Part shown: positions 1-64,000 of the stretch, piece by piece | Layout of the letters: the number at the start of each line of letters is the position of its first letter | Position numbering within the stretch: the stretch's first letter is position 1 | Assembly: GCA_963727315.1 (NCBI GenBank) | Contig: CAVSFE010000002.1 | Coordinates: 215,560 to 279,559, forward strand | DNA from: an uncultured Chloroflexia bacterium | GTDB taxonomy: Bacteria > Chloroflexota > Dehalococcoidia > Dehalococcoidales > RBG-16-60-22 | Length of the DNA stretch: 64,000 bases | Direction: 5' to 3' | The notes under the pieces: model-generated | Database searches by the model: none | Told to the model about the DNA's origin: nothing | What the model saw: only the letters and a program-made list of their open reading frames with translations | Program-made: the position numbers and the translations under genes

Positions 1-82
1 GGCGGGCGTCGGCCGCCGCCAGAGAAAACGGCCACCGCCGCCGGAAAATCGACGAGAAAAGAGCCATCAAAGGAGAAACAAA

Positions 83-571
83 TTGCCAATATCAAAGTAT
101 AGCCAATATATCGTCTACGAACCCCCAAAACCGAAGCCGGGCGTGAGACCTCTCCCGCAACCCAAGCGCCTGGAGGAAGCGCGGGCTAAAGGCAACTACT
201 TTGACGGCACATGGTTGTTCGCCCTGGATAACAGAATTGCCGCGGGGGCTTTTTATACCAACTGCGTCTGGCTCTGGAAAAAGCACGGCGCCGAGCCCCT
301 CGATATCGAGATCGCCCACACCCATAACTTCGACGAGACGCTGGGGTTCGTGGGCACCGTGCCCGACAAACCGCATGAGCTGGGCGGAGAACTGGAGCTA
401 TGGCTGGAAGACGAGAAATTCACCATCACCAAAAGCTGCCTGGTCTATGTTCCGCGCGGTATGAAGCACCTGCCGCTGACCCTTAAAAGAATCGATTATC
501 CCATTTTCTTCTGGACGGCCGGCAACGGCACGGAGTACACGAGGACATCCGGCGACGAAGAATTCGTTTAA
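83..571 (+). CDS. Cupin-fold metalloprotein, function unknown (paralog 1 of 3 in window)
   Basis: 162-aa ORF with a TTG start 7 nt after AAGGAG. Cupin motif 1 is AHTHNFDETLGFVG (HxHxxxE-x6-G) and motif 2 is PRGMKH (PxGxxH). GC-rich third codon positions. Confidence 0.7.
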   Translation: MPISKYSQYIVYEPPKPKPGVRPLPQPKRLEEARAKGNYFDGTWLFALDNRIAAGAFYTNCVWLWKKHGAEPLDIEIAHTHNFDETLGFVGTVPDKPHELGGELELWLEDEKFTITKSCLVYVPRGMKHLPLTLKRIDYPIFFWTAGNGTEYTRTSGDEEFV

Positions 572-598
572 CAACAATCAATTAAAAAGGAGCGAGCC

Positions 599-1060
599 AT
601 GGCAGACAAAACGAAATATGGCAAGTACATTCTGAGGAACGCCTTCAAGAAACACCACCAGATGGAAGGCCTCTCCGCCAGCGGCGACGAGATGGACGCC
701 GACTGCATTTTAACGCACCATGTTTTCTCAAAGCCGGAATACGTGCTCAAGGAATCTCACTATCACGACGATTTCATGCAGATTCTCTGCTTCCTGGGGA
801 CGAACCCGAAAAACGTCCGCGACTTCGGAGGGGCGGTCATCGAGCTATGTCTGGGCAAGGAAGAGGAAAAGCATATCATCGACTCCCCGGTCATCGTCCC
901 CCTCCCCAAGGGACTGCCGCACGGACCGCTTTATTTCAAGAAGCTCCCCAAGCCCGTGATCTTCCTGGAGATAATGCTGACGCGGAAGTACCACAGCAAC
1001 CTGCCCCCTCCGGCGCGAGAAGCAGTTAAAGCTAAACCGGCAGTCAAAGCCAAGAAATAG
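599..1060 (+). CDS. Cupin-like protein with degenerate metal site (paralog 2), Lys/Ala-rich tail
   Basis: 153-aa ORF 27 nt after the previous gene, with AAGGAG upstream. It shares the KYxxY N-terminus, an HYHDD block and PKGLPH (PxGxxH) with the neighbouring ORF and with 28521-29018. The Glu of motif 1 is absent. Confidence 0.65.
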   Translation: MADKTKYGKYILRNAFKKHHQMEGLSASGDEMDADCILTHHVFSKPEYVLKESHYHDDFMQILCFLGTNPKNVRDFGGAVIELCLGKEEEKHIIDSPVIVPLPKGLPHGPLYFKKLPKPVIFLEIMLTRKYHSNLPPPAREAVKAKPAVKAKK

Positions 1061-1084
1061 CCTAGTGTTATTTGCTTTTTTATA

Positions 1085-1250
1085 CTCACCCCCTTACCCC
1101 CTCTCAAACAGACATATTTTACGTCCTCGTATTATCCCGTGTTTGAAAGGGGGTAAGTATATGAGAGGGGGCTTCGCCCCCTCTCTCCTTCACTCCCCTC
1201 TCCAGCCAGTAATGTCTATGGTTTCCACAATCGTTTCCGGCTGGAGAGGG
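1085..1250. repeat. Intergenic array of three palindromic hairpin modules (C, A, B)
   Basis: Module C: CTTACCCCCTCTCAAAC (1093-1109) pairs with GTTTGAAAGGGGGTAAG (1141-1157), one mismatch, 31-nt loop. Module A: GAGAGGGGGC/GCCCCCTCTC (1163-1185). Module B: CCCTCTCCAGCC (1196-1207) pairs with GGCTGGAGAGGG (1239-1250), 31-nt loop. The same modules recur at 8252-8483. Confidence 0.85.
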
Positions 1251-1406
1251 TAAACAATTATATATTTACAATCTTTCCCTTTGTCTCATGCCCTCCTGCC
1301 AAATTCATTAATAAGATATTTATCTTATCTCCCACCCCGTTTATGCCCCGTTTATCGTCCGGATGTTAGTCTATAACGTTACGGTGAATTACCGAAGGAG
1401 ACTAAC

Positions 1407-1823
1407 ATGTTAGCGAAAACGAAGGTACTGGCTGTCAGCCGCGACCCCTTGCTCGTTAATTTCCTGCAACAGGAACTCGAACAGGGCGAGTATGAGGTGG
1501 TCCACACCCAGCAAAGCGGCGTCCAGCTCAAAGAGGTCCTCGATGCCGAGCGCCCGGGGTTTATCATCCTCGATATCGTGATGCCCTCGCTCGACGGCAT
1601 CAGCCTGTGCCTGCAGCTCAGGCAGTGGACAAGGACCCCCGTCATGATGCTCAGCACCTGGGGCACGGGCCACGGCACAGTGCGGGGACTCAACCTGAGC
1701 GCGGACAACTATCTCACCAAGCCTTTCGGCGGCGATGTTCTGAAAAAGCGGATTAAAGACACCCTGAGGCAGAATGGCCTGGCCGAGCTTGTGCGCCTGC
1801 CCTCGCTGGTGAAAACTAAATAG
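1407..1823 (+). CDS. Single-domain response regulator (CheY-like receiver)
   Basis: 138 aa with GGAG upstream. Receiver signatures are FIILDIVMP (phospho-Asp), MMLS (Thr/Ser87 position) and YLTKPF (Lys109 position). The N-terminal acidic pair is reduced to SRD. There is no output domain and no kinase nearby. Confidence 0.75.
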   Translation: MLAKTKVLAVSRDPLLVNFLQQELEQGEYEVVHTQQSGVQLKEVLDAERPGFIILDIVMPSLDGISLCLQLRQWTRTPVMMLSTWGTGHGTVRGLNLSADNYLTKPFGGDVLKKRIKDTLRQNGLAELVRLPSLVKTK

Positions 1824-1863
1824 CCAAACGACCCCGAAAGACCAACCGGGAGGTAAAAACAGA

Positions 1864-2088
1864 TTGATTATCCTGTGGGTAAGCAAGAGAAAAGCCGAAG
1901 ACGGAAAAGGCCCGTCCAGGGACGACCGGGAGTCCTTCCAGAAACACGATGAAATTATGAAGAAGTTCCGCATCGCCCACCCGGAACGCGAGGTGAAAAT
2001 CGTTAGCCCGAAGGACCTCATTGACACCGGCGGCAACCTGCTGGCGCCGGTCGACGGGGTGAAACTGGGGAACAACCGGCAAAACTAG
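1864..2088 (+). CDS. Hypothetical small protein (74 aa)
   Basis: TTG start 10 nt after GGGAGG, GC-rich third positions throughout, followed by a terminator-like hairpin. I recognise no motif. Confidence 0.4.
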   Translation: MIILWVSKRKAEDGKGPSRDDRESFQKHDEIMKKFRIAHPEREVKIVSPKDLIDTGGNLLAPVDGVKLGNNRQN

Positions 2089-2122
2089 GACAACAACATC
2101 CGGTCAGGCCAATCGAAGCTCT

Positions 2123-2150
2123 CCTTCCCATCGAGGGAGGGCTTTCTTTT
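2123..2150 (+). terminator. Putative intrinsic terminator
   Basis: CCTTCCC (2123-2129) pairs with GGGAGGG (2135-2141) including one G-U, 5-nt loop, then CTTTCTTTT. Confidence 0.5.
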
Positions 2151-2226
2151 ATAGCTGAGTTGTGACTGTGACAGCTTCGGTTCTCTTGCCACGATACGTC
2201 TCCTGATGTTAAAATGATTATATTCC

Positions 2227-2302
2227 GGGCCGTTAGCTCAACTGGTAGAGCAGATGACTCTTAATCATCAGGTTGGAGGTTCGAGTCCTCCACGGCTCAC
2301 CA
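2227..2302 (+). tRNA. tRNA-Lys (anticodon CTT)
   Basis: 76-nt cloverleaf. Acceptor GGGCCGT/ACGGCTC (one G-U), D arm GCTC-AACTGGTA-GAGC, anticodon stem GATGA/TCATC with loop CTCTTAA, T arm GGAGG-TTCGAGT-CCTCC, encoded CCA. Confidence 0.95.
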
Positions 2303-2378
2303 TTCCGACCATCCATTGACTATAAAGAAGCAAATAGTCAGGTTTATACCGGCATAAAAAACAACCGGGGACTTTTTT

Positions 2379-4499
2379 ATGACATATACCAAAATCCCGG
2401 AACGCATCAGCCGGCTCGACGAGCTGGCCAACAGCCTCTGGTGGAGCTGGCACATGGTCGGGAGGACCGTCTTCAGGACGCTGGACTATATGCTATGGCA
2501 CCAGAGCGGGCACAATCCAGTCCAGCAGCTCTACCAAATCAGCCGGGAAAAGCTCGAGGCCGCCGCCGCCGACCCCGCCTTCCTCTCTTTATATGACACC
2601 GCCATTGCCGCCTTTGACAGCGAGAAAAAAGACGGCAACTCCTGGTACAATCTCAACCACGCCGGCGCTTTCACGGGGCCCATCGCCTACTTTTCCATGG
2701 AATTCGCCATTCACAACTCGCTGCCCATCTATGCCGGCGGCCTGGGGGTGCTGGCCGGCGATATCTGTAAAGAGGCCAGCGACCTGGGGATACCGCTGGT
2801 GGCGGTGGGTTTCATGTACCCGCAGGGATATTTCCGGCAGCGTATCTCCGCGGACGGCTGGCAGGAAGAGGAATACCAGCAGCTGGACTTCAGCAAGGCC
2901 CCGGTGCGCCCCATCCTGTCCGCCACCGGCCAGAAATGCCTGGCCGAGGTCAATCTGAAAAATCATACGCTGCACATCGGGGCGTGGCTGGTCAACCTGG
3001 GTCGAGTAAACCTGTATCTCCTCGATACCGGCCTGGACGAAAACGACACCCAGGACCGGCAGCTGTCGAGTCGACTCTACACCGGCGACCGCGAACACCG
3101 CCTGCAGCAGGAAATCCTGCTGGGCATCGGCGGCGTGCGCGTCCTGCGGACGCTGGGCATCCAGCCCTCCGTCTGGCACGCCAACGAAGGCCATACCGGC
3201 TTTATGATGCTGGAACGCATTAGAGAGGAAACGGTTAAAGGCAAGCCCTTCGACCAGGCACTCGAGAGCGTGCAAACGAGCTCCGTATTCACCACCCATA
3301 CGCCGGTCCCGGCCGGCCACGACGTTTTCACCAACGAACTTATTTCTCCGTACTTTGAGAACTACTGGCCGTCCCTGGGTATCAACCGGCAGGACTTCCT
3401 CGATTTAGGGCGGAAGAGCCGCAGCACCGACGGCAATTTCAACATGACCGTCCTCTCGCTAAAGACCTCCGGCCACCGCAACGGCGTCAGCCGGCTCCAC
3501 GGCATCGTGACGCGACGCATGTGGTGCGGACTATGGATGGACTGCCCCGAGGACGAGGTGCCCATCACCTACGTGACGAACGGCGTGCACCTGCCGACCT
3601 GGGTCTCCCTGGAGAACCGCCAGCTCTATGAAAAATACCTCGGCAGCGACCTCATGGAAAGGCAGGACGACGTCGAGCTCTGGAAGCACATCGCCGATAT
3701 CCCGGACGAGGAACTCTGGCAAACGCACCTGATATTGAAGAGAAAGCTGTTCCACGTTATCCTGGAACGGGCGCAGCTGCGCTGGGCCAGGGGCGAGGCC
3801 TCGCCGCAGCAAATCCTGGCCATGGGCGCTTTGCTTGACTCCGATACTTTAACGATAGGTTTCGTCCGGCGTTTTACGGAATACAAGCGACCGTCGCTCC
3901 TGTTCCGGGACATCGAACGGCTGATAAAGATAGTCAACGACCCGTTCCGGCCCGTCCAGATAATCTTCGCCGGCAAGTCGCATCCCGCGGACACCGCCTC
4001 GAAAATACTCCTCCAGCGCGTGCACACCATGGCCAAGGACCGCATCTTCCAGGGGAGGATAGCCTTCCTCGAAGACTATGACATACGCCTGGCCAGGTAC
4101 CTGGTGCAGGGGGTGGACGTCTGGCTGAATACGCCGCGCCGCCTGCAGGAGGCCTCCGGCACCAGCGGGATGAAAGCCGCCATGAACGGCGTGCTCCACC
4201 TGAGCGTGCCGGACGGCTGGTGGCACGAAGGCTTTAACGGCGATAACGGCTGGGTCATCGGCGACGACACGATCAAAATAAGCACGGAGGCCGAGGACAG
4301 GTCCGATGCCGAGTCGCTTTACACCCTGCTCGAGGAAAAGGTCGTGCCCCTTTATTACCAACTCGACCGGAGCGGCACGCCGCGGGGCTGGATTGACATG
4401 GTAAAAAAATCGATAAGCTCAATAGCGCCGGTGTTCTCGGCGCGGCGGATGCTCAAAGAATACTGCGAGAAAATGTACCTGCCGGCCGCGAAATCCTGA
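2379..4499 (+). CDS. glgP: Alpha-glucan phosphorylase (GT35, DUF3417-type N-terminus)
   Basis: 706 aa. N-terminal LANSLWWSW block, GGLGVLAGD, and the PLP-lysine region EASGTSGMKAAMNG. Confidence 0.9.
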   Translation: MTYTKIPERISRLDELANSLWWSWHMVGRTVFRTLDYMLWHQSGHNPVQQLYQISREKLEAAAADPAFLSLYDTAIAAFDSEKKDGNSWYNLNHAGAFTGPIAYFSMEFAIHNSLPIYAGGLGVLAGDICKEASDLGIPLVAVGFMYPQGYFRQRISADGWQEEEYQQLDFSKAPVRPILSATGQKCLAEVNLKNHTLHIGAWLVNLGRVNLYLLDTGLDENDTQDRQLSSRLYTGDREHRLQQEILLGIGGVRVLRTLGIQPSVWHANEGHTGFMMLERIREETVKGKPFDQALESVQTSSVFTTHTPVPAGHDVFTNELISPYFENYWPSLGINRQDFLDLGRKSRSTDGNFNMTVLSLKTSGHRNGVSRLHGIVTRRMWCGLWMDCPEDEVPITYVTNGVHLPTWVSLENRQLYEKYLGSDLMERQDDVELWKHIADIPDEELWQTHLILKRKLFHVILERAQLRWARGEASPQQILAMGALLDSDTLTIGFVRRFTEYKRPSLLFRDIERLIKIVNDPFRPVQIIFAGKSHPADTASKILLQRVHTMAKDRIFQGRIAFLEDYDIRLARYLVQGVDVWLNTPRRLQEASGTSGMKAAMNGVLHLSVPDGWWHEGFNGDNGWVIGDDTIKISTEAEDRSDAESLYTLLEEKVVPLYYQLDRSGTPRGWIDMVKKSISSIAPVFSARRMLKEYCEKMYLPAAKS

Positions 4500-4528
4500 C
4501 ATCGATACTAGAGGATGGGATACAGTCC

Positions 4529-6307
4529 ATGGAACTGAGCGAGGGCCGCTACCGCATCGTCATCGAGGGCGTCAGCCCGGAGGTCGACGGCGGCCGTTTC
4601 CCGGCCAAGAGCGTCGCCGGCGATACGGTGGATGTCGAGGCGGACATCTACGCCGACGGGCACGATGCCATCTCGGCGCACCTGCTTTATCGCTACCAGG
4701 ATGAGACCGGCTGGACCGAGACGCCGATGCGCCACCTCGGCAACGACCGCTGGCGCGGCTCATTCACCGCCGCCAAAACAGGCGAATATATATTCACAAT
4801 AAAGGCATGGGTTGATGACCAACGCTACGTTATCACATATCCGCGTGAGCTCATAGTTAACGTCGACCGGGAAAAAGCCGGATGCAGCGCCTGGTACGAG
4901 ATGTTCCCCCGCTCCGCCTCCCCCGTACCCGGTCGGCACGGCACTTTCAAAGACTGCGAGGTACGCCTGCCCTATATCGCCGAAATGGGTTTCGACGTTC
5001 TCTATCTACCTCCCATTCACCCCATCGGAAAGACCGGACGCAAAGGAAAAAACAACACCCTAAACGCCGGACCGGAAGACCCCGGGACGCCCTGGGCCAT
5101 CGGCTCGGAGGAAGGCGGGCATAAAGCCATCAACCCCCGGCTGGGCACGCTGGAGGACTTCAAGCGCCTGCTGGTTAAAGCTAAAAAATATAATATCGAG
5201 GTCGCCCTGGACATCGCCTTCCAGTGCTCGCCGGACCATCCTTACGTTAAAGAGCACCCCGAGTGGTTCCTGCGGCGGCCCGACGGCTCCATCCAGTACG
5301 CCGAAAACCCACCCAAGAAATACCAGGACATTTACCCTCTTAACTTCGATACGGAGGACTGGAAAGGGCTCCGGGAGGAACTCAAGGGCATCGTCCTTTA
5401 CTGGGCTAAAAACGGCGTCCGCATCTTCCGCGTGGACAACCCGCATACCAAGCCCTTCGCGTTCTGGGAGTGGCTCATCGCCGAGGTGAAAAAACCGTAC
5501 CCGGATACCCTGTTCCTCTCTGAGGCGTTTACCCGACCCAAAATCATGTACCACCTGGCCAAGCTGGGATTTACGCAGTCGTATACCTATTTCACGTGGC
5601 GCAATAATAAAAAAGACATTACTGAATACCTTACCGAGCTGACGCGAACGCCGGTCAAGGACTTCTTCCGGCCCAACTTCTGGCCCAACACGCCGGACAT
5701 CCTCCACGAGTACTTGCAGACCGGCGGCCGGGCGGCTTTCATGGCACGCCTTGTCCTGGCGGCGACGCTGAGCTCCAACTACGGCATCTACGGGCCCGCC
5801 TTCGAGCTCATGGAGAACAGGCCGCGGGAGCCGGGCAGCGAGGAATATTTAAACTCGGAAAAGTATGAAATTAAACACTGGGATATCGACCGGCCCGATA
5901 GCCTCAAAGATTTCATCGGCCGCATTAACCGCATCCGCCGCGAGAACGCCGCCCTCCGGCGCAATCGCAACCTCTGGTTTAACACCACTAGCAACGACCA
6001 GCTGATATGCTACAGCAAACACACCGACGACCTTTCCAATATTATATTAACGGTCGTTAACCTCGACCCCCACGCCATGCAATCGGGCACGGTCAACGTG
6101 CCGCTGAAATCATGGGGCTTCGACACGGAAAAACCGTTCGAGGTACATGACCTCCTGAGCGATAAAAGCTATACCTGGGGCGGCGAATGGAACTACGTCG
6201 AGCTTAACCCTACCGTCTGCCCCGCCCATGTCTTTCGCCTCCTCGACCTCACGCACGCCGAAGAAAAAATCGTGGAGAGTGCCGTCGATGTCCCCGCGCA
6301 AGAGTGA
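4529..6307 (+). CDS. glgE: Alpha-1,4-glucan:maltose-1-phosphate maltosyltransferase
   Basis: 592 aa. GlgE-type N-terminus ([24 protein letters not shown]), [10 protein letters not shown]13 catalytic blocks ([22 protein letters not shown]). Somewhat shorter than the GlgE enzymes I recall. Confidence 0.85.
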
Positions 6308-8240
6308 AAGACCGCCGGCAAACGTAGACTATAGCGTCTCCCTGCTCTCCGACATCGACCTCTATCTATTTAACGAAGGCAACCACCATCAACTTTATGA
6401 CAAGCTGGGCGCGCACACGCTCAAAGCCAACGGCGCCGCCGGGACGTATTTCGCCGTATGGGCCCCTAACGCCCGCGAGGTGTTCGTCACCGGCGATTTC
6501 AACGGCTGGGACCGGACCAGCCACCGTCTCCAGTCCAGGGAGAATTCCGGCATCCGGGAAGGTTTCATCCGTGGCATCGGCGCCGGCAGCGTCTATAAAT
6601 ACTACATCGTTTCCCAGTATAACAACTATACGGTCGAGAAAGCCGACCCTTTGGCTTTCTTCGGCGAGGTTCCCCCGAAAACCGGCTCGATAGTGCGCGA
6701 CCTCGCCTATACCTGGGGCGACAAAACGTGGATGCAGGAGCGCCGCGGACGTAATAAGCTCGACGCGCCGGTTTCCATCTATGAGGTCCATCCCGGCTCG
6801 TGGCGGCGCGTCCCCGAGGAAGGCAACCGCTGGCTGACCTATCGTGAGATGGCCCCGCTGCTTGCGGATTATGTCAACAAAATGGGCTTCACACACATCG
6901 AGCTCCTGCCGGTCATGGAGCACCCTTTCTACGGCTCCTGGGGATACCAGACCACCGGGTACTTCGCCCCTACCGCCCGCTACGGGACGCCGCAGGACTT
7001 CATGTACCTGATAGATTATTTGCACCAGCATAATATCGGCGTCATTCTGGACTGGGTGCCCTCCCACTTTCCCAATGACCAGCACGCGCTAGGTTTTTTC
7101 GACGGCACCCACCTCTACGAACACCAGGACCCCATCCAGGGCATTCACCCCGATTGGAACACCTATATCTTTAACTACGGGCGCAACGAGGTGAGGAGCT
7201 TTTTAAAGAGCAGCGCCCTTTTCTGGCTGGACAAATACCACGCCGACGGACTGCGGGTCGACGCCGTGGCTTCCATGCTCTACCTGGACTACGGCCGGAA
7301 AGACGGCGAGTGGCTGTCCAATAAAAACGGGGGACGGGAAAACCTTGAGGCGATTGATTTCCTCAAGCAGTTCAATGAGACAGTATATGAAGAAAAGCCC
7401 GATATCCAGACAGTCGCCGAGGAATCGACTGCGTGGCCGATGGTGTCGCGTCCAACGTATAGCGGCGGCCTTGGGTTCGGTCTGAAATGGGACATGGGCT
7501 GGATGCACGATACCCTGGTCTATATAACGCGCGACCCCATTCACCGCAGCTTTCACCAGAACGACCTCACCTTCCGCATGGTCTACGCCTTTACCGAGAA
7601 TTTCATCCTGCCGCTCTCCCATGACGAGGTCGTTTACGGTAAGGCCTCGCTGCTTTCCAAGATGCCGGGGGACGACTGGCAGAAGTTTGCCAACCTGCGG
7701 CTGCTCCTCGGCTACATGTACGCCCAGCCCGGGAAAAAGCTCTTATTCATGGGCGGGGAGTTCGGGCAGCGGCGGGAATGGTCCCATGAAGAAAGCCTGG
7801 AATGGCATTTGCTCCAATACCCACCGCATCAAGGCCTGCAGCAGTGGGTAACCGACCTTAATCTATGCTACCGGGAACAGCCGTCCCTCTATCAGTTAGA
7901 TTTCGACCCCGCGGGTTTTGAATGGATCGATACCAGCGACTTCCAGCACAGCATTTTAAGCTTCATCCGCAAGGGGCACGCGCCGGAGGAAATGATAGTC
8001 GTGGTGCTGAACTTTACGTCCGAGACGCATTTCAACTACGACATCGGCGTGCCCATGGCGGGAGAGTGGACGGAAATTCTGAACAGCGACGCGACGAAAT
8101 ACGGCGGCAGCGGGAAAGGCAATCCCGACCCGTTAAAAGCGTCGAACGCGGGTAAGCACGGCCGGCCTTTTTCCCTGAGTCTCACGATACCGCCTCTGGC
8201 GGCGATTTTCTTGAAATGCTTAAAGCCTGCCTCTCGATAA
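6288..8240 (+). CDS. glgB: 1,4-alpha-glucan branching enzyme (GH13_9)
   Basis: The ORF is open from 6228. The ATG at 6288 overlaps the glgE stop by 20 nt and precedes the conserved [17 protein letters not shown]. Other blocks: [34 protein letters not shown]. Confidence 0.9.
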
Positions 8241-8251
8241 CCTAAACTAAC

Positions 8252-8483
8252 CTCACCCCTTACCCCTCTCCAGCCAATAGTATTGTTTAAATCGATTTTT
8301 CCTCTGGCTGGAGAGGGGAGTATAGGAGAGAGGGGGCTTCGCCCCCTCTCGTTAGCGCACTCCCTTTTAAAAATGGGGCGTTAAGAGGGGTCTCGGCCCC
8401 TCTTTTTTTATTCCCCCTCTCAAATCAGGGATAAAGCGAGAACGAAAAATGTAATCCTTTGAGAGGGGGATAAAGGGGGTGAG
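8252..8483. repeat. Intergenic array of palindromic hairpin modules (B, A, A-prime, C) bracketed by an outer inverted repeat
   Basis: Outer CTCACCCC (8252-8259) pairs with GGGGTGAG (8476-8483). Module B: 8263-8275 pairs with 8306-8318, 30-nt loop. Module A: 8328-8350, the 23-mer identical to 1163-1185. Module A-prime: AAGAGGGG/CCCCTCTT at 8383-8404, followed by a T-run. Module C: CCCCCTCTCAAA (8413-8424) pairs with TTTGAGAGGGGG (8458-8469). Confidence 0.85.
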
Positions 8484-8490
8484 CAAAGAC

Positions 8491-10572
8491 TTATTGTATA
8501 CGGAAGTTCAACTGTTTACCAAGAGAAACGAAGGCATCCGCCCATTCTTTCTTGGCTTTGAACTGAGGATAGGCGTCCGCCAGCATTTCCCAGAAAATGT
8601 TCTGCACTTTCCACAAATCCACGGGGAAAGGCAGGCCGCGCGCCAGTGTCACCGCCGCCAGAAGGTCGGCCAGCCGGCCGGTGTCCGTCGGGTCCTTAGC
8701 CAGCGCGGCGGCCATCTTTTCCAGATTTAGCTTGAAGTCGTGGCCGATGCCGGCGGCATCAACGGCTATCTGCCATTTAGCGGCGGCGTCAAGCAGCTCC
8801 CGCACCTGGGCAGCGTCGACGGGGTCGCTCCTGACCGCCCGGCGCAGGGCATTATTGATGGTCAATTCTTCGACAATCTGGAAAGGCCGCGGCACCGGCC
8901 CGCCGAGCTCGGCGGAAAAGCGCTCCAGCGGAAACAACTCTTTAAAGAGGGGGGAAAATAATACTTCGACGCCGGTGGCCGCCATTTCGATGACAGAATT
9001 GAGGAACTGGCGCTGCTCATCGTAGCCGGGAGGCGCCTTCGCCCTGGCCATCGCCGGCCGCACCATATTCTCATAAATACGCCGCCCGTCACCCTGCGCC
9101 GGCAGATTGCTTTTCGCCTGCTGCAGGACACTTAAAAACCCCTCCTCTATCCCGTCCCCGAAGAGCTCCTCTGCCAGCTGCACGGCCCGACCGGCGTACT
9201 GCATGACCTGCACCGGCTCGGGACGCGAAAGCTCGTCGAAGTACCAGCCATCACTGGTGTACATCAGCAGGGCATGCCGCTGCAGCTCAAGCAGCTTAAG
9301 CGCGGTGGTTCTTTCGTCCCCGCTAAGCACGCGGACGGCGTATTCGTTGAAGAAACGATTGACGCTGTCCTGCGAGCGGTCGAGGACGACATCGATATAG
9401 CCGTCGCGGGCCGCCCAGGGGTCCTTAAAAAGCCGGCGGGCCTTTTCTTCATACCGCCCGGCCAGATTATCGCGCAGCCAGTCGAAGGCATTGCGCAATG
9501 GAGTCCGCCACTTCTGGTTCCAGTCCGGGTGATCACCCGAGCCGGCCCTGTCACCGCAATCGCTCCACCAGCGGTCGACGCCGTGGACGCAGCTCCAGGA
9601 TGTTTTTTCGATAATTTCCACCTCGCGGGCGGGGGGATATTTCTCCAGAAATTCTCCGTAGTTGATAAGCCTGGCCAGGCCGTTCGCCTCGATGCGGTCG
9701 AGGGCAAAAGCCAGCGCCATGTCCCCGTAGCGATGGTGGTGCCCGTAGTTCTCGCCGTCGGTGGCGATGTTCACCAGCTGAGGATAATTTCTTTTATCCG
9801 AAAAAGCGTTGAAAAGCCTTCCGGCAAAGACATCACCGTTTTTCAATATATCCGTAAAGGAGACTTCCCCGGCGATGGGGCCATCGTAAAAAAAGACATT
9901 GAAACGCCGCCCCGAGGGGAGGTCGACCCGATAAGCCTGCGTGGTATCGATACTGCCGCCCCTGACGTCGTTCCAGTCCGATGCGCCAAGGCGGCGCACC
10001 TGCCCGGCCTGGTGCGGGGCCAGGATGGTGAACTTCAAGCCCAGCTCCGCCATGATATCCAGTGTCTCCAGGTCGACGGCCATCTCAGGCAGCCACATCC
10101 CTTCCGGTCGGCGCCCGAAGCGGTGCTCAAAGTCCATGATTCCCCAGGACACCTGGCTGTACCTGTCCCGGTGGTTGGCGAGCGGCATAATCATGTGGTT
10201 ATAGACCCCCGCCAGCGCCGACCCGTGCCCGGAATACTTATTTCGGCTCTCCCGGTCGGCCGCGACAATCGCCCGGTAAACGTCCGGGCTATTCGACTCC
10301 ATCCAGGCGAGGAGCGTGGGGCCGAAATCAAAGCTTATTTTAGCGTAGTTGTTGACGATGCGGCCGATATAACCTTCCCCGTCCAGGATACGTGAGGTGG
10401 CGTTGGGCAGATAGCACTCGGCGGTAACCCTCTCATTCCAGTCGTGGTAAGGATAGGCCGAATCCTGCCATTCGACGCGCCCCAGCCAGGCATTTTCGCG
10501 GGGCGGCTGATAGAAATGCCCGTGGATGCAGATATAGCGCTCCATATTCTTCAGAATATCACGAACGTTCAT
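8491..10572 (-). CDS. Glycoside hydrolase family 57 protein (alpha-glucan-active, long C-terminal domain)
   Basis: GH57 N-terminal signature ICIHGHFYQPPRENAW, plus HGSALAGVYNHMIMPL and WLPEMAV. The ORF is open to a TTG at 10587. The ATG at 10572 is chosen as start; ATG 10545 is also possible. Confidence 0.85.
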   Translation of the reverse strand: MNVRDILKNMERYICIHGHFYQPPRENAWLGRVEWQDSAYPYHDWNERVTAECYLPNATSRILDGEGYIGRIVNNYAKISFDFGPTLLAWMESNSPDVYRAIVAADRESRNKYSGHGSALAGVYNHMIMPLANHRDRYSQVSWGIMDFEHRFGRRPEGMWLPEMAVDLETLDIMAELGLKFTILAPHQAGQVRRLGASDWNDVRGGSIDTTQAYRVDLPSGRRFNVFFYDGPIAGEVSFTDILKNGDVFAGRLFNAFSDKRNYPQLVNIATDGENYGHHHRYGDMALAFALDRIEANGLARLINYGEFLEKYPPAREVEIIEKTSWSCVHGVDRWWSDCGDRAGSGDHPDWNQKWRTPLRNAFDWLRDNLAGRYEEKARRLFKDPWAARDGYIDVVLDRSQDSVNRFFNEYAVRVLSGDERTTALKLLELQRHALLMYTSDGWYFDELSRPEPVQVMQYAGRAVQLAEELFGDGIEEGFLSVLQQAKSNLPAQGDGRRIYENMVRPAMARAKAPPGYDEQRQFLNSVIEMAATGVEVLFSPLFKELFPLERFSAELGGPVPRPFQIVEELTINNALRRAVRSDPVDAAQVRELLDAAAKWQIAVDAAGIGHDFKLNLEKMAAALAKDPTDTGRLADLLAAVTLARGLPFPVDLWKVQNIFWEMLADAYPQFKAKKEWADAFVSLGKQLNFRIQ

Positions 10573-10615
10573 GATAGGCAAAAGCAAGTGTCTTAATGAG
10601 TTAAGGGGAATGGAC

Positions 10616-10645
10616 TTGACAAAAGAACATTTGTTCTACTATAAT
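10616..10645 (+). promoter_or_regulatory. Sigma-70-like promoter with embedded LexA (Cheo-type) box for imuB-dnaE2
   Basis: TTGACA (10616-10621), 18 nt, TATAAT (10640-10645). A perfect GAACATTTGTTC (GAAC-N4-GTTC, 10625-10636) lies in the spacer. Confidence 0.75.
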
Positions 10646-10664
10646 GGTCTCATCGGGTGGAACT

Positions 10665-12086
10665 ATGAAATTGCTCTGCGTCCTGCTGCCCCATTTCCCC
10701 TGGCGGTGCGAAGTCCGGAGAAACCCCGACCTCGCCGGCCGCCCGGCATTAGTCGTCCAGTCGAAGGACGTAGCCGGTTCGCCGAAGCTGGTGCTGGACT
10801 GGGCCCCGGAGCTCGATGACCTGCAGCCCGATATGCCCCTCCAGCAGGCGCTGGCACGGCACGGGCAGGCCGCGCTGCTCCCGGCGGACGTGCCCTTTTA
10901 CCGCGCCGCCTTTAATGAAATACTGGATGCCCTGGAGAACATCAGCCCGCTGGTCGAAGAGGCCGACCTCGGCTGCGCATATATCGGCAGCGATGGCCTG
11001 CATCTTATCTACCCGGACGATAGCGCTATCATCGCCGCCGTGCGGGAAGCCGTGCCGGCGGTCTTTATGCCCCGGATGGGAATAGCCGGGAACAAGTTCC
11101 TGGCGTATCTGGCCGCCCGCCGCAGTCCTCCCGGCGGGCACCAGGTATACTCAGGCGATGCCGCCCCCCTCCTTAAAGACCTCCCCTGCGATGTCCTGCC
11201 GGTGTCTTTAAAGAGCCTGAGCAAGCTGCGCGACTTCGGCCTGAACACGCTCGGGCAGGTAAGCGCCCTGCCGCCCGGCCCCTTCCAGTCCCAGTTCGGG
11301 CCGGAGGGTAAAAGGATATGGGAGCTTGCCGGGGGCATCGACGCCACCCCCCTTTATCCCCGCATGATGGAGGCGGCCCGCGAGGAGTCCGCCGCGCTGC
11401 CTTCGGTGACCGTCTCCCTGGAGGCGATACTGTTCACGGTGGAGACGCTCCTACGGCGGGTCTTCGATAGCCTCGCCCGCAGGGGGCTGGGCATCCGCAG
11501 TCTCAACCTGTGGACCCGCACCTGGAACGCCGAGAGCTGGGAGCGCACCATCCGCTTCAAGGAGCCGGCCATGGACCTGAAAAACGCCCTGTCCCGCGTC
11601 AAGCGCACCCTGGAGGACTATCCCCAGCCCGGCCCGGTCGAGCAGCTGGGCATGAGCATTACCGGTCTGGGCTATCCGCGGGGTCGGCAGCGAAGCCTTT
11701 TTTCAGATATGAGGGCTAAAGAGCACCTGGCGGAAGACATCAAGCAGCTGGAGTCGAGGCTGGGCAATCCCCAGATATATAAAGTCAAGGAGGTCGAGCC
11801 GTGGTCGCGGATACCGGAAAGACGCTACGCGCTGACGCCTACAAGCCGGTAAACGCGCCGGAGCCGCTACGGGTGGAGGAAGACGCCGATGGTCTACCGA
11901 TTGCCGTCAGGACGAAGCGGCGGCAGGCCGTCAACTCTATCGAAGACCGCTGGCGACTCGACGACGAATGGTGGCGGGCGGAGCCGGTATCAAGCGATTT
12001 ATTATAATGTCCTGCTCGCCTCCGGCCAGCGCCTGGTGCTCTATAAAGACCTCGTTACGGGTGAATGGTACCAGCAGGAGTATTAG
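10665..12086 (+). pseudogene. imuB: ImuB-like Y-family polymerase homologue, 3-prime end split over three frames as assembled
   Basis: The main ORF MKLLCVLLPHFPW... runs to a stop at 11852. The expected C-terminal region continues in a second frame (YKPVNAPEPLRVEEDADGLPIAV...EDRWRLDDEWWRAEP). It then returns to the first frame (YYNVLLASGQRLVLYKDLVTGEWYQQEY, stop 12086). The gene lies immediately upstream of dnaE2. Confidence 0.75.
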
Positions 12087-12098
12087 GATACTACTGCC

Positions 12099-15000
12099 AT
12101 GTCTTACGCCGAGCTTCACTGCCACAGCTATTATTCCTTCCACGACGGCGCTGCGTCGCTGGAAGAGCTCATGGTGCGCGCCAAAGGCCTCGGCTACCGC
12201 GCCCTAGCCGTCACCGACCACGATAATTTATGCGGGGCGATGTGCTTCGCGCAGCTGGCCAAATCACTGGAGATGCAAGGCATTACCGGCGCGGAACTGA
12301 CGCTGGAAAACGGTTTTCATTTAACCCTGCTGGCTAAAGACGGAACGGGCTATAAAAACCTCTGCCGCCTCATCACCGCCGCCCAGAACTCCGGCGAGCG
12401 CAACGCCCCGGCTCTTTCCCCTGCGCTCCTGCCGGAGCATGCCGAAGGACTCATCGCCCTCTCCGGCTGCCTGCAGGGAGAATTATCGCAGCTGGCAGCT
12501 AAAAATCGCCTGCCCGAGGCCAAAGCTTTAGTAAAGCAATACCTCGACTGGTTCGGTTCAGACAACTACTACATCGAGCTCCAGCAGAACCTGGCCCACG
12601 GCGACACGGCGCGCAACATCGCCCTGCTGAAGCTGGCTAAAGAAACGGGCGCCAAAGCGGTCGCCACCGGCAACGTCCACTACCACGTCAGGGAAAGACA
12701 TCGTTTACAGGACTGCCTGGTGGCGGTCAAGAACCTGAAAAGCCTCGAGGAGACCCACCGCGAAAGGCGCCCCAACTCAGAATACTATCTGCGCCCTGTG
12801 GATGAGCTTAAAGTCCTCTTCAAAGACTGCCCGGAAGCTTTAGAAAACACCCTCAAAATAGCCGAACGCTGTACTCTTGACCTGACGGAGGACTTAAGCT
12901 ATATCTTCCCCGAATACCCCGCGCCGGAAGGGTTCACGCCGCAGACCTACCTGGAAAAGCTCTGCCACGAGGCGGCGGTGCGACGCTACGGTTCCATCAC
13001 CCCGCAGGTAAAAGCCAGGCTGGATGAGGAGTTCGCCCTGATAAAAAAATACAGCCTCGCCGGCTTCCTGCTGATGTACCACGAGGTCATCAAGCTGGGG
13101 CGGGACGTCATGATCGACCTGGGCCTGAGCGACCCGTCCCTGACCGTCGAGGAGAACCCGCCGGGGAGGGGTCGCGGCTCATCGGTGGCTTTACTGGTAG
13201 GCTACCTCATCGGCCTCTCGCACATCGACCCTCTCAAGTATAATCTGTCGTTAGAGCGTTTCCTCCCCGCCGATACCATGACCAACGTGCCGGATATTGA
13301 CCTGGATTTTCCCCGCTCCATCCGCGAGGAGCTCATCCTGCGCACGCACCAGAAGTGGGGCTGGCGGCACGCTGCCCTCGCCGGCACCATCTGCACCTAT
13401 ATGATCAAGGGGGCGGTCAGGGACCTGGGCAAAGCCTTAGGACTGCCGGAGGCGGAAATCGACCAGCTTTCCAAGCAGGCGGACTGGGGCAGCGCCAAAA
13501 AGCTCGGCAGCAAGATGGAGCGCATGCCCAACTTTAAAGATAAGGTAGACGCCCCCGTCTGGCGCGACCTCATCAGCCTGGCGGCCGAGCTGGACGGCTT
13601 TCCCAAGTACACGGGGCAGCACCCCGGCGGTATGATTCTTTCCTCCACCCCCCTCATCGATATCGTGCCCGTCCAGCGGGGGGCTATCGAGGGGCGCTAC
13701 GTCTGCCAGTGGGACAAGGACAGTATCGACGACGCCGGCTTCGTGAAAATCGACTTTTTAGCTCTCGGCGCTTTGTCTCAGCTTCAGGACGCCATCGACC
13801 TTATCAAGGGCCGCACCGGCGAAAGAATCGATATGTCCCGCATCGATTTCGAGGACGCCAAGGTCTACGATATGCTCTGCAAGGGCGATACCATCGGCAT
13901 TTTCCAGGTGGAGTCGGCCGCCCAGATGCAGAACATTACCCGCCTAAAGCCGAGAAATCTGCTGGACATGGCGCACGAAGTGGGCGCCGTCCGGCCCGGC
14001 GTGGGCGTTAACCACGGCGTGCAGGAGTACTTGGCGCGGCGCAGCAAACGCAAGCCCGTAACCTACGACCACCCCCTTGAGCAGCGGGCCCTGGAGCGCA
14101 CCCTGGGCGTGGTCTTGTTCCAGGACCAGGTCAACCAGCTGGCGATAGACGTCGCCGGCTTTGCCCCCAGCGAGGCCGACCGCCTCCGCCGCGCCTTCGG
14201 GCGCAAGCATAACGACGAGCTTATCGAGCAGTACCATCAAAAGTTCCTGGCCGGGGCTAAAGAGCGCGGCGTTGATGAAAAAGCCGCGGAAACGGTCTTT
14301 AAGAAGTTCAACGGCCAGTACATGTTCCCGGAGTCGCACGCGTTCGCCTTCGGGGTAACGGCCTACCAGGCGTCCTGGCTCAAGTATTACTATCCCCTGG
14401 AGTTCTTCGTGGCGATATTTAACCAGCAGCCGATGGGCTTTTATAACCTGGAAACGCTGAAGGAGGACGCCCGGCGGCACGGTATCACGGCGCTGAACCC
14501 GGATATAAATAAGAGCAGCGCCAAATGCACGATAGAAACGGCAGGGGAAGCTCGAAGGGGCGCCAGCCCCTTCGAAAATAATCATTTCCCCCTCTCCCTT
14601 AATGGGAGAGGGCAGGGTGAGGGTGATAAGAAAGCCAGGAATGAACGACACGCGGAGGTCTCACTGGATTCCCGCTTTCGCGGGAATGACGGTACGGGCG
14701 CCGCCCTGCGATTGGGCTTCCTGAACGTCAACGGACTCGGCGAGGTCTTCGCCAAAGCTATCGAGGAGGGGCGGGCAAAACAGGGGGCGTTTAAAACCAT
14801 CGGCGACTTCCTCGAACGCACCGGCGTGCTGGAAGAGGTCGCTTTAAACCTCGCCTCCGCCGGCGCCTTCGACAGCCTCGAGCCCAACCGACGCCAGGTG
14901 AAGTGGGAAATCGGCCTGCGCTACCGTCCCGTCAACTCTCAGCTGCCCCTCCCCCTGCCCGTAGCGCAGGACATGGTAGAGCTGGCCACGCCGACCGACT

Positions 15001-15395
15001 GGGAGCGGATGAAAGGCGAGTATGACGTGTTGGGCCTTTTCCCCGCCGGCCACATCATGTCCCGGTTGCGCCCCCGCTTTAAAAACGGCTTCCGCACCAG
15101 CAGGGAGATTGAAAAACTCCGCGACGGCGCTCACATCACCGCGGCGGGGCTGGTCATCCGCCGCCAGCGGCCCCACGGCAAGGTGGTCTTTATCACCCTG
15201 GAGGACGAGTTCGGCCATATCCCCTGCATGGTCTTCGGCAAGACCTACGAGCGCTACGAGCATACCTTCCGCTCGGCGTTCCTCATAATCAAGGGAAGGC
15301 TGACCCGCCGCGAGGGCACCTGCAACGTGGTCATCAATGAAGCGAAGGCCTTCACCGGCATCGATAAAGCGCCGCATTCGAAGGACTGGTGCTAA
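12099..15395 (+). CDS. dnaE2: Error-prone DNA polymerase III alpha-type subunit DnaE2
   Basis: 1098 aa, uninterrupted. PHP domain start YAELHCHSYYSFHDGA, VTDHDN, polymerase core (PDIDLDF, GQHPGGMIL, VKIDFLALG), C-terminal OB region. Position after imuB and behind a LexA box. Confidence 0.9.
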   Translation: MSYAELHCHSYYSFHDGAASLEELMVRAKGLGYRALAVTDHDNLCGAMCFAQLAKSLEMQGITGAELTLENGFHLTLLAKDGTGYKNLCRLITAAQNSGERNAPALSPALLPEHAEGLIALSGCLQGELSQLAAKNRLPEAKALVKQYLDWFGSDNYYIELQQNLAHGDTARNIALLKLAKETGAKAVATGNVHYHVRERHRLQDCLVAVKNLKSLEETHRERRPNSEYYLRPVDELKVLFKDCPEALENTLKIAERCTLDLTEDLSYIFPEYPAPEGFTPQTYLEKLCHEAAVRRYGSITPQVKARLDEEFALIKKYSLAGFLLMYHEVIKLGRDVMIDLGLSDPSLTVEENPPGRGRGSSVALLVGYLIGLSHIDPLKYNLSLERFLPADTMTNVPDIDLDFPRSIREELILRTHQKWGWRHAALAGTICTYMIKGAVRDLGKALGLPEAEIDQLSKQADWGSAKKLGSKMERMPNFKDKVDAPVWRDLISLAAELDGFPKYTGQHPGGMILSSTPLIDIVPVQRGAIEGRYVCQWDKDSIDDAGFVKIDFLALGALSQLQDAIDLIKGRTGERIDMSRIDFEDAKVYDMLCKGDTIGIFQVESAAQMQNITRLKPRNLLDMAHEVGAVRPGVGVNHGVQEYLARRSKRKPVTYDHPLEQRALERTLGVVLFQDQVNQLAIDVAGFAPSEADRLRRAFGRKHNDELIEQYHQKFLAGAKERGVDEKAAETVFKKFNGQYMFPESHAFAFGVTAYQASWLKYYYPLEFFVAIFNQQPMGFYNLETLKEDARRHGITALNPDINKSSAKCTIETAGEARRGASPFENNHFPLSLNGRGQGEGDKKARNERHAEVSLDSRFRGNDGTGAALRLGFLNVNGLGEVFAKAIEEGRAKQGAFKTIGDFLERTGVLEEVALNLASAGAFDSLEPNRRQVKWEIGLRYRPVNSQLPLPLPVAQDMVELATPTDWERMKGEYDVLGLFPAGHIMSRLRPRFKNGFRTSREIEKLRDGAHITAAGLVIRRQRPHGKVVFITLEDEFGHIPCMVFGKTYERYEHTFRSAFLIIKGRLTRREGTCNVVINEAKAFTGIDKAPHSKDWC
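14552..14687. repeat. Three perfect stem-loops embedded in-frame in dnaE2
   Basis: TCGAAGGGGC/GCCCCTTCGA (14552-14575), CCCTCTCCC/GGGAGAGGG (14590-14612) and ATTCCCGC/GCGGGAAT (14668-14687). The translated segment is low-complexity (…PLSLNGRGQGEG…SRFRGNDG…). Confidence 0.85.
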
Positions 15396-15469
15396 TCTAT
15401 TTGACTTAACCCCTCCTTTCTTATATGCTTTTTATTAACACCGCTTAAAGCGCATTCAGGAGGAGTTTC

Positions 15470-16906
15470 ATGGCAAGAAATACCATGGTGAAAACGATTA
15501 GAGAACGCGCGAGAGATACCAAAGTCATCCGTGAAGCCGATGTGGTAGTCGTCGGCGGCGGACCGGGCGGCATCGGGGCCGCCATCTCGGCCGCCCGCAA
15601 CGGCGCGGATACCGTTCTCATCGAGCGCTACGGCTACCTCGGCGGCATGGGCACCGGCGGTCTCGTCACCTTCATCCCCCAGTTGACCGACTACACCGGC
15701 AAGCAGCAGATTGCCGGCATCACGCAGGAGTGGATCGACCGCCTTATCGCCCGCAACGCCGTGGACATGCCTAAAAAAGAGCACTGGGGCTCCCTGGACA
15801 AGGAGCTTGTCCGCTACTATTTCCAGCGCAGCTTTTTCATGACGCGCCTCGACCGCGTGGTCTACGCCGCCATCATCGATGCCGAGGTCTCCAAGTTTAT
15901 CCTCAACGAAATGGTGGAAGAGGCTAAAATCAAGGTCTATTGCCATGCCTGGGGCACCGAGCCTATCATGGAGGGCAACCACTGCAGGGGCGTCATCATC
16001 GAGAGCAAGTCCGGCCGGCAGGCTATCCTGGGCAAAATCGTTATCGATTCCACCGGCGATGGCGACCTCTTCCCCTACGCCGGCATCGAGTTCGAAGATA
16101 ATATCCCGCCCAACTTCCGCATCGCCAACCTGGCTTTATGTTTCTGGGTTGCCGGCGTCGACCTCAAGAAGGCGATGGAGTTCCGCCAGAACAACCCGAA
16201 GGAATTCATGGAGTTGAACCGCAAGGCTATGGAATACGGCGGCCAGGGAGGCTTTATGCCCAGCAACCTGCCCAATCAGGACGCGGTCGTCTGGTTCCAC
16301 AACCGTTTCCCCAACAAGAGCCAGGTAGACGTCGAGGAGCTTACCCGCGTCGAGTTCGAAGGCCGCAAAAAGGCGATAAAGACTGCCGAATTCTTTAAAA
16401 AGAACGTGCCGGGTTTCGAAAAGAGCTTTATTGTACTTACCGGCCCGCAGCTGGGCACCCGCTCCAGCCGCCGCATGGTCGGCGAGTACCAGCTCACCGA
16501 AAAAGACCTGGCGGACAATCAGCCGTTCGAAGATACCATCGCTATCTTCCCCGACCTTGACCGCGGCCAGGAGTCGCTGGACCATCCCAACATGTACATC
16601 CCCTACCGCTGCCTGCTGCCCAAGAACGTGGACAACTTCCTGGTGGCCTGCCGCGCCTTTTCCTCGGACATGCACGTCCAGGACTACTTCAACCTCATCC
16701 CGCACTGCATCGCCTTCGGCGAGGCCGCCGGCGCGGCGTCGGCCATGGCGCTCAGCGCCGGCGTGGGTGTTAAGGACGTGGATATCAAAGCCCTGCAGAA
16801 GCAGCTCGCCAAGCAGGGCGTGCCGCTGCCGGATATGAAGAAAAAGGTGGACTATAAGTATAAAGGGCCGGCGCTGGTCGGGCCGGCGTTTACACCGCCA
16901 CATTAA
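15470..16906 (+). CDS. FAD-dependent oxidoreductase (FAD_oxidored-type), substrate unknown
   Basis: 478 aa with GGAGGAG upstream. N-terminal dinucleotide fold VVVVGGGPGGIGAAISAARNGADTVLIERYGYLGGMGTGG. IDSTGDGD block. Confidence 0.8.
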   Translation: MARNTMVKTIRERARDTKVIREADVVVVGGGPGGIGAAISAARNGADTVLIERYGYLGGMGTGGLVTFIPQLTDYTGKQQIAGITQEWIDRLIARNAVDMPKKEHWGSLDKELVRYYFQRSFFMTRLDRVVYAAIIDAEVSKFILNEMVEEAKIKVYCHAWGTEPIMEGNHCRGVIIESKSGRQAILGKIVIDSTGDGDLFPYAGIEFEDNIPPNFRIANLALCFWVAGVDLKKAMEFRQNNPKEFMELNRKAMEYGGQGGFMPSNLPNQDAVVWFHNRFPNKSQVDVEELTRVEFEGRKKAIKTAEFFKKNVPGFEKSFIVLTGPQLGTRSSRRMVGEYQLTEKDLADNQPFEDTIAIFPDLDRGQESLDHPNMYIPYRCLLPKNVDNFLVACRAFSSDMHVQDYFNLIPHCIAFGEAAGAASAMALSAGVGVKDVDIKALQKQLAKQGVPLPDMKKKVDYKYKGPALVGPAFTPPH

Positions 16907-16920
16907 ACAGGGCGAGTTCA

Positions 16921-18323
16921 ATGACAGCCCAAAAAACTATTACCGAATCCTCCCGCAAACTTAAAGTAATCCGCGAAGTGGACGTGGTCGTGGTGGGGGG
17001 CGGACCGGGAGGGGTCGCCTCGGCCATCAGCGCGGCGAGAAACGGCGCCAAAACCGTCCTCATCGAAAGATACGGGCACCTCGGCGGCATGGCCACCGGC
17101 GGCCTGATCAATATTTTCCCCAACCTGAGCGATATCAGCGGCAAGCAGCATATCTTCGGGCTCACACAGGAAATCATCGACCGCCTGGACAGGCGCGGCG
17201 GGGCTTCGTATCCCCGTAAAGAGGACTGGGGCACCACCGACCCCAAAGTGGTCGATTACTATCTTAATGCCAATCTCGGTTTTTTCTACGTGCGCAAAGA
17301 CCCCAACCGCGGCGGTAAACAGGCAGTGCTTTATACCGCCGTCATCGACCCCGAGATACTTAAGGACGAGCTCAACGATATGGTGCTGGGGGCAGGGGCG
17401 GAGCTTTTCCTGCATTCCTGGGGCACGCAACCTATCATGGACGGGGATACGGTCAAGGGCGTTATCTTCGAGAGCAAGTCCGGGCGGCAGGCGATCCTGG
17501 GCAAAGTCGTTATCGACGCCACCGGCGACGGCGATATCTTCGTGGCGGCCGGCGCCGACTTCGACGCTACCCTGAACAACAAATACCGCTCCGCCTGGCT
17601 GGCTTTCACTTTCTGGGTGGCCAACGTGGACATTAAAAAATACGAGGACTTCCAGGCTTCGCAGCCGGAAAAACACAAGGCACTGATGGACGAGCTTTTA
17701 AAGCTCGGGCGGCTATCCGCGTTTCTTTAAAGGCGTCCTGGAAAACCAGTCCGGCGTGCTCTGGTACCACTGCATGCAGCCGCAGCCCAACCCCACCGAC
17801 GCCATGGACGTAGAGCAACTGACGCAAATAGATATCAAAGCCAGAAAACGCGCCCTCATCACCCACGATTTCATGAGGAAGAACGTCCCCGGATTTGAGA
17901 AGTGCTTCGTCATGCAGACCGCCCCGCAGCTGGGCACGCAGGGAGGCCGCCGCGTTACCGGAGAATATACGCTTACCCAGGATGACATCGTCGCCGACCG
18001 GGTCTTCGAGGACACGATTGCCGTCCTCGCCAATAACGATTTAGGAGAAATTTCCGCCAGGCACCCGACTCTCTGCGTCCCCTACCGCTGCCTGGTACCC
18101 GAGGAAGATTGAAGGACTGCTCGTTGCCTGCCGGGCTTTCTCCTCGGAGGACAGCATCAACCAGTATTTTAATATCATCCCGCCCTGTCTTTGCTACGGC
18201 CAGGCCGCGGGAACGGCGGCCGCCTTAGCCGTCAAAGCCGGCATCCCGCCGCGAAAAGTGGACTATAAAGCCCTGCAAAGGAGCCTCATCAAACAGGGCG
18301 TGAATCTGCCTAAGAGCAAATAA
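16921..18323 (+). pseudogene. FAD-dependent oxidoreductase paralog, two frame breaks as assembled
   Basis: Collinear with 15470-16906 (VVVVGGGPGGVASAISAARNGAKTVLIERYGHLGGMATGG, IDATGDGD, NVPGFEKCF, YRCLVP, LVACRAFSS). The frame changes near 17712 and 18107. The stop is at 18321-18323. Confidence 0.8.
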
Positions 18324-18493
18324 CAATCCCTCTCTTAATCAAAAAAACCTGTCCCATTTGCCATCCGGCGCTAAATGTCATAAATATGTTATATTTCCCC
18401 CTCGATTGAAACTACTTTGTAATGCCCCTATTGCTAAAATCACCAAAAAGTTGTATATATTATAGGAATATTATGCGGCGATAGAAAAGTTAT

Positions 18494-18928
18494 ATGCGGA
18501 AACATAAGCTATTTCTCATACTCCTGATACCAGTTATTATGTTGCTGCCCTCCTGCCGCACCGCCGCGCCCCTCGCTCCGGAAGAACCCATCGCCGTACT
18601 GATTTCCCCGAACAATGGTGAAATATTAAACAGCGGGGACGTCGAGGTGCGGATTTATTTACAGAATTTCAGCATTGTCCCGGACACGGGGCAGGCCAAC
18701 CGAGGGGGTGAGGGACACGTCATTTACTACCTGGACGTCAGCGCGCCGCTCAAGCTGGGGACCCCCGCGACCACCGCTCCGGGTACCTTCGCGGTTTCCA
18801 CAGAGACTTCTTATACCTGGCCGGACGTGCCGCCGGGACAACGTATGTTCACCGTTCAACTGGTCAACAACGACGACACGCCTCTGGACCAGCCCGTCAC
18901 CGTAAGGGCGAACTGCACTTTGAAATAG
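18494..18928 (+). CDS. Lipoprotein, DUF4399-like
   Basis: Signal peptide with lipobox LLPSC. The mature part (GHVIYYLD…PPGQRMFTVQLVNNDDTPL) resembles the DUF4399 pattern as I recall it. Confidence 0.6.
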   Translation: MRKHKLFLILLIPVIMLLPSCRTAAPLAPEEPIAVLISPNNGEILNSGDVEVRIYLQNFSIVPDTGQANRGGEGHVIYYLDVSAPLKLGTPATTAPGTFAVSTETSYTWPDVPPGQRMFTVQLVNNDDTPLDQPVTVRANCTLK

Positions 18929-18974
18929 ACATCAGAAAATAAGCTTAGCGCGGAAAGGCAAACTCTTGGGGGTG

Positions 18975-21779
18975 ATGATGAATAGTCCGGAACCGAGAGA
19001 TACCGCAATTCCGGTGCCTGATGAAAGCGAATACAAAGAGGGCGACCGGGTAGCCAAGGTCTGGCTGCTGTTTTCCGCGCTGTGGTTCCCTTTCTTCGCA
19101 GCTTTCGGTTTTCTTCTGGCGATCAAGTTCTTCTTTCCCACCTTTCTCAGCGACGCGGCGTGGGACACCTTCGGGCGCATCCGACCTTCCCACGTGAACG
19201 GCGTCCTCTTCGGCTTTGTTTCCTCCGGACTGATCGGGGCGATGTTCTGGATTACGCCGCGCCTGTGCGCGCGGGGGCTTTACCGCGCCAAGCTGGCCCT
19301 GGTGACCCCGTTCCTCTGGAATTTCGCCGTACTGGGGGGAATCATCTGGATTCTTTTCGGCGGCAGCCAGGGCCGGGAGTACGCCGAGCTTCCCTGGGGC
19401 ATCGATGTAGCGGTCATGGTCGCCCTGGGGCTAAACGCCTACATCATCTGGGGCACCGTTATCAAACGCCGAGAAAAGAAGCTGTACGTGTCCCTATGGT
19501 ATTACCTGGGGACGACCATCTGGTTTCCCATTGTGTATTTTATCGGGAACGTCATGTGGAAGCCCCCGGAAGGCGCCCTCAACGGGACGACCGATGCCGT
19601 CTTTAACTGGTACTACGGTCACAACGTATTAGGCCTGTGGTTTACCACGCTGGGCATCGCCGCCTGGTACTACTTCATTCCCAGGATGATAAAAAGGCCG
19701 CTTTACAGCCACCTGCTTTCGTTAATCGCCTTTTTCAGCATCGCCTTCTTTTATACCGGGGTCGGCGGGCATCACCTGCTGCAGTCGCCCATACCCGAGT
19801 GGCTCAAGACCATCGCCGTCACCATGACCGTCCTGATGATGGTCCCGGTGCTCGCCTTCCTGGTCAATATCGGCCTCACGATGCGCGGGTCGTGGCACCG
19901 ATTGATCGGCAACACGGCCCTGCAATTCGTCTTCGCCGGTTTCGTGATGTACGTGCTGGTCTCGATACAGGGCACATTGCAGGGACTCAGGAGCACCAAC
20001 GCCTATCTTCACTTCTCGCAGTGGCCGGTGAGCCATTCGCACCTGGCCCTGCTGGGGGGATTCGGCTTCCTGGTGGCGGGCATGGCCTATTTCCTGGTGC
20101 CGCGCATTACCGGGTTCAAACTCTACAGCCAGAAACTGATGCGATGGAGCTGGTGGCTCGCCTTTATCGGGTTCTTTTCCTTCTTCGCCTCCATGGTGGT
20201 CACGGGGCTCCAGCAGAACGCCAACTGGTACACGCACATCAATGTCGTGGAGACCCTGCCGACCCTGACGACGGACCTGGTCTGGCGGGCCATTTCCGGT
20301 GGGGTCATCGTTATCGCCGCTATCCTCTTCGCCTACAACATTTTAGTCACCCTTTTCCGCCGCGGCGAGGCCCACGAGGAAGAGCACATCGAGGTTATTC
20401 CGCCGATTTCCAACAAGCCCCATTCCGGCTTCCTGCGCCGCAGCCAGGAACACCTGAACGTGCCGATTATTATCGGAGGAGGACTGGCGGTATTTTCCGT
20501 CATGACCTTCATGGTCGTGGCGATGCCCTACATGTTCTCGGCGGACGCCCCCAGCTGGAGGGCGCACGAGCTGACCGCGCAGGAGCAGGAGGGGCAGGCT
20601 GTCTATAAGAGCATGGGGTGCTTCTACTGTCACAGCCAGTTCATCAGGCCGCAGGACTGGGCGATGGGCTATACCTCCCAGGCAGGGGACTTTTATTTTT
20701 CTATTCCCAACTTCCTCGGCACGGAGAGGACGGGCCCCACGCTGGGGCAGATAGGCGGCAAGCGCCCCACGGAATGGAACGTGCAGCATATCAAAGACCC
20801 GCGCTCGGTCTCGCCGAGCTCCATCATGCCTTCGTTCGGAGATTTTCTCACAGATACCCAGCTGGAATCGCTCGTGGCCTACCTCGATACCCTGGGCAGC
20901 GAAGACCTGGAGACCCGCGACTTCCAGCAGCCGGTGCCGTACGAGTTCCGTTTCAACGAAAACCCCAACCTGCCGCTGATGACGCTGGTCGAGGCTGGCT
21001 ATGATAGTGAGAACGACACCTACTCCGGCCCCCAGGCGGAGGGAGAACAGTGGGGCACGCTTTTCGATGAGGGTAAAGCCCTCTTCACGCAAAAATGCCT
21101 TTCCTGCCACGGTTGTTCTGGGAACGGGCAGGGCCCCTACGCCCGCCAGACGGTCACCCGTCCGGCCAACCTGAACGAGAGGATATCGAATTTCCCGGAG
21201 ACCAACCCGGAAGCCTTCCATTACTGGCGTATCTTCGAAGGGGTGCCGGGCACCGCCATGCCTTCCTGGGGCCTGAGCCTGGACGAGGACACCATCTGGA
21301 AGATAGCTACTTATGAAATGAGCTTCGCCCAGGGCTCCATCAGGACGATCGACGGGAGCGTATCGGATGACGAGGGCGACCAGTTCGACGCCGAGACTCA
21401 CCCCATGCCATTGATAGCCGGCACCCTGGAGGATTTCGACAAGGGACAAGCCCTCTATGCGCTTTACTGCGCCCAGTGCCATGGCGCCGACGGACACGGC
21501 GACGGTCCCGCTTCCATCGCCACAGACGGAGGCTATATCCGGCCCGAGCCAGCCAATTTCGAGGAGAGCGGCGGGGACTTCACCAACTACGGCCGCTGGG
21601 TCTGGAAGGTCACCGAAGGCGTGGAGACGACGAACATGCCGCCCTGGAAATACGCCCTGAGCCCGGAGGAAATATTCCAGGTCATCTTCTACGAGCAGAG
21701 TTTTTCCACGCGTGACGATTATATCAATAAATGGGCGCCTCTATACACCGACACCTTCGCCCGGGATTTGAAGGGGTGA
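18975..21779 (+). CDS. ccoN: cbb3-type cytochrome c oxidase, fused CcoN + CcoO + dihaem cytochrome c (CcoP-like) polypeptide
   Basis: CcoN ligand blocks HVNGVLFGF, WYYGHNVLGLW, GVGGHHLL, SHSHLALLGGFG. CcoO part CFYCHSQ…TGPTLGQIGGKR…IMPSF. Two more CxxCH sites (CLSCHGC…MPSW, CAQCHGADG…MPPW). The ORF is open from a TTG at 18966. Confidence 0.85.
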   Translation: MMNSPEPRDTAIPVPDESEYKEGDRVAKVWLLFSALWFPFFAAFGFLLAIKFFFPTFLSDAAWDTFGRIRPSHVNGVLFGFVSSGLIGAMFWITPRLCARGLYRAKLALVTPFLWNFAVLGGIIWILFGGSQGREYAELPWGIDVAVMVALGLNAYIIWGTVIKRREKKLYVSLWYYLGTTIWFPIVYFIGNVMWKPPEGALNGTTDAVFNWYYGHNVLGLWFTTLGIAAWYYFIPRMIKRPLYSHLLSLIAFFSIAFFYTGVGGHHLLQSPIPEWLKTIAVTMTVLMMVPVLAFLVNIGLTMRGSWHRLIGNTALQFVFAGFVMYVLVSIQGTLQGLRSTNAYLHFSQWPVSHSHLALLGGFGFLVAGMAYFLVPRITGFKLYSQKLMRWSWWLAFIGFFSFFASMVVTGLQQNANWYTHINVVETLPTLTTDLVWRAISGGVIVIAAILFAYNILVTLFRRGEAHEEEHIEVIPPISNKPHSGFLRRSQEHLNVPIIIGGGLAVFSVMTFMVVAMPYMFSADAPSWRAHELTAQEQEGQAVYKSMGCFYCHSQFIRPQDWAMGYTSQAGDFYFSIPNFLGTERTGPTLGQIGGKRPTEWNVQHIKDPRSVSPSSIMPSFGDFLTDTQLESLVAYLDTLGSEDLETRDFQQPVPYEFRFNENPNLPLMTLVEAGYDSENDTYSGPQAEGEQWGTLFDEGKALFTQKCLSCHGCSGNGQGPYARQTVTRPANLNERISNFPETNPEAFHYWRIFEGVPGTAMPSWGLSLDEDTIWKIATYEMSFAQGSIRTIDGSVSDDEGDQFDAETHPMPLIAGTLEDFDKGQALYALYCAQCHGADGHGDGPASIATDGGYIRPEPANFEESGGDFTNYGRWVWKVTEGVETTNMPPWKYALSPEEIFQVIFYEQSFSTRDDYINKWAPLYTDTFARDLKG

Positions 21780-21783
21780 CGAC

Positions 21784-21990
21784 ATGAATGAAGGTACTAT
21801 CGCATTGACGGTGATGACGGGCCTCCTGCTAATTTCATTTCTGGGCTTTTTAATCTGGGGCATCCGCTCGGGGCAGTTCAAGAACATAGAGGAGGCCAAG
21901 TACCAGGTGTTGCGCGACAAAAAGAACGAAAAGCCCCCCAGCAATTCCCCGCCGCAGAACCCCGGGGCGGGAGGGGGTGAGAAGCCATGA
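21784..21990 (+). CDS. ccoS: cbb3 oxidase maturation protein CcoS/FixS-like
   Basis: 68 aa with one TM followed by RSGQFKNIEEAKYQVLRD, matching the CcoS pattern (SGQFDD-E). Starts 5 nt after the oxidase stop. Confidence 0.7.
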   Translation: MNEGTIALTVMTGLLLISFLGFLIWGIRSGQFKNIEEAKYQVLRDKKNEKPPSNSPPQNPGAGGGEKP

Positions 21991-22250
21991 CCTTCTGGCA
22001 GATGTTCTGGGTGACGATCGGCTCGGTGCTGTCGTTTGTCCTGCTTTTTTTGCTTTTCATTTCCGGCTCGAAGTATTCCGTCCACGATACGCAGGCCCAT
22101 GCCACCGATTTCGCGGGAACGATTAAAGAGGGGCACGGCGGCCTGACCGCCTTTCTCTGGCTGCTATTTATCGGCATGTTCGTCTGGACGATAGTATACT
22201 TCATCATGCACTGGAGCGAGTTCGCCGTTATCGCCGCCTACGCGCGATAA
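21987..22250 (+). CDS. Small 2-TM membrane protein resembling the N-terminal anchor of CcoP (FixP_N-like)
   Basis: 87 aa, overlapping the ccoS stop by 4 nt. GTIKEGHGGLTAFLWLLFIGMFVWTIVY parallels the DGIxExDNPLPxWWxxxFxxTIxFxxxY segment of CcoP N-termini. Confidence 0.5.
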   Translation: MTFWQMFWVTIGSVLSFVLLFLLFISGSKYSVHDTQAHATDFAGTIKEGHGGLTAFLWLLFIGMFVWTIVYFIMHWSEFAVIAAYAR

Positions 22251-22276
22251 GGCCGTCCTCCCGGGAGAACCGAAAA

Positions 22277-22798
22277 ATGTCATTCATATCCGGCAATATT
22301 GGATTAAACGAAGAAAGGCTGGCGGTCGCGCTCGGTTTCGTCACGCTGGTGTCCGCCCTGGCGACATTCGCTTCCTGCCGGACTTGTCTTTCTTTCCTGG
22401 CGCGCTTAGGGCTTAAAGACCTTATGGAAAATAAATGGTACCGCGCGTTCTACCGATACCACGGTTACTACTGGTGGACATTTCTCTTCGCTCTGGTACT
22501 GCATCTCCTTACCACCATAATGCATACCGGCCTTCCGACCCCCGGTGACCCCGACGCCGCGATACACTGGGTAATCCTTTCGTTCGCCTTCGGCGCGCTG
22601 GTCATGGTAGTGGCGGTGTTTTCTTCGTGCCGGAGTCTGGTCGGTCTGGCCAACCTGTTCGCCGAGAAGGGACCGCTTAGCAACACCGGGTTCCGGTCTT
22701 TTTATCGTTTTCACTCTTTCTACTGGCTGGTCCTTATTTTATTCGTCGTCGGGCATTTCGCCAGCTCTTACGTTCACATCGGGTTCTGGCCCGGTTAG
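22277..22798 (+). CDS. 4-TM membrane protein built from an internal duplication, His-rich, function unknown
   Basis: 173 aa. The two halves align: FASCRT…WYRAFYRYHGYYWW…VLHLLTTIMHTG versus FSSCRS…GFRSFYRFHSFYWL…VGHFASSYVHIG. Confidence 0.55.
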   Translation: MSFISGNIGLNEERLAVALGFVTLVSALATFASCRTCLSFLARLGLKDLMENKWYRAFYRYHGYYWWTFLFALVLHLLTTIMHTGLPTPGDPDAAIHWVILSFAFGALVMVVAVFSSCRSLVGLANLFAEKGPLSNTGFRSFYRFHSFYWLVLILFVVGHFASSYVHIGFWPG

Positions 22799-22802
22799 AA
22801 CC

Positions 22803-22928
22803 ATGCGAAGGAGGATGGTGATGATGAATAAATACCTCACGTGGCTGTCGGCCGCCGGTATCGAAGGGATGGGCTACGCCATCAATATTAAAGAGGCACT
22901 GCCGGTAATCCAACGCCTTTCCCAGTAA
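22803..22928 (+). pseudogene. Relic of an HtrA/DegP-type serine protease (C-terminal end of protease domain only)
   Basis: A 41-codon ORF ending …GMGYAINIKEALPVIQRLSQ. It resembles the GIGFAIP…A.PVI.QL end of S1C protease domains. No catalytic region is present. Confidence 0.35.
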
Positions 22929-22955
22929 TAATATTCGCAGGAAGCTCGAAACGCG

Positions 22956-23936
22956 ATGACAAAAAAGGAAGACAACATTACGGATGATATCGGGAGCGAC
23001 GTTATCTGCTGCCAGGAGTTGACCAAGCGCTATCCCGGCGGCACCCTGGCGGTAGACCGACTCAACCTGCGTGTGCATGAGGGCGAGATTTTCGGACTGC
23101 TCGGACCTAATGGCGCGGGCAAGACGACCACCGTCGGCATGCTCACGACCCTCGTGGTTCCCACATCGGGCAAGGCATTTGTAGCCGGCCTCGACGTTAT
23201 CGCCCACCCGGCGCTGGTGAAACAGGTTATCGGCGTGGTATCGCAGACCAACAACCTTGACCGCGCCCTGACAGTCCGGGAGAACCTTTATTACCATGGT
23301 CGCTACTTCGGGATGAGCGCCAGGGAAAGTCGGGAGGCCGCCGAACGATTTCTGGTTGAGTTCCGCCTGACCGAGCATGCCAAGGCCGATGTAGCGGCTA
23401 TCTCGGGCGGCATGGCCAAACGCCTCCAGGTAGCGCGTACACTGCTCCACGGTCCATCGGTCCTCTTCCTCGACGAGCCCACGGCAGGACTCGACCCGCA
23501 GAGTCGGCTCGCCCTCTGGGAGATACTGCAAAGACTCCACATCAAGGGCCAGACCATCATGCTGACTACCCACTATATGGAAGAGGCGGAATCGGTCTGC
23601 GACCGCCTGGCGATCATGGACCACGGACACATCCTCGCCCTGGATACGCCGCATAATTTAAAAGAATCAATCGCCGCCGACAGCATTATCACCGTGTCGG
23701 CCAAGGGCGACCTGGATGCCTTAGCCAGGCTCCTTAGAGAACAGATTGAGGGCGTAACGGAAAGCCGCCGACTCGATAGCAATATCCAGCTTCTGGTCAA
23801 AGGGGCCTCCGGCCTGCTGCCCAGGGTAGTCAATGTGGCGGAGCAGGGGGGCTTCAGCATCGTTGACCTGTCTATCGCCCAGCCCACGCTCGAGTCGGTG
23901 TTCATCAAACTTACCGGCAAGGAGCTCAGGGAGTAA
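22956..23936 (+). CDS. ABC transporter ATP-binding protein (ABC-2/DrrA-like)
   Basis: Walker A GPNGAGKTT, signature ISGGMAKRLQVA, Walker B LFLDEPTAGLD, H-loop TTHYMEEA. Confidence 0.9.
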   Translation: MTKKEDNITDDIGSDVICCQELTKRYPGGTLAVDRLNLRVHEGEIFGLLGPNGAGKTTTVGMLTTLVVPTSGKAFVAGLDVIAHPALVKQVIGVVSQTNNLDRALTVRENLYYHGRYFGMSARESREAAERFLVEFRLTEHAKADVAAISGGMAKRLQVARTLLHGPSVLFLDEPTAGLDPQSRLALWEILQRLHIKGQTIMLTTHYMEEAESVCDRLAIMDHGHILALDTPHNLKESIAADSIITVSAKGDLDALARLLREQIEGVTESRRLDSNIQLLVKGASGLLPRVVNVAEQGGFSIVDLSIAQPTLESVFIKLTGKELRE

Positions 23937-24805
23937 TGACTGATACCATCGAATGTTCTCTTCCCGTTAAACCTACGCGTTCGGAGGCCGCCGCCAGTCG
24001 CAGTGCCTTCGGGGCGTTGCTGCTGCGCGACCTCACAGTGCTAAAGAAGAGCCTGGGCGTCTTTATCGCGCGCACGCTTATCCAACCTTTTCTGCTGGTT
24101 TTTGTTTTCCTGTACGTCTTCCCTAAAATCGGCGAGGGAGTGGGCGGCTCTTCAGGGGCCGGCGGATTGTCTGAGTTCGCGACCGTGCTGGTGGCCGGCG
24201 TGGTCGGCCTATCTATAATGTTCCAGGGGATACAGGCGGTGGCTCTGCCGCTGGCTAACGAATTCGGCTACACCAAGGAAATCGAAGACCGCGTGCTGGC
24301 GCCGATGCCGGTGTCGCTGGTCGCCATCGGCAAGGTCATCGCCGGGGCTATCCAGGGACTTATCGCGGCGGTCATTGTGTTCCCGATTGCTTCCGTCATT
24401 CACGCGCCGGGCGTGCATCCGAACCTGGCCGTCCACTGGGTGACCCTGCTGACGCTCATACCTCTCGCCTGCATCATGACGTCCAGCCTCGGCCTGGCAC
24501 TTGGCACGCGCATATCGCCCCGCAATATCAGCGTCATGTTCGGGTTTATCGTGCTCCCCATGACTTTTCTCGGCGGCACGTACTATCCGTGGACGACGCT
24601 ATCGGCCATCCAGATTGCCGGATTTCCCTGGCTGCAGGCGCTGGTCTGCCTGAATCCGCTGATTTATATTACCGAGGGATTTCGCGCGGCATTGACCACG
24701 GCGCCGCATATGCAGCTGTATGTCATCTATCCCGTGCTAATTGGCTTCGGGGCGCTGTTGCTCTGGGCGGGGATAAAAGGTTTCTACAAGCGGGTGCTCA
24801 GCTAG
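23936..24805 (+). CDS. ABC-2 type transporter permease
   Basis: 289 aa with about 6 predicted TM segments. The start overlaps the ATPase stop (ATGA). Confidence 0.8.
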   Translation: MTDTIECSLPVKPTRSEAAASRSAFGALLLRDLTVLKKSLGVFIARTLIQPFLLVFVFLYVFPKIGEGVGGSSGAGGLSEFATVLVAGVVGLSIMFQGIQAVALPLANEFGYTKEIEDRVLAPMPVSLVAIGKVIAGAIQGLIAAVIVFPIASVIHAPGVHPNLAVHWVTLLTLIPLACIMTSSLGLALGTRISPRNISVMFGFIVLPMTFLGGTYYPWTTLSAIQIAGFPWLQALVCLNPLIYITEGFRAALTTAPHMQLYVIYPVLIGFGALLLWAGIKGFYKRVLS

Positions 24806-24822
24806 CTATCGCTCTTTAATAA

Positions 24823-26152
24823 TTATCCCTTTTTCCCCTTGGTCGGGTCAGGAAGCTTGCCCGGGCCGAACGAAGAGTAATCGAGGTCGTAAAACTGGCG
24901 GCAGACCGCGAAATAGCCCAGGTGACTGCCCCCCATGACCAGCTTCGCCACCGGTGCGTCGCGGTAATATTTTTCATAATGGTTCTCGCGGATATAGCCG
25001 TAACACCCCATGATTTCCATCCCCTTGAGAATCAGGTCGGCGGCCGTCCTGGTAATCATCGTGTGCACCGCATGTCCCTTAGCCACCATGCTTCTCGTGT
25101 CCCAAGCGCCGTAAATTTCCGGGTGGTCGAACTCATGCGCCAGCTCCAGGAAAGAGGCCCTGCGCCACGGTGATAAACGAGGCTATCTCGCCGATAATCA
25201 TGGCCGCGTCGAGGTGCTGGTTAATCAGTCGACCGCCGGCTACCCTCTGCCCGGTGTAGTCGAGGAGCACGTCGAAGGCGCCCTGGAGTATGCCCGTCAT
25301 ATGCCCTGAGTTGAGGGGGAAAGGAGCGGACGAAGCCGTTTCAAAAATCGACCACGCCACGGGTCCCTTGAGCCCCCACTCCCTCGGCACGCGGACGTTA
25401 TCGAAATACGTCGATGTGTTCCTATCGGCGTGCATGCCGCATTTGACCTCGAATTTGCCGTGGGAGACACCCGGCCAAGGCTCGGGGACGTAGACCAGGG
25501 CGAACGCGTCTTTTCCCAACCTCGGGTCCATATTACAGATAACGCAGTTGAGGTCGGCGATGCCGGCGTTAGACGCCCAGAACTTGTTGCCGTTGATGAC
25601 CCATTCGTCGCCTTCGAGCTTGGCCCGTACCCTTACCGTCTTGCCTTCGTTGGTCAGGTTTTCGATGTCGCAGGCGGACTCGGGCTCGCTCATATTGAAG
25701 CAGGCGGCACGGAGCTCATCCCCGACGAACATCGGGGCGAACTCATCGAGGACGGCCTTGCCCCACGCCTTCGCTTCCGGGGTCGGCGCCGTTAGGTAGG
25801 CCAGGGTCGCCGGCGTCCATCCCCAGTCGGTGACGGCGCCGTGCATACTGATGCCGTAGTCGCCGCGTGCTATCTGCTCCTGCTTCAGGGCGCCCGTAAC
25901 GATAGAAAGCAGCTCGTTGCCGCCGTATTCTTTCGGTATCATATTCTTCTGGCAGCCCAGGTCTACCTGCAGTTTTTTCAGGATGGGATTGATTATTTTT
26001 TCGTGGGTCACATCGTCGTCGATTTTATCGCGGACGGGCAAGATTTCTTTATCGGTGAAATCCGCCCAGAGCTTTTGCATCATGCGCTGCTCTTCGTTCA
26101 CGAAGCATTCCGGGTACTGCAGTTTGTACCACTGGCTGGTCTGGTCTAACAT
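24823..26152 (-). pseudogene. Acyl-CoA dehydrogenase family protein, one frame break as assembled
   Basis: The N-terminal ORF (26152-25133) and the C-terminal ORF (…MVAKGHAVHTMITRTAADLILKGMEIMGCYGYIRENHYEKYYRDA) join if one base is corrected near 25160. There the text reads …FITV/RASFLELAHEFDHPEIYGAWD. Confidence 0.75.
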
Positions 26153-26222
26153 TTTTCCTCCTTCAAAGTGGAATATATCCGAGTTCGAGTGTAACCTTTG
26201 AAGAGGGAATTTGTCAAACGCA

Positions 26223-28048
26223 CTAACGCCCTTTTTTCAGCAGCTCCGCGCCGGCCAGATTTTCCTTTATCTTTTTTATCAGTGTTCCCGCCAGCCACCC
26301 GGCAAACCAGCCGAGCAAGGGCTTTACCAGGAGCTGTAATATGAAGAGCAATACCTTTAATAGAATCGATTTCCATTTTGAGGGCGGGCTGTTTGATTTC
26401 CCCCTGGAGCCGATAAGTCCGCTAAGCGCCTGGTTGACCACGAGTTTCGTCCGGACGCTCAAGCCCTTTTTAAGTTTCTCCAGGTCGGCCTCGGGCATCG
26501 CCGGCCACGGCGGCTGCGGCTCTCTGGTTTCACTGATTGAGGTCGCCGACGAGCGGAATGATAGGCAGGTAATAGGTATCCTTTCCGTCAACGGGCACGG
26601 TTACGAGGTACGGCGAGCCGGGCTGTTTCAAGCCCGGAGGCCACGGCTCGAAGAGAGGGTTTTCCACGGGCAGGATAAAGTACTTTTGCAGGAACCGCTG
26701 GCAGTTGCGGCGACCCAGGAGGAAATCATGACGCCGGAAGTCCTCGTTTAAAAAACCGCCGAAATGAAAGAGGGAGTTGGAGGCAAGGGCCGGCCATTTT
26801 TCTCTCTGGCTTTCCCGCGCGGTTTTATCTCGGGTGGGCGTGATGACAAAACGACTGAAAACATTCGGGTCGCGGGCGAGCTTCAGCTCATCAATTTTGA
26901 ACTTGGCCTGGGACATCAGGCTTCGGAAAATCGCCCCGGCGACATTGAATAGACCGGGCTCCGCCGTATAATCGGCGCTGACCGGTACCGCATCAGGGAA
27001 AGGGTCGATCATGACGATGGCCCGGGTGGCTTTGTCACCGTCTCTTTCGTTACGCCGCTCCGGCGCCGGCGATTTCCCGGCGGGCGTACTCAAGAGGCTC
27101 GTTGTTCATCACGCCGCCGTCCACCGCCAGGAAAAAGTAGTCGGATGGCGCATTTCCGTCCCAGTCCGGCGGTATTTTTTCGCGCCCGGAGGACGGTACG
27201 GTCCACGCCCGCTCGTTATAGTCCCCGGCGTCCCGCTCGATAATCCGGGGGGCCAGGGCGAAGGGAAAAGCGCCGCTGGCCACGGCCGCCTGCGCCAGCT
27301 TCTTCCAGGCCGTCTTTTCTTTTTCGTCGTGCGGGTCGGGATGGAGCAACACACCTGCGGGAACAGGACCGCTGCGGTTGCCGGCTTCAGGTTTAACAAC
27401 GTCAAACCGGAGGTAATCGGCGTGGTTGGACATCCAGTGCTCGATGACCTTCGGGCCCTGGAAACCGCCCCGGCGATCACCAAGGAAATCGATGGCGTAA
27501 GGCACGCCGCGCAGGTTGGTGACGCAGATGAAAAGGGCAAGCGGGTCGGCGACATAAGCGCGGGGGTTAAGCGGCGGCCGCGCAATCATGGTTTCCTCAG
27601 CCAGATTTTTCAAAAACGAGGAGTCGAGCAGCGAAGTCAATTTTCCCGCTTTTTCTTTGAGGTCGGCGGTGGTGAGCATGGAGGCGATATCGGCTTTGAC
27701 CACCCAGCTCGAGTAAAGCTTGTTCGTTTCATCGTATTTTTCGGGCAGGCGGGCCGGGTTGACGGCGCAGGGGGCTTCGTTAAAGACCACGGCCGCCAGC
27801 GCAGCGACCATACTGCCGGCCGAGGAACCCGATATCGCCCTGAGACGGATGTCGTGCGGCGGGACCTGCCACTGCTCGCGGGGAACGCCCCGGGAAGCCT
27901 CGCTTTCCTTGGCGGCGTACCACAGGTCGATGGCCTCAATGAGAAAATCGACGACGCCGGCCGAATAGGCCCCCGCCGAGACCGCCCCTGCCAGTACCAG
28001 CCCGATTTCAAAAGTTTTTTTATCCTTCCCGGTCACGCTATCTGCCAC
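26223..28048 (-). pseudogene. Patatin-like phospholipase with long C-terminal extension, split into three ORFs as assembled
   Basis: Oxyanion region LAGAVSAGAYSAG, nucleophile GSSAG and catalytic VDGG lie in ORF 28048-27050. The gene continues as ERRNERDG…IDPFPD…FGGFLNEDFRRHDFLLGR (27093-26530) and EPQPPWPAMPEADLEKL… with a hydrophobic tail (26591-26223). Breaks are near 27068 and 26538. Confidence 0.75.
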
Positions 28049-28306
28049 GGTCCGCCTCCTTTCAGAAGTCCGCCTTCAGTCCGGAAAAACAGAGTCATTA
28101 TACTCCAATCCCGGCTATTGTCAACTTTATTATGTCATTTAATCCGGCCAACCGGGTCGAACGCTAAAAGTCGGGCTACTTAAGGCACAGGCCACCCGCT
28201 ACTTTAGTATGATTGAAGTAGATTATCGGAGATGCAAAAATATTATTAGAATCGTATTTATCGGAGGAAACACTCAGTATGTGGTTGATGGCTGGGAGGT
28301 GATGAT

Positions 28307-28495
28307 ATGCGGGTTTTGTGCGGCGTTATCATAGTTTGCGGCAGTATCCTGGGGATGCTGGTCAGTTTCCTCGGCCAGGTGACGGTAACCTCAGAGGTGT
28401 CCCTTCTAAACGGGATACACCTGTCACTGGGACTCGGTATATTCTTTCTCTTGACGGCCCTGGGCGGTATTTATATCATCGCTAACAACAACTAA
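28307..28495 (+). CDS. Hypothetical small 2-TM membrane protein
   Basis: 62 aa with GGGAGG upstream and two hydrophobic segments. No recognised motif. Confidence 0.35.
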   Translation: MRVLCGVIIVCGSILGMLVSFLGQVTVTSEVSLLNGIHLSLGLGIFFLLTALGGIYIIANNN

Positions 28496-28520
28496 ACAAC
28501 TCAAAGGCGCATCTGTTTTC

Positions 28521-29018
28521 TCAGTCCCTTTGCTTGCCGTCGGCGTCAATAAAAACCATCTTGTCCCGTAGTTCGCGGGCGACCAGTTTTTTCAGAGCGG
28601 TCTCGGTCAGTTTCGGCGCGTACTGGCACTGGATGAAGAGGAAGGGCCGGCGCACCTTTAATATCCGGAAAGGGGCATGGATGAACCTGGCCGGTATCCA
28701 TATCATCGTGGACTCGCTGACGATATGGCTCTCCATCTCCGGCCCCATGCACATTTCCATGTCCGCGCCCAGATCTCTCGGATGAGACGGGTCGGTCCCC
28801 AGCGCCACGAGCAGTTCGGGGTCGTTATGGATATGGGGGCCGTGACCGGCGTGCTTCGTCGCTTCCTCGCCCATCCACATCACGGAAAAATATTTACTGC
28901 CTTCGATGATACCAGCGTCGGTAAAGGCGACCATCGAGGGCATGCGCCCGAAACCTTTCTTCCGCTGCGCTTCGGGGAGCTCATTAAGGAAGTACTGGCT
29001 GTATTTCAGTTCTGCCAT
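28521..29018 (-). CDS. Cupin-fold metalloprotein, function unknown (paralog 3)
   Basis: 165 aa. N-terminal LKYSQYF as in 83-571. Motif 1 is HGPHIHNDPELLVALG (HxHxxxE-x6-G) and motif 2 is a variant, PARFIH. Confidence 0.7.
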   Translation of the reverse strand: MAELKYSQYFLNELPEAQRKKGFGRMPSMVAFTDAGIIEGSKYFSVMWMGEEATKHAGHGPHIHNDPELLVALGTDPSHPRDLGADMEMCMGPEMESHIVSESTMIWIPARFIHAPFRILKVRRPFLFIQCQYAPKLTETALKKLVARELRDKMVFIDADGKQRD

Positions 29019-29066
29019 GTTACATTAACCTCCGGCATAATCACAACAGTTTCTGGATTGATTCAG

Positions 29067-29297
29067 TTAGCCCTTAGTAATCGCCTTGGCGGGGCACCAC
29101 CATTCGTGGGAGAAACAGACATCGCACCCGGTGCATTTTTTCGTATCTATTCTCGTCGTATAGAGGGTCAGGCCGTCGCTTTCGATGACCTTTTTAACCA
29201 CCATGATAGCTTTCTCCGGGCACTGGGTAACGCACAAGCCGCACTTAAGACATTTTTTCGTATCTATTTTATAAGCCATGCCGGTTACGGCCATCAT
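29067..29297 (-). CDS. 2x[4Fe-4S]-type ferredoxin
   Basis: 76 aa with CLKCGLCVTQCP and CTGCDVCFSHEWWCP cysteine clusters. Confidence 0.8.
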   Translation of the reverse strand: MMAVTGMAYKIDTKKCLKCGLCVTQCPEKAIMVVKKVIESDGLTLYTTRIDTKKCTGCDVCFSHEWWCPAKAITKG

Positions 29298-29443
29298 GCC
29301 CTCCTTTCATTTCATTGTCCTGAATGTTATCGCAACGCGATGATAGCTGTCAAACAGGCATACCGGGCACGTTTGACATCATCCAGCCTAATAGATAGAC
29401 TACTGGTAAGGTTAATTTCCGACGATTTCACAAAGGAGACAAA

Positions 29444-30544
29444 ATGAAAGTCAAAGCGGCCATCTGTAACGAACTCGGGAAGCCTTTATCGATGGAGGAA
29501 GTGACTCTGGACCCGCCGGGAAAGGGCGAGGTAAAAATAAGAATGGCGGCGACGGCCATCTGCCACAGCGATATCCACGCCTTCAAGGGGGAGCACGGCG
29601 ATATCCAGCTGCCGGCCATCGCCGGTCACGAGATATGCGGCTACGTCGAGGAAACCGGCGACGGCGTCACCTACGTCAAACCCGGCGATAAAGTGGTCGC
29701 CAGCATCATACCGGAGGGCTGCGGGCAGTGCTACTATTGCCGCATCGGCCTTGGCAGCCAGTGCACCACCAACCGACTCTATCTGATAGGGAAAGGGAAA
29801 TATGTCAATAAAAAAGGCCAGCGCATCACGCAGTACGCCGGCGCCGTGGCCGGCTTCGCCGAATACGCCACCATCCCCGAGGTCAACCTGGTGAAAGTGC
29901 CGGAGGACCTGCCCGTAGACCGGGCGTGCCTGCTCGCCTGCGGGGTTATCTCGGGGTTCGGGGCGGTGCTGTACCGCGCTAAGGTCACGGCCAACAGCAG
30001 CGTCGCCGTCATCGGCTGCGGGGGAGTCGGGCTCAACGCCATCCAGGGGGCGGTCTTTGCCGGGGCTTACCCGGTCATCGCCGTGGACGTGCGCGACAAC
30101 AAGCTGGAAACGCGCTAAAGTCTTCGGCGCGACGCATACGGTCAACGCCAAAACGGAAAAAGACCCCATTAAGAAGGTGCACGAGCTTACCTACGGTCGC
30201 GGGGCGGATACGGTCATCGTGGCGGTGGCGGGCATAGAAATCCTGCGCCAGGGGTTCATGATGTCGGCGCGGGACGGCACTACGCAATATTATCGGGCAC
30301 GGCTTCGGCGAGCAGATGTCCGCTTTCACGCCGCTGGACTTCATGGCGGGCAAAAAGCTCACCGGCAGCGCGATGGGGGCGGTAAGGCTCCGGATAGATA
30401 TCCCCCGCCTGATTGAGCTGTACAGAGTCGGCCGACTCAAGCTGGACGAGCTTATTTCCGGCCACTATCCGCTTCGATAAGATTAACGAGGCGCTGGTAT
30501 CATCGGAAAAGGGCGACGTGATACGCAACGTGATTATGTTTTGA
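29444..30544 (+). pseudogene. Zinc-dependent alcohol dehydrogenase (MDR family), three frame breaks as assembled
   Basis: ICHSDIH, GHEICGYVEETG, CGQCYYC, GCGGVGLNAIQGA. Continues in other frames as AKVFGATHTVNA…, IIGHGFGEQMSAFTP… and DKINEALVSSEKGDVIRNVIMF. Breaks are near 30110, 30285 and 30474. Confidence 0.8.
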
Positions 30545-30610
30545 AACCGGATTCGTTATTCGTTTTTTACAATTTTTTTGTTAACGTTCACGTTCGATTC
30601 ATTCGTAAAT

Positions 30611-30677
30611 ATTCGTTTTTCGTTTTATGTTAAATCAGCTTCAAAATCGGGGATTCGTTTTTCGATTTATGTTAAAT
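30611..30677. repeat. 25-nt direct repeat (2 copies, 24/25 identical) in an AT-rich intergenic region
   Basis: ATTCGTTTTTCGTTTTATGTTAAAT (30611-30635) and ATTCGTTTTTCGATTTATGTTAAAT (30653-30677). Further ATTCGT(T/A) units lie at about 30551 and about 30601. Confidence 0.8.
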
Positions 30678-30758
30678 AGCGAACATCCCTTGCTTACAGC
30701 TCAAAGTTTCTAGTATAAAGAGACTGCCAGAAAAAAGAAATGGGATTTTGTCACCGAC

Positions 30759-31157
30759 CTAAGTAAAGCCGGTAGTCGTGCCGTACATCCAGCCTTCGAT
30801 GACCTTGCCGTTCTTCAAACGGAAAAGCCAGAGCTCGTTGGCGACGACCTCTTGACCCTTTGCTGGCGGCAGGCCGGGAATTCGCCCGGTAAAATTCTCG
30901 TGGCCGCTATATAAAAACCCGACGAGGTTGCCTTCACCCGTTAGATATTTAATATCAAAGCGGATATCGGAAAATGCCTTCCGCGCGGCGGTGATAAACT
31001 GTTTATGCGCCTCCCGCCCTACAACGTCCGGCAGCGGAGGCGTTAAATGATAGACGACATCGGTGTTTTCAACTTCATCCAGGGCATCGACGTTGCCCTT
31101 AATCCATGCCTCGTTTTCAGCTTTAATAAATTTTTCCGCGAAATTTTTAGTGTTCAT
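30759..31157 (-). CDS. SnoaL-like / NTF2-fold protein (ester-cyclase-like)
   Basis: 132 aa with GGAGG upstream. The pattern (…AWIKGNVDALDEV…DVVYH…GREAHKQFI…LWLFRLKNGKVIEGW) is typical of SnoaL-type polyketide-cyclase-fold proteins. Confidence 0.6.
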   Translation of the reverse strand: MNTKNFAEKFIKAENEAWIKGNVDALDEVENTDVVYHLTPPLPDVVGREAHKQFITAARKAFSDIRFDIKYLTGEGNLVGFLYSGHENFTGRIPGLPPAKGQEVVANELWLFRLKNGKVIEGWMYGTTTGFT

Positions 31158-31348
31158 TAGAATGCCTCCTTTTAATAAGTTTTATTATTGTAGGTAATGA
31201 CACAGTTATTGTCAAATGATTTGCCACCATAGCTTTAAAAAGCGTGTAAAATATAGCTGGAGAATAATTCACGCTGAAGAATATCCTAATCCCCTTTAAC
31301 GGAAATATATTACCCGGAACAATCCATGCTCCGGTCAGGAGGACTAAC

Positions 31349-33063
31349 TTGAACAAGGTTGCGGAAATAACGCTGGCTTCCGATGCCCCCGGCGCCACGC
31401 TCTTCATGCTCGGCAACGAAGCCATCGCCCGGGGGGCTATCGAGGCGGGCGTGCAGGTGGTGGCGGCCTATCCCGGCACGCCTTCGAGCGAAATCACCGA
31501 GACGCTGGTGAACAACGCCAAAATCACCGGCATGTACGCCGAGTGGTCGATTAACGAGAAGGTCGCCCTGGAAGTAGCCATGGCCGGCGCCATGAGCGGC
31601 CTGCGCTCGCTGGCGATTATGAAGCATGTCGGCGTGAACGTCGCCCACGACGCCCTGACGTCCGCCAGCTATATGGGACTCGGCGGCCTGGTGCTCATTT
31701 CCGCCGACGACCCCGGCCAGTGGAGCTCGCAGAACGAGCAGGACAACCGCTACATCGCCCGCCAGTGCTATATACCGGTGCTGGAGCCCGCGACCGCGCA
31801 GGAAGGCAAGGACATGATGGTCGATGCCTACCGCCTTTCCGAGGAGTTCGGGCAGATGTTCATGCTGCGCTCGGTGACGCGCATCGGCCACGCCCGCAGC
31901 GACGTCGTGCTGGGCGGGATAGAGGGGCAAAAGCGCCAGGGGAAGTTCACTAAAGACTTCCAAAGGCTGGTGTGCCTGCCGGCCAATTTCCGCGTCAACC
32001 GCCGGCATGGTCATTCAAAGAATGGCGAAAATAAAAGACGTCGTGGACACCCTGCCGTATAACCACATAACGCTTAAGAAAGGCGCCAAATTGGGCGTCA
32101 TCGCCAGCGGCATTTCCTACGGCTACGCCGTGGAGGCCATACGGTGGATGGGACTAGAAGAAAAAATTTCCGTGTTGAAAATAGGTACGCCTTACCCGCT
32201 GCCGGTAAAAATGACGCAGCAGTTTTTAAAGTCCGTGCCGGAGGCGCTGGTGGTCGAGGAGCTTGAGCCTTTTGTCGAGGACGGCGTCAAGGTCATCGCC
32301 AAGGACAGCGATATCAGCGTGAAAATCCACGGCAAGGACGTCATTCCCCTGGCCGGGGAGCTATCGACACGGCAGGTCGCCGAGGCTTTGAGCAAGCTGA
32401 CCGGAGTCAAGCCGCCGATGGATTTCGCGGAGATTGATAAATTAAGAGAAGAAACGGCGGCGCTGTTGCCCTTCCGCCCGCCGACCATGTGCGCCGGCTG
32501 CCCGCACCGGGCTTCCGCCTACGCCATCAATATCGCCATCCGGCGCTACCAGCAAGAGACCGGCATCGAGCCGGTAAAGACCGGCGACATCGGCTGTTAC
32601 GCCCTCTCCGCCAACCCGCCGCTGAACGCGGACGACGTCGCCATCTGCATGGGCGGCGCTTTCGGCCTCGCCAACGGATTCGCCCACGTTCAGGACGCGC
32701 CGGTGGTGGCGCACCTGGGCGATAGCACTTTTTTCCACTCCGGCATCCCGCCGATGATTAACGCCGTCTATAACAAAGCCAACGTGACCATGGTCGTGAT
32801 GGACAACTCGACCACCGGCATGACGGGTTTCCAGCCGCACCCCGGCGCCAGCGGCGACGTGGCTTCGACATAAAAATAGAAGATATCGCCCGCGCCAGCG
32901 GCGTCAAGATGGTGGAGGTCGTTGACGCCTTCGACCTGCCAAAGCTTATCGACGTCCTGGAGAAGGCGATAAAATTTAAAGGGCCTTCGGTCATCGTCGC
33001 CCGCCGGCTCTGCAATATCCTCGACCAGCGGGAGAAACGAAAAGCCGGCGAAAAGACCGTCTC
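31349..33063 (+). pseudogene. iorA: Indolepyruvate/2-oxoacid:ferredoxin oxidoreductase alpha subunit (TPP part), frame breaks as assembled
   Basis: GNEAIARGAIEAGVQVVAAYPGTPSSEI, MCAGCPHRASAY, TGDIGCY, HLGDSTFFHSGIPPMINAVYN, MTGFQPHPG. Frame changes are near 32000 and 32858. A TTG start follows AGGAGG. Confidence 0.8.
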
Positions 33064-33065
33064 CT

Positions 33066-34647
33066 TATGTGGTCGATACCGGAGAAATGCGTGGCGGGCA
33101 GTCCGCCGGCCTGCCAGGCCACCTGCCCCCTGCATATTGATATCCGGGGATATATCGCCCTGATAAAAGAGGGCAAGTTCGACGAGGCGCTGGCGCTCAT
33201 CAAAAAGACCCTGCCCTTCCCCGGCATCATCGGCCGGATCTGCACGCGACCCTGCGAAGGCAAGTGCGTGCGGAGGGAGGTCGAGGAGGCGATAGCCATC
33301 AACGCCCTCAAGCGCGCGGCGACCGAATACGGGAAATATACGGAAGATTACACCATCGCCGCGGAAAAGAAAGAGCGGGTGGCGATTATCGGCGGGGGAC
33401 CGGCCGGCATGATGGCGGCCTACGACCTGCGCAAGGCCGGCTATAAAGTAACTATCTTCGAAGCCCTGGATAAGCTGGGCGGGATGATGGCGGTGGGCAT
33501 CCCCGAGTTCCGGTTGCCGCGGAATATTCTCCAGTGAAGAAACGGATATTATTAAAAAGCTGGGCGTGGAGATAAAGCTCAACACGAGGGTCGGCAAAGA
33601 CGTTAAACTGGCGGATTTGAGGAAAGACTATGACGCCGTTTTTATCGCCGTGGGCGCTCATAAAGGCAGAAGCCTCGGGCATAGAAAATGAGCATGCCAG
33701 CGGCGTTATCGACGGCACGGAGTTTTTATACAAGGTCAACACCGGCGAGAAAATAAAGACCGAAGACAGGGTGGTGGTGGTGGGCGGCGGCAACGTGGCT
33801 GTCGACTGCGCCCGCACCTGCGTGCGGCTGGGCTTTAAAGACGTGAATATCGTCTACCGGCGCTCCAGGGCGGAAATGCCCGCCATCGCCGAGGAAGTGA
33901 CCGAAGCCGAGCACGAAGGCGTCAAACTGACGCTGCTGTCCGGTCCGAGCAAGGTCGTGCTGAAGGGCGGAAAAGTATCAGGGCTCGAATGCATCAAAAT
34001 GAAGCTCGGCGAGCCGGACGCCAGCGGGACGGAGAAGGCCGGAGCCGATTAAGGGCTCGGAGTTCGTTATCGAGACGGGGCTGATTATCTCAGCCGTCGG
34101 TGAAGAGCCCGACCTCGCTTTCATGGGCGGGGACATGGCGGGGGCGGTCGCCGATGGCCATATCAAAGCCGACCCCGTCACGCTCGCCACCGGCATTAAA
34201 GGCGTCTTCGCCGGCGGGGACGCGGTCACCGGGGCGGCCACGGTCATCCAGGCCATGGCGGCGGGCCGAAAAGCCGCCAGGTCCATCGACAAATACTTCA
34301 AGGGCGAGCCGCTGGACAAAGGGCGTGAAGGCGAAGAGGTCTTCGAGAGCAAGCTCATCGTGGATACCTGGAGCATCTACCAGGAACCGAGGGCGGCCAT
34401 GCCGGCGCTGCCCGTCGCCCGGAGAAAAGGCAACTTCAAAGAGGTCGATTTGGGCCTGACGCGGGAGGCGGCCGTAAAAGAGGCGAAACGCTGCCTCTCC
34501 TGCGACTGCCGTATCTGTATCAATCTGCTCGGCTGCCCCGCCCTGATAACCGAAAAAGGCAAGGTGACGATCGATAGCTCCGGGTGCCCGGGGTGCGGGG
34601 TCTGCGCCCAGGTCTGCCCGCACGAAGCGATAAAAGCAGGAGTGTAA
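33066..34647 (+). pseudogene. GltD/NfnB-like NAD(P)H-dependent FeS flavoprotein module ending in a 2x[4Fe-4S] ferredoxin domain, probably contiguous with iorA; several frame breaks
   Basis: EKCVAGSPPACQATCPLHIDIRGYI, GRICTRPCEGKC, VAIIGGGPAGMMAAYDL, VVVVGGGNVAVDCA, GVFAGGDAVTG, then CLSCDCRICINLLGCPAL…GCPGCGVCAQVCPHEAI. Frame changes are near 33065-33082, 33535, 33672 and 34035. Confidence 0.7.
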
Positions 34648-34648
34648 G

Positions 34649-35263
34649 ATGGCCGCGAAGAACGAGATTAACATCATCATCTGCGGGGTGGGGGGACAGG
34701 GCGTCGTCCTGGTCTCCGAGCTGCTGGGCAATGCGGCGGTGAGGGGCAAAGTGGCGGTCAAGGGCTCGGAAGTGCTGGGGATGGCGCAGCGGGGAGGCTC
34801 CGTGTTCAGCAACCTGCGGCTGGGCGGCGAGGCCATCGCCCCGATGACCCCGGAAGGCAAATGCGATGTCCTCATCGCCGTGGAGCCATCGGAAGCGTTG
34901 AGAAATATTCAATACCTCGCGAAAAACAGCGTGGTCGTCCTCAACACGACGACCGTCCTGCCGTACACCGTCTACCTGGGCAAGAGCGGGTATCCGTCCC
35001 AGGACGAAATAATCGAAAAGCTCCGTAAAGTCACCGACCGCATTATCACGCTGGATGCCAGCGGGCTGGCAAAGCAGGCGGGGAGCCTGCAGGCGGCCAA
35101 CGTGGTCATGCTGGGGGCGCTGTTCGGCACGGGACTCATGCCCGTCAAAGAGGAGACGGCCAAGGAAGCGATACTGGCGCGCTTCAAGGGAAAGGTCGGC
35201 GAGATAAATATCAAAGCCTTCGACCTTGGCTATGAATACATCCAGAAGGCACTCAAGGGGTAG
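34649..35263 (+). CDS. iorB: Indolepyruvate oxidoreductase beta subunit
   Basis: 204 aa. NIIICGVGGQGVVLVSELLG…SEVLGMAQRGGSV, the gamma-type POR domain. Starts 1 nt after the preceding stop. Confidence 0.85.
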   Translation: MAAKNEINIIICGVGGQGVVLVSELLGNAAVRGKVAVKGSEVLGMAQRGGSVFSNLRLGGEAIAPMTPEGKCDVLIAVEPSEALRNIQYLAKNSVVVLNTTTVLPYTVYLGKSGYPSQDEIIEKLRKVTDRIITLDASGLAKQAGSLQAANVVMLGALFGTGLMPVKEETAKEAILARFKGKVGEINIKAFDLGYEYIQKALKG

Positions 35264-35299
35264 CTACTAATAATCGTCTGCGAGGCCATTTGCCGGCAG

Positions 35300-35515
35300 A
35301 CGGCGACCGGGGCGCTGGAAAAAGTGCAGGCGCTGCCGGACGTCCAGCGCGTCAATTCCAGCCCGGACGGCCCCCTACAGCGACTCACGATACATGCGGC
35401 GCCGGGGACGGAAGTGAAAGCGAACGTCACGAACATCATCGGGGAAGGCAACATCGAGTCCATCGTCATGCGCGACCCGACACTGGAGGAAGCCTATCTC
35501 AATATTATCAAGTAG
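35300..35515 (+). pseudogene. Relic: C-terminal end of an ABC transporter ATPase
   Basis: The text reads …ALPDVQRV…LQRLTIHAAPGTEV…IESIVMRDPTLEEAYLNIIK*. This is the typical tail of ABC-2 ATPases. No Walker motifs lie upstream. Confidence 0.5.
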
Positions 35516-35605
35516 GTAATTTGATGAAGACCGCTCAATGAAGCTGAAATGAGAAATGGCTTGCTCCGCACCCATATTCGTGCTCCCTGCCCGACCGGCC
35601 AGTAA

Positions 35606-35719
35606 AAAGCCCTATACCAGCACGCAGGTATCGGTGATATCTGGCAGCAACTGCTGGTGATGGCGGCGTGGGTACTGGCCTGCTATGTTATTTCCCTCAA
35701 GGTTTTCCGTTGGGAATAA
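35606..35719 (+). pseudogene. Relic: last TM segment of an ABC-2 permease
   Basis: A 37-codon fragment, …GDIWQQLLVMAAWVLACYVISLKVFRWE*, preceded by in-frame stops. A stranded MKTAQ* start lies at about 35523. Confidence 0.4.
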
Positions 35720-35746
35720 AGCATCCATAGCTCAGGTTAGAAACGG

Positions 35747-35781
35747 GGAAGCCTCCCCAGGCCGGGAGGCTTCCTTTTTTT
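35747..35781 (+). terminator. Rho-independent terminator
   Basis: GGAAGCCTCCC (35747-35757) pairs perfectly with GGGAGGCTTCC (35764-35774), 6-nt loop, then T7. Confidence 0.8.
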
Positions 35782-35953
35782 ACTTGTCCCATTAACTCCT
35801 ACTCTTTTTATACAGTCCTTCAAAGATCAGCGGACAATATAACGATGGTAAGTTGATCACCTTAGTGACTTTCCCCCGATAAGAGGATTAAGCGTCTTGA
35901 CATATATAAACTGTAATTATAGACTTAATCAGCATTTTGGGGAGGTGCTCTCT

Positions 35954-36777
35954 GTGAAGTGCCCGCACTGCCAGGCTGAAAATCCCGAAGGTTCAGAATA
36001 TTGTAGAACATGTGGACAATCGCTGCGGCTTGAAACAGTGTGTCCCAAATGTGGGCATAGTAACCTGCATGATAGTGCGTTCTGCAACAAGTGTGGTCAA
36101 CCCCTGGCAGAAAAGGAACTACTACTCGCCAAACCGTCTTCCCCCTGCCCGCCTCCTTTGCCGGCGGCCGCTATCAGGTCAAGAAGTTTTTAGGAGAAGG
36201 CGGCAAGAAAAAAGTCTACCTCGCCCACGATACCGTACTAGATAGAGATGTCGCCTTCGCCCTCATCAAGACCGAGAAGCTGGACGAAGTCGCCCGCACC
36301 CGCATCAAGCGCGAGGCCCGCGCCATGGGAAAACTCGGTGTAAAACGGCCTGGTAGCGGCACCGCCGAGGATATGACGGCAGCTTATTTGGACAATGCCT
36401 ATCTTGAGGTTGCTGTATTGGTCGGGCATCAGCGGTCTGCCGAGCTGCTATTGAAACGTTTGGTCAAATGCAGCCAGTATAATCTTGAAGGTTCATGCGT
36501 GGCCCGCAATCTGGGCGGGGCGGCAGCACTCTTGGGTAAATATGGAGAAGCCCGCAAATATTACCAAGAAGCCATTAGAATCTGCACGGAGATGAGGTTT
36601 CGCCCGGAGCTTGCTCTCTCTCGCCTCCAGCTTGCCGAGCTTTTGCTGGAGCACTACCCGGATGAGAAAAAGGAAGCATTAGAGCACCTGGACTTTGCCA
36701 TCAGGGAGTTCCGCGAGATGAAGATGCAGCCCTCGCTGGAGCGTGCCTTACGCCATAAGGATATACTGAAAGCATAG
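35954..36777 (+). pseudogene. Relic of a large Zn-ribbon / Ser-Thr kinase / TPR regulator: kinase truncated after the N-lobe, one frame break
   Basis: Double zinc ribbon (CPHCQ…CRTCG, CPKCG…CNKCG). After a break near 36120 the text reads FAGGRYQVKKFLGEGGKKKVYLAHD…VAFALIK (Gly-loop and Lys of a kinase). No HRD/DFG follows, and the sequence jumps to a TPR-like tail (…LLGKYGEARKYYQEAIRIC…). Confidence 0.55.
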
Positions 36778-36819
36778 TATCTATCGGCGTTACCAATTCA
36801 GATTTTCTTGGAGGTTATA

Positions 36820-36897
36820 ATGAGCAAGTCAGTCAAAGGTACCCAGACAGAAAAGAATGTGTTAAAAGAAGCGTCGAAAGAATGTCCCGCCTGCTAA
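36820..36897 (+). pseudogene. Relic: N-terminal 18-20 codons of a rubrerythrin-type gene
   Basis: MSKSVKGTQTEKNVLKEA… matches the common rubrerythrin start (M.SLKGT.TEKNL..AF) and then terminates after 25 codons. GGAGG lies upstream. Confidence 0.4.
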
Positions 36898-36982
36898 CAC
36901 GCCCAGGTATATTACGAATAACTAGCGGAGAATTATTAAAAAAGAAGACCTGATCTTAATAAGATAATTAAAGGAGGAGGAA

Positions 36983-38452
36983 ATGCCAAAAAAGAATGAT
37001 ATTAATAAGAAACTGACCACCGTTGCTGGCGCTCCGGTCCCGGATAACCAGAATACGATGACCGCCGGTCCCCGGGGCCCCGCATTATTACAGGACGTAT
37101 GGTTCCTGGAAAAACTAGGCCATTTTGACCGTGAGGTTATTCCCGAGCGGCGCATGCACGCCAAAGGTTCCGGCGCTTTCGGTAACTTCACAGTTACCCA
37201 CGATATTACCCGCTATACCAAAGCCAAAATCTTTTCCGCCGTGGGTAAAAAGACCGATCTTTTCCTACGATTTTCCACGGTAGCGGGAGAACGTGGCGCC
37301 GCCGATGCCGAGCGTGATATCCGTGGGTTTGCTATCAAGTTCTACACAGAAGAAGGCAACTGGGATTTGGTCGGCAACAATACCCCCGTATTCTTCCTGC
37401 GCGACCCGCTGAAGTTTCCTGACCTGAACCATGCTGTCAAGAGGGACCCCCATACCAATATGCGCAGCGCTCGGAACCAGTGGGACTTCTTCACGTCCCT
37501 TCCAGAGGCACTGCACCAGGTGACCATCGTCATGAGCGACCGCGGTATCCCTTATTCTTACCGCCACATGCACGGATTTGGCAGCCACACTTTCAGCCTC
37601 ATCAATGCCAAGAACGAAAGGCACTGGGTTAAGTTCCATCTCAAAACCCAACAGGGTATTCGTAACCTGACAGATGAAGAAGCCCAGGCAATCATTGCTA
37701 AGGACCGCGAGAGCCACCAGCGTGACCTCTTTGAAAGCATCTCGAAGGGGGATTATCCCCGCTGGACGATGTATATTCAAATCATGCCCGAAAAAGAAGC
37801 AGCGACCTACCTCTTCAATCCATTCGACCTCACCAAAGTCTGGTTGCATAAGGACTACCCATTGATTGAGGTGGGTGTGCTGGAGCTTAACCGCAACCCC
37901 GCAAACTATTTTGCGGATGTCGAGCAAGCGGCTTTCAACCCGGCCAACATCGTCCCTGGTATCGGTTTCTCTCCGGACAAGATGCTGCAAGGTCGGCTTT
38001 TCTCCTACGGTGATGCTCAGCGTTATCGTTTGGGGGTTAATCATCATTTAATTCCGGTCAACGCTCCCCGCTGCCCTGTTAACAGCTTCCATCGCGACGG
38101 CGCCATGCGGGTTGACGGCAACCACGGCAGTACGCTTGGTTATGAACCCAATAGCTACGGCGAGTGGCAACAGCAACCCGATTTTACCGAACCGCCGCTC
38201 AAATTAGAAGGTGCCGCTGACCGGTGGAATCATCGTGAAGATACTGATTACTATACTCAACCGGGTTTACTCTTCCGCCTGATGAAACCTGAGCAACAGA
38301 AAGCACTCTTTGAAAACACCGCTCGTGATATTGGCAGTACGCCGAAAGAAATTAAAATCAAGCATATCAGCCACTGCCTAAAGGCCGACAGGGCTTATGG
38401 CGAAGGTGTCGCCCAAGCTACGGGGATAAAACTTAGCGAAATCCCGAAATAA
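36983..38452 (+). CDS. katA: Monofunctional haem catalase (small-subunit type)
   Basis: 489 aa with GGAGGAGG upstream. [52 protein letters not shown], proximal Tyr region [14 protein letters not shown]. Confidence 0.95.
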
Positions 38453-38628
38453 TATTACTAATATAATATATGACTCCCGAACCCCGGGAGGGGGACGATA
38501 AACGTGCCAGTTCTTGTCCTCATTGATGAAACTTCGCACAAAACACCATGGTATAGAACTTGACAAGATTGCTATCTAATATATATAATACTTAGGTTAA
38601 CTCGAAATATTTTGTATATATTAATAAT

Positions 38629-39120
38629 ATGGTGCAATCGAATAACAAAGAGAGCCGAGCCCTGATCAAGCGAATCTTGAAGTTAGCCGAGGAAATTTTT
38701 CGAGAAATAAAACCGATTATCCCTTCCGAATGGCTGACCTCGGATGTTACCGTAGCCCAACTGAGAGTTCTGCTTGTCCTGTATGCCCAAGGGTCGAGCC
38801 GGATGAGCTCTATCGCTTCCCGCATAGGCATCGCGATATCAACGGCCACCAGTATCGTTGATAACCTGGTAAAAAAAAGCCTGGTGGTACGGAGTGATGT
38901 TCCTGAAGACCGCCGTCTGGTTATCTGTACACTATCTCCCGAAGGGAAAAAACTCATTAACCGGCTATGGATGTTGGGACGAGTCCAAATAGAGAAGCTC
39001 CTGCAAGGCCTTACTCTGGAACAGCTTAAAAAGGCAGCGGAAGTGGCCGGGTTTATCCTTTCCAGCGCTCAATCGAACAGCACAAACCGTCAGATGTCGG
39101 CCGGGGAGAGCGAGGGCTAA
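38629..39120 (+). CDS. MarR-family transcriptional regulator
   Basis: 163 aa. Winged-helix region VTVAQLRVLLVLYAQGSSRMSSIASRIGIAISTATSIVDNLVKKSLVVRSDVPEDRRLV. The stop abuts the MMPL start. Confidence 0.85.
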   Translation: MVQSNNKESRALIKRILKLAEEIFREIKPIIPSEWLTSDVTVAQLRVLLVLYAQGSSRMSSIASRIGIAISTATSIVDNLVKKSLVVRSDVPEDRRLVICTLSPEGKKLINRLWMLGRVQIEKLLQGLTLEQLKKAAEVAGFILSSAQSNSTNRQMSAGESEG

Positions 39121-41623
39121 ATGGTATTTTCCGCCATAGCCAGATTCGCGCAGAAATACCGCATAGTAGTCGTCATTGTCTGGATAGCGGCCGCCGCGGC
39201 CCTATATCTTGGCGCACCGCCGTTTTCCGACGTGGCGGTGACTGATGAAAGCCAGTTCCTTCCCCAGGATACCCAGTCCGCTGCGGCGACAAAACTTCTC
39301 AAAGAGAAGTTTGCGGCCGGCGCCGAGACACCAGCGAGCAGCGGCATCATCGTCATTTACAATCCCGACGGGCTGGCGGATGAAAATATGCAGGAGGCAA
39401 AAGTCATCCGGGACTGGCTGGTCTCCAGCTCAGCACCGGGAGCCATCGAACGAGTTACCTCGGTTTTCGACAGCGACCTGCTCCGCCAGACACTCATAAG
39501 CCCGGACCAGACCACCATGATGATGATGGTATATTTCTCAAATACGGCTCTATCCGATGAAGCCAAAACAGCCGTAAGCCAGATTAGAGAATACATCGGC
39601 AGCAATCACCCCGACATCATGGCATACTTTACCGGGGAAACCGGACTGATACAAGACCTGTTCCAATCTGTCCAGCAGACCGTAAGCAAAACCACCATCG
39701 TCACCATTATACTGGTGCTCATTATCTTGCTCATCATTTACCGTTCGCCGGTGGCGGCATTGCTGCCCTTGGTTGCCATCGGCTGCAGTTTCCTGGCATC
39801 CATGGGCATACTCGGCTTCCTGGGCCAAGCCGGCGTGAAATTTTTCACGCTGATGGAAGCCTACCTGGTCGTCGTTATCTTCGGTGTGGGCACCGATTAT
39901 TGTCTTTTCATCGTGTCCCGCTTCCGGGAAGAACGTAAAAAGACCGGGTCGGTTGAAGCTCTGAACTATTCCATGAGACGTATCGGGCCGGTCATAGCCG
40001 CCAGCGCCCTCACTGTCATCGTCGCCTTCCTCTGCCTGGGCCTGTCACGTTTCGGTATGAATCAAACTTCAGGATATGCCCTGGCACTCGGTATAGGCAT
40101 CACCCTGCTGGCGGGCTTAACGCTGGTGCCGGCGCTGATGTCGCTTTTCGGCAAATACCTCTTCTGGCCGGGCTGGGCATCCAGGTCGCGTGGCGAAGGA
40201 AGGTTCAGCTGGGCCAGGGTCGGCGACTGGATAGTGCGGCACCCGCTTGATATTTGCCTTGCCTATCATCGTATTGCTGCTAATTCCGTACGTCGCGTTT
40301 TCACACTTCACGAAAACCAATGACATCATCAGCCAGATGCCCGACAGCACGCCATCGGTACAGGGCTATAAATTGATGGAAGAGCACTTCCCGGCGGGTG
40401 AGCTATCGCCGGTATTTCTCCTCATAGAGTCTCCCGGAGGGAATATTACCGGACCGGACTCCCGGCCATCAATAACTGCGATAGCCCAATCACTGCAAAA
40501 CGTACCCGGTGTTTCCCGGGTTGACTATTATTCGGCACCGAGCAGCCAGCTATCGGCGCTGGCGGCGCAGGTGCGCGGAACCGGAGATGCAATGGGCCAA
40601 GGTACCAGCAATGTTTCCGTGCTTCACACGGTCGGTAATACATTGCAGGGACTGGTCCTGCAATATCCGGGAATTGTGCAAAGCCAGAATTTCCAGCAGA
40701 TACAGACCAGCCTGGGCGAAGCTTCGACGCTGTCCGGTCAAATTTCCACGGCCGACCCGGCCAGTCTGCCGGCACTGTTAACACAATTGCAGACCGCCAT
40801 GTATAATATTGCCGACAGCCTGGTAGCTCTCGTTGGAGAGTTTAACCTCACCGACAGCAGTCCCTTTACCGCTTCTCTCCTTAATACTTACTTTTCTACC
40901 GATGGAACCATGGCGAGAATCAACATCGCGCTGGCCAGCAGTCCCTATGCCTCGGAAACCGTGGACACGATTATCAGTCTCCGGGAAGCAGCTGATAGAG
41001 GCATCGGCTCATCCAGTTTGAAAGGGGGGGCTTACTACGTCGGCGGGGAAAGCGCCATACGCGCTGATATCATGATAACCAACGATGCCGACTTCGGCAT
41101 GGTGTTCGGCGCCGCCATTGCCGGAATACTGGTTGTGATAATAATCCTGCTCCGCAGTCTGGTCGCCCCCCTGTATATGGTCGCGACCGTTCTCCTAAAT
41201 TACGGTGCCACGCTGGGCATTACGACATGGATCTTCACCAGCATCCTGAAGCAGAGCGGCATGATTTATATGTTGCCGATTTTTATATTTATTGTTCTGG
41301 TAGCTCTGGGAGCCGATTACAATATATTCCTTGTTTCACGCATCAAGGAAGAGGCCCATCAGCGGCCGTTAAAAGAAGCCATAACTCATGCTTTAGCCAA
41401 TACCGGCGGCGTAATAACGTCATGCGGTATTATCCTGGCCGGGACCTTCGCCACTCTGGTGGCATCATCCCTCCAGATGGTAATGCAAATCGGTACTGCC
41501 ATAGCTATAGGCATAATCATCGATACTTTTGTGGTTCGGGCGCTGCTGGTACCGTCAATCGCGGTACTAATCGGACGCTGGAACTGGTGGCCATTCCATT
41601 TGCAGCCACCACCCCGAGAGTGA
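39121..41623 (+). pseudogene. MMPL-family (RND superfamily) membrane transporter, one frame break as assembled
   Basis: Two homologous halves each end in a 5-6 TM bundle (…GTDYCLFIVSRFREE… and …GADYNIFLVSRIKEE…). The reading frames join near 40245 (…VRHP / LIFALPIIVLLL…). Confidence 0.8.
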
Positions 41624-41651
41624 AAGGTGAATATAGCTAATGGCGTCTGGA

Positions 41652-41728
41652 TGGTGGGCGGTAGAGGACTTGAACCACTGACCTCCGCGATGTCAACGCG
41701 GCGCTCTAACCAGCTGAGCTAACCGCCC
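41652..41728 (-). tRNA. tRNA-Val (anticodon GAC)
   Basis: 77 nt. Acceptor GGGCGGT/ACCGCCC, D arm GCTC-AGCTGGTTA-GAGC, anticodon stem CCGCG/CGCGG with loop TTGACAT, T arm AGTGG-TTCAAGT-CCTCT (one U-U mismatch), encoded CCA. Confidence 0.9.
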
Positions 41729-41872
41729 GTAACTCTAGTTATTCTACTAGATACCTGTTTTCCCGTCAACCACTTACAGATGCCATTTTTACCCCGATGT
41801 GATAAAATACTCTCCAAACATGTCACACGCGGCGGAAACCGGCTACCGGGATAGACCTGGAGGACGGCATAA

Positions 41873-42955
41873 ATGAATGCGCTCAAACGCGCGGGGACAG
41901 GGTTTTTGAGCTTCCTGCTGCTGATATCCCTGTCCGTCTTCGGCATGATGTTTCTCGTCAATAGCACCGCGCTTAAACCCGATTTCGTCGCGGCGCAGGT
42001 GGACAAGCTCGATATGACCGCCGCGGCGCGTGACTACGCCGATGAGTCCATCAGCGAGGAATCGCCGCAGGACGTGACATTCCTGAAAGAAGCCGTTTAC
42101 CATGTTATCGCCGACCAGGAACCCTGGCTAAAAGAGCAGCTGGACCATGCTGTCTACATCGGCTACGACTATTTATTGGGGAAAAGCGAGCACCTTGAAA
42201 TCAATATTCCCCTGGACGATTTGAAGACAAACATCAGGGACAGCCTGTGGCAGACGCTGCAAAAATTCCTTGCCCGGGAGGCATCGTCGGTCCCGCCCGA
42301 CCTGCTCATGCCCTATATCGACGAACATTACCAGGAGATAGTTCCCCTGATTCCCTCGCAGTATTTGCCGCCGGGGATGGTCGGCCTGACCGGCCCGGCG
42401 CTCAGGAACTACCTCGACACGCACTATGATGAGGTCACGGCCATGCTCCAGAAGGCTTTCATGGTGCCGGGCGTATCCGGCCTGATCCTCGGGCAGATTC
42501 AGCCGTATTTCGACCGCTATTACGACGATTTCATCGCTGATTTTCCCGACGCCATAACCGAGAACGATTTACCCGCGGATGTCACGGACGGCCTGCAGAT
42601 GGCCAGGAGCAGCATCGGCTACTTCTATATCGTTTACTACGCCCTGATTGCCTTTATGGTCTTGCTGGTCGCCGGCATCATCCTGATAAATCGCAATATC
42701 AAAGAAATCTGCCGGGCCATGGGAATAGTCTTTCTCATTTACGGGGTCGCGGAATTTGCCGGCGTCCTTTTCGTCAGATATTTCGATTTTATCCGGTTTA
42801 TTCCGGACCTGCCGTCTTCGCTGAAGGGTTGGCTCCCCGGCGTCATCAAAGACTCCCTGCTACCGCTGCAATGGTTCAGCCTAGGCATATTGATTCTCGG
42901 GGGAGTCCTTATCGCCGTTTTTATTGTCTATAAGCCGCGGCCGGTGCAGGAATAG
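41873..42955 (+). CDS. Hypothetical membrane protein (N-terminal anchor, large external domain, C-terminal TM bundle)
   Basis: 360 aa with coding-type GC3. One TM near the N-terminus and about 4 TM at the C-terminus. No motif recognised. Confidence 0.55.
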   Translation: MNALKRAGTGFLSFLLLISLSVFGMMFLVNSTALKPDFVAAQVDKLDMTAAARDYADESISEESPQDVTFLKEAVYHVIADQEPWLKEQLDHAVYIGYDYLLGKSEHLEINIPLDDLKTNIRDSLWQTLQKFLAREASSVPPDLLMPYIDEHYQEIVPLIPSQYLPPGMVGLTGPALRNYLDTHYDEVTAMLQKAFMVPGVSGLILGQIQPYFDRYYDDFIADFPDAITENDLPADVTDGLQMARSSIGYFYIVYYALIAFMVLLVAGIILINRNIKEICRAMGIVFLIYGVAEFAGVLFVRYFDFIRFIPDLPSSLKGWLPGVIKDSLLPLQWFSLGILILGGVLIAVFIVYKPRPVQE

Positions 42956-42967
42956 TATATCGTAATT

Positions 42968-43648
42968 TTACGACGCTCTCTTTTTCCTCCTTAGCCACCA
43001 CCCTATTCCTCCCAGGATAATTGCCCCCACGGCTGTGGCGATGGCGCAAAACAGCGCCACATCGAACCAGAACCCCTGCGGAAAGAGCATGATGAGATAA
43101 TCTCTAGTGGGGTCCAATATCCAGAAATCGTTGGCGAAGCTAAGCAGGTGAAACTGTAGAAAAAATTGGTCGAAGTCGAACGCGATCACCAGCCCCAGCG
43201 CCAGCATGAATAACAGCGTAAGGCCGCCCCCGAAAAACAGTCCCCCGCCCAGCCGCCGTTTATCCCGCCACCAGAATAAACAGGCCCCGATGAAGACCAG
43301 GGCGTAGACTCCCGTCCCCAGCAATATTTTGTATACCAGCCGGAAAAGCCCCTTGACGTCTTTGAGGTGGGCGACCTCGCGTTCGTTAAAAAGCGTAAAA
43401 GGCTGGCCGTCCTTCTCCACGGTAATGTTGATATATTCCTCGTCGTTATTGAAGTAGCCGATGAGTCCCCGGGCGGCTTTGTCGAGCTCCGCTGGCGCCA
43501 GTCCCGTCACCTGGTCGACATCGTATTTCTCGAAGCCGTATTTATAAAGCCAGATGCAGTTCGCCGCGGCGCTCACACTGGCCGTCAGGAGCAGAATCGG
43601 CAGGCAGAGCGAGAACAGCCATTGGGCGATAGTCTTGAGGATAGTCAT
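42968..43648 (-). CDS. TIGR01906/DUF1461-family integral membrane protein (Lit-like)
   Basis: FNEREVAHLKDVKGLF…FLQFHLLSFANDFWILDPTRDYLIMLFPQGFW matches my recollection of the DUF1461 pattern. ATG 43648 is chosen because the longer ORF would overlap the dnaE start. Confidence 0.55.
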   Translation of the reverse strand: MTILKTIAQWLFSLCLPILLLTASVSAAANCIWLYKYGFEKYDVDQVTGLAPAELDKAARGLIGYFNNDEEYINITVEKDGQPFTLFNEREVAHLKDVKGLFRLVYKILLGTGVYALVFIGACLFWWRDKRRLGGGLFFGGGLTLLFMLALGLVIAFDFDQFFLQFHLLSFANDFWILDPTRDYLIMLFPQGFWFDVALFCAIATAVGAIILGGIGWWLRRKKRAS

Positions 43649-43708
43649 CGCTATCTTGATTTTACACCCCTGTGTTATAATTAACCAGATTTCCGCGCCG
43701 GGAGAACG

Positions 43709-47223
<3,515 letters not shown>

Positions 47224-47227
47224 TCTT

Positions 47228-47446
47228 TTATTTCTTCGGTTCCGTCAGTTCCTCGGTAATGTCGCGTGACATCTTCAGGAACAGTTTCTTCAGCCTCTTC
47301 ATGACGTCCTGGGCGGCCTTTTCGCCGGCCATCCTCGCCTCGTCCGCCGCCGCTCTGGCGTCCGCCGCCGCCGCTTCGATTTCATCCAGGAGCTCCGGGA
47401 GCGGTTTGCTGAAAATATCGTGCTTGGGTGTCACTTTGTCGGCCAT
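47228..47446 (-). CDS. Hypothetical small Ala/Glu/Lys-rich helical protein
   Basis: 72 aa with GGAG upstream, convergent with dnaE. No recognised motif. Confidence 0.4.
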   Translation of the reverse strand: MADKVTPKHDIFSKPLPELLDEIEAAAADARAAADEARMAGEKAAQDVMKRLKKLFLKMSRDITEELTEPKK

Positions 47447-47535
47447 ATTTATCTCCTTAAAGCGTCATTCCGACTCTTTATGTATAATTATAACACAAGA
47501 TAAATCTGGAAACCTCCACCGCTTGGTGCTAGAAT

Positions 47536-48375
47536 ATGATAACTAAAGTACCGGGTATGGTTATGGAAAAACCGGAAAAACCTTCTGAAGATCGTCATCG
47601 GGGCCACCGTAAGAGGCTGCGGGAAAAGTTCCTGAGGTCCGGCCTGCCGGCCTTTCACGATTACGAAATTATCGAGCTGCTCCTCAGCCTGGGCACGCCG
47701 CGCAGGGACTGCAAGGTACCGGCGAAAGAAGCCATAAAAAGGTTCCATACGCTACGCGGTGTCCTCGAAGCCCCCGCCGAAGAGCTGGAGCAGATCGCCG
47801 GCATCGGGGCGAAAAGCGCCTTCGCCATAAAGCTGGTGCAGGAGGTCGCCCGCGAGTTCCTCAAGGCAAGGATACTGGAAAAACCCTTTTATCGCTCCTC
47901 CCAGGAGGTCTTCGACTACCTCTACCATGCCATGCGAGACCTCAAGAAGGAGACTTTCAAGGTGCTTTATCTGAACAGCCAGAACCAGATTATCGATACG
48001 GTCAACCTTGCCGAAGGCACGGTCAACGGCGGCGCCATTTCTACCCGCGAGGTCGTCGAGGGGGCCGTAAAAAACCATGGCACCGGGCTGGTCTTCGTCC
48101 ACAACCACCCCTCCGGTAATCCCGAGCCCAGCCCGAGCGATAAATCGTTGACCCGTGAGCTCGTCTACGCCGGCAAGGTGATGCGGCTCCGTGTCCTCGA
48201 CCACATCGTCATCGGCGATAACCGCTATTTCAGTTTCGCCGCCGAAGGGCTTATCGAGGAATACGAAACGGATTACCTCAATCTCATGTTAAGAGGCACC
48301 GCGGAGTCCCGGCGGAGACTTTACCGGGCTTCTCCCATCTCAAACATCCCCTCTACCGCCAAAAATAAGCCTTAA
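47536..48375 (+). CDS. radC: RadC-family JAB-domain protein
   Basis: HRKRLREKFL, a helix-hairpin-helix-like region (LEQIAGIGAKSA), and the JAMM motif HNHPSGNPEPSPSD. The start could be a downstream ATG (about 47557). Confidence 0.85.
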   Translation: MITKVPGMVMEKPEKPSEDRHRGHRKRLREKFLRSGLPAFHDYEIIELLLSLGTPRRDCKVPAKEAIKRFHTLRGVLEAPAEELEQIAGIGAKSAFAIKLVQEVAREFLKARILEKPFYRSSQEVFDYLYHAMRDLKKETFKVLYLNSQNQIIDTVNLAEGTVNGGAISTREVVEGAVKNHGTGLVFVHNHPSGNPEPSPSDKSLTRELVYAGKVMRLRVLDHIVIGDNRYFSFAAEGLIEEYETDYLNLMLRGTAESRRRLYRASPISNIPSTAKNKP

Positions 48376-48450
48376 GGACACTTGTCAAACGGCTTCATTT
48401 CAGGTTATACTAGTAAGGTTTATTCTTATTTTGGTTGGGAGGAGGACCTC

Positions 48451-48663
48451 ATGGAACTAACTGCTTTCCCCAAGTGTCAGAAGTGCAATTCTGGAGACCT
48501 GGTGCCTTTATCGGACTTCGGCAGCCAGGGGGCATCTATCCAGTATAAAGCCTGGGTCTGCACTAATCCCGATTGCGGCTTCAATCTGAAAATCCGCAAC
48601 GGTGACGTCTATAGAGACGAACCTATCATGAGCGGCACGCTCCATAACTCCCGGCCCCGATAG
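48451..48663 (+). CDS. Small zinc-ribbon protein
   Basis: 70 aa from the ATG after GGGAGGAGG. CQKC…17…CTNPDC cysteine pairs. Confidence 0.5.
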   Translation: MELTAFPKCQKCNSGDLVPLSDFGSQGASIQYKAWVCTNPDCGFNLKIRNGDVYRDEPIMSGTLHNSRPR

Positions 48664-48698
48664 TATCGGGGGAGTCCAGTAAAAAAAGCGGACTGCGG

Positions 48699-49409
48699 AT
48701 GGCAAATGTGCTTCCTCATATTACCGGTCTCAAGAGGGTAGCACTTGACCTGCTTTTTCCCCGCTGGTGCATCGGCTGCGGGAAAGAAGACGATTATATT
48801 TGCCGCGCCTGCCGCGAGCTCATGCAGGTCATTACTCCACCGATTTGCCCCGTATGCGGGCGCCCCAACTCTCAAGGGAGCGTTTGCCCCGACTGCCGTG
48901 ACACGCGGGCGCAGTTGGACGGCGTCCGCGCCCCGTTCGTTTTCGAAGGCATCATACGGCAGGCTATCCACGAGCTGAAGTACCGCAACCTGAGGGCGCT
49001 CGCGCCGGCGATGGCCGGGTGGCTCTACGACTACCTGGTCGAAAACCCTGTGGCGGCGGACGTGCTGGTGCCGGTGCCGCTGCATCATAAAAGACTTCGC
49101 GACCGCGGCTACAACCAGTCCGCTCTGCTGGCCGGAGAGCTCGGCCGGCTCAGCGGCCTGCCCGTGGCCACAGACGGCCTCGTCCGCCACCTTTACGCCG
49201 CGCCCCAGGCGAGGTCGGCCGGCGTCAGCGAGCGGCAGAGAAACGTCGCCGATGCTTTTACCTGTCCCGACCGCCGGTTCGACGGACAGCGCGTGCTCCT
49301 GATAGACGACGTTTCTACCTCCGGGGCCACTCTTAACGCCTGCGCCGGGTCGCTCAGGTCCGCCGGGGCCGTTCAGGTGTGGGGACTGGTGGTGGCACTG
49401 GAACTATAG
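48699..49409 (+). CDS. comF: ComF-family protein (phosphoribosyltransferase domain with N-terminal Zn finger)
   Basis: CIGCG…CRAC…CPVCG…CPDC, then VPVPLHHKRLRDRGYNQS and the PRTase loop VLLIDDVSTSGATL. Confidence 0.85.
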   Translation: MANVLPHITGLKRVALDLLFPRWCIGCGKEDDYICRACRELMQVITPPICPVCGRPNSQGSVCPDCRDTRAQLDGVRAPFVFEGIIRQAIHELKYRNLRALAPAMAGWLYDYLVENPVAADVLVPVPLHHKRLRDRGYNQSALLAGELGRLSGLPVATDGLVRHLYAAPQARSAGVSERQRNVADAFTCPDRRFDGQRVLLIDDVSTSGATLNACAGSLRSAGAVQVWGLVVALEL

Positions 49410-49427
49410 AAAGAGGAGCCTGGAAAG

Positions 49428-49976
49428 ATGGAATTACAGATAGCCGGGACCAATACGGAAATTACGCCAGCCGCGCAGCGCTATATCGAACGTAAACTGG
49501 GCAAGCTTAACAAGCACCTGCCCGATATTATCGACGTAAAAGCCGAAATTTCCGAGGAGAAAACGCGATCGCCGCAGCAGCGCTACCTGGTGCGGGTGAC
49601 GGTCAATAGCGGCGTGGCCGGCGCGGTCTTTCACGGCGAGGAGAGGGGCGAGGACCTGTTCAAGGCAATCGACCGGGTGGTGAACATCATGACCCGGCAG
49701 CTAGAACGCCACAAGGGCAAGCTCTACGACCGGGGCCGGGGCAGCCTGCTGGCCAGGGGCAAGTATCGGGAGTCGCCGCCGCCTGTCGCCGAGAGGAAAG
49801 TGGTCAAGACCAAGCATTTCATCATCGAGCCGATGTCCCGCGAAGAGGCCATCGCCCGGATGGAACAACTCGGTCACGATTTTTTCCTTTTCGTTGACGC
49901 CGATGTCCAGGAGGTCCGGCTGCTGTACCGGCGCAAGGACGGCAACTACGGCCTCATCGAGCCGGAATTCAAATAG
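49428..49976 (+). CDS. hpf: Ribosome hibernation-promoting factor (long HPF)
   Basis: 182 aa. N-terminal sigma-54-modulation fold (ITPAAQRYIERKLGKL). The C-terminal dimerisation domain ends in FLFVDADVQEVRLLYRRKDGNYGLIEP. Confidence 0.9.
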   Translation: MELQIAGTNTEITPAAQRYIERKLGKLNKHLPDIIDVKAEISEEKTRSPQQRYLVRVTVNSGVAGAVFHGEERGEDLFKAIDRVVNIMTRQLERHKGKLYDRGRGSLLARGKYRESPPPVAERKVVKTKHFIIEPMSREEAIARMEQLGHDFFLFVDADVQEVRLLYRRKDGNYGLIEPEFK

Positions 49977-50474
49977 ATGTACTACGCCGTGTTTGAGACT
50001 GCCGCGGGCTGGGTGGGGATACTGGGCTCAGCCAACGGTCTACGCCGCGCTACGCTACCGCAGCGGTCGGAACGGGCGGTATACGACCTCATGGGAGATG
50101 GCCTGAAAAACGCCACAGCATCATCACAGCGGTTCAGAGATCTCATCGACCGTTACCGGGCTTATTTTTCCGGGCACCGAGTGGAATTCCCGGATGAACT
50201 CGACCTTGATGGGGCGACGCCTTTTCAGCGCGCCGTGTGGCAGGCGACGCGGCAAATACCTTACGGCCAGACCCGTGGCTACGCCTGGGTGGCCGACCGG
50301 GCCGGTAATCCAAAAGCCGCGCGGGCGGCAGGACAGGCCCTGGCCAGAAATCCGCTCCCGGTTATCATTCCCTGTCACCGCGTGCTGGCGGGAGACGGCC
50401 AACTGGGGGGCTTTAGCGGTGGGCTTGCCATGAAGAAGTTCCTGCTGAAACTGGAAATACCATCTATAAGATAA
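49977..50474 (+). CDS. ogt: Methylated-DNA-protein-cysteine methyltransferase
   Basis: Active site IPCHRV. Helix-turn-helix region TPFQRAVWQATRQIPYGQTRGYAWVA. ATG directly follows the hpf stop. Confidence 0.9.
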   Translation: MYYAVFETAAGWVGILGSANGLRRATLPQRSERAVYDLMGDGLKNATASSQRFRDLIDRYRAYFSGHRVEFPDELDLDGATPFQRAVWQATRQIPYGQTRGYAWVADRAGNPKAARAAGQALARNPLPVIIPCHRVLAGDGQLGGFSGGLAMKKFLLKLEIPSIR

Positions 50475-50628
50475 CAGAGAGTGTTTTTATGACGTTGTTG
50501 AGAATCTCCTTATGCAGGTATTGATGATGCTGGCGGGATGCCCCGGACAAAATCATGTTCTTATGTCAAGTGTTTGAAGGATAATAACACAACTGGCACA
50601 ATTGACTTTATGGTAAACTCAGTCCGGG

Positions 50629-51663
50629 TTAAGTCTGGCCGACGGGTTTTGCCTGAAATTCGCACTGTAACTGTACGTTGTTGATAATGATATTAGCTAT
50701 CATGGGGTCGAACTGGGAGCCGCTGCACCACAGCAGCTCGTCGATAGCGTCCGCCGTTGTCAGGGCCCGACGGTAAGGGCGGTCGGAAATCATGGCGTGA
50801 TAGGCATCAGCCACGGCGACAATCCGTGCCCCCAGGGGTATGTCCTTGCCCCGGACGGTCTGCCCGAGGCCAGTGCCGTCGTAATGGTCATGGTGGTGCG
50901 AGATTATCTGCACCACGTTATCATTGACAAACGGCTTCACCAGCCGGGGACCGATGATGGCATGGGTCATGATGTGCCGGTACTCGCCGGGGGTCAACTC
51001 GCGGGGCTTGTTGAGAATGTCCGGGTCGACCGCTATCTTACCGACGTCGTGCAGAAGGGCGGCCCAGCGCAGGTCTTCCATTTCCCCCGGGGAAAGGTTA
51101 AGCTGTTTGCCGATAGTCAGGGACAGCCCGGCGACCGCCTGGGAGTGGCCCTTGGTATAGCTGTCCAGGGACTCCAGGGTGTTGACCAGGTTCTCGATAG
51201 CCCCGACGAAGAGCTTCCGGGGTTCCACCGCCTGCCGGGAGGCTTTCTTACCCATGTCCCGCAGATATCGCTGGATCTCCAGCTCCACCCTGCGTTTGTC
51301 GAGGCTGCCGCTGACGCTCTGCAAGACCTGCTCGAACCGGAACGGTTTGTTAATGAAGTCCTGAGCGCCTTCCTTGATGCACTGCGCCACGATCAGCGGA
51401 TCGGTGATACCACTGGCCATAATGACGGCCGTCTCCGGGAAACGGTTGACGATGTCCGGCAGCACGTCACTGCCCGATCTGCCCGGCATATTGATATCCA
51501 TGATGACCAGGTCGGAGGGACTTTTTTCCAGCTTTTTGAGCGCCTGGTCGCCATCCTGGGCCTCATCGCAGGTATAGCCGCGCATGGCCAGGCCTTTATT
51601 CAGGATGCATCTGATGGCTTCCTCGTCATCAACCAGGAGTATCTTTTCCTTCGGTTCCGTCAT
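50629..51663 (-). CDS. Response regulator with HD-GYP phosphodiesterase output domain
   Basis: Receiver domain (ILLVDDEE, VIMDINMPG, KPF). HD-GYP domain (HSQAVA, LLHDVGK, HHHDHYDGTGLGQ…GKDIPLGARIVAVADAYHAM). Confidence 0.85.
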   Translation of the reverse strand: MTEPKEKILLVDDEEAIRCILNKGLAMRGYTCDEAQDGDQALKKLEKSPSDLVIMDINMPGRSGSDVLPDIVNRFPETAVIMASGITDPLIVAQCIKEGAQDFINKPFRFEQVLQSVSGSLDKRRVELEIQRYLRDMGKKASRQAVEPRKLFVGAIENLVNTLESLDSYTKGHSQAVAGLSLTIGKQLNLSPGEMEDLRWAALLHDVGKIAVDPDILNKPRELTPGEYRHIMTHAIIGPRLVKPFVNDNVVQIISHHHDHYDGTGLGQTVRGKDIPLGARIVAVADAYHAMISDRPYRRALTTADAIDELLWCSGSQFDPMIANIIINNVQLQCEFQAKPVGQT

Positions 51664-51794
51664 TCTCGCTCCTTCCGACCTTTGGGCCATTTGTATTCAT
51701 TTTATGAGGCAGGAGCTAAACAAGACGTAAATTATCCACGTGGCGAATAAACAATTAGTAAAAATTATCGAGCCTGACCACCTAGAGAAAATAG

Positions 51795-51829
51795 GGAAAT
51801 AAAAGAGCCCCGATTGTATCGGGGCTCTT
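51795..51829 (-). terminator. Rho-independent terminator after thpR
   Basis: Perfect 12-bp stem AAGAGCCCCGAT/ATCGGGGCTCTT (51803-51829) with a 3-nt loop. On the minus strand it is followed by TTTTATTT. Confidence 0.75.
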
Positions 51830-51885
51830 AATACCCTGGTGACAAGCGATAAGAGGTGAGGTCAGTAGAAAAATAGGATAGAAAT

Positions 51886-52464
51886 CTATTTCAGAATTAC
51901 GGAGCTTATTTGCGTATATATCGGGCCGCTTCTCGTTAGCTGGCTTCTCATGAGATGGACAGTATTTACGTTGACACTGCCGCCGCCTTCTATGGCGGTG
52001 CCGGCAACCAGCCGCCCCAGCGCCTCTCTTTCGTCCGGTCCGGCCTGTTCGCGGACCCTGGCCAGCGTAAGATGAGGCGTGAAAGGCCGCAGCTCCGCCT
52101 TAAATCCCAGCGGCGCCAGGCCGTCGTCAAGGCGTTTTTGGAGCTGGCCGAGCTTTTCGGTCTCTCCGGTCAGCCCCACCCAGACCACCCGGACCCGCCT
52201 CGCGTTGGGAAAAACACCGAGTCCGCCGATTTCCAGGGAGAACGGACGTATCCCGCGGCTGGCTTCTTCCAGCACCGCGGTTATCCTGCCGGTCAGCTCG
52301 GTGTTTATATTGCCGAGAAACTTAAGCGTCAGGTGCACGCTTTCCGGGTCGACCCACTTTACCGGCGCACGGCTGCCCGATTTCAGCCGGTTTTGTAGCC
52401 GGGCAAGCGTTAATTTCATCTCCGGCGGCAACTCAATAGCGATAAACGAACGTATCTCTTCCAT
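51886..52464 (-). CDS. thpR: RNA 2',3'-cyclic phosphodiesterase (2H phosphoesterase, LigT/ThpR)
   Basis: Two HxT/S motifs: VHLTLKFLG and PHLTLARV. Confidence 0.85.
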   Translation of the reverse strand: MEEIRSFIAIELPPEMKLTLARLQNRLKSGSRAPVKWVDPESVHLTLKFLGNINTELTGRITAVLEEASRGIRPFSLEIGGLGVFPNARRVRVVWVGLTGETEKLGQLQKRLDDGLAPLGFKAELRPFTPHLTLARVREQAGPDEREALGRLVAGTAIEGGGSVNVNTVHLMRSQLTRSGPIYTQISSVILK

Positions 52465-52466
52465 AT

Positions 52467-53306
52467 TTATATACCGAGGAGCCGCCGCGCATTGCCGGAT
52501 AATATCATGGCGCGTTCTTCATCAGAGAGTTCCACGTTATAGAATTCCTTGAGCAGGCGCGATGGCGCCATCGCCGGGTAGTCGCTCCCGAAGAGAATGC
52601 GGTCGGCCCCGGCTAAATCTCTGACGTACCGGTAAATCTCGGGCCGGTAAAGGAACGGGGATACGGCTGTATCGAAGTAGACATTCTCCAGCGCCTGCCG
52701 CACCTCGGGCATGAGGGTATAGAACGGCAGGCCGCCACCCCAGTGCGCGCAGACTACAGGCACGCCGCTGAAACTGGCGATAAATTTCTCGAGTTTTTCC
52801 GGGGTGGCTGTCCCCTTGCCGCGGTAATGATGGCCGACCGGGTCGGAGGAATGCGTCAATAGAATCAGCTTATGTTTAAGCAGCAGTTGTGCCAAAGGCG
52901 CCAGCATTTCCTGGCTGACCGCCCCGGGCAGTTGTGCGTCCGGGCGGAGCTCGCCCACGCCCTTAATCCCCCCGCTCACGCAGCGCTCTATCTCGATGAG
53001 GGATTCATTATCGTGGTAGTTGGCGACAGCGCAAAAACCGACCAGTCTTTTCGGATAGCGGGCGATGGACTCCAGGATATAGTCGTTGGTCTCTACGCAG
53101 AAATCGTGGGTGCTCCAGCCGTAGTTGACGATGACGGAGATATCGATACCCTCGCGGTCCATGCTGGCGATGAGGTCGTCGGCCGTGGCGATGGCGGCTT
53201 TTTCAGTCGAGTAGATCTCGGCAAAGGCGGCGTCTCTTTCCACATAGCGACTGCGGTTGTTTTTTACCCGTGGCGGCAGCGCATGCGTGTGGAAATCGAT
53301 TATCAT
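52467..53306 (-). CDS. Amidohydrolase-family metal-dependent hydrolase
   Basis: Starts MIIDFHTHALPP (HxH metal site), with a TIM-barrel hydrolase pattern including HWGGG and FGSDYP. The longer ORF to 53441 is translation of the L25 tail region. Confidence 0.8.
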   Translation of the reverse strand: MIIDFHTHALPPRVKNNRSRYVERDAAFAEIYSTEKAAIATADDLIASMDREGIDISVIVNYGWSTHDFCVETNDYILESIARYPKRLVGFCAVANYHDNESLIEIERCVSGGIKGVGELRPDAQLPGAVSQEMLAPLAQLLLKHKLILLTHSSDPVGHHYRGKGTATPEKLEKFIASFSGVPVVCAHWGGGLPFYTLMPEVRQALENVYFDTAVSPFLYRPEIYRYVRDLAGADRILFGSDYPAMAPSRLLKEFYNVELSDEERAMILSGNARRLLGI

Positions 53307-53346
53307 TATCGCACCACATGGCCGTGGTAGAGTCGGCGGAGAAAAG

Positions 53347-54051
53347 CTATTCTTTCTTTTCGGGCTTTTCAGGCTTTTCGGCTTTGGCTCCGGCCGCTTC
53401 AGCGGCCGGCTTTTCCGCGGCGCCCTCGGCCTCTTCTTCACCCTCGGCGACGACCTCTTCCGCGACGACCGGTTTCTCTTCCTCGACCTTAATTATGACT
53501 TCCGTGACCTTGACGACCAGCTGTTCGGGGTCGGCATGGACGGTGATTTCCGGGTCGAGGACGATATCCTTGACATGAAGAGCCTGTTCCAGCTCGGTTA
53601 GTGGACTTATGTCAACTTCTATCTGCGGCGGCACCTTTTCCGGCAGACATTCGATGCTCAAAATGGTAATACCGCGGGAAAGCAGGCGCCCTTTGCCCTT
53701 CATCGCCGGGGCCTCGCCTACCAGGACGATGGGCACGTCCATCGTCATCTTTTCGCCCTTCCTCACCTGGTAGAAATCGACGTGGAGCAGGTTTTTGCCC
53801 AGGACGTCCCTCTGGATTTCCCTGACGAAAACGTTTTTAGGCCCTTTATCGCCGTCGATTTTAAGGCTGACGAGGCGCGTCGTGCCGGCGCGGGCGACGA
53901 TTTTCTTCAGTTCGGCGGTATCGCATTGCAGAGATAACGATTCCAGGCTATGACCGAAGAGATGGGCCGGCGTGAGTCCCCGGCGGCGTAAAAACCGGTT
54001 CCTCTTCCCGAGCACATCCCTTTTAGCGGCCGTTATTTTCAGTTCTTCCAT
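53347..54051 (-). CDS. rplY: 50S ribosomal protein L25 / general stress protein Ctc
   Basis: 234 aa. LKITAAKRDVLGKRNRFLRRRGLTPAHLFG, two-domain Ctc form with an acidic Ala/Glu/Lys tail. Confidence 0.9.
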   Translation of the reverse strand: MEELKITAAKRDVLGKRNRFLRRRGLTPAHLFGHSLESLSLQCDTAELKKIVARAGTTRLVSLKIDGDKGPKNVFVREIQRDVLGKNLLHVDFYQVRKGEKMTMDVPIVLVGEAPAMKGKGRLLSRGITILSIECLPEKVPPQIEVDISPLTELEQALHVKDIVLDPEITVHADPEQLVVKVTEVIIKVEEEKPVVAEEVVAEGEEEAEGAAEKPAAEAAGAKAEKPEKPEKKE

Positions 54052-54230
54052 TTTTCCCCTTTCAACCTTTCAATTTAACCATAATTCACGAGAAAAATCA
54101 ATTTAAACGAGCTGGCCACAGCTTGCGCGCCTCATGGACAGTATCGTACTGCGTATTATATAATTAAACCATCACCAGAAACCCCGACGGATAATATAAA
54201 CCGCGGTGGGGTTTGAAAGACAGGTTTTTT

Positions 54231-55051
54231 ATGTCAGGTGATGTAACTTTTGCTTTTCTCTTGACCCTGCTTGCCGGGTTGTCCACCGGCATCGGCAGCG
54301 CTATCGCCTATTTCATGCGCAAGCCCGGGTCTACCAGCATGTCGCTGATTCTCGGCTTTTCCGCCGGCGTCATGCTCTATATCTCCTTCGCCGAGTTGCT
54401 TCATCAATCGTTTGATAAAGTCGGTTTCGCTACCGGCAACATCGGCTTTTTCATCGGCATTGCCTTCATCGCCGTGCTGGATATCCTCATCCCCCACGAG
54501 TACAAGCAGGAGCATATCGACGAACCGCCCGGCGCCGCCGTCAGCGCTGACGAATTTCCCCGCTCGGTATCGACTACGGACAAAGGGACAGGCGCTCGCA
54601 CCTCATGCACGCCGGCATGCTCACGGCTATCGGCATCGCTATTCACAACTTCCCTGAAGGGCTGGCCGTCTTCAGCAGCGGCATTACCGGCGACCGCACT
54701 TTCGGCTTCCTCGTGGCCATCGCCATCGCCCTCCATAATATCCCGGAAGGCATCAGCGTATCGATACCTATCTGGGAAGCGACCGGCTCCCGCAACCGGG
54801 CTTTTCTCTATTCCTTTGCCGCCGGCCTGGCCGAGCCCATCGGCGCCGCTATCGGTTATGCCTTCCTCTTCAATTTTCTCACGCCCACCGTGATATATTC
54901 GCTGCTGGCCTTCGCCGCCGGCATCATGGTCTATATCAGCCTCGACGAGCTCCTGCCTACTGCCCACCTCTACGGCAAAGAGCACCTGGTAATCATCGGG
55001 GTCATCGCCGGTATGGTTATCATGGCCCTCAGCATCTACTTCATTCGCTAG
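54231..55051 (+). pseudogene. zupT: ZIP-family zinc transporter ZupT, one frame break as assembled
   Basis: The N-terminal part is …GFSAGVMLYISFAELL…IPHE. The C-terminal part is GIAIHNFPEGLAVF…AIALHNIPEGISV…AGIMVYISLDELLP, in another frame. The break lies between 54551 and 54600. Confidence 0.8.
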
Positions 55052-55094
55052 GACAACCGCTTCTGACGTGATATAATCTATCGGGGTTTAGACC

Positions 55095-56492
55095 TTGTTC
55101 AAGAAAATTTTAATCGCCAACCGCGGCGAAATCGCCGTGAGAATCATCCGGACCTGCTATGAGATGGGGATACGCACGGTCGCGGTCTATTCGGATATCG
55201 ACGCCGATTCCCTCCACGTAAAGCTCGCCGACGAAGCGTATAGCATCGGCCCGGCGGAAACGGAGCAAAGCTACCTCAACGCCGGGAAGATTCTGGAAGT
55301 GGCCCGGAAGAGCCGCGCCGAAGCCCTGCACCCTGGCTACGGCTTTCTGGCGGAAAACCCCGAATTTGTGCAGATGTGCGAGCAAAACGGTCTCACTTTT
55401 ATAGGCCCGCCCAGCCAGTCCATGTACCAGGTCAAACCTAAACATGCCGCCCGCAATCTGATGAATCTCCTCAATATACCCGTCATCCCGGGCCACGACC
55501 ATATTTTGCTGGACTCGACCACCGAGGGATTCCGGCAGGTCCAGCAAGTAGCCGAAAAACTGGGGTACCCGGTCATCGTCAAGCCTTCGGGTGGCGGCGG
55601 CGGCATCGGCATGTCGATTGCCCGCAACCCGGAAGAGCTGGGGAAGGCGGTGCGCTACGTGGAAGAAAGAGGCCGCAAGCTCTTCGGCATCTCTTCTTTC
55701 TACGTCGAAAAGTATCTCCCGAGTATCAAGCACATCGAGTTCCAGGTGCTGGCCGATAAATACGGGAATGTCATTCACCTTGGCGAGCGCGATTGTTCTA
55801 TTCAACGTCGGTTTCAGAAGCTGATAGAAGAGGCCCCTTGCTCGATATTATCGCCGCATCTCAGGATGAAAATGGGCGCGGCCGCTCTGGATATCGCCCT
55901 GGCCATGAAGTATGTCAATGCCATGACCGTCGAGTTCTTTTATATTCCGGAAACGCAGGAGTTCTATTTCAACGAGGTAAACACGAGATTGCAGGTGGAG
56001 CACTGTGTCACCGAGCTCGTCACCGACGTGGACATCGTCAAAGAGCAGATTAGAATCGCCGCCGGTGAGCAGCTGGCTTATACTCAGGATGATATCCATC
56101 GCAACGGCTGGGCGATACAATGCCGCATTACCGCCGAAGACGTCGCGCGCAACTTCCTGCCCTCCCCCGGTAAAATAACCGGTATGCACCTGCCGCACGG
56201 CCTGGGACTGAGGATAGACGAGGGAATCTACGAAGGTTACACTGTCCCGTTTTACTACGACCCGCTGCTCCTCAAGCTCATGGCGTGGGGCAAGACCAGA
56301 GAAGAGGCCATTTTACGCATGAAGCGGGCCCTGAATGAAATGAAAATCGAGGGAATCGATACCAATCTCCTGTTTCACCGTATCACGATGGACGACCCGT
56401 TGTTCAACAGCGGCAGGTATACGACGAATTTCGTGGAAAAACAGCAGATTGTCCGCAAAGTGCGCGAGCTCTCCCGGAAAACCAAGGAATAA
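55095..56492 (+). CDS. accC: Biotin carboxylase (acetyl-CoA/pyruvate carboxylase subunit)
   Basis: 465 aa, TTG start. KILIANRGEIAVRIIRTC, ATP-grasp GGGGIGM, ERDCSIQRRFQKLIEEAP, NTRLQVEHCVTE. No BCCP or carboxyltransferase gene in the window. Confidence 0.9.
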   Translation: MFKKILIANRGEIAVRIIRTCYEMGIRTVAVYSDIDADSLHVKLADEAYSIGPAETEQSYLNAGKILEVARKSRAEALHPGYGFLAENPEFVQMCEQNGLTFIGPPSQSMYQVKPKHAARNLMNLLNIPVIPGHDHILLDSTTEGFRQVQQVAEKLGYPVIVKPSGGGGGIGMSIARNPEELGKAVRYVEERGRKLFGISSFYVEKYLPSIKHIEFQVLADKYGNVIHLGERDCSIQRRFQKLIEEAPCSILSPHLRMKMGAAALDIALAMKYVNAMTVEFFYIPETQEFYFNEVNTRLQVEHCVTELVTDVDIVKEQIRIAAGEQLAYTQDDIHRNGWAIQCRITAEDVARNFLPSPGKITGMHLPHGLGLRIDEGIYEGYTVPFYYDPLLLKLMAWGKTREEAILRMKRALNEMKIEGIDTNLLFHRITMDDPLFNSGRYTTNFVEKQQIVRKVRELSRKTKE

Positions 56493-56494
56493 AA

Positions 56495-57334
56495 ATGGCA
56501 GATAGCGCCAAAGCCGGGGTTTTTTCTTCCAGCGAAGACCTGAAAACGGTCGCCAGGAGGCTGCGCCGCGACATCGTCACGATGATAGGCAAAGCCGGCA
56601 GCGGGCATCCCGGCGGCTCTCTTTCCGCCGTGGAGATAGTCACCGCGCTTTACTGGAGGGTATTGCGGCATAGGCCGTCCGAACCGCAGTGGCCGGACAG
56701 GGACAGGTTCATCCTGAGCAAGGGGCACGCCGCCCCCGTCCTCTACGCCGTCCTGGCGGAGTGCGGCTATTTCCCCCTTGCCGAGCTGGCGACGCTGCGC
56801 CAGCTCGACAGCCATTTGCAGGGACACGCCGACCGCAACGCTACTCATGGCGTCGAAATGTCCTCGGGGAGCCTGGGGCAGGGGCTTTCTTTCGCCATCG
56901 GCTGCGCCCTGGCGGGACGACTCGATAAAAAAACGTGGCGCGTCTATGCCCTGCTGAGCGACGGCGAGTGCGACGAGGGCCAGACCTGGGAGGCGGCGAT
57001 GTCCGCCCCGAAATTCAAGCTGGACAACCTGACCGCTATCGTGGACAACAACGGCATCCAGTTGAGCGGCTTTAATAAAGACATCATGAACCTCGACCCG
57101 CTGAACAAGAAATGGGACGCCTTCGGCTGGCAGGTCTTCGAGGTTGACGGCCACGACTTTTCCCAGATTCTGGATGGCATCGGCAAAGCTCAAAAGGTCA
57201 AAGGGAAACCCGCCGTCATCATCGCCCATACCGTCAAGGGCAAGGGGGTCAGCTTTATGGAAAACAACGTCGATTTCCACGGCAAAGCCCCGAATGCCGA
57301 GCAGCTGGAAAAAGCCCTGAAGGAGCTGGCGTAA
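56495..57334 (+). CDS. Transketolase, N-terminal (TPP-binding) subunit
   Basis: 279 aa. SGHPGGSLS, DRFILSKGHAAPVLYA, GSLGQGLS, LSDGECDEGQ. Confidence 0.9.
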   Translation: MADSAKAGVFSSSEDLKTVARRLRRDIVTMIGKAGSGHPGGSLSAVEIVTALYWRVLRHRPSEPQWPDRDRFILSKGHAAPVLYAVLAECGYFPLAELATLRQLDSHLQGHADRNATHGVEMSSGSLGQGLSFAIGCALAGRLDKKTWRVYALLSDGECDEGQTWEAAMSAPKFKLDNLTAIVDNNGIQLSGFNKDIMNLDPLNKKWDAFGWQVFEVDGHDFSQILDGIGKAQKVKGKPAVIIAHTVKGKGVSFMENNVDFHGKAPNAEQLEKALKELA

Positions 57335-57335
57335 C

Positions 57336-58278
57336 GTGGCTGAAGAGATTGCCCCGAGGGAAGTCTACGGCAAAACGCTGGTGGAACTGGGCCGGGAAAA
57401 TCCCGGATATCGTGGTGCTGGACGCCGACCTCAAGCCTTCGACGATGACCTATTATTTCGAAAAGGAGTTCCCCGAACGTTTCTTCGAGGTCGGCATCGC
57501 CGAGCAGAACATGATCGGGATTGCCTGCGGGCTGGCGGCTTCGGGCAAGATACCGTTCGCGAGCACCTTCGCCGTCTTTGCTCCGGGGCGCTGCTTCGAC
57601 CAGATTCGTGTTTCGGTGGCCCAGGCGAAGCTCAACGTGAAAATAGTGGTCACCCATGCCGGCCTGACCGTCGGCGAGGACGGCGCTTCCCACCAGGCTC
57701 TGGAAGACCTGGCGCTTATCTGCTCCCTGCCCGGCTTTACCGTTATCGTCCCGGCGGACGCCGTCGAGACCGCCCAGGCCATCAGGGCCGTGGCCGCGCA
57801 TAACGGCCCCTGCTACGTCAGACTGTGCCGACCCAAGCTGCCAGTTATTTATGACAATAACTACAAATTTCAAATCGGCCAAGCGGTGGAAATGAGGCCG
57901 GGCAGCGATGCCACGATAATAGCTATCGGCGTCATGGTGTCGCCGGCGCTGGAAGCCGCGAATCAGCTGGCGCAGGAACGCATTAATTGCCGGGTCATTA
58001 ATATGTCCACGTTAAAGCCGATAGACGAAACGGCTATCGTCAAAGCCGCCCGTGAGACCGGCGCTATCGTTACCGCCGAGGAGCACCAGGAGCACGGCGG
58101 ACTTGGCAGTATCGTGGCGCGGATTACCGCCAGGTGTTGTCCGGTGCCCATGGAGTTCGTCGCGGTTAAAGACGTTTTCGGGCAGTCCGGCAAGCCGGCG
58201 GAGCTCCTGGAAAGGTACGGGCTGACTTCCAAAGATATAGTCGCCGCCGTGCGTGAGGCGATAAAGAGAAAGGGCTAG
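57336..58278 (+). pseudogene. Transketolase, C-terminal (pyrimidine-binding) subunit, one frame break near the 5-prime end as assembled
   Basis: A GTG start 1 nt after the previous stop gives MAEEIAPREVYGKTLVELGRENP. After one extra base near 57398 it continues DIVVLDADL…FFEVGIAEQNMIGIA…HAGLTVGEDGASHQ. Confidence 0.85.
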
Positions 58279-58757
58279 TCCAGGCAGGTTATCTGCGCCG
58301 AAGGCCTGTCTTTGATATCAACCTTGATACCGGCCTCTTTGAATATCGCGATAAAGCTGTCGTCGCTGTACTTCCCGAAGGTGACAAAGCGTGAAATCCT
58401 GGCGTTGACCAGCATCTTGGCGCAGAGCACGCAGGGCGTGTGGGTGCAGTAGACGGTGCTCCCCTCCAGACTGACCCCGTGAAGTCCCGCCTGGATAATC
58501 ACATTCTGCTCGGCATGGATGGCGCGGCATATCTCGTGCCTGGTCCCGGACGGTATACCAAGCTCGTCGCGGAGACAGCCGAGCTCCAGGCAGTCTTTGG
58601 CCCCCGCCGGCGCACCGTTATAGCCGGTCGTCAGGATGTGCTTGTCCCTCACCGCGATAGCGCCGATGTGATGTCGGCGGCAGGTGGAACGCTCGGCGAC
58701 TACCGAGGCTATCTTCAGAAAATATTCGTCGATTTCCGGGCGCTTTAATAAGGTCAT
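58275..58757 (-). CDS. Deoxycytidylate (dCMP) deaminase
   Basis: HAEQNVI and the zinc site CTHTPCVLCAKML. 160 aa. Confidence 0.9.
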   Translation of the reverse strand: MTLLKRPEIDEYFLKIASVVAERSTCRRHHIGAIAVRDKHILTTGYNGAPAGAKDCLELGCLRDELGIPSGTRHEICRAIHAEQNVIIQAGLHGVSLEGSTVYCTHTPCVLCAKMLVNARISRFVTFGKYSDDSFIAIFKEAGIKVDIKDRPSAQITCLD

Positions 58758-59296
58758 TTTATTTTAGCGATAACCTTTTCCACTTGGTTCTTCAAGTCGT
58801 TAATCGAACTATCGTTCAGAATGGTAAAATCGGCCATGGCTATCGGCCCGCCCTTATTGAGGTTCTCGATTTCGGAGCGGTCACGGCTGGCGGCTTGCGG
58901 CGGCGTTAGCGGCCTGATTTGGCGACCTCTGAGCCGGGGGTACCTTGTGGGCGCCGGCGCCCATACCGCCACGACGATAAACCTGTCCCCGTAATAGTCC
59001 TTAAGAAAAGTGTATTCCTCCCAGGAGTAAAGCCCGTCCACCACGACATTGGCGTTCTTCAGGGCGGCATCGATGCGGGGCACGCTTAGCTTTGCATAGG
59101 CGGCCATGCCGTGCTCTTTCCTGATGCTCTCCCGAATGGGACGCTCGTTCTCCTCACTGAGAGGTAGGCCCTGCTTTTTAATCGCCTCGTCGGTAATCTC
59201 GCCGAACCTGACGACGGCAAAGCCTTTGTCCTTGAAAACCCTGGCCACCTCCGACTTCCCGGAGCCCACCATCCCGACAATCGCGACGATTTTCAT
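58754..59296 (-). CDS. P-loop nucleoside/nucleotide kinase-like protein (adenylate/dephospho-CoA kinase-like, UPF0200-type)
   Basis: Walker A GMVGSGKSE at the N-terminus. 180 aa. A 4-nt overlap links it to the dCMP deaminase gene. Confidence 0.6.
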   Translation of the reverse strand: MKIVAIVGMVGSGKSEVARVFKDKGFAVVRFGEITDEAIKKQGLPLSEENERPIRESIRKEHGMAAYAKLSVPRIDAALKNANVVVDGLYSWEEYTFLKDYYGDRFIVVAVWAPAPTRYPRLRGRQIRPLTPPQAASRDRSEIENLNKGGPIAMADFTILNDSSINDLKNQVEKVIAKIK

Positions 59297-59372
59297 ACGG
59301 TCTTATTATAATGGGTCGACACAGGAAATAACAACGTTAAGGGGCTGGACGGGCTGTGTTATAATATGTAAA

Positions 59373-60632
59373 ATGCCGGATAAAATCAATCTGGCGGGAA
59401 GCATCAGGGAGCGGCTGCCCCGGGACTTAATCGATTTCATCAGGCAGGCCGGCGAGGCGGCCGAGCGCGACCAGCAGCGCCTGTACCTGGTCGGCGGGGT
59501 AGTCCGCGACCTGCTCCTGGAGTGCCGCAACCTCGACCTCGACCTGGTCGTCGAGGGTGACGCCATCAAGCTGGCGCAGGAGATAGCCGGGGGCAGGTCG
59601 GCGAAAGTGACTGCCCATCCCCGTTTCGGCACCGCCACGCTTCGCTGGTCTAACCGCAGCATCGATTTCGCCACCGCTCGAGCCGAGACCTACGCCAGGC
59701 CCGGGGCGCTGCCTGCGGTAAGGCCCGGGACGATTAAAGATGACCTTTCCCGGCGCGACTTCACCATCAACGCCATGGCCGTCGAGCTCAATCCGCGCCG
59801 CTTCGGCGACCTCGTCGACCCGCACGGGGGCAGGCAGGACATCGATAAAAAGCTGGTGCGGGTGTTGCACGACAGGAGCTTCGTCGACGATGCCACCCGC
59901 GTCTGGCGCGCCCTGCGTTACGAGCAGCGCCTGGACTTCCATCTGGAACAAACGACCCTGAAGCTGCTGAAACGGGGCACCGTCTATCTGGATACCGTCA
60001 GCGGCGACCGCATCCGCCACGAGCTCGAGCGCGTCTTAAAGGAAGAGCGGCCGGAGAAGGTCCTGCGCCGCGCCGATGAACTGGGGGCGCTCGCCAGGAT
60101 GCACCCCTCGCTGAAATGCGACGACTGGCTCATGGAGACTTTCACCCTGGCCCGCGAGCGCACCCTGCCTGAGACATTCCCTCCCCCCGAGCTTTACCTG
60201 GCGCTGCTGTGCTACCGGCTGTCCCCCGAAGAGAACGAAAGGCTGATTTCCTGCCTGCGCCTGCCTAAAACCTCGGCGCAGACCCTGAGAGAGACACTGG
60301 CGCTTAAAGCGAGAATCAGCGAGCTTTCCGCCCAAGGCCTGCCGCCGGGCCAGATTTACGGGCTTGTCCACGACTTCGGCATGACCGCGCTCACGGCCGC
60401 CTCGCTGGCGGCCGGCTCCGCCACCGCCGCTGAGCACATCGAGCTCTATATTAACGTCCTGAGGCACGTCAACCCCGCCCTCGGCGGAGACGACCTTAAA
60501 AAAATGGGCGTGCCGGCGGGGCCGAAGATTAAAGAGATATTGCAGAAGCTCCGCGAGGCTCGCCTCGATGGCAAGGTGGCCAGTAGAAAAGAAGAAGAAG
60601 AGATGGTGAGGCAATTAGCGGTTAGCGATTAG
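59373..60632 (+). CDS. cca: CCA-adding enzyme / poly(A) polymerase-family tRNA nucleotidyltransferase
   Basis: LYLVGGVVRDLLL…DLDLVVEGDA (nucleotidyltransferase head), RDFTINAMA. The ATG at 59373 is in frame within a longer spurious ORF. Confidence 0.85.
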   Translation: MPDKINLAGSIRERLPRDLIDFIRQAGEAAERDQQRLYLVGGVVRDLLLECRNLDLDLVVEGDAIKLAQEIAGGRSAKVTAHPRFGTATLRWSNRSIDFATARAETYARPGALPAVRPGTIKDDLSRRDFTINAMAVELNPRRFGDLVDPHGGRQDIDKKLVRVLHDRSFVDDATRVWRALRYEQRLDFHLEQTTLKLLKRGTVYLDTVSGDRIRHELERVLKEERPEKVLRRADELGALARMHPSLKCDDWLMETFTLARERTLPETFPPPELYLALLCYRLSPEENERLISCLRLPKTSAQTLRETLALKARISELSAQGLPPGQIYGLVHDFGMTALTAASLAAGSATAAEHIELYINVLRHVNPALGGDDLKKMGVPAGPKIKEILQKLREARLDGKVASRKEEEEMVRQLAVSD

Positions 60633-60648
60633 CATCCACCGATAATCC

Positions 60649-61155
60649 CTACTCCATCTTCTTAAACACCCTGGCCGCTGACCCGCAGATAGGGCACTTG
60701 TCCGGCGGTGAACCCGTTACGGTATTACCGCAGACCTGGCAGACGTAATAGGTGGCGTCCTCCGGCTTCTTGCCTTCTTTAACAGCTTTCAAAGCCACCT
60801 CGAAGTAACCGTAATGGATTTTCTCCACCTTGTTCGCCCAGTCGAAGGTGCGCTCGGCGCGCTCGTTCATCTCCTGTTTGGCCACTTCAATAAAATGCGG
60901 GTACATGCCGGTGAACTCCTGGTGCTCCCCGATGTTCGCCGCCATCAGGTTGTCCCTGGTCGAACCGATGGCGTCCATGGCATTCAGGTGATTACGGGCG
61001 TGCACCGTCTCGGCCTCGGCCACGGCGCGGAATAGTCTGGCGACCTGAGGATGGCCTTCCTTGTCCGCCTTCTCGGCAAAGAACACGTAGCGGCGGTTGG
61101 CCTTGCTCTCTCCGCCGAAAGCTTCCTGCAAATTGTTCTCGGTCTGATATGCCAT
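60649..61155 (-). CDS. rbr: Rubrerythrin
   Basis: Diiron ExxH motifs (EAETVHARNH, EKIHYGYF) and a C-terminal rubredoxin-like CQVCG…CPICG. Confidence 0.9.
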   Translation of the reverse strand: MAYQTENNLQEAFGGESKANRRYVFFAEKADKEGHPQVARLFRAVAEAETVHARNHLNAMDAIGSTRDNLMAANIGEHQEFTGMYPHFIEVAKQEMNERAERTFDWANKVEKIHYGYFEVALKAVKEGKKPEDATYYVCQVCGNTVTGSPPDKCPICGSAARVFKKME

Positions 61156-61189
61156 ATCGAACCCCCCGACTATTTTTCTTAATTTTATA

Positions 61190-62008
61190 CTAAGGACGAT
61201 AGATAATGCGAGCCGGTTTACGGGCCGGTATTCGCCGATATTTATGTTCAGGATAGCCTACCACCAGGGCGCCGTAAGGTGCAAATCCTTCCGGAAAGGC
61301 GATAGCCTCCATCATCGGGGGATAAGAGCCGGCCGACATATAAAAAAATCCGTCCCAGCAGCAGCCAAGCCCGGCGCTTATCGCCGCGAGGTCGAAGTAG
61401 CCCAGCGCGATGGCGCAGTCCGTAGCGGCGATGGGATTGCCCTTTTCCGAATAAGCTATAACAGCGGCCGGAGCGTCGTGGAAGAACGCGTCGATGCCGG
61501 CGTCGAGCGCCTGCACAATACCTGCGAACAGCGCTCCAAACGGCTTATTGCTTTTGACCATGAAACGCAGCCAGTCGGCCCCGATGGCCGCCAGTCGGCG
61601 CATATGAGCGCGGTCGTTAATGACCAGCCACTGCACCTCCTGCATATTGTGGCCGGTCGGGGCATAGCGGGCGACCTCGATGATACGCTCGATTTCTTCT
61701 TTTGGTACGTCTTTATCTTTAAACTCCCGAATCGACCGCCGACTCTTAATCAGCTGGGCACACCGGTCAAAGGAAGTCTCCAGCGATTTTTTTATTAATG
61801 GGGTCTGTTCTGCCGGCATTTCCCGGTGCGTCAGGCTGCCGGTGGGGCAAATCCCTACGCAGTGACCGCAGCGCATGCAGAATTCGTCTGTCCCCGGCAC
61901 CTGACGCGGGTAGCTACCCTCTTTAAAATAGATCATGCCGCCAGCGCAGGTCGCCGCGCAAAGTCCGCACTTGGTACACGTCTCCTTGTTCACTTCAATC
62001 AGAGTCAT
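61190..62008 (-). CDS. Nitroreductase-family protein with N-terminal 2x[4Fe-4S] ferredoxin domain
   Basis: CTKCGLCAATC and CMRCGHCVGICP, then the nitroreductase fold (RRSIREF…, APTGHNMQ). Confidence 0.8.
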   Translation of the reverse strand: MTLIEVNKETCTKCGLCAATCAGGMIYFKEGSYPRQVPGTDEFCMRCGHCVGICPTGSLTHREMPAEQTPLIKKSLETSFDRCAQLIKSRRSIREFKDKDVPKEEIERIIEVARYAPTGHNMQEVQWLVINDRAHMRRLAAIGADWLRFMVKSNKPFGALFAGIVQALDAGIDAFFHDAPAAVIAYSEKGNPIAATDCAIALGYFDLAAISAGLGCCWDGFFYMSAGSYPPMMEAIAFPEGFAPYGALVVGYPEHKYRRIPARKPARIIYRP

Positions 62009-62043
62009 GAAAAATCTCCTATCCTGATATCTCACCTAATATA

Positions 62044-62889
62044 TCATATCGTGGCAGCCAGATAAATTTTCATGCCCTGCGCCTGGCAGCGCCGGTACAG
62101 TTCTTCGGCTCGGGATTTTTCTTTAAATACGGCAAATAGAGCCGGGCCCGAGCCGGCGAGGTAAACATCGCAAACGCCGACTTTAATGAGGCTTACATTA
62201 AAGAGGAGCAGTCCGGAATAGACATGGAAGGCGATGTTTTTAAAAACGTTAAACAGCAGAGAGGCATCTGGTATTTTACCTTCCTTGATGGCGGCCGCCA
62301 GGCGGTCAGTGGCCGAGCCATCGGTGAAATGAGAAGCATTAAGGTTCGCATACATCCTGGCCGTCTTGAACGGGCTGACCTTGAAATCCGGGACGATGAC
62401 CAGAATCCACAACTCTTGGAGAGGGGGGAGGGGTGTAATTATCTCGCCCCGGCCTTCTGCCAGGGCGGTGCCGCCGTTTAAAAAGAAAGGCACATCCGAA
62501 CCCAGCCGCATTGCCAGTTCCTTGAGTTTCTCATACGAAAGATCAAGTCCCCAGAAATCGTTAAGTCCCTTCAACAAAGCGGCGGCGTCGGAGCTATCGC
62601 CGCCGAGGCCGGACAGCAGGGGGATGCGTTTTTCCAGCGATACCGCCGCCCCATGCCTACCGCCGGCGGCTTTCTGTAAAAGCTTGATAGCCTTGCTTAA
62701 AAGGCTGTTTTTCGCCGACCACCCCGGCATATCGCACTGGAAGGAAATATGCTTGCCCGATTCAATATGTAAGGTGTCGTAAAGGTCGATGGTCTGGAGC
62801 ACGCTGCGGATTTCGTGATAGCCGTCCGGGCGTTTCCGCAGGACCTCTAAAGTCAGGTTTATCTTGGCGGGGGCATTAACGGTAAACAC
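62044..62889 (-). CDS. ispE: 4-diphosphocytidyl-2-C-methyl-D-erythritol kinase
   Basis: APAKINLTLEVL, GHMP-kinase motif PLLSGLGGDSSDAAA, GSGPALFAVF. Confidence 0.85.
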   Translation of the reverse strand: MFTVNAPAKINLTLEVLRKRPDGYHEIRSVLQTIDLYDTLHIESGKHISFQCDMPGWSAKNSLLSKAIKLLQKAAGGRHGAAVSLEKRIPLLSGLGGDSSDAAALLKGLNDFWGLDLSYEKLKELAMRLGSDVPFFLNGGTALAEGRGEIITPLPPLQELWILVIVPDFKVSPFKTARMYANLNASHFTDGSATDRLAAAIKEGKIPDASLLFNVFKNIAFHVYSGLLLFNVSLIKVGVCDVYLAGSGPALFAVFKEKSRAEELYRRCQAQGMKIYLAATI

Positions 62890-62890
62890 T

Positions 62891-63762
62891 CTATTTCACC
62901 ACCCGATTATAGGTGCGCCATAGGTCCGCCCAGTCTTCGAGAGAAAGGGTCTCCGCTCTGCGCTTCGCGTCGATGCCCGCTTTTGCCAGCATGGCGGCGA
63001 CTTCTTCCTTGGGCAGGCCGAGGCTATGCGAGAGAGAATTTGAAATTTGCTTGCGGGCCGCCGAAAACCCGGCGCGCACCAGCTTAAAGAAACCGTCCGC
63101 GTCGTCCACCTCGACGGGGGGACGGGGGTAAACCTCTATCTTTACGACGGCGGAATCGACCTCCGGCGGGGGAAAAAGGCGGCGGCGGGGACATCAGCGA
63201 CTATTTCCGGTCGACCGTAAAACTGGACGGCGATGCTGAGCAGGCTGCGCTGTCCCGCCCCAGCCACGATGGTCTCCGCCACCTCTTTCTGCACCATTAA
63301 CACCATTAGCTCTGGTTTAACGGGCGCTTCGAGGAAATGGCGCAGGACGGGCGAGGTGATATAGTACGGCAGGTTGGCCACGACCTTGTAAGAGCGCAGC
63401 GCCGGCGGGAAGGAAGGGGCGCGCCCCCGCAATAATGCAGCGGGGTCGGTGCCGAGGACATCCTGGTTCAGAATAACGACGTTATCATAAGGCAATATCT
63501 TCGCTAGGATCTCAGCGAGGCGTTCGTCCAGCTCGATGGCGATGACCCAACCGGCGCGCCTCGCCAGCTCGGCGGTCAGGATACCCAGTCCGGGCCCGAC
63601 CTCGATAACCGTATCCTGAAGAGACAGCGCGGCCGCCTCCACGATAGTCTCCAGCACGGCCCCATCGACGAGGAAATTCTGTCCCAATCCCTTTTTCGCC
63701 CTGATGCCGTAGCGGCGCAGCAGGGCCTTCGTCTGACTTAAAAGCGAGGGGCGGCTATTCAT
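62891..63762 (-). pseudogene. rsmA: 16S rRNA (adenine1518/1519-N6)-dimethyltransferase RsmA/KsgA, one frame break as assembled
   Basis: GLGQNFL, VIEVGPGLGILT, VANLPYYITSP. A C-run (plus-strand G-run 63168-63172) is one base short, splitting FFPPPEVDSAVVKIE… from the N-terminal ORF. Confidence 0.85.
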
Positions 63763-63797
63763 AAAAATCAGAGGCCGTGCACCCGCCCTCGACTCCA

Positions 63798-63975
63798 CCC
63801 GACGGCTTGCCCGGGCCAGCCGGCTCCAGCCAGGCTCACCTGCGGCACCCGGATATAACTATTTACCGCTGCTTCCTTTCGGACCTGACGGGGTTCATAG
63901 CATTCCGCCGCGCAGGACCCGGCCTTCAACGCCACTTAGCACGGGCAGTCCCACCGGATAAAAGCCTCAGACGGG
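63798..63975 (-). ncRNA. ffs: Signal recognition particle RNA (4.5S/SRP RNA); ends uncertain
   Basis: The minus strand reads GTCAGGTCCGAAAGGAAGCAGCG (63868-63890). This is the near-invariant domain IV motif (E. coli GUCAGGUCCGGAAGGAAGCAGC) with a GNRA tetraloop. A long imperfect hairpin can be drawn over at least 63819-63924. Possible extra pairing exists between 63798-63808 and 63962-63975. Confidence 0.8.
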
Positions 63976-64000
63976 AATTCGACCCTGCTATAGCGGATTT

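Follow-up and report, generated by a model that had tools for sequence, protein, structure and literature searches.

Twenty-three single-base frame breaks interrupt 12 genes in the window, the whole 64-kb stretch of DNA that was analyzed here. Are they mutations of the organism, or were they introduced when its sequence was assembled? We consider it very likely (probability roughly 0.88) that the breaks are consensus errors, made in a long-read-type assembly of metagenome data, and not mutations carried by the organism, a Dehalococcoidales bacterium. Several other explanations were weighed, and they are discussed below with the evidence that bears on each of them.

Identification of the frame breaks

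Three kinds of evidence were used to establish the breaks. First, adjacent ORFs in different frames hold consecutive parts of one Pfam family. Second, in tblastn searches with ORFs of related contigs, one intact homolog maps to two to seven frames of the window. Third, the exact sites were taken from DNA alignments with relatives, where the window shares none of its single-base gaps with any of the 1–12 relatives compared per gene. By Pfam, tblastn, and DNA alignments, essentially every break position listed in the initial annotation was confirmed, and the 23 breaks comprise 19 +1 insertions and four −1 deletions. The genes are as follows.

10665..11852, plus strand: imuB, intact and not among the broken genes
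11873..12086, plus strand: conserved 70-aa gene between imuB and dnaE2; +1 insertion at ~11994
16921..18323, plus strand: FAD-dependent oxidoreductase 2; +1 insertions at 17706 (C) and 18098 (C)
24826..26152, minus strand: acyl-CoA dehydrogenase; +1 insertion at 25162
26226..28048, minus strand: patatin-like phospholipase, ~600 aa; +1 insertions at 27058 and ~26533
29444..30544, plus strand: Zn-dependent alcohol dehydrogenase (ADH); +1 insertions at 30113, 30285, and 30471
31349..34647, plus strand: iorA-gltD-like fusion (ior), 1097 aa, the most-broken gene with seven indels; insertions at 32007, 33061, 33078, 33531, 33677, and 34026, deletion after 32864
35960..36777, plus strand: relic of a large Ser/Thr kinase; −1 break at 36113–36117, internal loss of ~1040 aa
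39121..41623, plus strand: MMPL transporter; +1 insertion at ~40249 (CTT[G]ATA)
43709..47223, plus strand: dnaE (Pol III alpha); +1 insertions at 44358 (A) and 46453 (G)
54213..55051, plus strand: zupT, ZIP-family zinc transporter; −1 break within 54551–54600
57336..58278, plus strand: transketolase C-terminal subunit (tktC); +1 insertion at 57405 (CCC[G]GAT)
62894..63798, minus strand: rsmA (ksgA); 1-nt deletion at 63168, C6 to C5 on the coding strand

The gene imuB had been regarded as broken at 11.84 and 11.99 kb. The supposed break at 11.84 kb is the natural stop codon (11850–11852): 42 homologs of 365–402 aa can all be aligned without a change of frame up to 11849, immediately ahead of this stop, and most of them (391–402 aa) align end to end from 10665. 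The break at 11.99 kb is real, but it lies in the separate 70-aa gene. The 70-aa product of a related contig (L167, 7209–7421) maps to 11873–11992 and then, in the next frame, to 11997–12083, and the DNA alignment with this contig shows one extra base in the window. The error-prone imuB-dnaE2 cassette is present and intact in the window.

In FAD oxidoreductase 2, the Pfam family PF12831 is split over three ORFs, tblastn places the protein in three frames, and in comparison with six relatives the window has no private indels other than those at 17706 and 18098. The Pfam domains of the acyl-CoA dehydrogenase are divided between two ORFs, and a contig that is 95% identical over 2.5 kb (L165) lacks exactly base 25162. 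For the patatin-like gene, residues 4–336, 337–510, and 512–601 of a 602-aa homolog (P0338, 73% identical) map to three successive frames. The two MMPL domains are found in overlapping ORFs of different frames; this break was placed without a close homolog, and the reading ...VRHPL / IFALPIIVLLL... runs on across the frames. The C-terminal half of the Pfam Zip domain of zupT is in another frame than the N-terminal part.

Housekeeping genes are among those broken (dnaE twice, tktC, and rsmA), and they are intact in every relative examined. The Pfam domains of dnaE are split over three ORFs; 38 relatives span the breaks, 34 of which map to all three frames, and no indel other than these two insertions is private to the window. 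In tktC, the frame changes between the N-terminus (...VELGRENP) and the following DIVVLDADL..., Pfam Transket_pyr begins at profile position 17, and the corrected ORF has no internal stop. Pfam RrnaAD matches rsmA in two frames (profile positions 3–178 and 175–260), and a contig that is 94.4% identical over 1637 nt (L164) differs from this region by a single gap, at 63168.

Eight genes were rebuilt by deleting the inserted bases or padding one deletion, and all gave full-length ORFs with no internal stops. Therefore, the claim that the damage consists purely of single-base indels holds, and no nonsense codon occurs among the 23 lesions. Only the rsmA deletion is in a run of five or more identical bases, so the breaks do not show the homopolymer pattern of nanopore/HiFi errors, and five of 18 insertions touch an identical neighboring base, compared with 43% for random insertions. 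We also searched for missed breaks. Pfam found none in the small ORFs at 1.4–2.1, 21.7–22.8, 35.2–35.5, 47.2, and 48.4 kb, and comparison with ORFs of relatives found none in the genes at 47–54 kb. No further breaks could be read from a codon-usage frame plot because of its noise. An apparent compensating indel pair at 30873/30889, seen against one relative (L163), was an alignment effect, as the protein reads normally against relatives.

Distribution of the breaks

Relative to the 58.3 kb of coding sequence, the 23 breaks correspond to a rate of about 39 per 100 kb. They are clustered: 12 genes contain breaks where 17.3 would be expected (P=0.003), and 10 breaks are inside 4 kb (P=0.00015). 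All of the excess comes from ADH and ior, whose 4.8 kb of coding sequence contain 10 indels (2.1 per kb). Outside these two genes there are 13 breaks over 53.5 kb (0.24 per kb), and their distribution is compatible with a uniform rate (P=0.3–0.9); the density in ADH-ior is ~8.6 times this background. At the background rate, a 3.3-kb gene escapes with a probability of ~0.45, and intact long genes are therefore expected outside the hot spot. The argument in the initial annotation that uniform error would not spare 40 kb was thus mostly wrong, since breaks outside ADH-ior are uniform at about one per 4 kb.

The hot spot in ADH and iorA-gltD

In ADH, relatives map to four frame segments by tblastn, and the three insertions are private to the window against nine relatives. 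The closest relative (L163, 92.8% nucleotide identity) lacks the insertions and encodes an intact protein of 365 aa. The 21 related metagenome ORFs that were aligned over their full length encode the iorA-gltD fusion in one uninterrupted frame. In the window it maps to seven frame segments, and its corrected ORF is free of internal stops. What had been noted as one site at 33.07–33.08 kb is indeed broken, but by two separate insertions (33061 and 33078). The corrected proteins reach identities of up to 90% (ior) and 96% (ADH) with intact relatives. At 418 sites invariant in the 21 intact relatives, ior has two private substitutions, and the relatives' own range is 0–17; ADH has four private substitutions at 184 invariant sites, also within the range of intact relatives. 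Since the private changes of ior are inside the range of intact genes, constraint has not been relaxed.

The gene next to the hot spot is different. Residues 3–51 and 59–143 of one homolog (P0002) match the kinase in different frames, and residues 1180–1272 of another (P0001) match at 36496–36774. Judged from these alignments, the kinase is a genuine relic with a real internal loss of ~1040 aa. The ADH-ior-kinase region is located at the edge of an inversion with respect to related contigs.

We compared the inserted bases with the alleles of relatives. In 10 of 13 cases, relatives carry the inserted base as an allele in the neighboring alignment column, and realigned simulations gave a fraction of 0.43 (P ~0.014). 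The match is eight of nine for the hot spot, a subset chosen after the data were seen. A version of the test based on synonymous doubling was weak (10/18 versus 0.355, P=0.065). The usual match of hot-spot insertions to alternative alleles suggests a mixed-strain consensus artefact. A strain-mixture consensus had been named earlier as a candidate cause, and the allele matching lends it suggestive support.

Alternatively, uniform consensus errors across the window might be combined with genuine recent inactivation of genes in the ADH-ior-kinase region (29.4–36.8 kb). The ~8.6-fold indel density, the adjoining kinase with its large internal loss, and the position at the edge of the inverted segment are in keeping with such a mixed origin, and because a relic adjoins the hot spot, some real decay in this neighborhood is possible. 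On the other hand, private substitutions at invariant sites are not elevated in ior, and both ADH and ior are free of nonsense codons. Nine of the 10 indels are +1 insertions outside runs, like the background errors and unlike the natural spectrum of slippage and deletion, and inserted bases match alternative alleles in eight of the nine cases of that post hoc subset. We regard this mixed origin as unlikely.

Origin of the breaks

The intact and truncated ORFs of the window, among them dnaE2 and fragments of the MMPL and dnaE genes, are exact members of a 1,559,876-bp NCBI/ENA contig. Because it is a megabase contig from an uncultured lineage, it points to a long-read assembly. The only independent sequence of the same strain that we found is a Logan contig from ERR10755944 (L081, 1397 bp), which is 100% identical to 41703–43099 and covers no break. 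For ~25 exact window proteins, no Logan source was found except for one 360-aa protein.

Frameshift-split genes have been documented in long-read MAGs, especially at low coverage, and they are what IDEEL-type tests look for and what proovframe and other frameshift correctors repair (PMC9262707, PMC13087279, 10.1101/2021.08.23.457338). Similar to errors of nanopore or PacBio assemblies, the breaks in the window are single-base indels only, in genes that are otherwise perfectly conserved and include essential ones; they are on a megabase-scale contig of an uncultured organism, at ~39 per 100 kb of coding sequence, and are roughly uniform outside one region. Unlike in those cases, one 4.8-kb stretch has an eight-fold excess. 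The classical nanopore pattern is homopolymer deletion (PMC9262707), whereas the errors here are mostly insertions outside homopolymers. In addition, the bases inserted in the window are often identical to alternative alleles, a tendency that suggests a pile-up of mixed haplotypes rather than plain read noise.

If the breaks are consensus errors, building the consensus would have wrongly added (19 times) or dropped (four times) single bases, and each error would split a functional gene into pieces at gene calling. Background errors would occur about once per 4 kb and roughly uniformly, and which genes are broken would be mostly a matter of length and luck. In ADH and iorA-gltD (29.4–34.6 kb), at about eight times the background rate, reads of two or more closely related haplotypes most likely piled up. 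At a substitution between haplotypes, the consensus may have kept both alleles side by side, resulting in an extra base. We infer that this mixed-haplotype mechanism operated in the hot spot and that the source reads would not support the extra bases. The initial annotation did not choose between artefact and decay, and listed patchy polishing and strain-mixture consensus among the possible causes. Of the two, artefact is strongly supported by the retained constraint, the lack of nonsense codons, the 19:4 excess of insertions, and the long public contig.

Genuine pseudogenes accumulate in the reductive or host-restricted genomes of Mycobacterium leprae and Sodalis, and like them the window contains many genes that are interrupted by frameshifts but still recognizable. 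Unlike them, it lacks nonsense codons and truncations by insertion sequences, its private substitution rate is not raised, core replication and metabolic genes are broken, and its indels are biased toward insertions. The mixed lesion types and elevated non-synonymous change of pseudogenes were not found, the exception being the kinase relic with its internal loss. It is very improbable that all breaks are genuine, through massive recent pseudogenization in a hypermutator or reductive lineage, perhaps rescued by second copies elsewhere. Such second copies, which the initial annotation had raised, would not be required to account for the breaks. The frameshifts do exist in the deposited public record, and the window has the intact imuB-dnaE2 cassette. 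However, ~23% of genes, including dnaE, would be inactivated without relaxed constraint. Bacterial indels are deletion-biased and associated with repeats, contrary to the insertion bias and non-repeat contexts found here. Comparison with closely related genomes, as had been proposed, found all relatives intact at the sites, including those with 93–95% DNA identity. We agree with the earlier expectation that decay would hardly strike dnaE, tkt, and rsmA and would hardly leave out nonsense mutations, of which the 23 lesions include none. Hypermutation by the imuB-dnaE2 cassette was considered separately and rejected because constraint is intact and essential genes are among those broken.

Could the indels be real but bypassed in expression, by programmed +1 frameshifting, transcriptional slippage, or RNA editing? 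Programmed +1 ribosomal frameshifting is exemplified by prfB, and as in prfB most breaks in the window would need a +1 shift for read-through and the downstream frame is always open. Unlike in prfB, many unrelated genes are involved, and four of the breaks would require a shift in the other direction. No motif is common to the 20 site contexts, and neither a stop nor a slippery heptamer was found at the break sites. The same proteins are encoded in one frame in relatives, so that no shift site is conserved among them. We consider such bypass extremely improbable, and hardly more credible is that the extra bases are truly in the population DNA and tolerated through frequent +1 recoding or correction at the transcript level. 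If they were real and recoded, about a quarter of genes, dnaE included, would be expressed across frameshifts.

Implications

On the preferred reading of consensus error, the frame breaks are ordinary and of interest only technically, and their biological importance is small. The public 1.56-Mb contig probably contains several hundred indel errors, and gene calling would report roughly a quarter of its genes as fragments or pseudogenes. The signature described here (non-homopolymer insertions that frequently double a polymorphic site, plus one local hot spot) may help those who build polishers for strain-mixed metagenomes. For this lineage, such errors would distort completeness scores, pangenome counts, and claims of gene loss.

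Location of the frame breaks

The initial annotation had listed single-base frame breaks in the window, all of them indels, and all but one of the sites were confirmed by Pfam searches, homologue mapping, and nucleotide alignments. In the Pfam searches, successive parts of one family lay in adjacent ORFs of different frames for FAD-dependent oxidoreductase 2 (FADox2), acyl-CoA dehydrogenase (ACAD), Zn-dependent alcohol dehydrogenase (ADH), the iorA-gltD fusion (ior), MMPL, dnaE, zupT, and rsmA. The ORFs used for comparison came from related contigs retrieved by searching with dnaE and the rebuilt ior protein. A single intact homologue spans three window frames in dnaE and likewise in FADox2, four in ADH, and seven in ior, while a 602-aa homologue covers the three frames of the patatin-like gene. 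Exact sites were taken from nucleotide alignments, and in total there are 23 breaks in 12 genes. When the inserted bases were removed, full ORFs with zero internal stops were obtained in all 8 of the 8 genes rebuilt.

Frame breaks in the window
~11994, insertion, 70-aa gene between imuB and dnaE2
17706 and 18098, insertions, FADox2
25162, insertion, ACAD
~26533 and 27058, insertions, patatin-like gene
30113, 30285, and 30471, insertions, ADH (29444-30544, forward strand)
32007, 33061, 33078, 33531, 33677, and 34026, insertions, ior (31349-34647, forward strand)
after 32864, deletion, ior
36113-36117, minus-one break (bracketed only), kinase relic
~40249, insertion, MMPL
44358 and 46453, insertions, dnaE
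54551-54600, minus-one break (bracketed only), zupT
57405, insertion, transketolase C-terminal subunit
63168, deletion, rsmA

In the 1097-aa ior fusion, a TPP enzyme of the indolepyruvate:ferredoxin oxidoreductase alpha type is joined to a GltD-like FAD/NAD(P) and Fe-S module, and a separate beta subunit comes next at 34649-35263. The fusion is one ORF in 21 of 21 related metagenome ORFs aligned over the full length (75-90% identity). Between the ABC-2 permease and ACAD genes, the intergenic stretch (24809-24817) falls 48 nt short of its counterparts in two related contigs (L165 and L166, ~94-95% identical), which is ordinary non-coding length variation.

Errors or mutations

The evidence for errors rather than mutations is fivefold. 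First, nonsense codons are absent from the 23 lesions. Second, when aligned with 21 intact relatives, ior with its seven breaks has private substitutions at 2 of 418 otherwise invariant positions (0 to 17 in the relatives), and ADH has them at 4 of 184; constraint on both genes is intact. Third, dnaE, the transketolase subunit, and rsmA are broken in the window and whole in every relative; where contigs are 93-95% identical in DNA, the coding difference is precisely the single gap concerned. Fourth, there are 19 insertions versus 4 deletions, the inserted base is G or C in 15 of 18 cases, and insertions touch an identical neighbour in 5 of 18 cases versus 43% for random insertions; only rsmA has a true homopolymer context. 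Indels that arise naturally in bacteria are biased towards deletions and associated with repeats. Fifth, genes split by frameshifts have been documented in long-read MAGs, especially in soil data and under ~40-fold coverage (PMC9262707, PMC13087279, 10.1101/2021.08.23.457338).

The breaks do not fit genuine pseudogenes, given the lack of nonsense codons and the unrelaxed constraint. They do not fit programmed frameshifting either, since they share no common site and are not conserved in relatives. The artefact that the initial annotation had considered as a cause is upheld by the absence of nonsense codons, the intact constraint, the whole genes in relatives, and the 19:4 insertion bias. The breaks are very probably residual indel errors of a long-read-type metagenome assembly, a familiar problem, and carry no biological novelty. 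Compared with the usual errors of such assemblies, the window is somewhat unusual in its insertions outside homopolymers and their local excess.

imuB and the adjacent 70-aa gene

All 42 imuB homologues (365-402 aa) end where the window gene ends, at the stop codon at 11850-11852, and most of them match 10665-11849 over the full length. Therefore, imuB is intact and the break once placed in it at 11.84 kb does not exist. The other break assigned to imuB, at 11.99 kb, is real but lies in a conserved 70-aa gene (11873-12086), which is also found between imuB and dnaE2 in a related contig (L167, 7209-7421). Its motif is ...EDRWR(I/L)DDEWWRAE...YYNVLLASGQRLVLYKDL..GEWY.QEY, and the two ORFs carrying its halves have no Pfam match. 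In L167 a DUF3795 gene comes after it, which the window lacks. In Dehalococcoidales, the 70-aa gene may belong to the imuB-dnaE2 mutagenesis cassette as an as yet unnamed partner.

Clustering of the breaks

When 23 breaks were placed randomly over 58.3 kb of coding sequence, 17.3 genes were struck on average, versus 12 observed (P = 0.003 for 12 or fewer). Under the same placement, seven breaks within a single gene have P = 0.0008 and ten inside 4 kb have P = 0.00015. ADH and ior account for all of the excess: their 4.8 kb carry 10 indels (2.1 per kb). Across the remaining 53.5 kb, the other 13 breaks (0.24 per kb) were not distinguishable from a uniform process (P = 0.32-0.92). Thus, the concentration reported by the initial annotation holds for ADH-ior but not for the remaining breaks. 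Its argument that uniform error would not spare 40 kb mostly does not hold, as a 3.3-kb gene stays unbroken with a probability of ~0.45 at 0.24 per kb; no special cause is thus required for the intactness of dnaE2, ccoNOP, and the glg genes.

Origin of the ADH-ior hot spot

In 10 of the 13 insertions with sufficient relatives, the inserted base matches an allele found in relatives at the adjacent column (for example ACG|C, CCG|C, CTC|G, and GAT|A-CCG), versus a matching fraction of 0.43 for random bases inserted and realigned identically (P about 0.014). Within ADH-ior, 8 of 9 match. Such matching is the expected outcome if reads of two haplotypes that differ by a substitution had been stacked and the consensus had retained both bases, which would create an inserted base. 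The two alternative corrections are synonymous in 10 of 18 cases versus 0.355, a weakly positive result (P = 0.065). Because this test is weak, mixed haplotypes are our best guess for the hot spot, short of an established mechanism.

Just downstream of the hot spot is a kinase remnant, an ORF pair of ~300 aa, and two tRNA genes lie elsewhere in the window.

35960-36777, kinase remnant
41652-41728, tRNA-Val(GAC), left end of synteny with most dnaE-bearing relatives
2227-2302, tRNA-Lys(CTT)

The remnant consists of two parts: a zinc ribbon with the first kinase lobe, corresponding to aa 3-143 of a 1476-aa homologue, and, after a gap of ~1040 absent internal residues, the final 93 aa of a 1272-aa homologue. 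Unlike the other breaks, it looks like a genuine gene relic. Upstream of tRNA-Val(GAC), at 28-41.6 kb, gene order varies among lineages. In three related contigs (L087, L082, and L085), FADox2, FADox1, and dnaE2 come immediately after ADH, ior, and iorB, in reverse orientation. Relative to this order ~18.3-35.3 kb of the window is inverted, and the inverted block adds ~11 kb (cco, ABC transporter, ACAD, and patatin) unseen in the retrieved stretches of these contigs. Either a real rearrangement or a misassembly could account for this difference. The hot spot is at the edge of the inverted segment and the kinase relic at its right edge. The position at this edge and the adjoining relic, with its large internal loss, would favour a minor share of real decay around the hot spot, which we consider very unlikely.

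Source and public record

The window has a G+C content of 57%, and the nearest kin of its genes are uncultured Dehalococcoidales (Chloroflexota). A search with a dnaE fragment gave MAG contigs of Dehalococcoidales at up to 91% amino acid identity, and no identical genome among GTDB species representatives. Exact look-ups traced the window's intact proteins to a 1,559,876-bp contig (NCBI and ENA). The shortened ORFs of ADH (224 aa), ior (237 aa), FADox2 (269 aa), MMPL (400 aa), and dnaE (227 aa) are also on that contig, and thus the frameshifts are already in the public record. The megabase length of this contig, together with its origin in an uncultured lineage, suggests that the source record is a long-read-type assembly. 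Moreover, a short contig (L081) assembled from public run ERR10755944 matches 41703-43099 at 100% over 1397 bp, indicating that the same population was sequenced in that run; no break site falls within this contig. The finding serves as a caution about the public record and illustrates one way in which polishing can fail.

Follow-up and report, generated by a model that had tools for sequence, protein, structure and literature searches.

The gene for a DnaE2-type (ImuC) DNA polymerase in the window analysed here, the whole stretch of 64,000 nucleotides, carries a segment of 53 codons which is very probably not polymerase sequence, but a mosaic of small non-autonomous hairpin repeat elements inserted in frame at a three-codon turn of DnaE2. 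As judged from the aligned sequences, the turn is an insertion hot spot across the dnaE2 genes of the Dehalococcoidales, where members of several element families have been gained, nested, shortened and lost. The coordinates of all features are shown in Table 1.

The polymerase gene and its in-frame segment

Pfam assigned PHP, DNA_pol3_alpha, finger, HHH_6 and OB domains to the 1098-aa ORF, and all dnaE2 orthologues keep the three palm aspartates, D401, D403 and D552. The top NCBIfam model was NF004225, 'error-prone DNA polymerase' (877.7 bits, under the curated cut-off of 939), while the replicative DnaE model reached 709.7 bits on the same ORF; 'error-prone DNA polymerase' is also the JGI label of the orthologues. 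The ImuB-like Y-family ORF upstream gave weak matches to DNA polymerase IV in NCBIfam, and the order of the two genes is repeated in loci L001-L003. A palindrome AGAACATTTGTTCT (GAAC-N4-GTTC, at about 10625-10638), which we take to be a LexA-type box, falls between the hexamers of the promoter-like site. The ORF with the IMS domain, the synteny and the putative LexA box in the promoter fit a cassette that includes an ImuB-like Y-family gene and is under putative SOS control.

The three palindromes listed in the first-pass annotation were all found exactly where it had placed them, in frame within the 1098-codon ORF, and the insert peptide and the two flanking peptides that it quoted were correct. 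Perfect hairpins (stem of at least 8, loop of 3-8) number 17 in the window, against 6.1 +/- 2.7 in 30 dinucleotide shuffles, and three hairpins clustered within 150 nt occurred in none of 30 dinucleotide shuffles. The RNA fold of the insert region consists of the three hairpins (z = -3.4). No T run is found 3' of the hairpins in dnaE2, and a role of these hairpins as terminator or attenuator was rejected on this ground.

The size of the insert had been put at 40-45 residues, which is too low; comparison with the orthologues gave 53 residues. In empty orthologues the site is a three-codon turn, e.g. AAC GGC GCC, located between ..KCTIE and ALRLGF.., just ahead of the helix-hairpin-helix region, and the Pfam HHH_6 profile, with 90 positions, is spread over 139 residues across the insert. 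The ACGG direct repeat at the borders may be a target duplication or a microhomology. The position in a surface loop, proposed from the sequence alone, agrees with the AlphaFold model of the full-length protein, a poor one (mean pLDDT 62, pTM 0.40), in which the site is a turn between two short strands (811-814 and 868-871) and the insert is predicted to be unstructured, with a pLDDT of about 25 and no secondary structure. It also agrees with the alignment to Thermus aquaticus Pol III alpha, where the insert falls in a gap of six residues (878-883) between two aligned segments.

Table 1. Features of the polymerase locus and of the repeat elements in the window
Feature	Coordinates	Strand	Description
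Intergenic two-hairpin copy	1085..1193	-	R1 29.4 bits, E 1.4e-5; hairpin 1 at 1163-1185; between convergent ORFs
Intergenic two-hairpin copy	8245..8354	-	R1 25.3 bits, E 1.5e-4; hairpin 1 at 8328-8350; head-to-head with 8371..8480
Intergenic two-hairpin copy	8371..8480	+	R1 26.2 bits, E 9e-5; hairpin 1 at 8383-8404, then T run
Promoter-like site	10616..10645	+	TTGACA-18-TATAAT; 12/12 matches; directly 5' of Y-family ORF; context only
ImuB-like Y-family polymerase ORF	10644..11852	+	402 aa; Pfam IMS + IMS_C; upstream of dnaE2; context only
DnaE2-type (ImuC) polymerase ORF	12099..15395	+	1098 aa, intact
Second, minor hot spot	12306..12317	+	Turn E70-N-G-F73, PHP domain; empty in window
ACGG direct repeat (4 nt) flanking insert	left 14538..14541, right 14694..14697		Read from sequence
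In-frame insert	14541..14699	+	159 nt = 53 codons (aa 815-867); from orthologue comparison
Two-hairpin element	14543..14629	+	GGGG lead, hairpin 1, A/T-rich linker, hairpin 2, G-rich tail CAGGGTGAGGGTGA; from covariance model R1
Hairpin 1	14552-14575		TCGAAGGGGC/GCCA/GCCCCTTCGA; stem 10 bp, loop 4 nt
Hairpin 2	14590-14612		CCCTCTCCC/TTAAT/GGGAGAGGG; stem 9 bp, loop 5 nt
Spacer	14630..14663	+	Common to window and L002 orthologue
NTS / Ssn-related motif, CGTC-1 REP	14664..14691	-	CGTC/ATTCCCGC/GAAA/GCGGGAAT/CCAG; exact; hairpin 3 is its palindrome
Hairpin 3	14668-14687		ATTCCCGC/TTTC/GCGGGAAT; stem 8 bp, loop 4 nt

Two kinds of repeat element

The three hairpins had been taken for like units, which they are not. 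Hairpins 1 and 2 together with the G-rich tail form one dispersed element of about 90 nt, and hairpin 3 is the palindrome of an unrelated REP of 28 nt; the spacer of about 34 nt between the two is assigned to neither. Both kinds of element are also found away from this site, for the most part in intergenic DNA. A covariance model of hairpins 1 and 2, termed R1, matched the dnaE2 copy over 14541-14636 (75.7 bits, E 2e-17) as well as the three intergenic copies listed in Table 1. The intergenic hairpins to which hairpin 1 had been likened are the first hairpins of these copies, and the kinship was seen only with the structure-aware model, not with near-exact matching: the window has no second copy of the exact hairpin-1 sequence, and allowing up to 3 mismatches brought out no further copy of any of the three hairpins. 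A further R1 match at 19301-19398 was discarded as a false positive within an ordinary oxidase gene. The two head-to-head copies form a REPIN/MITE-like doublet between convergent genes (8245-8484), whose imperfect ends of about 20 nt, CTCACCCCTTACCCCTCTC and GAGAGGGGGATAAAGGGGGTGAG, were read by eye and are absent from the computed list of inverted repeats.

The hairpin-1 pattern was found at 46 metagenome loci, 41 outside dnaE2 and 5 inside. A perfect second hairpin (at least 9 bp, within 55 nt) is present in 40 of 47 distinct copies and in 1 of 940 shuffles. The copies of this probably new family have some 25 different stem sequences and a common tail, CAGGGGGATAGGTT. Over 1.07 Mb of dnaE2 loci R1 gave 10 matches in the hot spot (7 loci) and 11 elsewhere, all 11 of them intergenic. 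In the closest orthologues, the 'LSTYPPDPLPLAREGG..RGGLRPPL' inserts belong to the two-hairpin family in reverse orientation, and a tilS gene also has in-frame copies, in another reading frame. The two-hairpin element is free of stop codons in three of six frames and the NTS in five of six. Seeming in-ORF copies in L061, L063, L072 and L074 were rejected, their translations looking non-coding, as were viral-contig matches to hairpin 2 and tail without a comparable hairpin 1.

In terms of sequence, hairpin 3 and its flanks make up an exact NTS, or CGTC-1 REP, on the minus strand. It matches the NTS consensus CGTCATTCCCGCGMAVGCGGGAATCYRG at 28 of 28 positions, a result obtained in none of 100 shuffles, and the region also fits the degenerate SRM expression; the CGTC tag, an 8-bp stem beginning A-T/T-A, a 4-nt loop and the CCA tail of the CGTC-1 class are all present. 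The definitions of NTS and CGTC-1 were taken from PMC11893778 and PMC3733652, and the NTS was oriented by its non-palindromic flanks. NTS, which contains dRS3 (ATTCCC-N8-GGGAAT), is an ssDNA motif cut by Ssn nucleases and a proven target of SsnA in Neisseria (PMC11893778), and the CGTC-1 class takes in RPE-6 of R. conorii and the neisserial dRS3 (PMC3733652). The peptides of hairpin 3, LDSRFRGND and VIPAKAGI, are those given for intragenic CGTC-1 REPs of R. conorii (PMC3733652).

The hairpin-3 pattern was found at a minimum of 120 viral-contig loci. The 64-kb window has a single NTS copy. In the relatives, there are 7 Ssn-related motifs in 1.04 Mb of sequence beyond the hot spot versus 8 in 3.85 kb of inserts, a rarity that is odd for a simple process driven by abundance. 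An ssnA/GIY-YIG gene was found neither in the window nor in 82 dnaE2 loci, using tblastn with an E. coli YhbQ sequence and a motif scan. Transposases and RAYT were absent from the window and the dnaE2 flanks, and Y1 transposases from the ORFs scanned. A word-indexed protein search with the insert peptide gave no candidates, and an exhaustive representative search gave six matches, mostly spurious ORFs of tandem units of NTS-type or similar hairpin repeats.

Variation at the insertion site and its origin

The 120 closest orthologues, 71-100% identical, were aligned using MAFFT. At the main hypervariable site (query aa 815-867) 44 of them have 0-2 residues, and the remaining 76 carry unrelated inserts of 12-242 residues, which confirms the suspected lineage-specific nature of the segment; the site is filled in 28 of 80 GTDB species representatives. 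A single frame is read through in all 82 loci examined, with insert lengths that are always multiples of three. Six or more types of element, in one orientation or the other, adjoin the same left junction. Proteins 95-96% identical outside the site may be empty versus 63 aa, or have 44 versus 95 aa, filled alleles are scattered among empty ones in the tree, and the outgroups, at 61-65% identity, are all empty. The near-isogenic filled/empty pair L265/L266 differs by an insert of 189 nt flanked by a GCGG repeat, and in L002 a further hairpin is nested inside the NTS loop.

Only two positions in 1045 residues collect elements. The minor one is filled in 14 of the 120 orthologues, by about 20-39 residues of a TGTCATTC...GAATGACA element. 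Per target nucleotide, the main site is about 800-fold denser than the flanks in two-hairpin elements and about 300-fold denser in Ssn-related motifs. A mini-hairpin GGCGC-N3-GCGCC, immediately 3' of the insertion point, is present at 9 of 44 empty sites, against a background of 1.4%; since it is a consequence of the conserved G-A-L-R codons and does not occur at the second hot spot, it is a lead only.

The first-pass suggestion of REP/MITE-type palindromic DNA inserted in frame is supported by these dispersed copies, at 46 loci for hairpin 1 and 120 or more for hairpin 3, and by the empty orthologues. As in elements of the RPE kind, the repeat is dispersed outside genes, the host ORF is intact, orthologues lack the segment, and its position is in a surface loop according to the low-quality model. 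The elements may have arrived by hairpin- or ssDNA-based insertion or by insertion at microhomologies; two well-defined inserts have flanking direct repeats, but these are of 4 nt, short enough for chance. Inserts probably survived because their product remained in frame and free of stops at a tolerant surface position. The encoded peptide would be a disordered loop carried as baggage, and a first resident element would enlarge the tolerated target and thereby attract further insertions.

The hot spot could be only apparent, if one ancient insertion was inherited vertically and diverged, and if insertion as such is random, with the site as one of the few loops that tolerate it. The composite of the window, L002, L003 and L041 is indeed common by descent, inserts grow by nesting (L002, P0051), and the site is a beta-turn and obviously permissive, the second hot spot being a Gly-rich turn as well. 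Such an origin is nevertheless distinctly unlikely in view of the empty outgroups, the interleaving of empty and filled alleles even in pairs 95% identical, the variety of unrelated element types at one left junction, the restriction to two positions and the densities relative to the flanks. Very improbable, and in conflict with the data, is a genuine lineage-specific protein module of DnaE2 in which the palindromic DNA is incidental: the segment is always in frame and is conserved among four species, but neither its length nor its sequence is conserved across the orthologues, it is of low complexity, predicted disordered and uncovered by Pfam, and the same DNA occurs intergenically and, in another frame, in tilS. 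Next to no probability is given to an artefact of assembly, a chimera, or what is left of an intein or intron. Misassembly does classically occur at repeats, but over 100 independent assemblies (JGI, ENA, NCBI), long contigs of 0.1-2 Mb among them, have an insert at this very codon, and all of the inserts are in frame. As to inteins and introns, Pfam detected no Hint domain in the ORF, the segment, at only 53 low-complexity residues, is far too short, and no intron or other RNA family of Rfam matched at gathering or permissive thresholds.

The host may instead have put the hairpins to use at the level of the nucleic acid, with the peptide as a by-product. The hairpins could slow or destabilise the dnaE2 mRNA, or the NTS on the template strand could be a cleavage site for an Ssn-type nuclease, in either case modulating expression, recombination or replacement of a gene of the SOS mutasome. 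The status of NTS as an SsnA target and the z-score of the RNA fold are in favour of this, and Di Nocera et al. regarded the presence of REPs in repair genes as not fortuitous (PMC3733652). The conservation of the stems is a further argument: among four species, the two-hairpin element has almost unchanging stems and tail, whereas its loops and linker and the synonymous sites nearby vary; identity over the element is 84-94%, versus 63-71% at flanking third codon positions. The changes in the loops are non-synonymous, and L002 and the window differ by a compensatory stem change in hairpin 3. If the hairpins were pure junk, decay would be expected, which points to some constraint or homogenising process on them; the copy in dnaE2 has not been homogenised with its divergent intergenic counterparts in this genome, which argues against simple gene conversion. 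Stems could, however, be kept perfect without selection by arm-to-arm correction of quasi-palindromes. The content of the site differs wildly in close relatives, and 37% of the orthologues have nothing there, so no particular hairpin is required. Decayed copies are present (GEARRDLSPSDNS, GETRKGTSPDD), a terminator-like T run is missing at every one of the three hairpins, and the search for an Ssn gene with the YhbQ query was negative in the window and the 82 loci. On balance, recruitment by the host is unlikely. A more elaborate version is best regarded as a long shot: the turn would be actively targeted by unrelated hairpin elements including NTS, maybe via GGCGC-N3-GCGCC, and the resident hairpins would be selected for tuning the SOS mutasome gene through its expression, recombination or replacement by transformation. 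If true, a targeted landing pad with selected hairpins would supply a concrete mechanism for the 'not fortuitous' remark of 2013.

Known systems

In-frame REPs in dnaE2 or dnaE of five species were reported in 2013 (Di Nocera 2013, PMC3733652), among them CGTC REPs within the dnaE2 genes of S. wittichii, R. palustris and E. litoralis and a GTAG REP in that of O. terrae (PMC3733652); in dnaE of R. conorii the REP is at aa 853-861. In-frame REPs in dnaE2 have thus been known since that report; what is new is the phylum and the hot spot. The 2013 report left in-frame REPs in replication and repair genes unexplained, and the present locus is a much richer case. Its comparative series, with varied fillings, empty and filled versions of near-identical genes and slowly changing stems, is of the kind needed to tell targeted from tolerated and from useful insertion. 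With it, an exact NTS, on which the newly described Ssn ssDNA nucleases act, is located in a gene of a phylum not previously listed for this class of repeats. Mosaics of this type inflate the diversity of protein families and are a source of many spurious 'VIPAKAGIQ / DSRFRGNDG' ORFs in databases.

Hairpin 3 has the tag, stem, loop, tail and LDSRFRGND peptide of CGTC-1/dRS3/NTS. CGTC REPs were given for five other phyla, whereas the present host belongs to the Chloroflexota, and the insertion point in DnaE2 is aa 815 here, but aa 128-246 in the proteobacterial cases and 934-971 in O. terrae (PMC3733652). NTS/SRM are described as having many clustered copies per genome, often flanking ssnA, the gene of a single-domain GIY-YIG protein (cd10448) (PMC11893778); here the 64 kb have one copy, relatives seldom have the motif except at this site, and the gene was not found in the window or the 82 dnaE2 loci.

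Bacterial MITEs in genes (ERIC/RU, Correia, QMITE1; PMC10969869, PMC2759123) are likewise non-autonomous, 90-240 nt long, bounded by imperfect terminal inverted repeats, as the doublet form may be, and occasionally fused in frame; the present elements have no known parent insertion sequence, and their possible target duplications are the 4-nt repeats at two inserts. REP, REPIN and BIME sequences with RAYT (IS200/IS605-type) share the short GC-rich hairpins, the location in gaps between convergent genes, the head-to-head doublets (8245-8480 in the window) and the mosaics of several families. They differ in the GTAG tag, which all three window hairpins lack, and in the RAYT, not found in the window or the dnaE2 flanks; the two-hairpin unit, with its G-rich tail, has a direction and exceeds a REP in length. 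The very small dispersed repeats of cyanobacteria, reportedly described by Elhai et al. in 2008, are tiny hairpin elements said to insert into one another and into genes, and differ in sequence and phylum. We know of no dnaE2 hot spot for them.

The Rickettsia palindromic elements, to which the segment had been compared at the outset, are likewise dispersed palindromes found in frame in housekeeping genes at fold-compatible surface positions (Ogata 2000; Claverie & Ogata 2003; PMC10969869). For hairpin 3 the analogy is literal, as RPE-6 of R. conorii is assigned to the CGTC-1 class and RPE-4 to CGTC-4 (PMC3733652). Elements of the RPE-1 type are about 150 bp long with a conserved peptide, whereas the insert in the window combines, as a mosaic, two short elements that are unrelated, and the piling of many families at one codon, seen here in dnaE2, has not been described for RPEs.

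Host gene and hairpins

Three perfect palindromes reported in the first-pass annotation were confirmed, with stems of 10, 9 and 8 bp, and all are contained in one unbroken ORF of 1098 aa. There are 17 perfect hairpins with a stem of at least 8 bp in the window, compared with 6.1 ± 2.7 in dinucleotide shuffles, and a cluster of three inside 150 nt was found in 0 of 30 shuffles. As RNA, the 168-nt region is predicted to form three hairpins (-76 kcal/mol, z = -3.4), none of which is followed by a T run.

The ORF consists of PHP, polymerase, finger, HhH and OB domains. Among NCBIfam models it scores best with 'error-prone DNA polymerase', although its 877.7 bits fall short of the curated cut-off of 939. 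The label dnaE2/imuC is further supported by a Y-family polymerase (ImuB-like) ORF immediately upstream, by the perfect promoter that encloses AGAACATTTGTTCT, and by the same gene order in relatives. The promoter resembles a LexA-controlled SOS promoter. The catalytic aspartates of DnaE2 are invariant among orthologues.

Elsewhere in the window, an ORF that covers just the first 180 of the 416 positions of the FAD_oxidored profile comes after a full-length FAD_oxidored gene and may represent a paralogue that is split or decaying; at the corresponding place, L003, one of the relatives' or metagenome loci compared with the window (all designated L), has two fragments. A cbb3-type oxidase and a catalase are also encoded, oxygen-related functions that are unexpected in classical Dehalococcoidia.

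Coordinates of repeats, hairpins and neighboring features (window, unless another sequence is named)
Feature	Position	Strand	Remarks
Two-hairpin copy, intergenic	1085-1193	-	R1
Long imperfect hairpin	1196-1250		CCCTCTCCAGCCAG...CTGGCTGGAGAGGG; adjoins copy 1085-1193, resembles hairpin 2 of copy 8245-8354
Two-hairpin copy, intergenic	8245-8354	-	R1
Two-hairpin copy, intergenic	8371-8480	+	R1
Sigma-70-type promoter, perfect	10616-10645		TTGACA-18-TATAAT; palindrome AGAACATTTGTTCT between hexamers; immediately 5' of ImuB-like ORF
dnaE2 ORF	12099..15395		1098 aa
Turn E70-F73	12306-12317		ENGF, aa 70-73
Insert	14541-14699		aa 815-867
Hairpin 1	14552-14575		10-bp stem
Hairpin 2	14590-14612		9-bp stem
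Hairpin 3	14668-14687		8-bp stem
FAD_oxidored gene	15470-16906		full length
FAD_oxidored ORF	16921-17730		269 aa
cbb3-type oxidase	18966-21779		single 937-aa ORF fusing COX1, FixO, two cytochrome c domains
Perfect 11-bp hairpin	35747-35774		GGAAGCCTCCC/GGGAGGCTTCC; in 1.2-kb stretch without long ORF (34875-36091)
Catalase gene	36983-38452
tilS copy of two-hairpin element	L233 5736-5830		also L253, L237, L261; different reading frame, KGKLEGALAPSKIITPLPLIKG..
O. terrae dnaE2, published REP	aa 934-971		PMC3733652
S. wittichii dnaE2, published REP	aa 166-246		PMC3733652
R. palustris dnaE2, published REP	aa 128-157		PMC3733652
E. litoralis dnaE2, published REP	aa 175-203		PMC3733652
R. conorii dnaE, published REP	aa 853-861 of 1181		CGTC-4; PMC3733652, Additional file 3

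Insertion site in DnaE2 orthologues

The best 120 homologues (proteins 71-100% identical, from Dehalococcoidales/Chloroflexota metagenome-assembled genomes) were aligned. The alignment has a single hypervariable position, at query residues 815-867, where 44 homologues have 0-2 residues (total length 1042-1045 aa) and 76 have 12-242. Of 80 GTDB species representatives, the site is filled in 28 and empty in 52. In DNA, the empty site is three codons (e.g. AAC GGC GCC) between ..ATAGAA and CTGCGxCTGGG, relative to which the window has an additional 159 nucleotides; a single reading frame is kept through the site at all loci examined. The fillings are made up of recognisable translated palindromes, with the peptides GEARRGxSPFENN, PLSKTGEGDKGGEV, LSTYPPDPLPLAREGG..RGGLRPPL, CHPERSEGS..PRDSSVA.LPQNDS, VIPAKAGIQ..WIPYQVRNDG and SPLIPLYERGK..FRKGRVREGF. 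Filled and empty alleles are intermixed in a neighbour-joining tree, proteins 95-96% identical outside the site differ as empty versus 63 aa or 44 versus 95 aa, and the site is empty in all of the deepest relatives (61-65% identity), which together point to rapid turnover of its contents. This comparative pattern is unusually informative.

A recurring MITE-like element of about 105 nt, TGTCATYCTGAGCGMAGCGAAGRATC ... GATTCTTCGGTCG..CTCAGAATGACA (peptides CHPERSEGS...PRDSSVA.LPQNDS), is present in the hot-spot inserts of L006, L008, L012, L018, L053, L054 and L061; it has NTS-like ends (NTS, Neisseria Transformation Sequence), yet does not fit the published expression for Ssn-related motifs. At a minor second hot spot, the turn E70-F73, the window has no insert, and 14 of the 120 orthologues carry half or whole elements with the ends TGTCATTC...GAATGACA (e.g. 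L002 2140-2189, L032, L053, L054, L067). The distant orthologue L076 (~4174-5181), whose main site is empty, has extra Gly/Arg-rich residues past the conserved GLRYRP motif; thus other DnaE2 loops can also accept insertions.

An AlphaFold model of the full protein, poor overall (mean pLDDT 62), predicts a short strand on each side (811-814 and 868-871) of a very low-confidence unstructured segment. When the sequence is aligned with Pol III alpha of T. aquaticus (2HPI/3E0D), PDINKSS corresponds to residues 871-877 and GAALRLG to 884 onward, so that the insert takes the place of six unaligned Pol III alpha residues, at the entry to the region containing HhH. The Pfam HHH_6 profile is stretched across the insert.

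Composition and origin of the insert

Hairpins 1 and 2 belong together as one unit. The hairpin-1 pattern was found at 46 metagenome loci, only 5 of them within dnaE2. Of 47 distinct copies, 40 have a second perfect hairpin (at least 9 bp) no more than 55 nt further on, versus 1 of 940 shuffles. The second hairpins have about 25 different stem sequences (e.g. CCCCCTTCCCTT, CCCTCTCCC, CCCCTTCCCC) and are followed by the common tail CAGGGGGATAGGTT. R1, a covariance model of the unit (hairpin 1, linker, hairpin 2 and G-rich tail), scores the window's dnaE2 copy at 75.7 bits; its intergenic matches in the window lie between convergent genes, and their first hairpins are exactly the three intergenic hairpins to which hairpin 1 had been likened. 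Two of these copies form a head-to-head pair similar to a REPIN or MITE doublet. This pair (8245-8484) separates convergent glycogen-metabolism genes, its outer ends are imperfectly inverted, and its hairpin at 8383-8404 has a T run after it and might also serve as a terminator. Read on the opposite strand, the LSTYPPDPL... inserts carried by the closest orthologues belong to the two-hairpin family as well. On four contigs, tilS (PP-loop and TilS_C domains) carries an in-frame two-hairpin element immediately before the C-terminal domain.

Hairpin 3 is of a different kind. The minus strand at 14664-14691, CGTCATTCCCGCGAAAGCGGGAATCCAG, has 0 mismatches to the NTS consensus. NTS, which includes the dRS3 repeat, is the ssDNA motif that SsnA-type GIY-YIG nucleases bind and cut (PMC11893778). 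Hairpin 3 has all features of a CGTC-1 REP (CGTC tag, 8-bp stem starting AT, 4-nt loop, CCA tail), a class that includes neisserial dRS3 and R. conorii RPE-6 (PMC3733652). Its pattern occurs at no fewer than 120 loci in viral contigs, and searching proteins exhaustively for the insert gave six matches, mostly spurious ORFs of tandem NTS-type or similar hairpin-repeat units. A spacer of ~34 nt between two-hairpin element and NTS is common to the window and L002, whose NTS has a compensated stem change and, within its loop, a nested hairpin (TCCCGTATCGTAGTACGGGA, L002 4671-4719). Related CCCGTA..TACGGG hairpins are present in L016 and L035 (peptides APYQGTG, WIPYQVRDDG).

The dispersed copies and the orthologues without the insert support the earlier interpretation as in-frame insertion of REP/MITE-type palindromic DNA. 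The elements are dispersed repeats, and one codon is occupied in many species, in both orientations and several combinations, by elements that are also nested and truncated. Only in-frame, stop-free outcomes were observed, and the elements are well suited to these: 3 of the 6 frames are open in the two-hairpin unit and 5 of 6 in NTS. In the near-isogenic pair L265/L266 (~90% nucleotide identity), a 189-nt insert lies between 4-nt direct repeats GCGG; the window insert is bordered by the direct repeat ACGG. Insertion into turn codons probably proceeded by a hairpin/ssDNA-based or microhomology-based process, and subsequent insertions would then land in an enlarged neutral target. Over 82 loci, R1 matches 10 times in the hot spot versus 11 times, always between genes, in the other 1.07 Mb, and Ssn-related motifs number 2.08 per kb within inserts versus 0.007 per kb elsewhere; this strong enrichment may reflect either targeting or retention. 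Empty sites are enriched in a small GGCGC-N3-GCGCC hairpin just behind the point of insertion; since the conserved G-A-L-R codons entail it, it is a lead only.

The two-hairpin element is common to the window, L002, L003 and L041 by descent. Among these loci it is 84-94% identical versus 63-71% for flanking third codon positions; stems and tail are near-invariant, and changes, all non-synonymous, are limited to loops and linker. Nor has the dnaE2 copy been homogenised with the intergenic copies in the same genome, which are divergent. Conservation beyond the flanks without homogenisation argues for constraint on the hairpins in this sub-lineage; a palindrome-correcting process is the alternative. 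Decayed copies are found elsewhere. A functional reading of the hairpins thus stays alive, at modest probability.

Relation to known intragenic repeats

Rickettsia provides the classic examples of in-frame palindromic insertion (reviewed in PMC10969869). A catalogue of intragenic GTAG and CGTC REPs by Di Nocera et al. (2013) places many of them in genes for replication and repair, among them the dnaE2 genes of four species and the dnaE gene of another; the authors argued that chance was an improbable explanation (PMC3733652). The phenomenon is therefore already known. Judged by position alone, the R. conorii dnaE REP could occupy the same pre-HhH turn as the hot spot described here. New are the Chloroflexota host, CGTC REPs having been listed for five other phyla (PMC3733652); the hot spot, resolved to the codon in over 100 orthologues and filled by several element families; the two-hairpin family, for which no match was found in Rfam or in the literature searched; and an exact NTS within a gene, the intragenic share of NTS in N. 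meningitidis being only 2% (PMC11893778).

What the first reader, a model, noticed from the sequence alone, without database searches (positions are those of the whole stretch)
31349..34647. IorA-type TPP subunit appears to have a GltD-like NAD(P)H flavoprotein module spliced into its ferredoxin domain
Reading across the frame breaks gives the following order.
1. 31349-33063 encodes the POR/IOR alpha N-terminal and TPP-binding parts.
2. At 33066-33090 the motif that normally opens the IorA 2x[4Fe-4S] domain (Y-x-V-D-x-E-K-C) is visible as YVVDT / EKCVAG.
3. The usual CxxCxxC does not follow. The text runs into a GltD/NfnB-type module instead: C-x5-PP-x-C-x3-CP, GRICTRPCEGKC, two dinucleotide folds (VAIIGGGPAGMMAAYDL and VVVVGGGNVAVDCA), and GVFAGGD.
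4. Only afterwards (about 34480-34647) does a ferredoxin-like CLSCDCRICINLLGCPAL…GCPGCGVCAQVCPHEAI appear.
5. iorB follows 1 nt later.

GltD-like proteins are the NAD(P)H entry modules of glutamate synthase, NfnAB and SudAB. An OFOR alpha subunit carrying one internally would wire 2-oxoacid oxidation directly to NAD(P)+, or to a bifurcating scheme, instead of to free ferredoxin. As I recall, the phenylglyoxylate:NAD+ oxidoreductase of Azoarcus achieves this with a separate FAD subunit. I do not know of this fused architecture being described.

Caveat: this stretch has 6-7 frame breaks, and the fusion junction itself needs two of them.
Basis: partly seen in the sequence, partly recalled or inferred. 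Interest (0 to 1): 0.68.

Follow-up and report, generated by a model that had tools for sequence, protein, structure and literature searches.

The report
Indolepyruvate oxidoreductase with inserted NfnB module
The broken reading frames hide one real gene of about 1,097 residues, found intact in many uncultured Dehalococcoidales, in which a 2-oxoacid (indolepyruvate-type) oxidoreductase carries an NADP(H)-binding iron-sulfur flavoprotein inside its ferredoxin domain, probably so that it hands electrons to NADP+ rather than to free ferredoxin.

Summary

- **One gene.** 31349-34647 (+) is a single iorA-type gene broken by seven 1-nt indels. More than 100 database clusters, and 31 of the loci fetched from the species-representative genome collection (all uncultured Dehalococcoidales), encode the same ~1,097-aa protein uninterrupted. 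dN/dS of the repaired gene is 0.05-0.10, the same as between intact copies. Neighbouring genes are also frameshifted. The breaks are therefore most likely assembly errors.
- **The insert.** It is a StnC/NfnABC-type module, circularly permuted relative to NfnB/GltD. It has two [4Fe-4S] sites, FAD and a YRR (NADP(H)) motif. It starts at PPxCxxxCP and ends at EAxRCxxC.
- **Where it sits.** It lies inside the first Cys motif of the IorA ferredoxin domain. One Cys (EKC) is upstream of it and the rest are downstream. The C-terminal ferredoxin scores as IorA-type, not as the ferredoxin of stand-alone NfnB-like proteins.
- **Spread.** About 37 of the best 150 representatives (50%-identity clusters) are such fusions, with at least four junction layouts. 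At least one is from a Deltaproteobacteria MAG.
- **Inferred function.** 2-oxoacid + CoA + NADP+ gives acyl-CoA + CO2 + NADPH. This is untested.
- **Literature.** I found no description of the fusion. A like insertion is described for ANME-1 HdrA.

Verdict: a new variant of a known kind.

The parts
31349..34647 (+). Fused iorA gene (IorA with an inserted NfnB-like module). It has a TTG start and a TAA stop, is interrupted by seven 1-nt indels, and repairs to about 1,097 aa.
   Evidence: NCBIfam TIGR03336 IOR_alpha scores 706.6 bits against a cut-off of 650.9 on the 96%-identical P0001.
31349..33061 (+). IorA catalytic part: the POR_N domain, the middle domain and the TPP-binding domain (GDSTFFH at 32718-32738). 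It also holds the four Cys of the TPP-proximal [4Fe-4S]: MCAGCPHR 32487-32510, GDIGCY 32583-32600 and ARRLC 32999-33013.
   Evidence: Pfam. C381, C384, C416 and C555 are invariant in 104 homologues. 57% identical to the canonical IorA P0129 over residues 1-580.
33066..33090 (+). Strand YVVD(P/T)EKC, the start of the IorA ferredoxin domain. Its Cys (33088-33090, C580 in P0001) is inferred to be the first ligand (Ca) of the IorA ferredoxin motif, left upstream of the insertion.
   Evidence: K579 and C580 are invariant. The canonical IorA has Y-x-V-D-x-x-x-C-x2-C-x2-C-x5-CPA at the same place. The cysteine counts across the fusion layouts agree.
33103..34503 (+). Inserted NfnB/GltD-like module, circularly permuted as in StnC.
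- PPACQATCP: NfnB C47 and C51
- GRICTRPCEGKC: C90, C96 and C100
- ALKR Lys: at the NfnB E117 / StnC K170 position
- FAD fold: VAIIGGGPAG
- NADP fold: VVVVGGGNVAVD, with YRR at 33849-33884
- GVFAGGD
- a linker of about 60 aa
- RKGNFKEVDLG...EAKRCLSC: NfnB residues 13-42, including C39 and C42
   Evidence: PDB phmmer: continuous alignment to 9bov_A and 8oh5_C residues 101-569, but split and re-ordered against NfnB 4ylf_B. Foldseek. Pfam Fer4_20 and Pyr_redox_2. Residue invariance. Ligand numbering from PMC7596348 and PMC10482914.
34504..34644 (+). Remainder of the IorA-type 2x[4Fe-4S] ferredoxin domain: D-C-RI-C-INLLG-CPAL ... GCPGCGVCAQVCPHEAI.
   Evidence: Local-alignment scores equal those of canonical IorA ferredoxins. 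52% identical to the P0129 ferredoxin. Pfam Fer4.
34649..35263 (+). iorB (POR gamma-type, CoA-binding subunit). It is intact and starts 1 nt after the iorA stop.
   Evidence: Pfam POR, 141.7 bits. NCBIfam IOR_beta models score just below their cut-offs. Present directly downstream in 57 related loci.
32004..32006 (+). Frame break 1: a 1-nt insertion (extra G).
32865..32867 (+). Frame break 2: a 1-nt deletion.
33061..33065 (+). Frame break 3: a 1-nt insertion, the first of the two at the junction.
33077..33081 (+). Frame break 4: a 1-nt insertion, the second of the two at the junction.
33531..33532 (+). Frame break 5: a 1-nt insertion.
33676..33680 (+). Frame break 6: a 1-nt insertion.
34021..34029 (+). 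Frame break 7: a 1-nt insertion.
28521..31157 (.). Conserved upstream neighbours: a 165-aa protein with no family match (28521-29018, -), a 76-aa 2x[4Fe-4S] ferredoxin (29067-29297, -), a Zn alcohol dehydrogenase (29444-30544, +, three frameshifts) and a SnoaL-like protein (30759-31157, -).

Best explanation
The region encodes one functional alpha subunit of an indolepyruvate-type 2-oxoacid oxidoreductase, followed by its beta subunit IorB. A complete NADP(H)-dependent iron-sulfur flavoprotein module has been inserted into the first cysteine motif of the alpha subunit's own ferredoxin domain. The module is the circularly permuted NfnB/GltD type seen in StnC and NfnABC. The seven frame breaks are single-base assembly errors.

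**Proposed mechanism**
1. TPP in IorA, with CoA bound by IorB, oxidatively decarboxylates a 2-oxoacid, probably an arylpyruvate.
2. Electrons leave one at a time to the TPP-proximal [4Fe-4S] (C381, C384, C416, C555).
3. They pass through the two clusters of the IorA ferredoxin domain (C580 + C1052, C1055, C1088; and C1061, C1078, C1081, C1084).
4. They move to the module's distal cluster (C1047, C1050, C588, C639), then to its proximal cluster (C592, C631, C635, Lys654).
5. FAD collects two electrons and reduces NADP+ (YRR motif).

Net reaction: 2-oxoacid + CoA + NADP+ gives acyl-CoA + CO2 + NADPH, without free ferredoxin.

**Shown:** gene continuity, domain identities, the permutation, the insertion site, residue conservation and the IorA origin of the C-terminal ferredoxin.

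**Inferred:** which cysteine binds which cluster, the direction of electron flow, NADP+ as acceptor, and the substrate.
For: **Continuity**
- Intact homologues of about 1,097 aa at 61-96% identity and 100% coverage.
- 31 uninterrupted genomic copies in Dehalococcoidales MAGs.

**Breaks are errors**
- All seven are 1-nt indels against intact DNA.
- The neighbouring ADH has three and a FAD oxidoreductase has two.
- Other MAG copies of the gene (for example L040, L048) are frameshifted too.
- dN/dS is 0.05-0.10, as between intact copies.

**IorA identity**
- TIGR03336 scores above its cut-off.
- 57% identity to the canonical IorA P0129.
- iorB is adjacent in 57 loci, and P0133 even has IorB fused on.

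**Module identity and permutation**
- PDB alignments and Foldseek.
- 78 of 86 relatives have EA.RC..C only after the flavin domain and none has it before. Several proteins end right after it.

**NADP(H)**
- Y835, R836 and R837 are invariant. YRR holds the 2'-phosphate in NfnB.

**Probably not bifurcating**
- Lys sits at the NfnB Glu117 position, as K170 does in StnC, whose FAD was shown to be non-bifurcating.
- No NfnA-type gene is among the genes called within 10 kb in L001.

**Insertion inside the IorA ferredoxin**
- Ferredoxin scoring.
- The cysteine bookkeeping holds across layouts: 1+2 in the P0001 and P0134 types, 2+1 in P0123 and P0124, 0+3 in P0132, P0145 and P0148.
Against: - No member of this fused family has been characterised, and I found no paper on it.
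- AlphaFold2 gives pLDDT below 50 for exactly the cluster-binding loops (572-591, 640-648, 1050-1060, 1079-1088) and a pTM of 0.58. The junction topology and cluster-to-cluster distances are therefore not shown.
- BLASTP can also align C1047/C1050 with the first two IorA ferredoxin cysteines, so the ligand assignment is not unique.
- Passing electrons at about -500 mV to NADP+ at about -320 mV discards energy that fermenters usually conserve through ferredoxin.
- A small ferredoxin gene is conserved nearby and could still be the acceptor.
- The frame breaks are unevenly spread. DNA polymerase III alpha, catalase and the oxidase read as single long ORFs, and iorB, SnoaL and the small ferredoxin match their L001 homologues in a single frame. 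A real pseudogene is therefore not strictly excluded.
- Substrate specificity rests on family membership only.
Confidence: 0.68

Rival explanations
1. The locus is a true pseudogene in this genome. The seven frameshifts are real mutations, and the enzyme, together with the neighbouring alcohol dehydrogenase, is dead here, although it works in relatives.
For: - There are ten frameshifts in iorA plus the ADH (about 4.4 kb).
- There are none in iorB, SnoaL, the small ferredoxin or the 165-aa gene next to them.
- DNA polymerase III alpha, catalase and the oxidase read as single long ORFs.
Against: - No in-frame stop codon and no larger deletion.
- 96% amino-acid identity to an intact protein.
- dN/dS of 0.05-0.10 is the same as between intact copies.
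- Every break is a single base.
- Other MAG assemblies of the same gene also carry one to three frameshifts.
- Another, unlinked gene (16921-18311) is broken as well.
Confidence: 0.1
2. This is an end-to-end fusion, not an insertion. An IorA that lost its own ferredoxin domain was joined to a complete stand-alone DsrL/PRK12771-type protein, whose own C-terminal ferredoxin now ends the polypeptide.
For: - NCBIfam NF009410 (PRK12771, 566 positions) matches residues 578-1095 almost end to end, at 509.7 bits against a cut-off of 516.
- Stand-alone proteins of 546-620 aa align over 578-1093.
- Some stand-alone proteins also begin with a strand plus Cys like YxVDxxKC (P0258, P0260, P0245).
Against: - The C-terminal ferredoxin of every single-ferredoxin fusion tested (32 of 33; P0133 gave no regex match) scores as IorA-type, not stand-alone type.
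- It keeps the IorA-specific C-x5-CPA[ILF] spacing and the ID...CxGCGxC...CP..AI motif.
- It is 52% identical to the ferredoxin of the nearest canonical IorA.
- The double-ferredoxin fusions keep a complete IorA ferredoxin after the stand-alone-type one.
- P0258, the only stand-alone protein with an IorA-like ferredoxin, resembles the C-terminal half of P0134-type fusions and may be a fragment.
Confidence: 0.08
3. The inserted flavin is a bifurcating or confurcating site, as in NfnB. The enzyme would couple low-potential electrons from 2-oxoacid oxidation with a second, higher-potential donor or acceptor. Alternatively it would use NADPH plus a second driver to run reductive carboxylation.
For: - The module is 41% identical in the structural alignment to the bifurcating NfnB subunits 4ylf_B and 5jca_L.
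- The Arg of GIPEFRLP is conserved.
- A ferredoxin and two FAD-dependent oxidoreductases are conserved neighbours.
Against: - The closest solved relatives are the StnC/NfnABC type, where this flavin is non-bifurcating.
- Lys replaces the Glu ligand of the proximal cluster, as in StnC.
- No NfnA-like or HydBC-like partner is among the genes called within 10 kb in L001.
- The sequence shows only one iron-sulfur chain leaving the flavin.
Confidence: 0.1
4. The 'fusion' is an artefact of reading across frame breaks, and the window really holds two separate genes, iorA and a gltD-like gene.
For: - An ATG at 33067 opens a 156-aa ORF.
- The junction needs two frame corrections.
Against: - Hundreds of independently assembled intact ORFs span the junction with no stop.
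- The junction residues K579 and C580 are invariant.
Confidence: 0.01

Closest known systems
Canonical indolepyruvate:ferredoxin oxidoreductase IorAB (TIGR03336 / TIGR03334; Pyrococcus and Methanothermobacter type)
   Same: - Same N-terminal, TPP-binding and proximal-cluster parts.
- Same IorA-type C-terminal 2x[4Fe-4S] domain.
- Same adjacent iorB.
- 57% identical to a canonical Dehalococcoidia IorA.
   Different: About 470 residues (581-1051 in P0001) replace the two residues between the first and second Cys of the ferredoxin motif. This adds two more [4Fe-4S] sites, FAD and an NADP(H) site. The predicted acceptor is NADP+ rather than free ferredoxin.
GltD/NfnB-like domain of StnC (8oh5) and of the NfnABC large subunit (9bov, 9n5u)
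   Same: - Best sequence and fold matches (E about 1e-125).
- Same circular permutation: it starts at PPxCxxxCP and ends at EAxRCxxC.
- Same Lys at the proximal cluster.
- YRR/NADPH site.
- It is likewise an inserted domain inside a larger iron-sulfur protein.
   Different: The host protein there is NuoG/FdhF-like and feeds a HydBC-type bifurcating module. Here the host is a TPP-dependent 2-oxoacid oxidoreductase and no bifurcating partner is evident.
HdrA9/10/11 of ANME-1, with a ~500-aa NfnB-like insertion in the ferredoxin domain (Chadwick et al. 2022, PMC9012536)
   Same: The same kind of event: an NfnB-like module interrupts a ferredoxin domain of a larger redox enzyme, and NADPH is proposed as the carrier.
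   Different: The host enzyme is different (heterodisulfide reductase). No sequence comparison with those proteins was made here.
DsrL and PRK12771-type stand-alone NfnB-like iron-sulfur flavoproteins
   Same: - N-terminal two-cluster domain, FAD/NAD(P) domains and a linker of about 60-100 aa.
- EAxRCxxC followed by a two-cluster ferredoxin.
- The YRR rule for NADP(H).
- The DsrL authors noted, and excluded, homologues encoded next to 2-oxoacid:ferredoxin oxidoreductase genes.
   Different: Those are separate polypeptides with their own ferredoxin type (C-x3-CP spacing). DsrL works with DsrAB.
Other 2-oxoacid oxidoreductases wired to pyridine nucleotides: phenylglyoxylate:NAD+ oxidoreductase PadEFGHI of Azoarcus/Aromatoleum, and the eukaryotic pyruvate:NADP+ oxidoreductase of Euglena and Cryptosporidium (own knowledge, not tested here)
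   Same: The functional logic is the same: an OFOR core coupled to a flavoprotein that reduces NAD(P)+.
   Different: Pad uses a separate flavoprotein subunit. The eukaryotic enzyme appends a cytochrome-P450-reductase-type FMN/FAD domain to the C-terminus of a PFOR. Neither inserts an NfnB-type module into the ferredoxin domain.

Membership tests
IOR alpha subunit (NCBIfam TIGR03336, equivalog) | Whole-protein score above the curated cut-off | tested here: met
   706.6 bits against a cut-off of 650.9, in two stretches (18-593 to profile positions 3-565 of 595, plus a second stretch whose coordinates the tool did not list, presumably the C-terminal ferredoxin). Run on P0001, which is 96% identical to the repaired window protein.
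IOR alpha subunit | TPP-binding motif and the four Cys of the TPP-proximal [4Fe-4S] | tested here: met
   GDSTFFH at 32718-32738. Pfam TPP_enzyme_C. C381, C384, C416 and C555 are invariant in 104 sequences.
IOR alpha subunit | C-terminal IorA-type 2x[4Fe-4S] domain (C-x2-C-x2-C-x5-CPA ... C-x2-C-x2-C-x3-CP) | tested here: met
   The domain is present but split by the insertion. The C-terminal part scores like canonical IorA ferredoxins and is 52% identical to the P0129 ferredoxin. That C580 is the first ligand is inferred.
IOR alpha subunit | Adjacent iorB partner | tested here: met
   iorB at 34649-35263 has Pfam POR at 141.7 bits and lies downstream in 57 loci. The beta-subunit equivalog models fall just short (212.6 against 238; 197.1 against 205.8).
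IOR alpha subunit | Arylpyruvate substrate and ferredoxin as acceptor | not testable with these tools
   This needs enzyme assays. The insertion argues that the acceptor differs.
GltD/NfnB-like iron-sulfur flavoprotein module | Fer4_20 two-cluster domain plus an adrenodoxin-reductase-like FAD domain and a NAD(P) domain | tested here: met
   Pfam Fer4_20 at 76.6 bits, Pyr_redox_2 and NAD_binding_8. PDB E-values of 1e-100 to 1e-125. Foldseek.
GltD/NfnB-like iron-sulfur flavoprotein module | Canonical order: EAxRC-x2-C-x4-C-x3-CP at the N-terminus | tested here: not met
   The module is circularly permuted. The segment equivalent to NfnB 13-42 (with C39 and C42) follows the flavin domain. The same is true of 78 of 86 close relatives, and of the aligned sequences of the solved StnC (8oh5_C) and C. 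saccharolyticus Nfn-ABC (9bov_A) chains.
GltD/NfnB-like iron-sulfur flavoprotein module | NADP(H) specificity motif YRR | tested here: met
   IVYRRS at 33849-33884. Y835, R836 and R837 are invariant. The meaning of the motif is taken from PMC7596348.
Bifurcating NfnAB | NfnA partner ([2Fe-2S] plus FAD) and a Glu ligand on the proximal cluster | tested here: not met
   No such gene is among those called within 10 kb in the syntenic locus L001. Lys654 occupies the Glu117 position, as K170 does in StnC.
DsrL | Stand-alone protein in a dsrAB organism, not linked to OFOR genes (criteria of PMC7596348) | tested here: not met
   The module is part of the IorA polypeptide. The presence of dsrAB was not examined.

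The most novel reading that the evidence does not exclude
The permuted NfnB-like unit, whose two ends meet at its distal [4Fe-4S] cluster, behaves as a portable 'NADP(H) plug'. It has been inserted repeatedly and independently into the cysteine motifs of ferredoxin domains: into IorA at three or more different positions (between Ca and Cb, between Cb and Cc, and ahead of the whole domain), into HdrA of ANME-1, and into the NuoG-like StnC. In IorA this would create an undescribed enzyme class, a single-polypeptide 2-oxoacid:NADP+ oxidoreductase with five [4Fe-4S] clusters, TPP and FAD, found in Dehalococcoidales and Deltaproteobacteria MAGs.
Probability: 0.45. Interest if true: 0.7.

Novelty: new variant of a known kind. 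Interest (0 to 1): 0.55.

Why it matters
2-oxoacid:ferredoxin oxidoreductases are normally read in genomes as sources or sinks of reduced ferredoxin. If this common Dehalococcoidales form reduces NADP+ directly, metabolic reconstructions of these abundant soil, peat and sediment bacteria mis-assign their redox budget. They would be crediting ferredoxin-linked energy conservation where there may be NADPH supply instead.

**Annotation.** Automatic annotation hides the difference, because the protein passes the IorA equivalog threshold and is simply named IorA.

**Enzyme design.** The locus is also a clear natural example of domain insertion into an iron-sulfur motif by a circularly permuted module. 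That is useful for understanding, and for engineering, how electron-transfer chains are rewired.

**Testability.** Intact sequences are available for expression, so the prediction can be tested directly.

Tried and rejected
1. **Separate iorA and gltD genes.** Rejected, because intact homologues span the junction.
2. **C-terminal ferredoxin belonging to the GltD-like family.** The PRK12771 profile covering 578-1095 and stand-alone proteins of 546-620 aa made this plausible. Direct scoring of ferredoxin domains and the double-ferredoxin fusions rejected it.
3. **Structure prediction to settle which cysteines share a cluster.** AlphaFold2 gave confident domains but pLDDT below 50 at every cluster loop. 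No coordinates are returned, so the model cannot decide. Foldseek only re-found the NfnB-type hits.
4. **Cluster ligands in the Stn paper.** The text does not give the ligands of the StnC distal cluster.
5. **A second paralogue.** The 1,098-aa ORF at 12099-15395 looked like one by length, but it is DNA polymerase III alpha.
6. **DNA of the closest protein.** P0001 is not on record in the contig index, so L002 and L001 were used to place the indels.
7. **Literature.** Six full-text searches found no description of the IorA fusion.
8. **Neighbour annotation.** NCBIfam on the conserved neighbours returned only generic names for the ADH, ferredoxin and FAD oxidoreductases and no match at all for the two small proteins, so there is no pathway clue.
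9. **Trees.** The neighbour-joining trees have no support values. I use them only as a hint that the fusion arose several times.

Full report
**1. What is in the sequence.**
On the + strand, 31349-34647 breaks into eight in-frame pieces (frames 2,0,2,0,1,2,0,1). Pfam finds:
- POR_N in the first piece
- TPP_enzyme_C in the second
- Fer4_20 plus a dinucleotide fold in 33067-33537
- Pyr_redox_2 in 33630-34052
- Fer4 at the C-terminal end
- POR (the IorB/gamma domain) in the intact ORF 34649-35263

The gene has an AGGAGG 7 nt before a TTG start at 31349, and that TTG start is shared by the eight homologous loci translated. It ends in TAA at 34645-34647, and iorB starts one base later.

**2. The fusion is real and the breaks are errors.**
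The stitched 1,096-aa protein finds more than 110 clusters of intact proteins of about 1,097 aa. These are 61-96% identical at 100% coverage, and sources that name them call them 'indolepyruvate ferredoxin oxidoreductase subunit alpha' from Dehalococcoidales or Dehalococcoidia MAGs.

A scan of one genome per species returned dozens of uncultured Dehalococcoidales genomes with the gene. In 31 of the loci it is a single uninterrupted full-length match.

Evidence that the breaks are assembly errors:
- Aligning the window DNA to two intact genes shows the seven breaks are all single-base indels, six insertions and one deletion.
- The neighbouring alcohol dehydrogenase has three frameshifts and a FAD oxidoreductase at 16921-18311 has two.
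- Other MAG assemblies of this same gene (L040, L048 and others) carry one to three frameshifts.
- dN/dS of the repaired gene against intact copies is 0.05-0.10, the same as between intact copies.

I conclude that the breaks are assembly errors. A very recent pseudogene cannot be strictly excluded, because the breaks cluster in some genes and spare others.

**3. What the insert is.**
The best solved relatives of residues 585-1053 are:
- the large subunit of Caldicellulosiruptor Nfn-ABC (9bov_A)
- Thermococcus sibiricus NfnABC (9n5u_A)
- StnC of Sporomusa (8oh5_C)
- then NfnB (4ylf_B, 5jca_L), GltD and DPD

Against StnC and 9bov the alignment is continuous, chain residues 101-569, and it ends with EAxRCLxC. 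Against T. maritima NfnB it splits. The body aligns to NfnB 46-462. The stretch RRKGNFKEVDLGLTREAAVKEARRCLSC, which in our protein comes after the flavin domain, aligns to NfnB 13-42.

That segment carries Cys39 and Cys42, two ligands of the NfnB distal cluster (numbering from PMC7596348). The insert is therefore a circular permutant of the classical GltD/NfnB module. It begins at PPxC(47)xxxC(51)P and ends at RC(39)xxC(42).

Among the 86 close relatives with the CxxPCExxC anchor, 78 have EA.RC..C only after the flavin domain and none has it before. Several proteins stop a few residues after it. That only makes sense if those two cysteines complete a cluster begun by the N-terminal segment.

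In 104 homologues the following are invariant or at least 90% conserved:
- C588, C592, C631, C635, C639, C1047 and C1050
- both GxGxxG folds
- Y835-R836-R837, the NADP(H) 2'-phosphate motif
- Lys654

Lys654 sits where NfnB has the Glu117 ligand and StnC has Lys170. In StnC the flavin was shown experimentally to be non-bifurcating.

**4. Where it is inserted.**
Canonical IorA ends with Y-x-V-D-x-x-x-Ca-x2-Cb-x2-Cc-x5-CdPA ... I-D-x3-C-x-G-C-G-x-C-x3-CP.

The closest canonical relative is P0129 (636 aa, a canonical-length IorA that groups with the fused Dehalococcoidales clade in the tree; canonical Dehalococcoidia IorA genes match the fused protein at about 60%). It is 57% identical up to YYVDRDVC, and its ferredoxin is 52% identical to residues 1047-1094.

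In the window type the order is: YVVEPEK-C580, then the insert, then EARRC-LS-C | D-C1052-RI-C1055-INLLG-C1061-PAL... One cysteine, Ca, therefore lies upstream of the insert, and Cb, Cc and Cd lie downstream.

The count holds in the other layouts:

| Type | Upstream of the insert | Downstream of the insert |
|---|---|---|
| P0001, P0121, P0134 | Ca | Cb, Cc, Cd |
| P0123, P0124 | two Cys upstream of PxC-x3-CP (Ca-x2-Cb in P0124) | Cc, Cd only |
| P0132, P0145, P0148 | none | a stand-alone-type ferredoxin, then a complete IorA ferredoxin |
| P0126 (the largest group) | an extra 4-Cys motif plus a linker of about 45 aa | a complete IorA motif after RC..C |

Local-alignment scoring settles the origin of the ferredoxin. 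All 32 single-ferredoxin fusions that could be extracted score against 44 canonical IorA ferredoxins just as canonical IorAs score against each other. They score much lower against 12 stand-alone NfnB-like ferredoxins. In the double-ferredoxin proteins the first is stand-alone-type and the second IorA-type.

Because the two ends of the permuted module meet at its distal cluster, it can sit in a loop of the host domain. That also places the distal cluster next to the IorA ferredoxin cluster. This last geometric point is an inference: AlphaFold2 modelled the domains well (mean pLDDT 81) but not the cluster loops or the domain packing (pTM 0.58).

**5. Distribution.**
Among the best 150 representatives of 50%-identity clusters, about 37 are IorA-NfnB fusions of 1,000-1,384 aa.
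- One (P0133) also has IorB fused on.
- At least one of the P0126 type comes from a Deltaproteobacteria MAG, and a P0139-type protein is from Dehalococcoidia.
- In crude neighbour-joining trees of both the IorA core and the module, the fusion types fall into four or five separate clades mixed with unfused proteins. Together with the different junctions this suggests several independent insertions, but the trees carry no support values.

In Dehalococcoidales the neighbourhood is conserved: a small protein with no family match, a 70-76-aa ferredoxin, a second small protein with no family match, a Zn-ADH, a SnoaL-like protein, iorA, iorB and two PF12831 FAD oxidoreductases. None of these gives a pathway clue.

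**6. Most likely mechanism.**
TPP-dependent oxidative decarboxylation of a 2-oxoacid takes place on IorA/IorB. The substrate is arylpyruvate by family assignment only. Single electrons then pass through five [4Fe-4S] clusters: one TPP-proximal, two in the IorA ferredoxin and two of NfnB type. FAD collects them and transfers a hydride to NADP+.

This is a built-in version of what phenylglyoxylate:NAD+ oxidoreductase does with a separate flavoprotein, and what the eukaryotic pyruvate:NADP+ oxidoreductase does with a C-terminal P450-reductase domain (own knowledge).

Bifurcation is the main functional rival. I rate it low because of the StnC-like Lys, the absence of an NfnA or HydBC partner among the genes called within 10 kb in L001, and the single visible iron-sulfur path.

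**7. Comparison with what is known, and novelty.**
- The protein is a member of the IorA family by the curated model.
- Its insert belongs to the GltD/NfnB superfamily but fails the canonical N-terminal order. It belongs to the permuted StnC/DsrL-like branch.
- The DsrL study explicitly set aside DsrL-like genes linked to 2-oxoacid oxidoreductase genes.
- Six full-text searches found nothing on the IorA fusion.

I file it as a new variant of a known kind: widespread in databases, hidden under the name IorA, uncharacterised, and directly testable.

Noticed in passing
window 29444-30544 (+) and 16921-18311 (+): The Zn alcohol dehydrogenase next to iorA is split by three frameshifts, and a PF12831 FAD-dependent oxidoreductase by two. 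Several long genes in the same window read as single long ORFs (DNA polymerase III alpha 12099-15395, the oxidase 18966-21779, catalase 36983-38452). The indel errors are therefore clustered rather than uniform.
   Followed up: partly
window 18966-21779 (+) and 36983-38452 (+): A single 937-aa ORF combines COX1, FixO and two cytochrome c domains, that is a fused cbb3/heme-copper-type oxidase. An intact 489-aa ORF that reads as a catalase (my reading of its sequence; no family scan was run on it) lies 17 kb away. This is oxygen-handling equipment in a Dehalococcoidales genome that also carries an oxygen-sensitive type of 2-oxoacid oxidoreductase.
   Followed up: no
window 15470-18311 (+), compared with loci L003-L054: In almost all related genomes two paralogous PF12831 FAD oxidoreductase genes lie directly downstream of iorB on the opposite strand. 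In this window the pair sits about 13 kb upstream of iorA on the + strand, just after DNA polymerase III alpha, so the region has been rearranged. Their function, and any link to the IorA fusion, is unknown.
   Followed up: partly
proteins P0178, P0183, P0192, P0194, P0199, P0241 and 78 of 86 relatives: The circular permutation of the GltD/NfnB iron-sulfur domain (EAxRCxxC moved behind the flavin domain) is general across this large branch, including proteins that end right after the motif. The DsrL paper reads the missing N-terminal cysteines as Ser/Thr/Arg replacements. The C-terminal RCxxC may be the real ligands there too.
   Followed up: partly
protein P0133 (1,384 aa): This is a triple fusion. 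IorA with the inserted NfnB-like module continues, after its ferredoxin domain, into an IorB-like (POR gamma) domain in the same polypeptide.
   Followed up: no
P0126-type fusions (for example P0126, P0127, P0128): Between the TPP domain and the insert these proteins carry an extra four-cysteine motif (for example CSTCHVTCGEAAC) and a linker of about 45 aa, on top of a complete IorA ferredoxin motif downstream. This hints at a sixth metal site.
   Followed up: no
window 35897-36777 (+): Downstream of iorB lies an ORF with repeated CxxC motifs (a possible zinc ribbon, by eye). It is followed by an ORF that starts like the N-terminal lobe of a Ser/Thr protein kinase (by eye) and jumps straight into TPR repeats (Pfam TPR_12). 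This looks like a truncated or internally deleted multidomain gene.
   Followed up: no
window 31349; loci L001-L009, L036: The fused iorA gene uses a TTG start codon in the window and in all eight homologous loci translated.
   Followed up: partly
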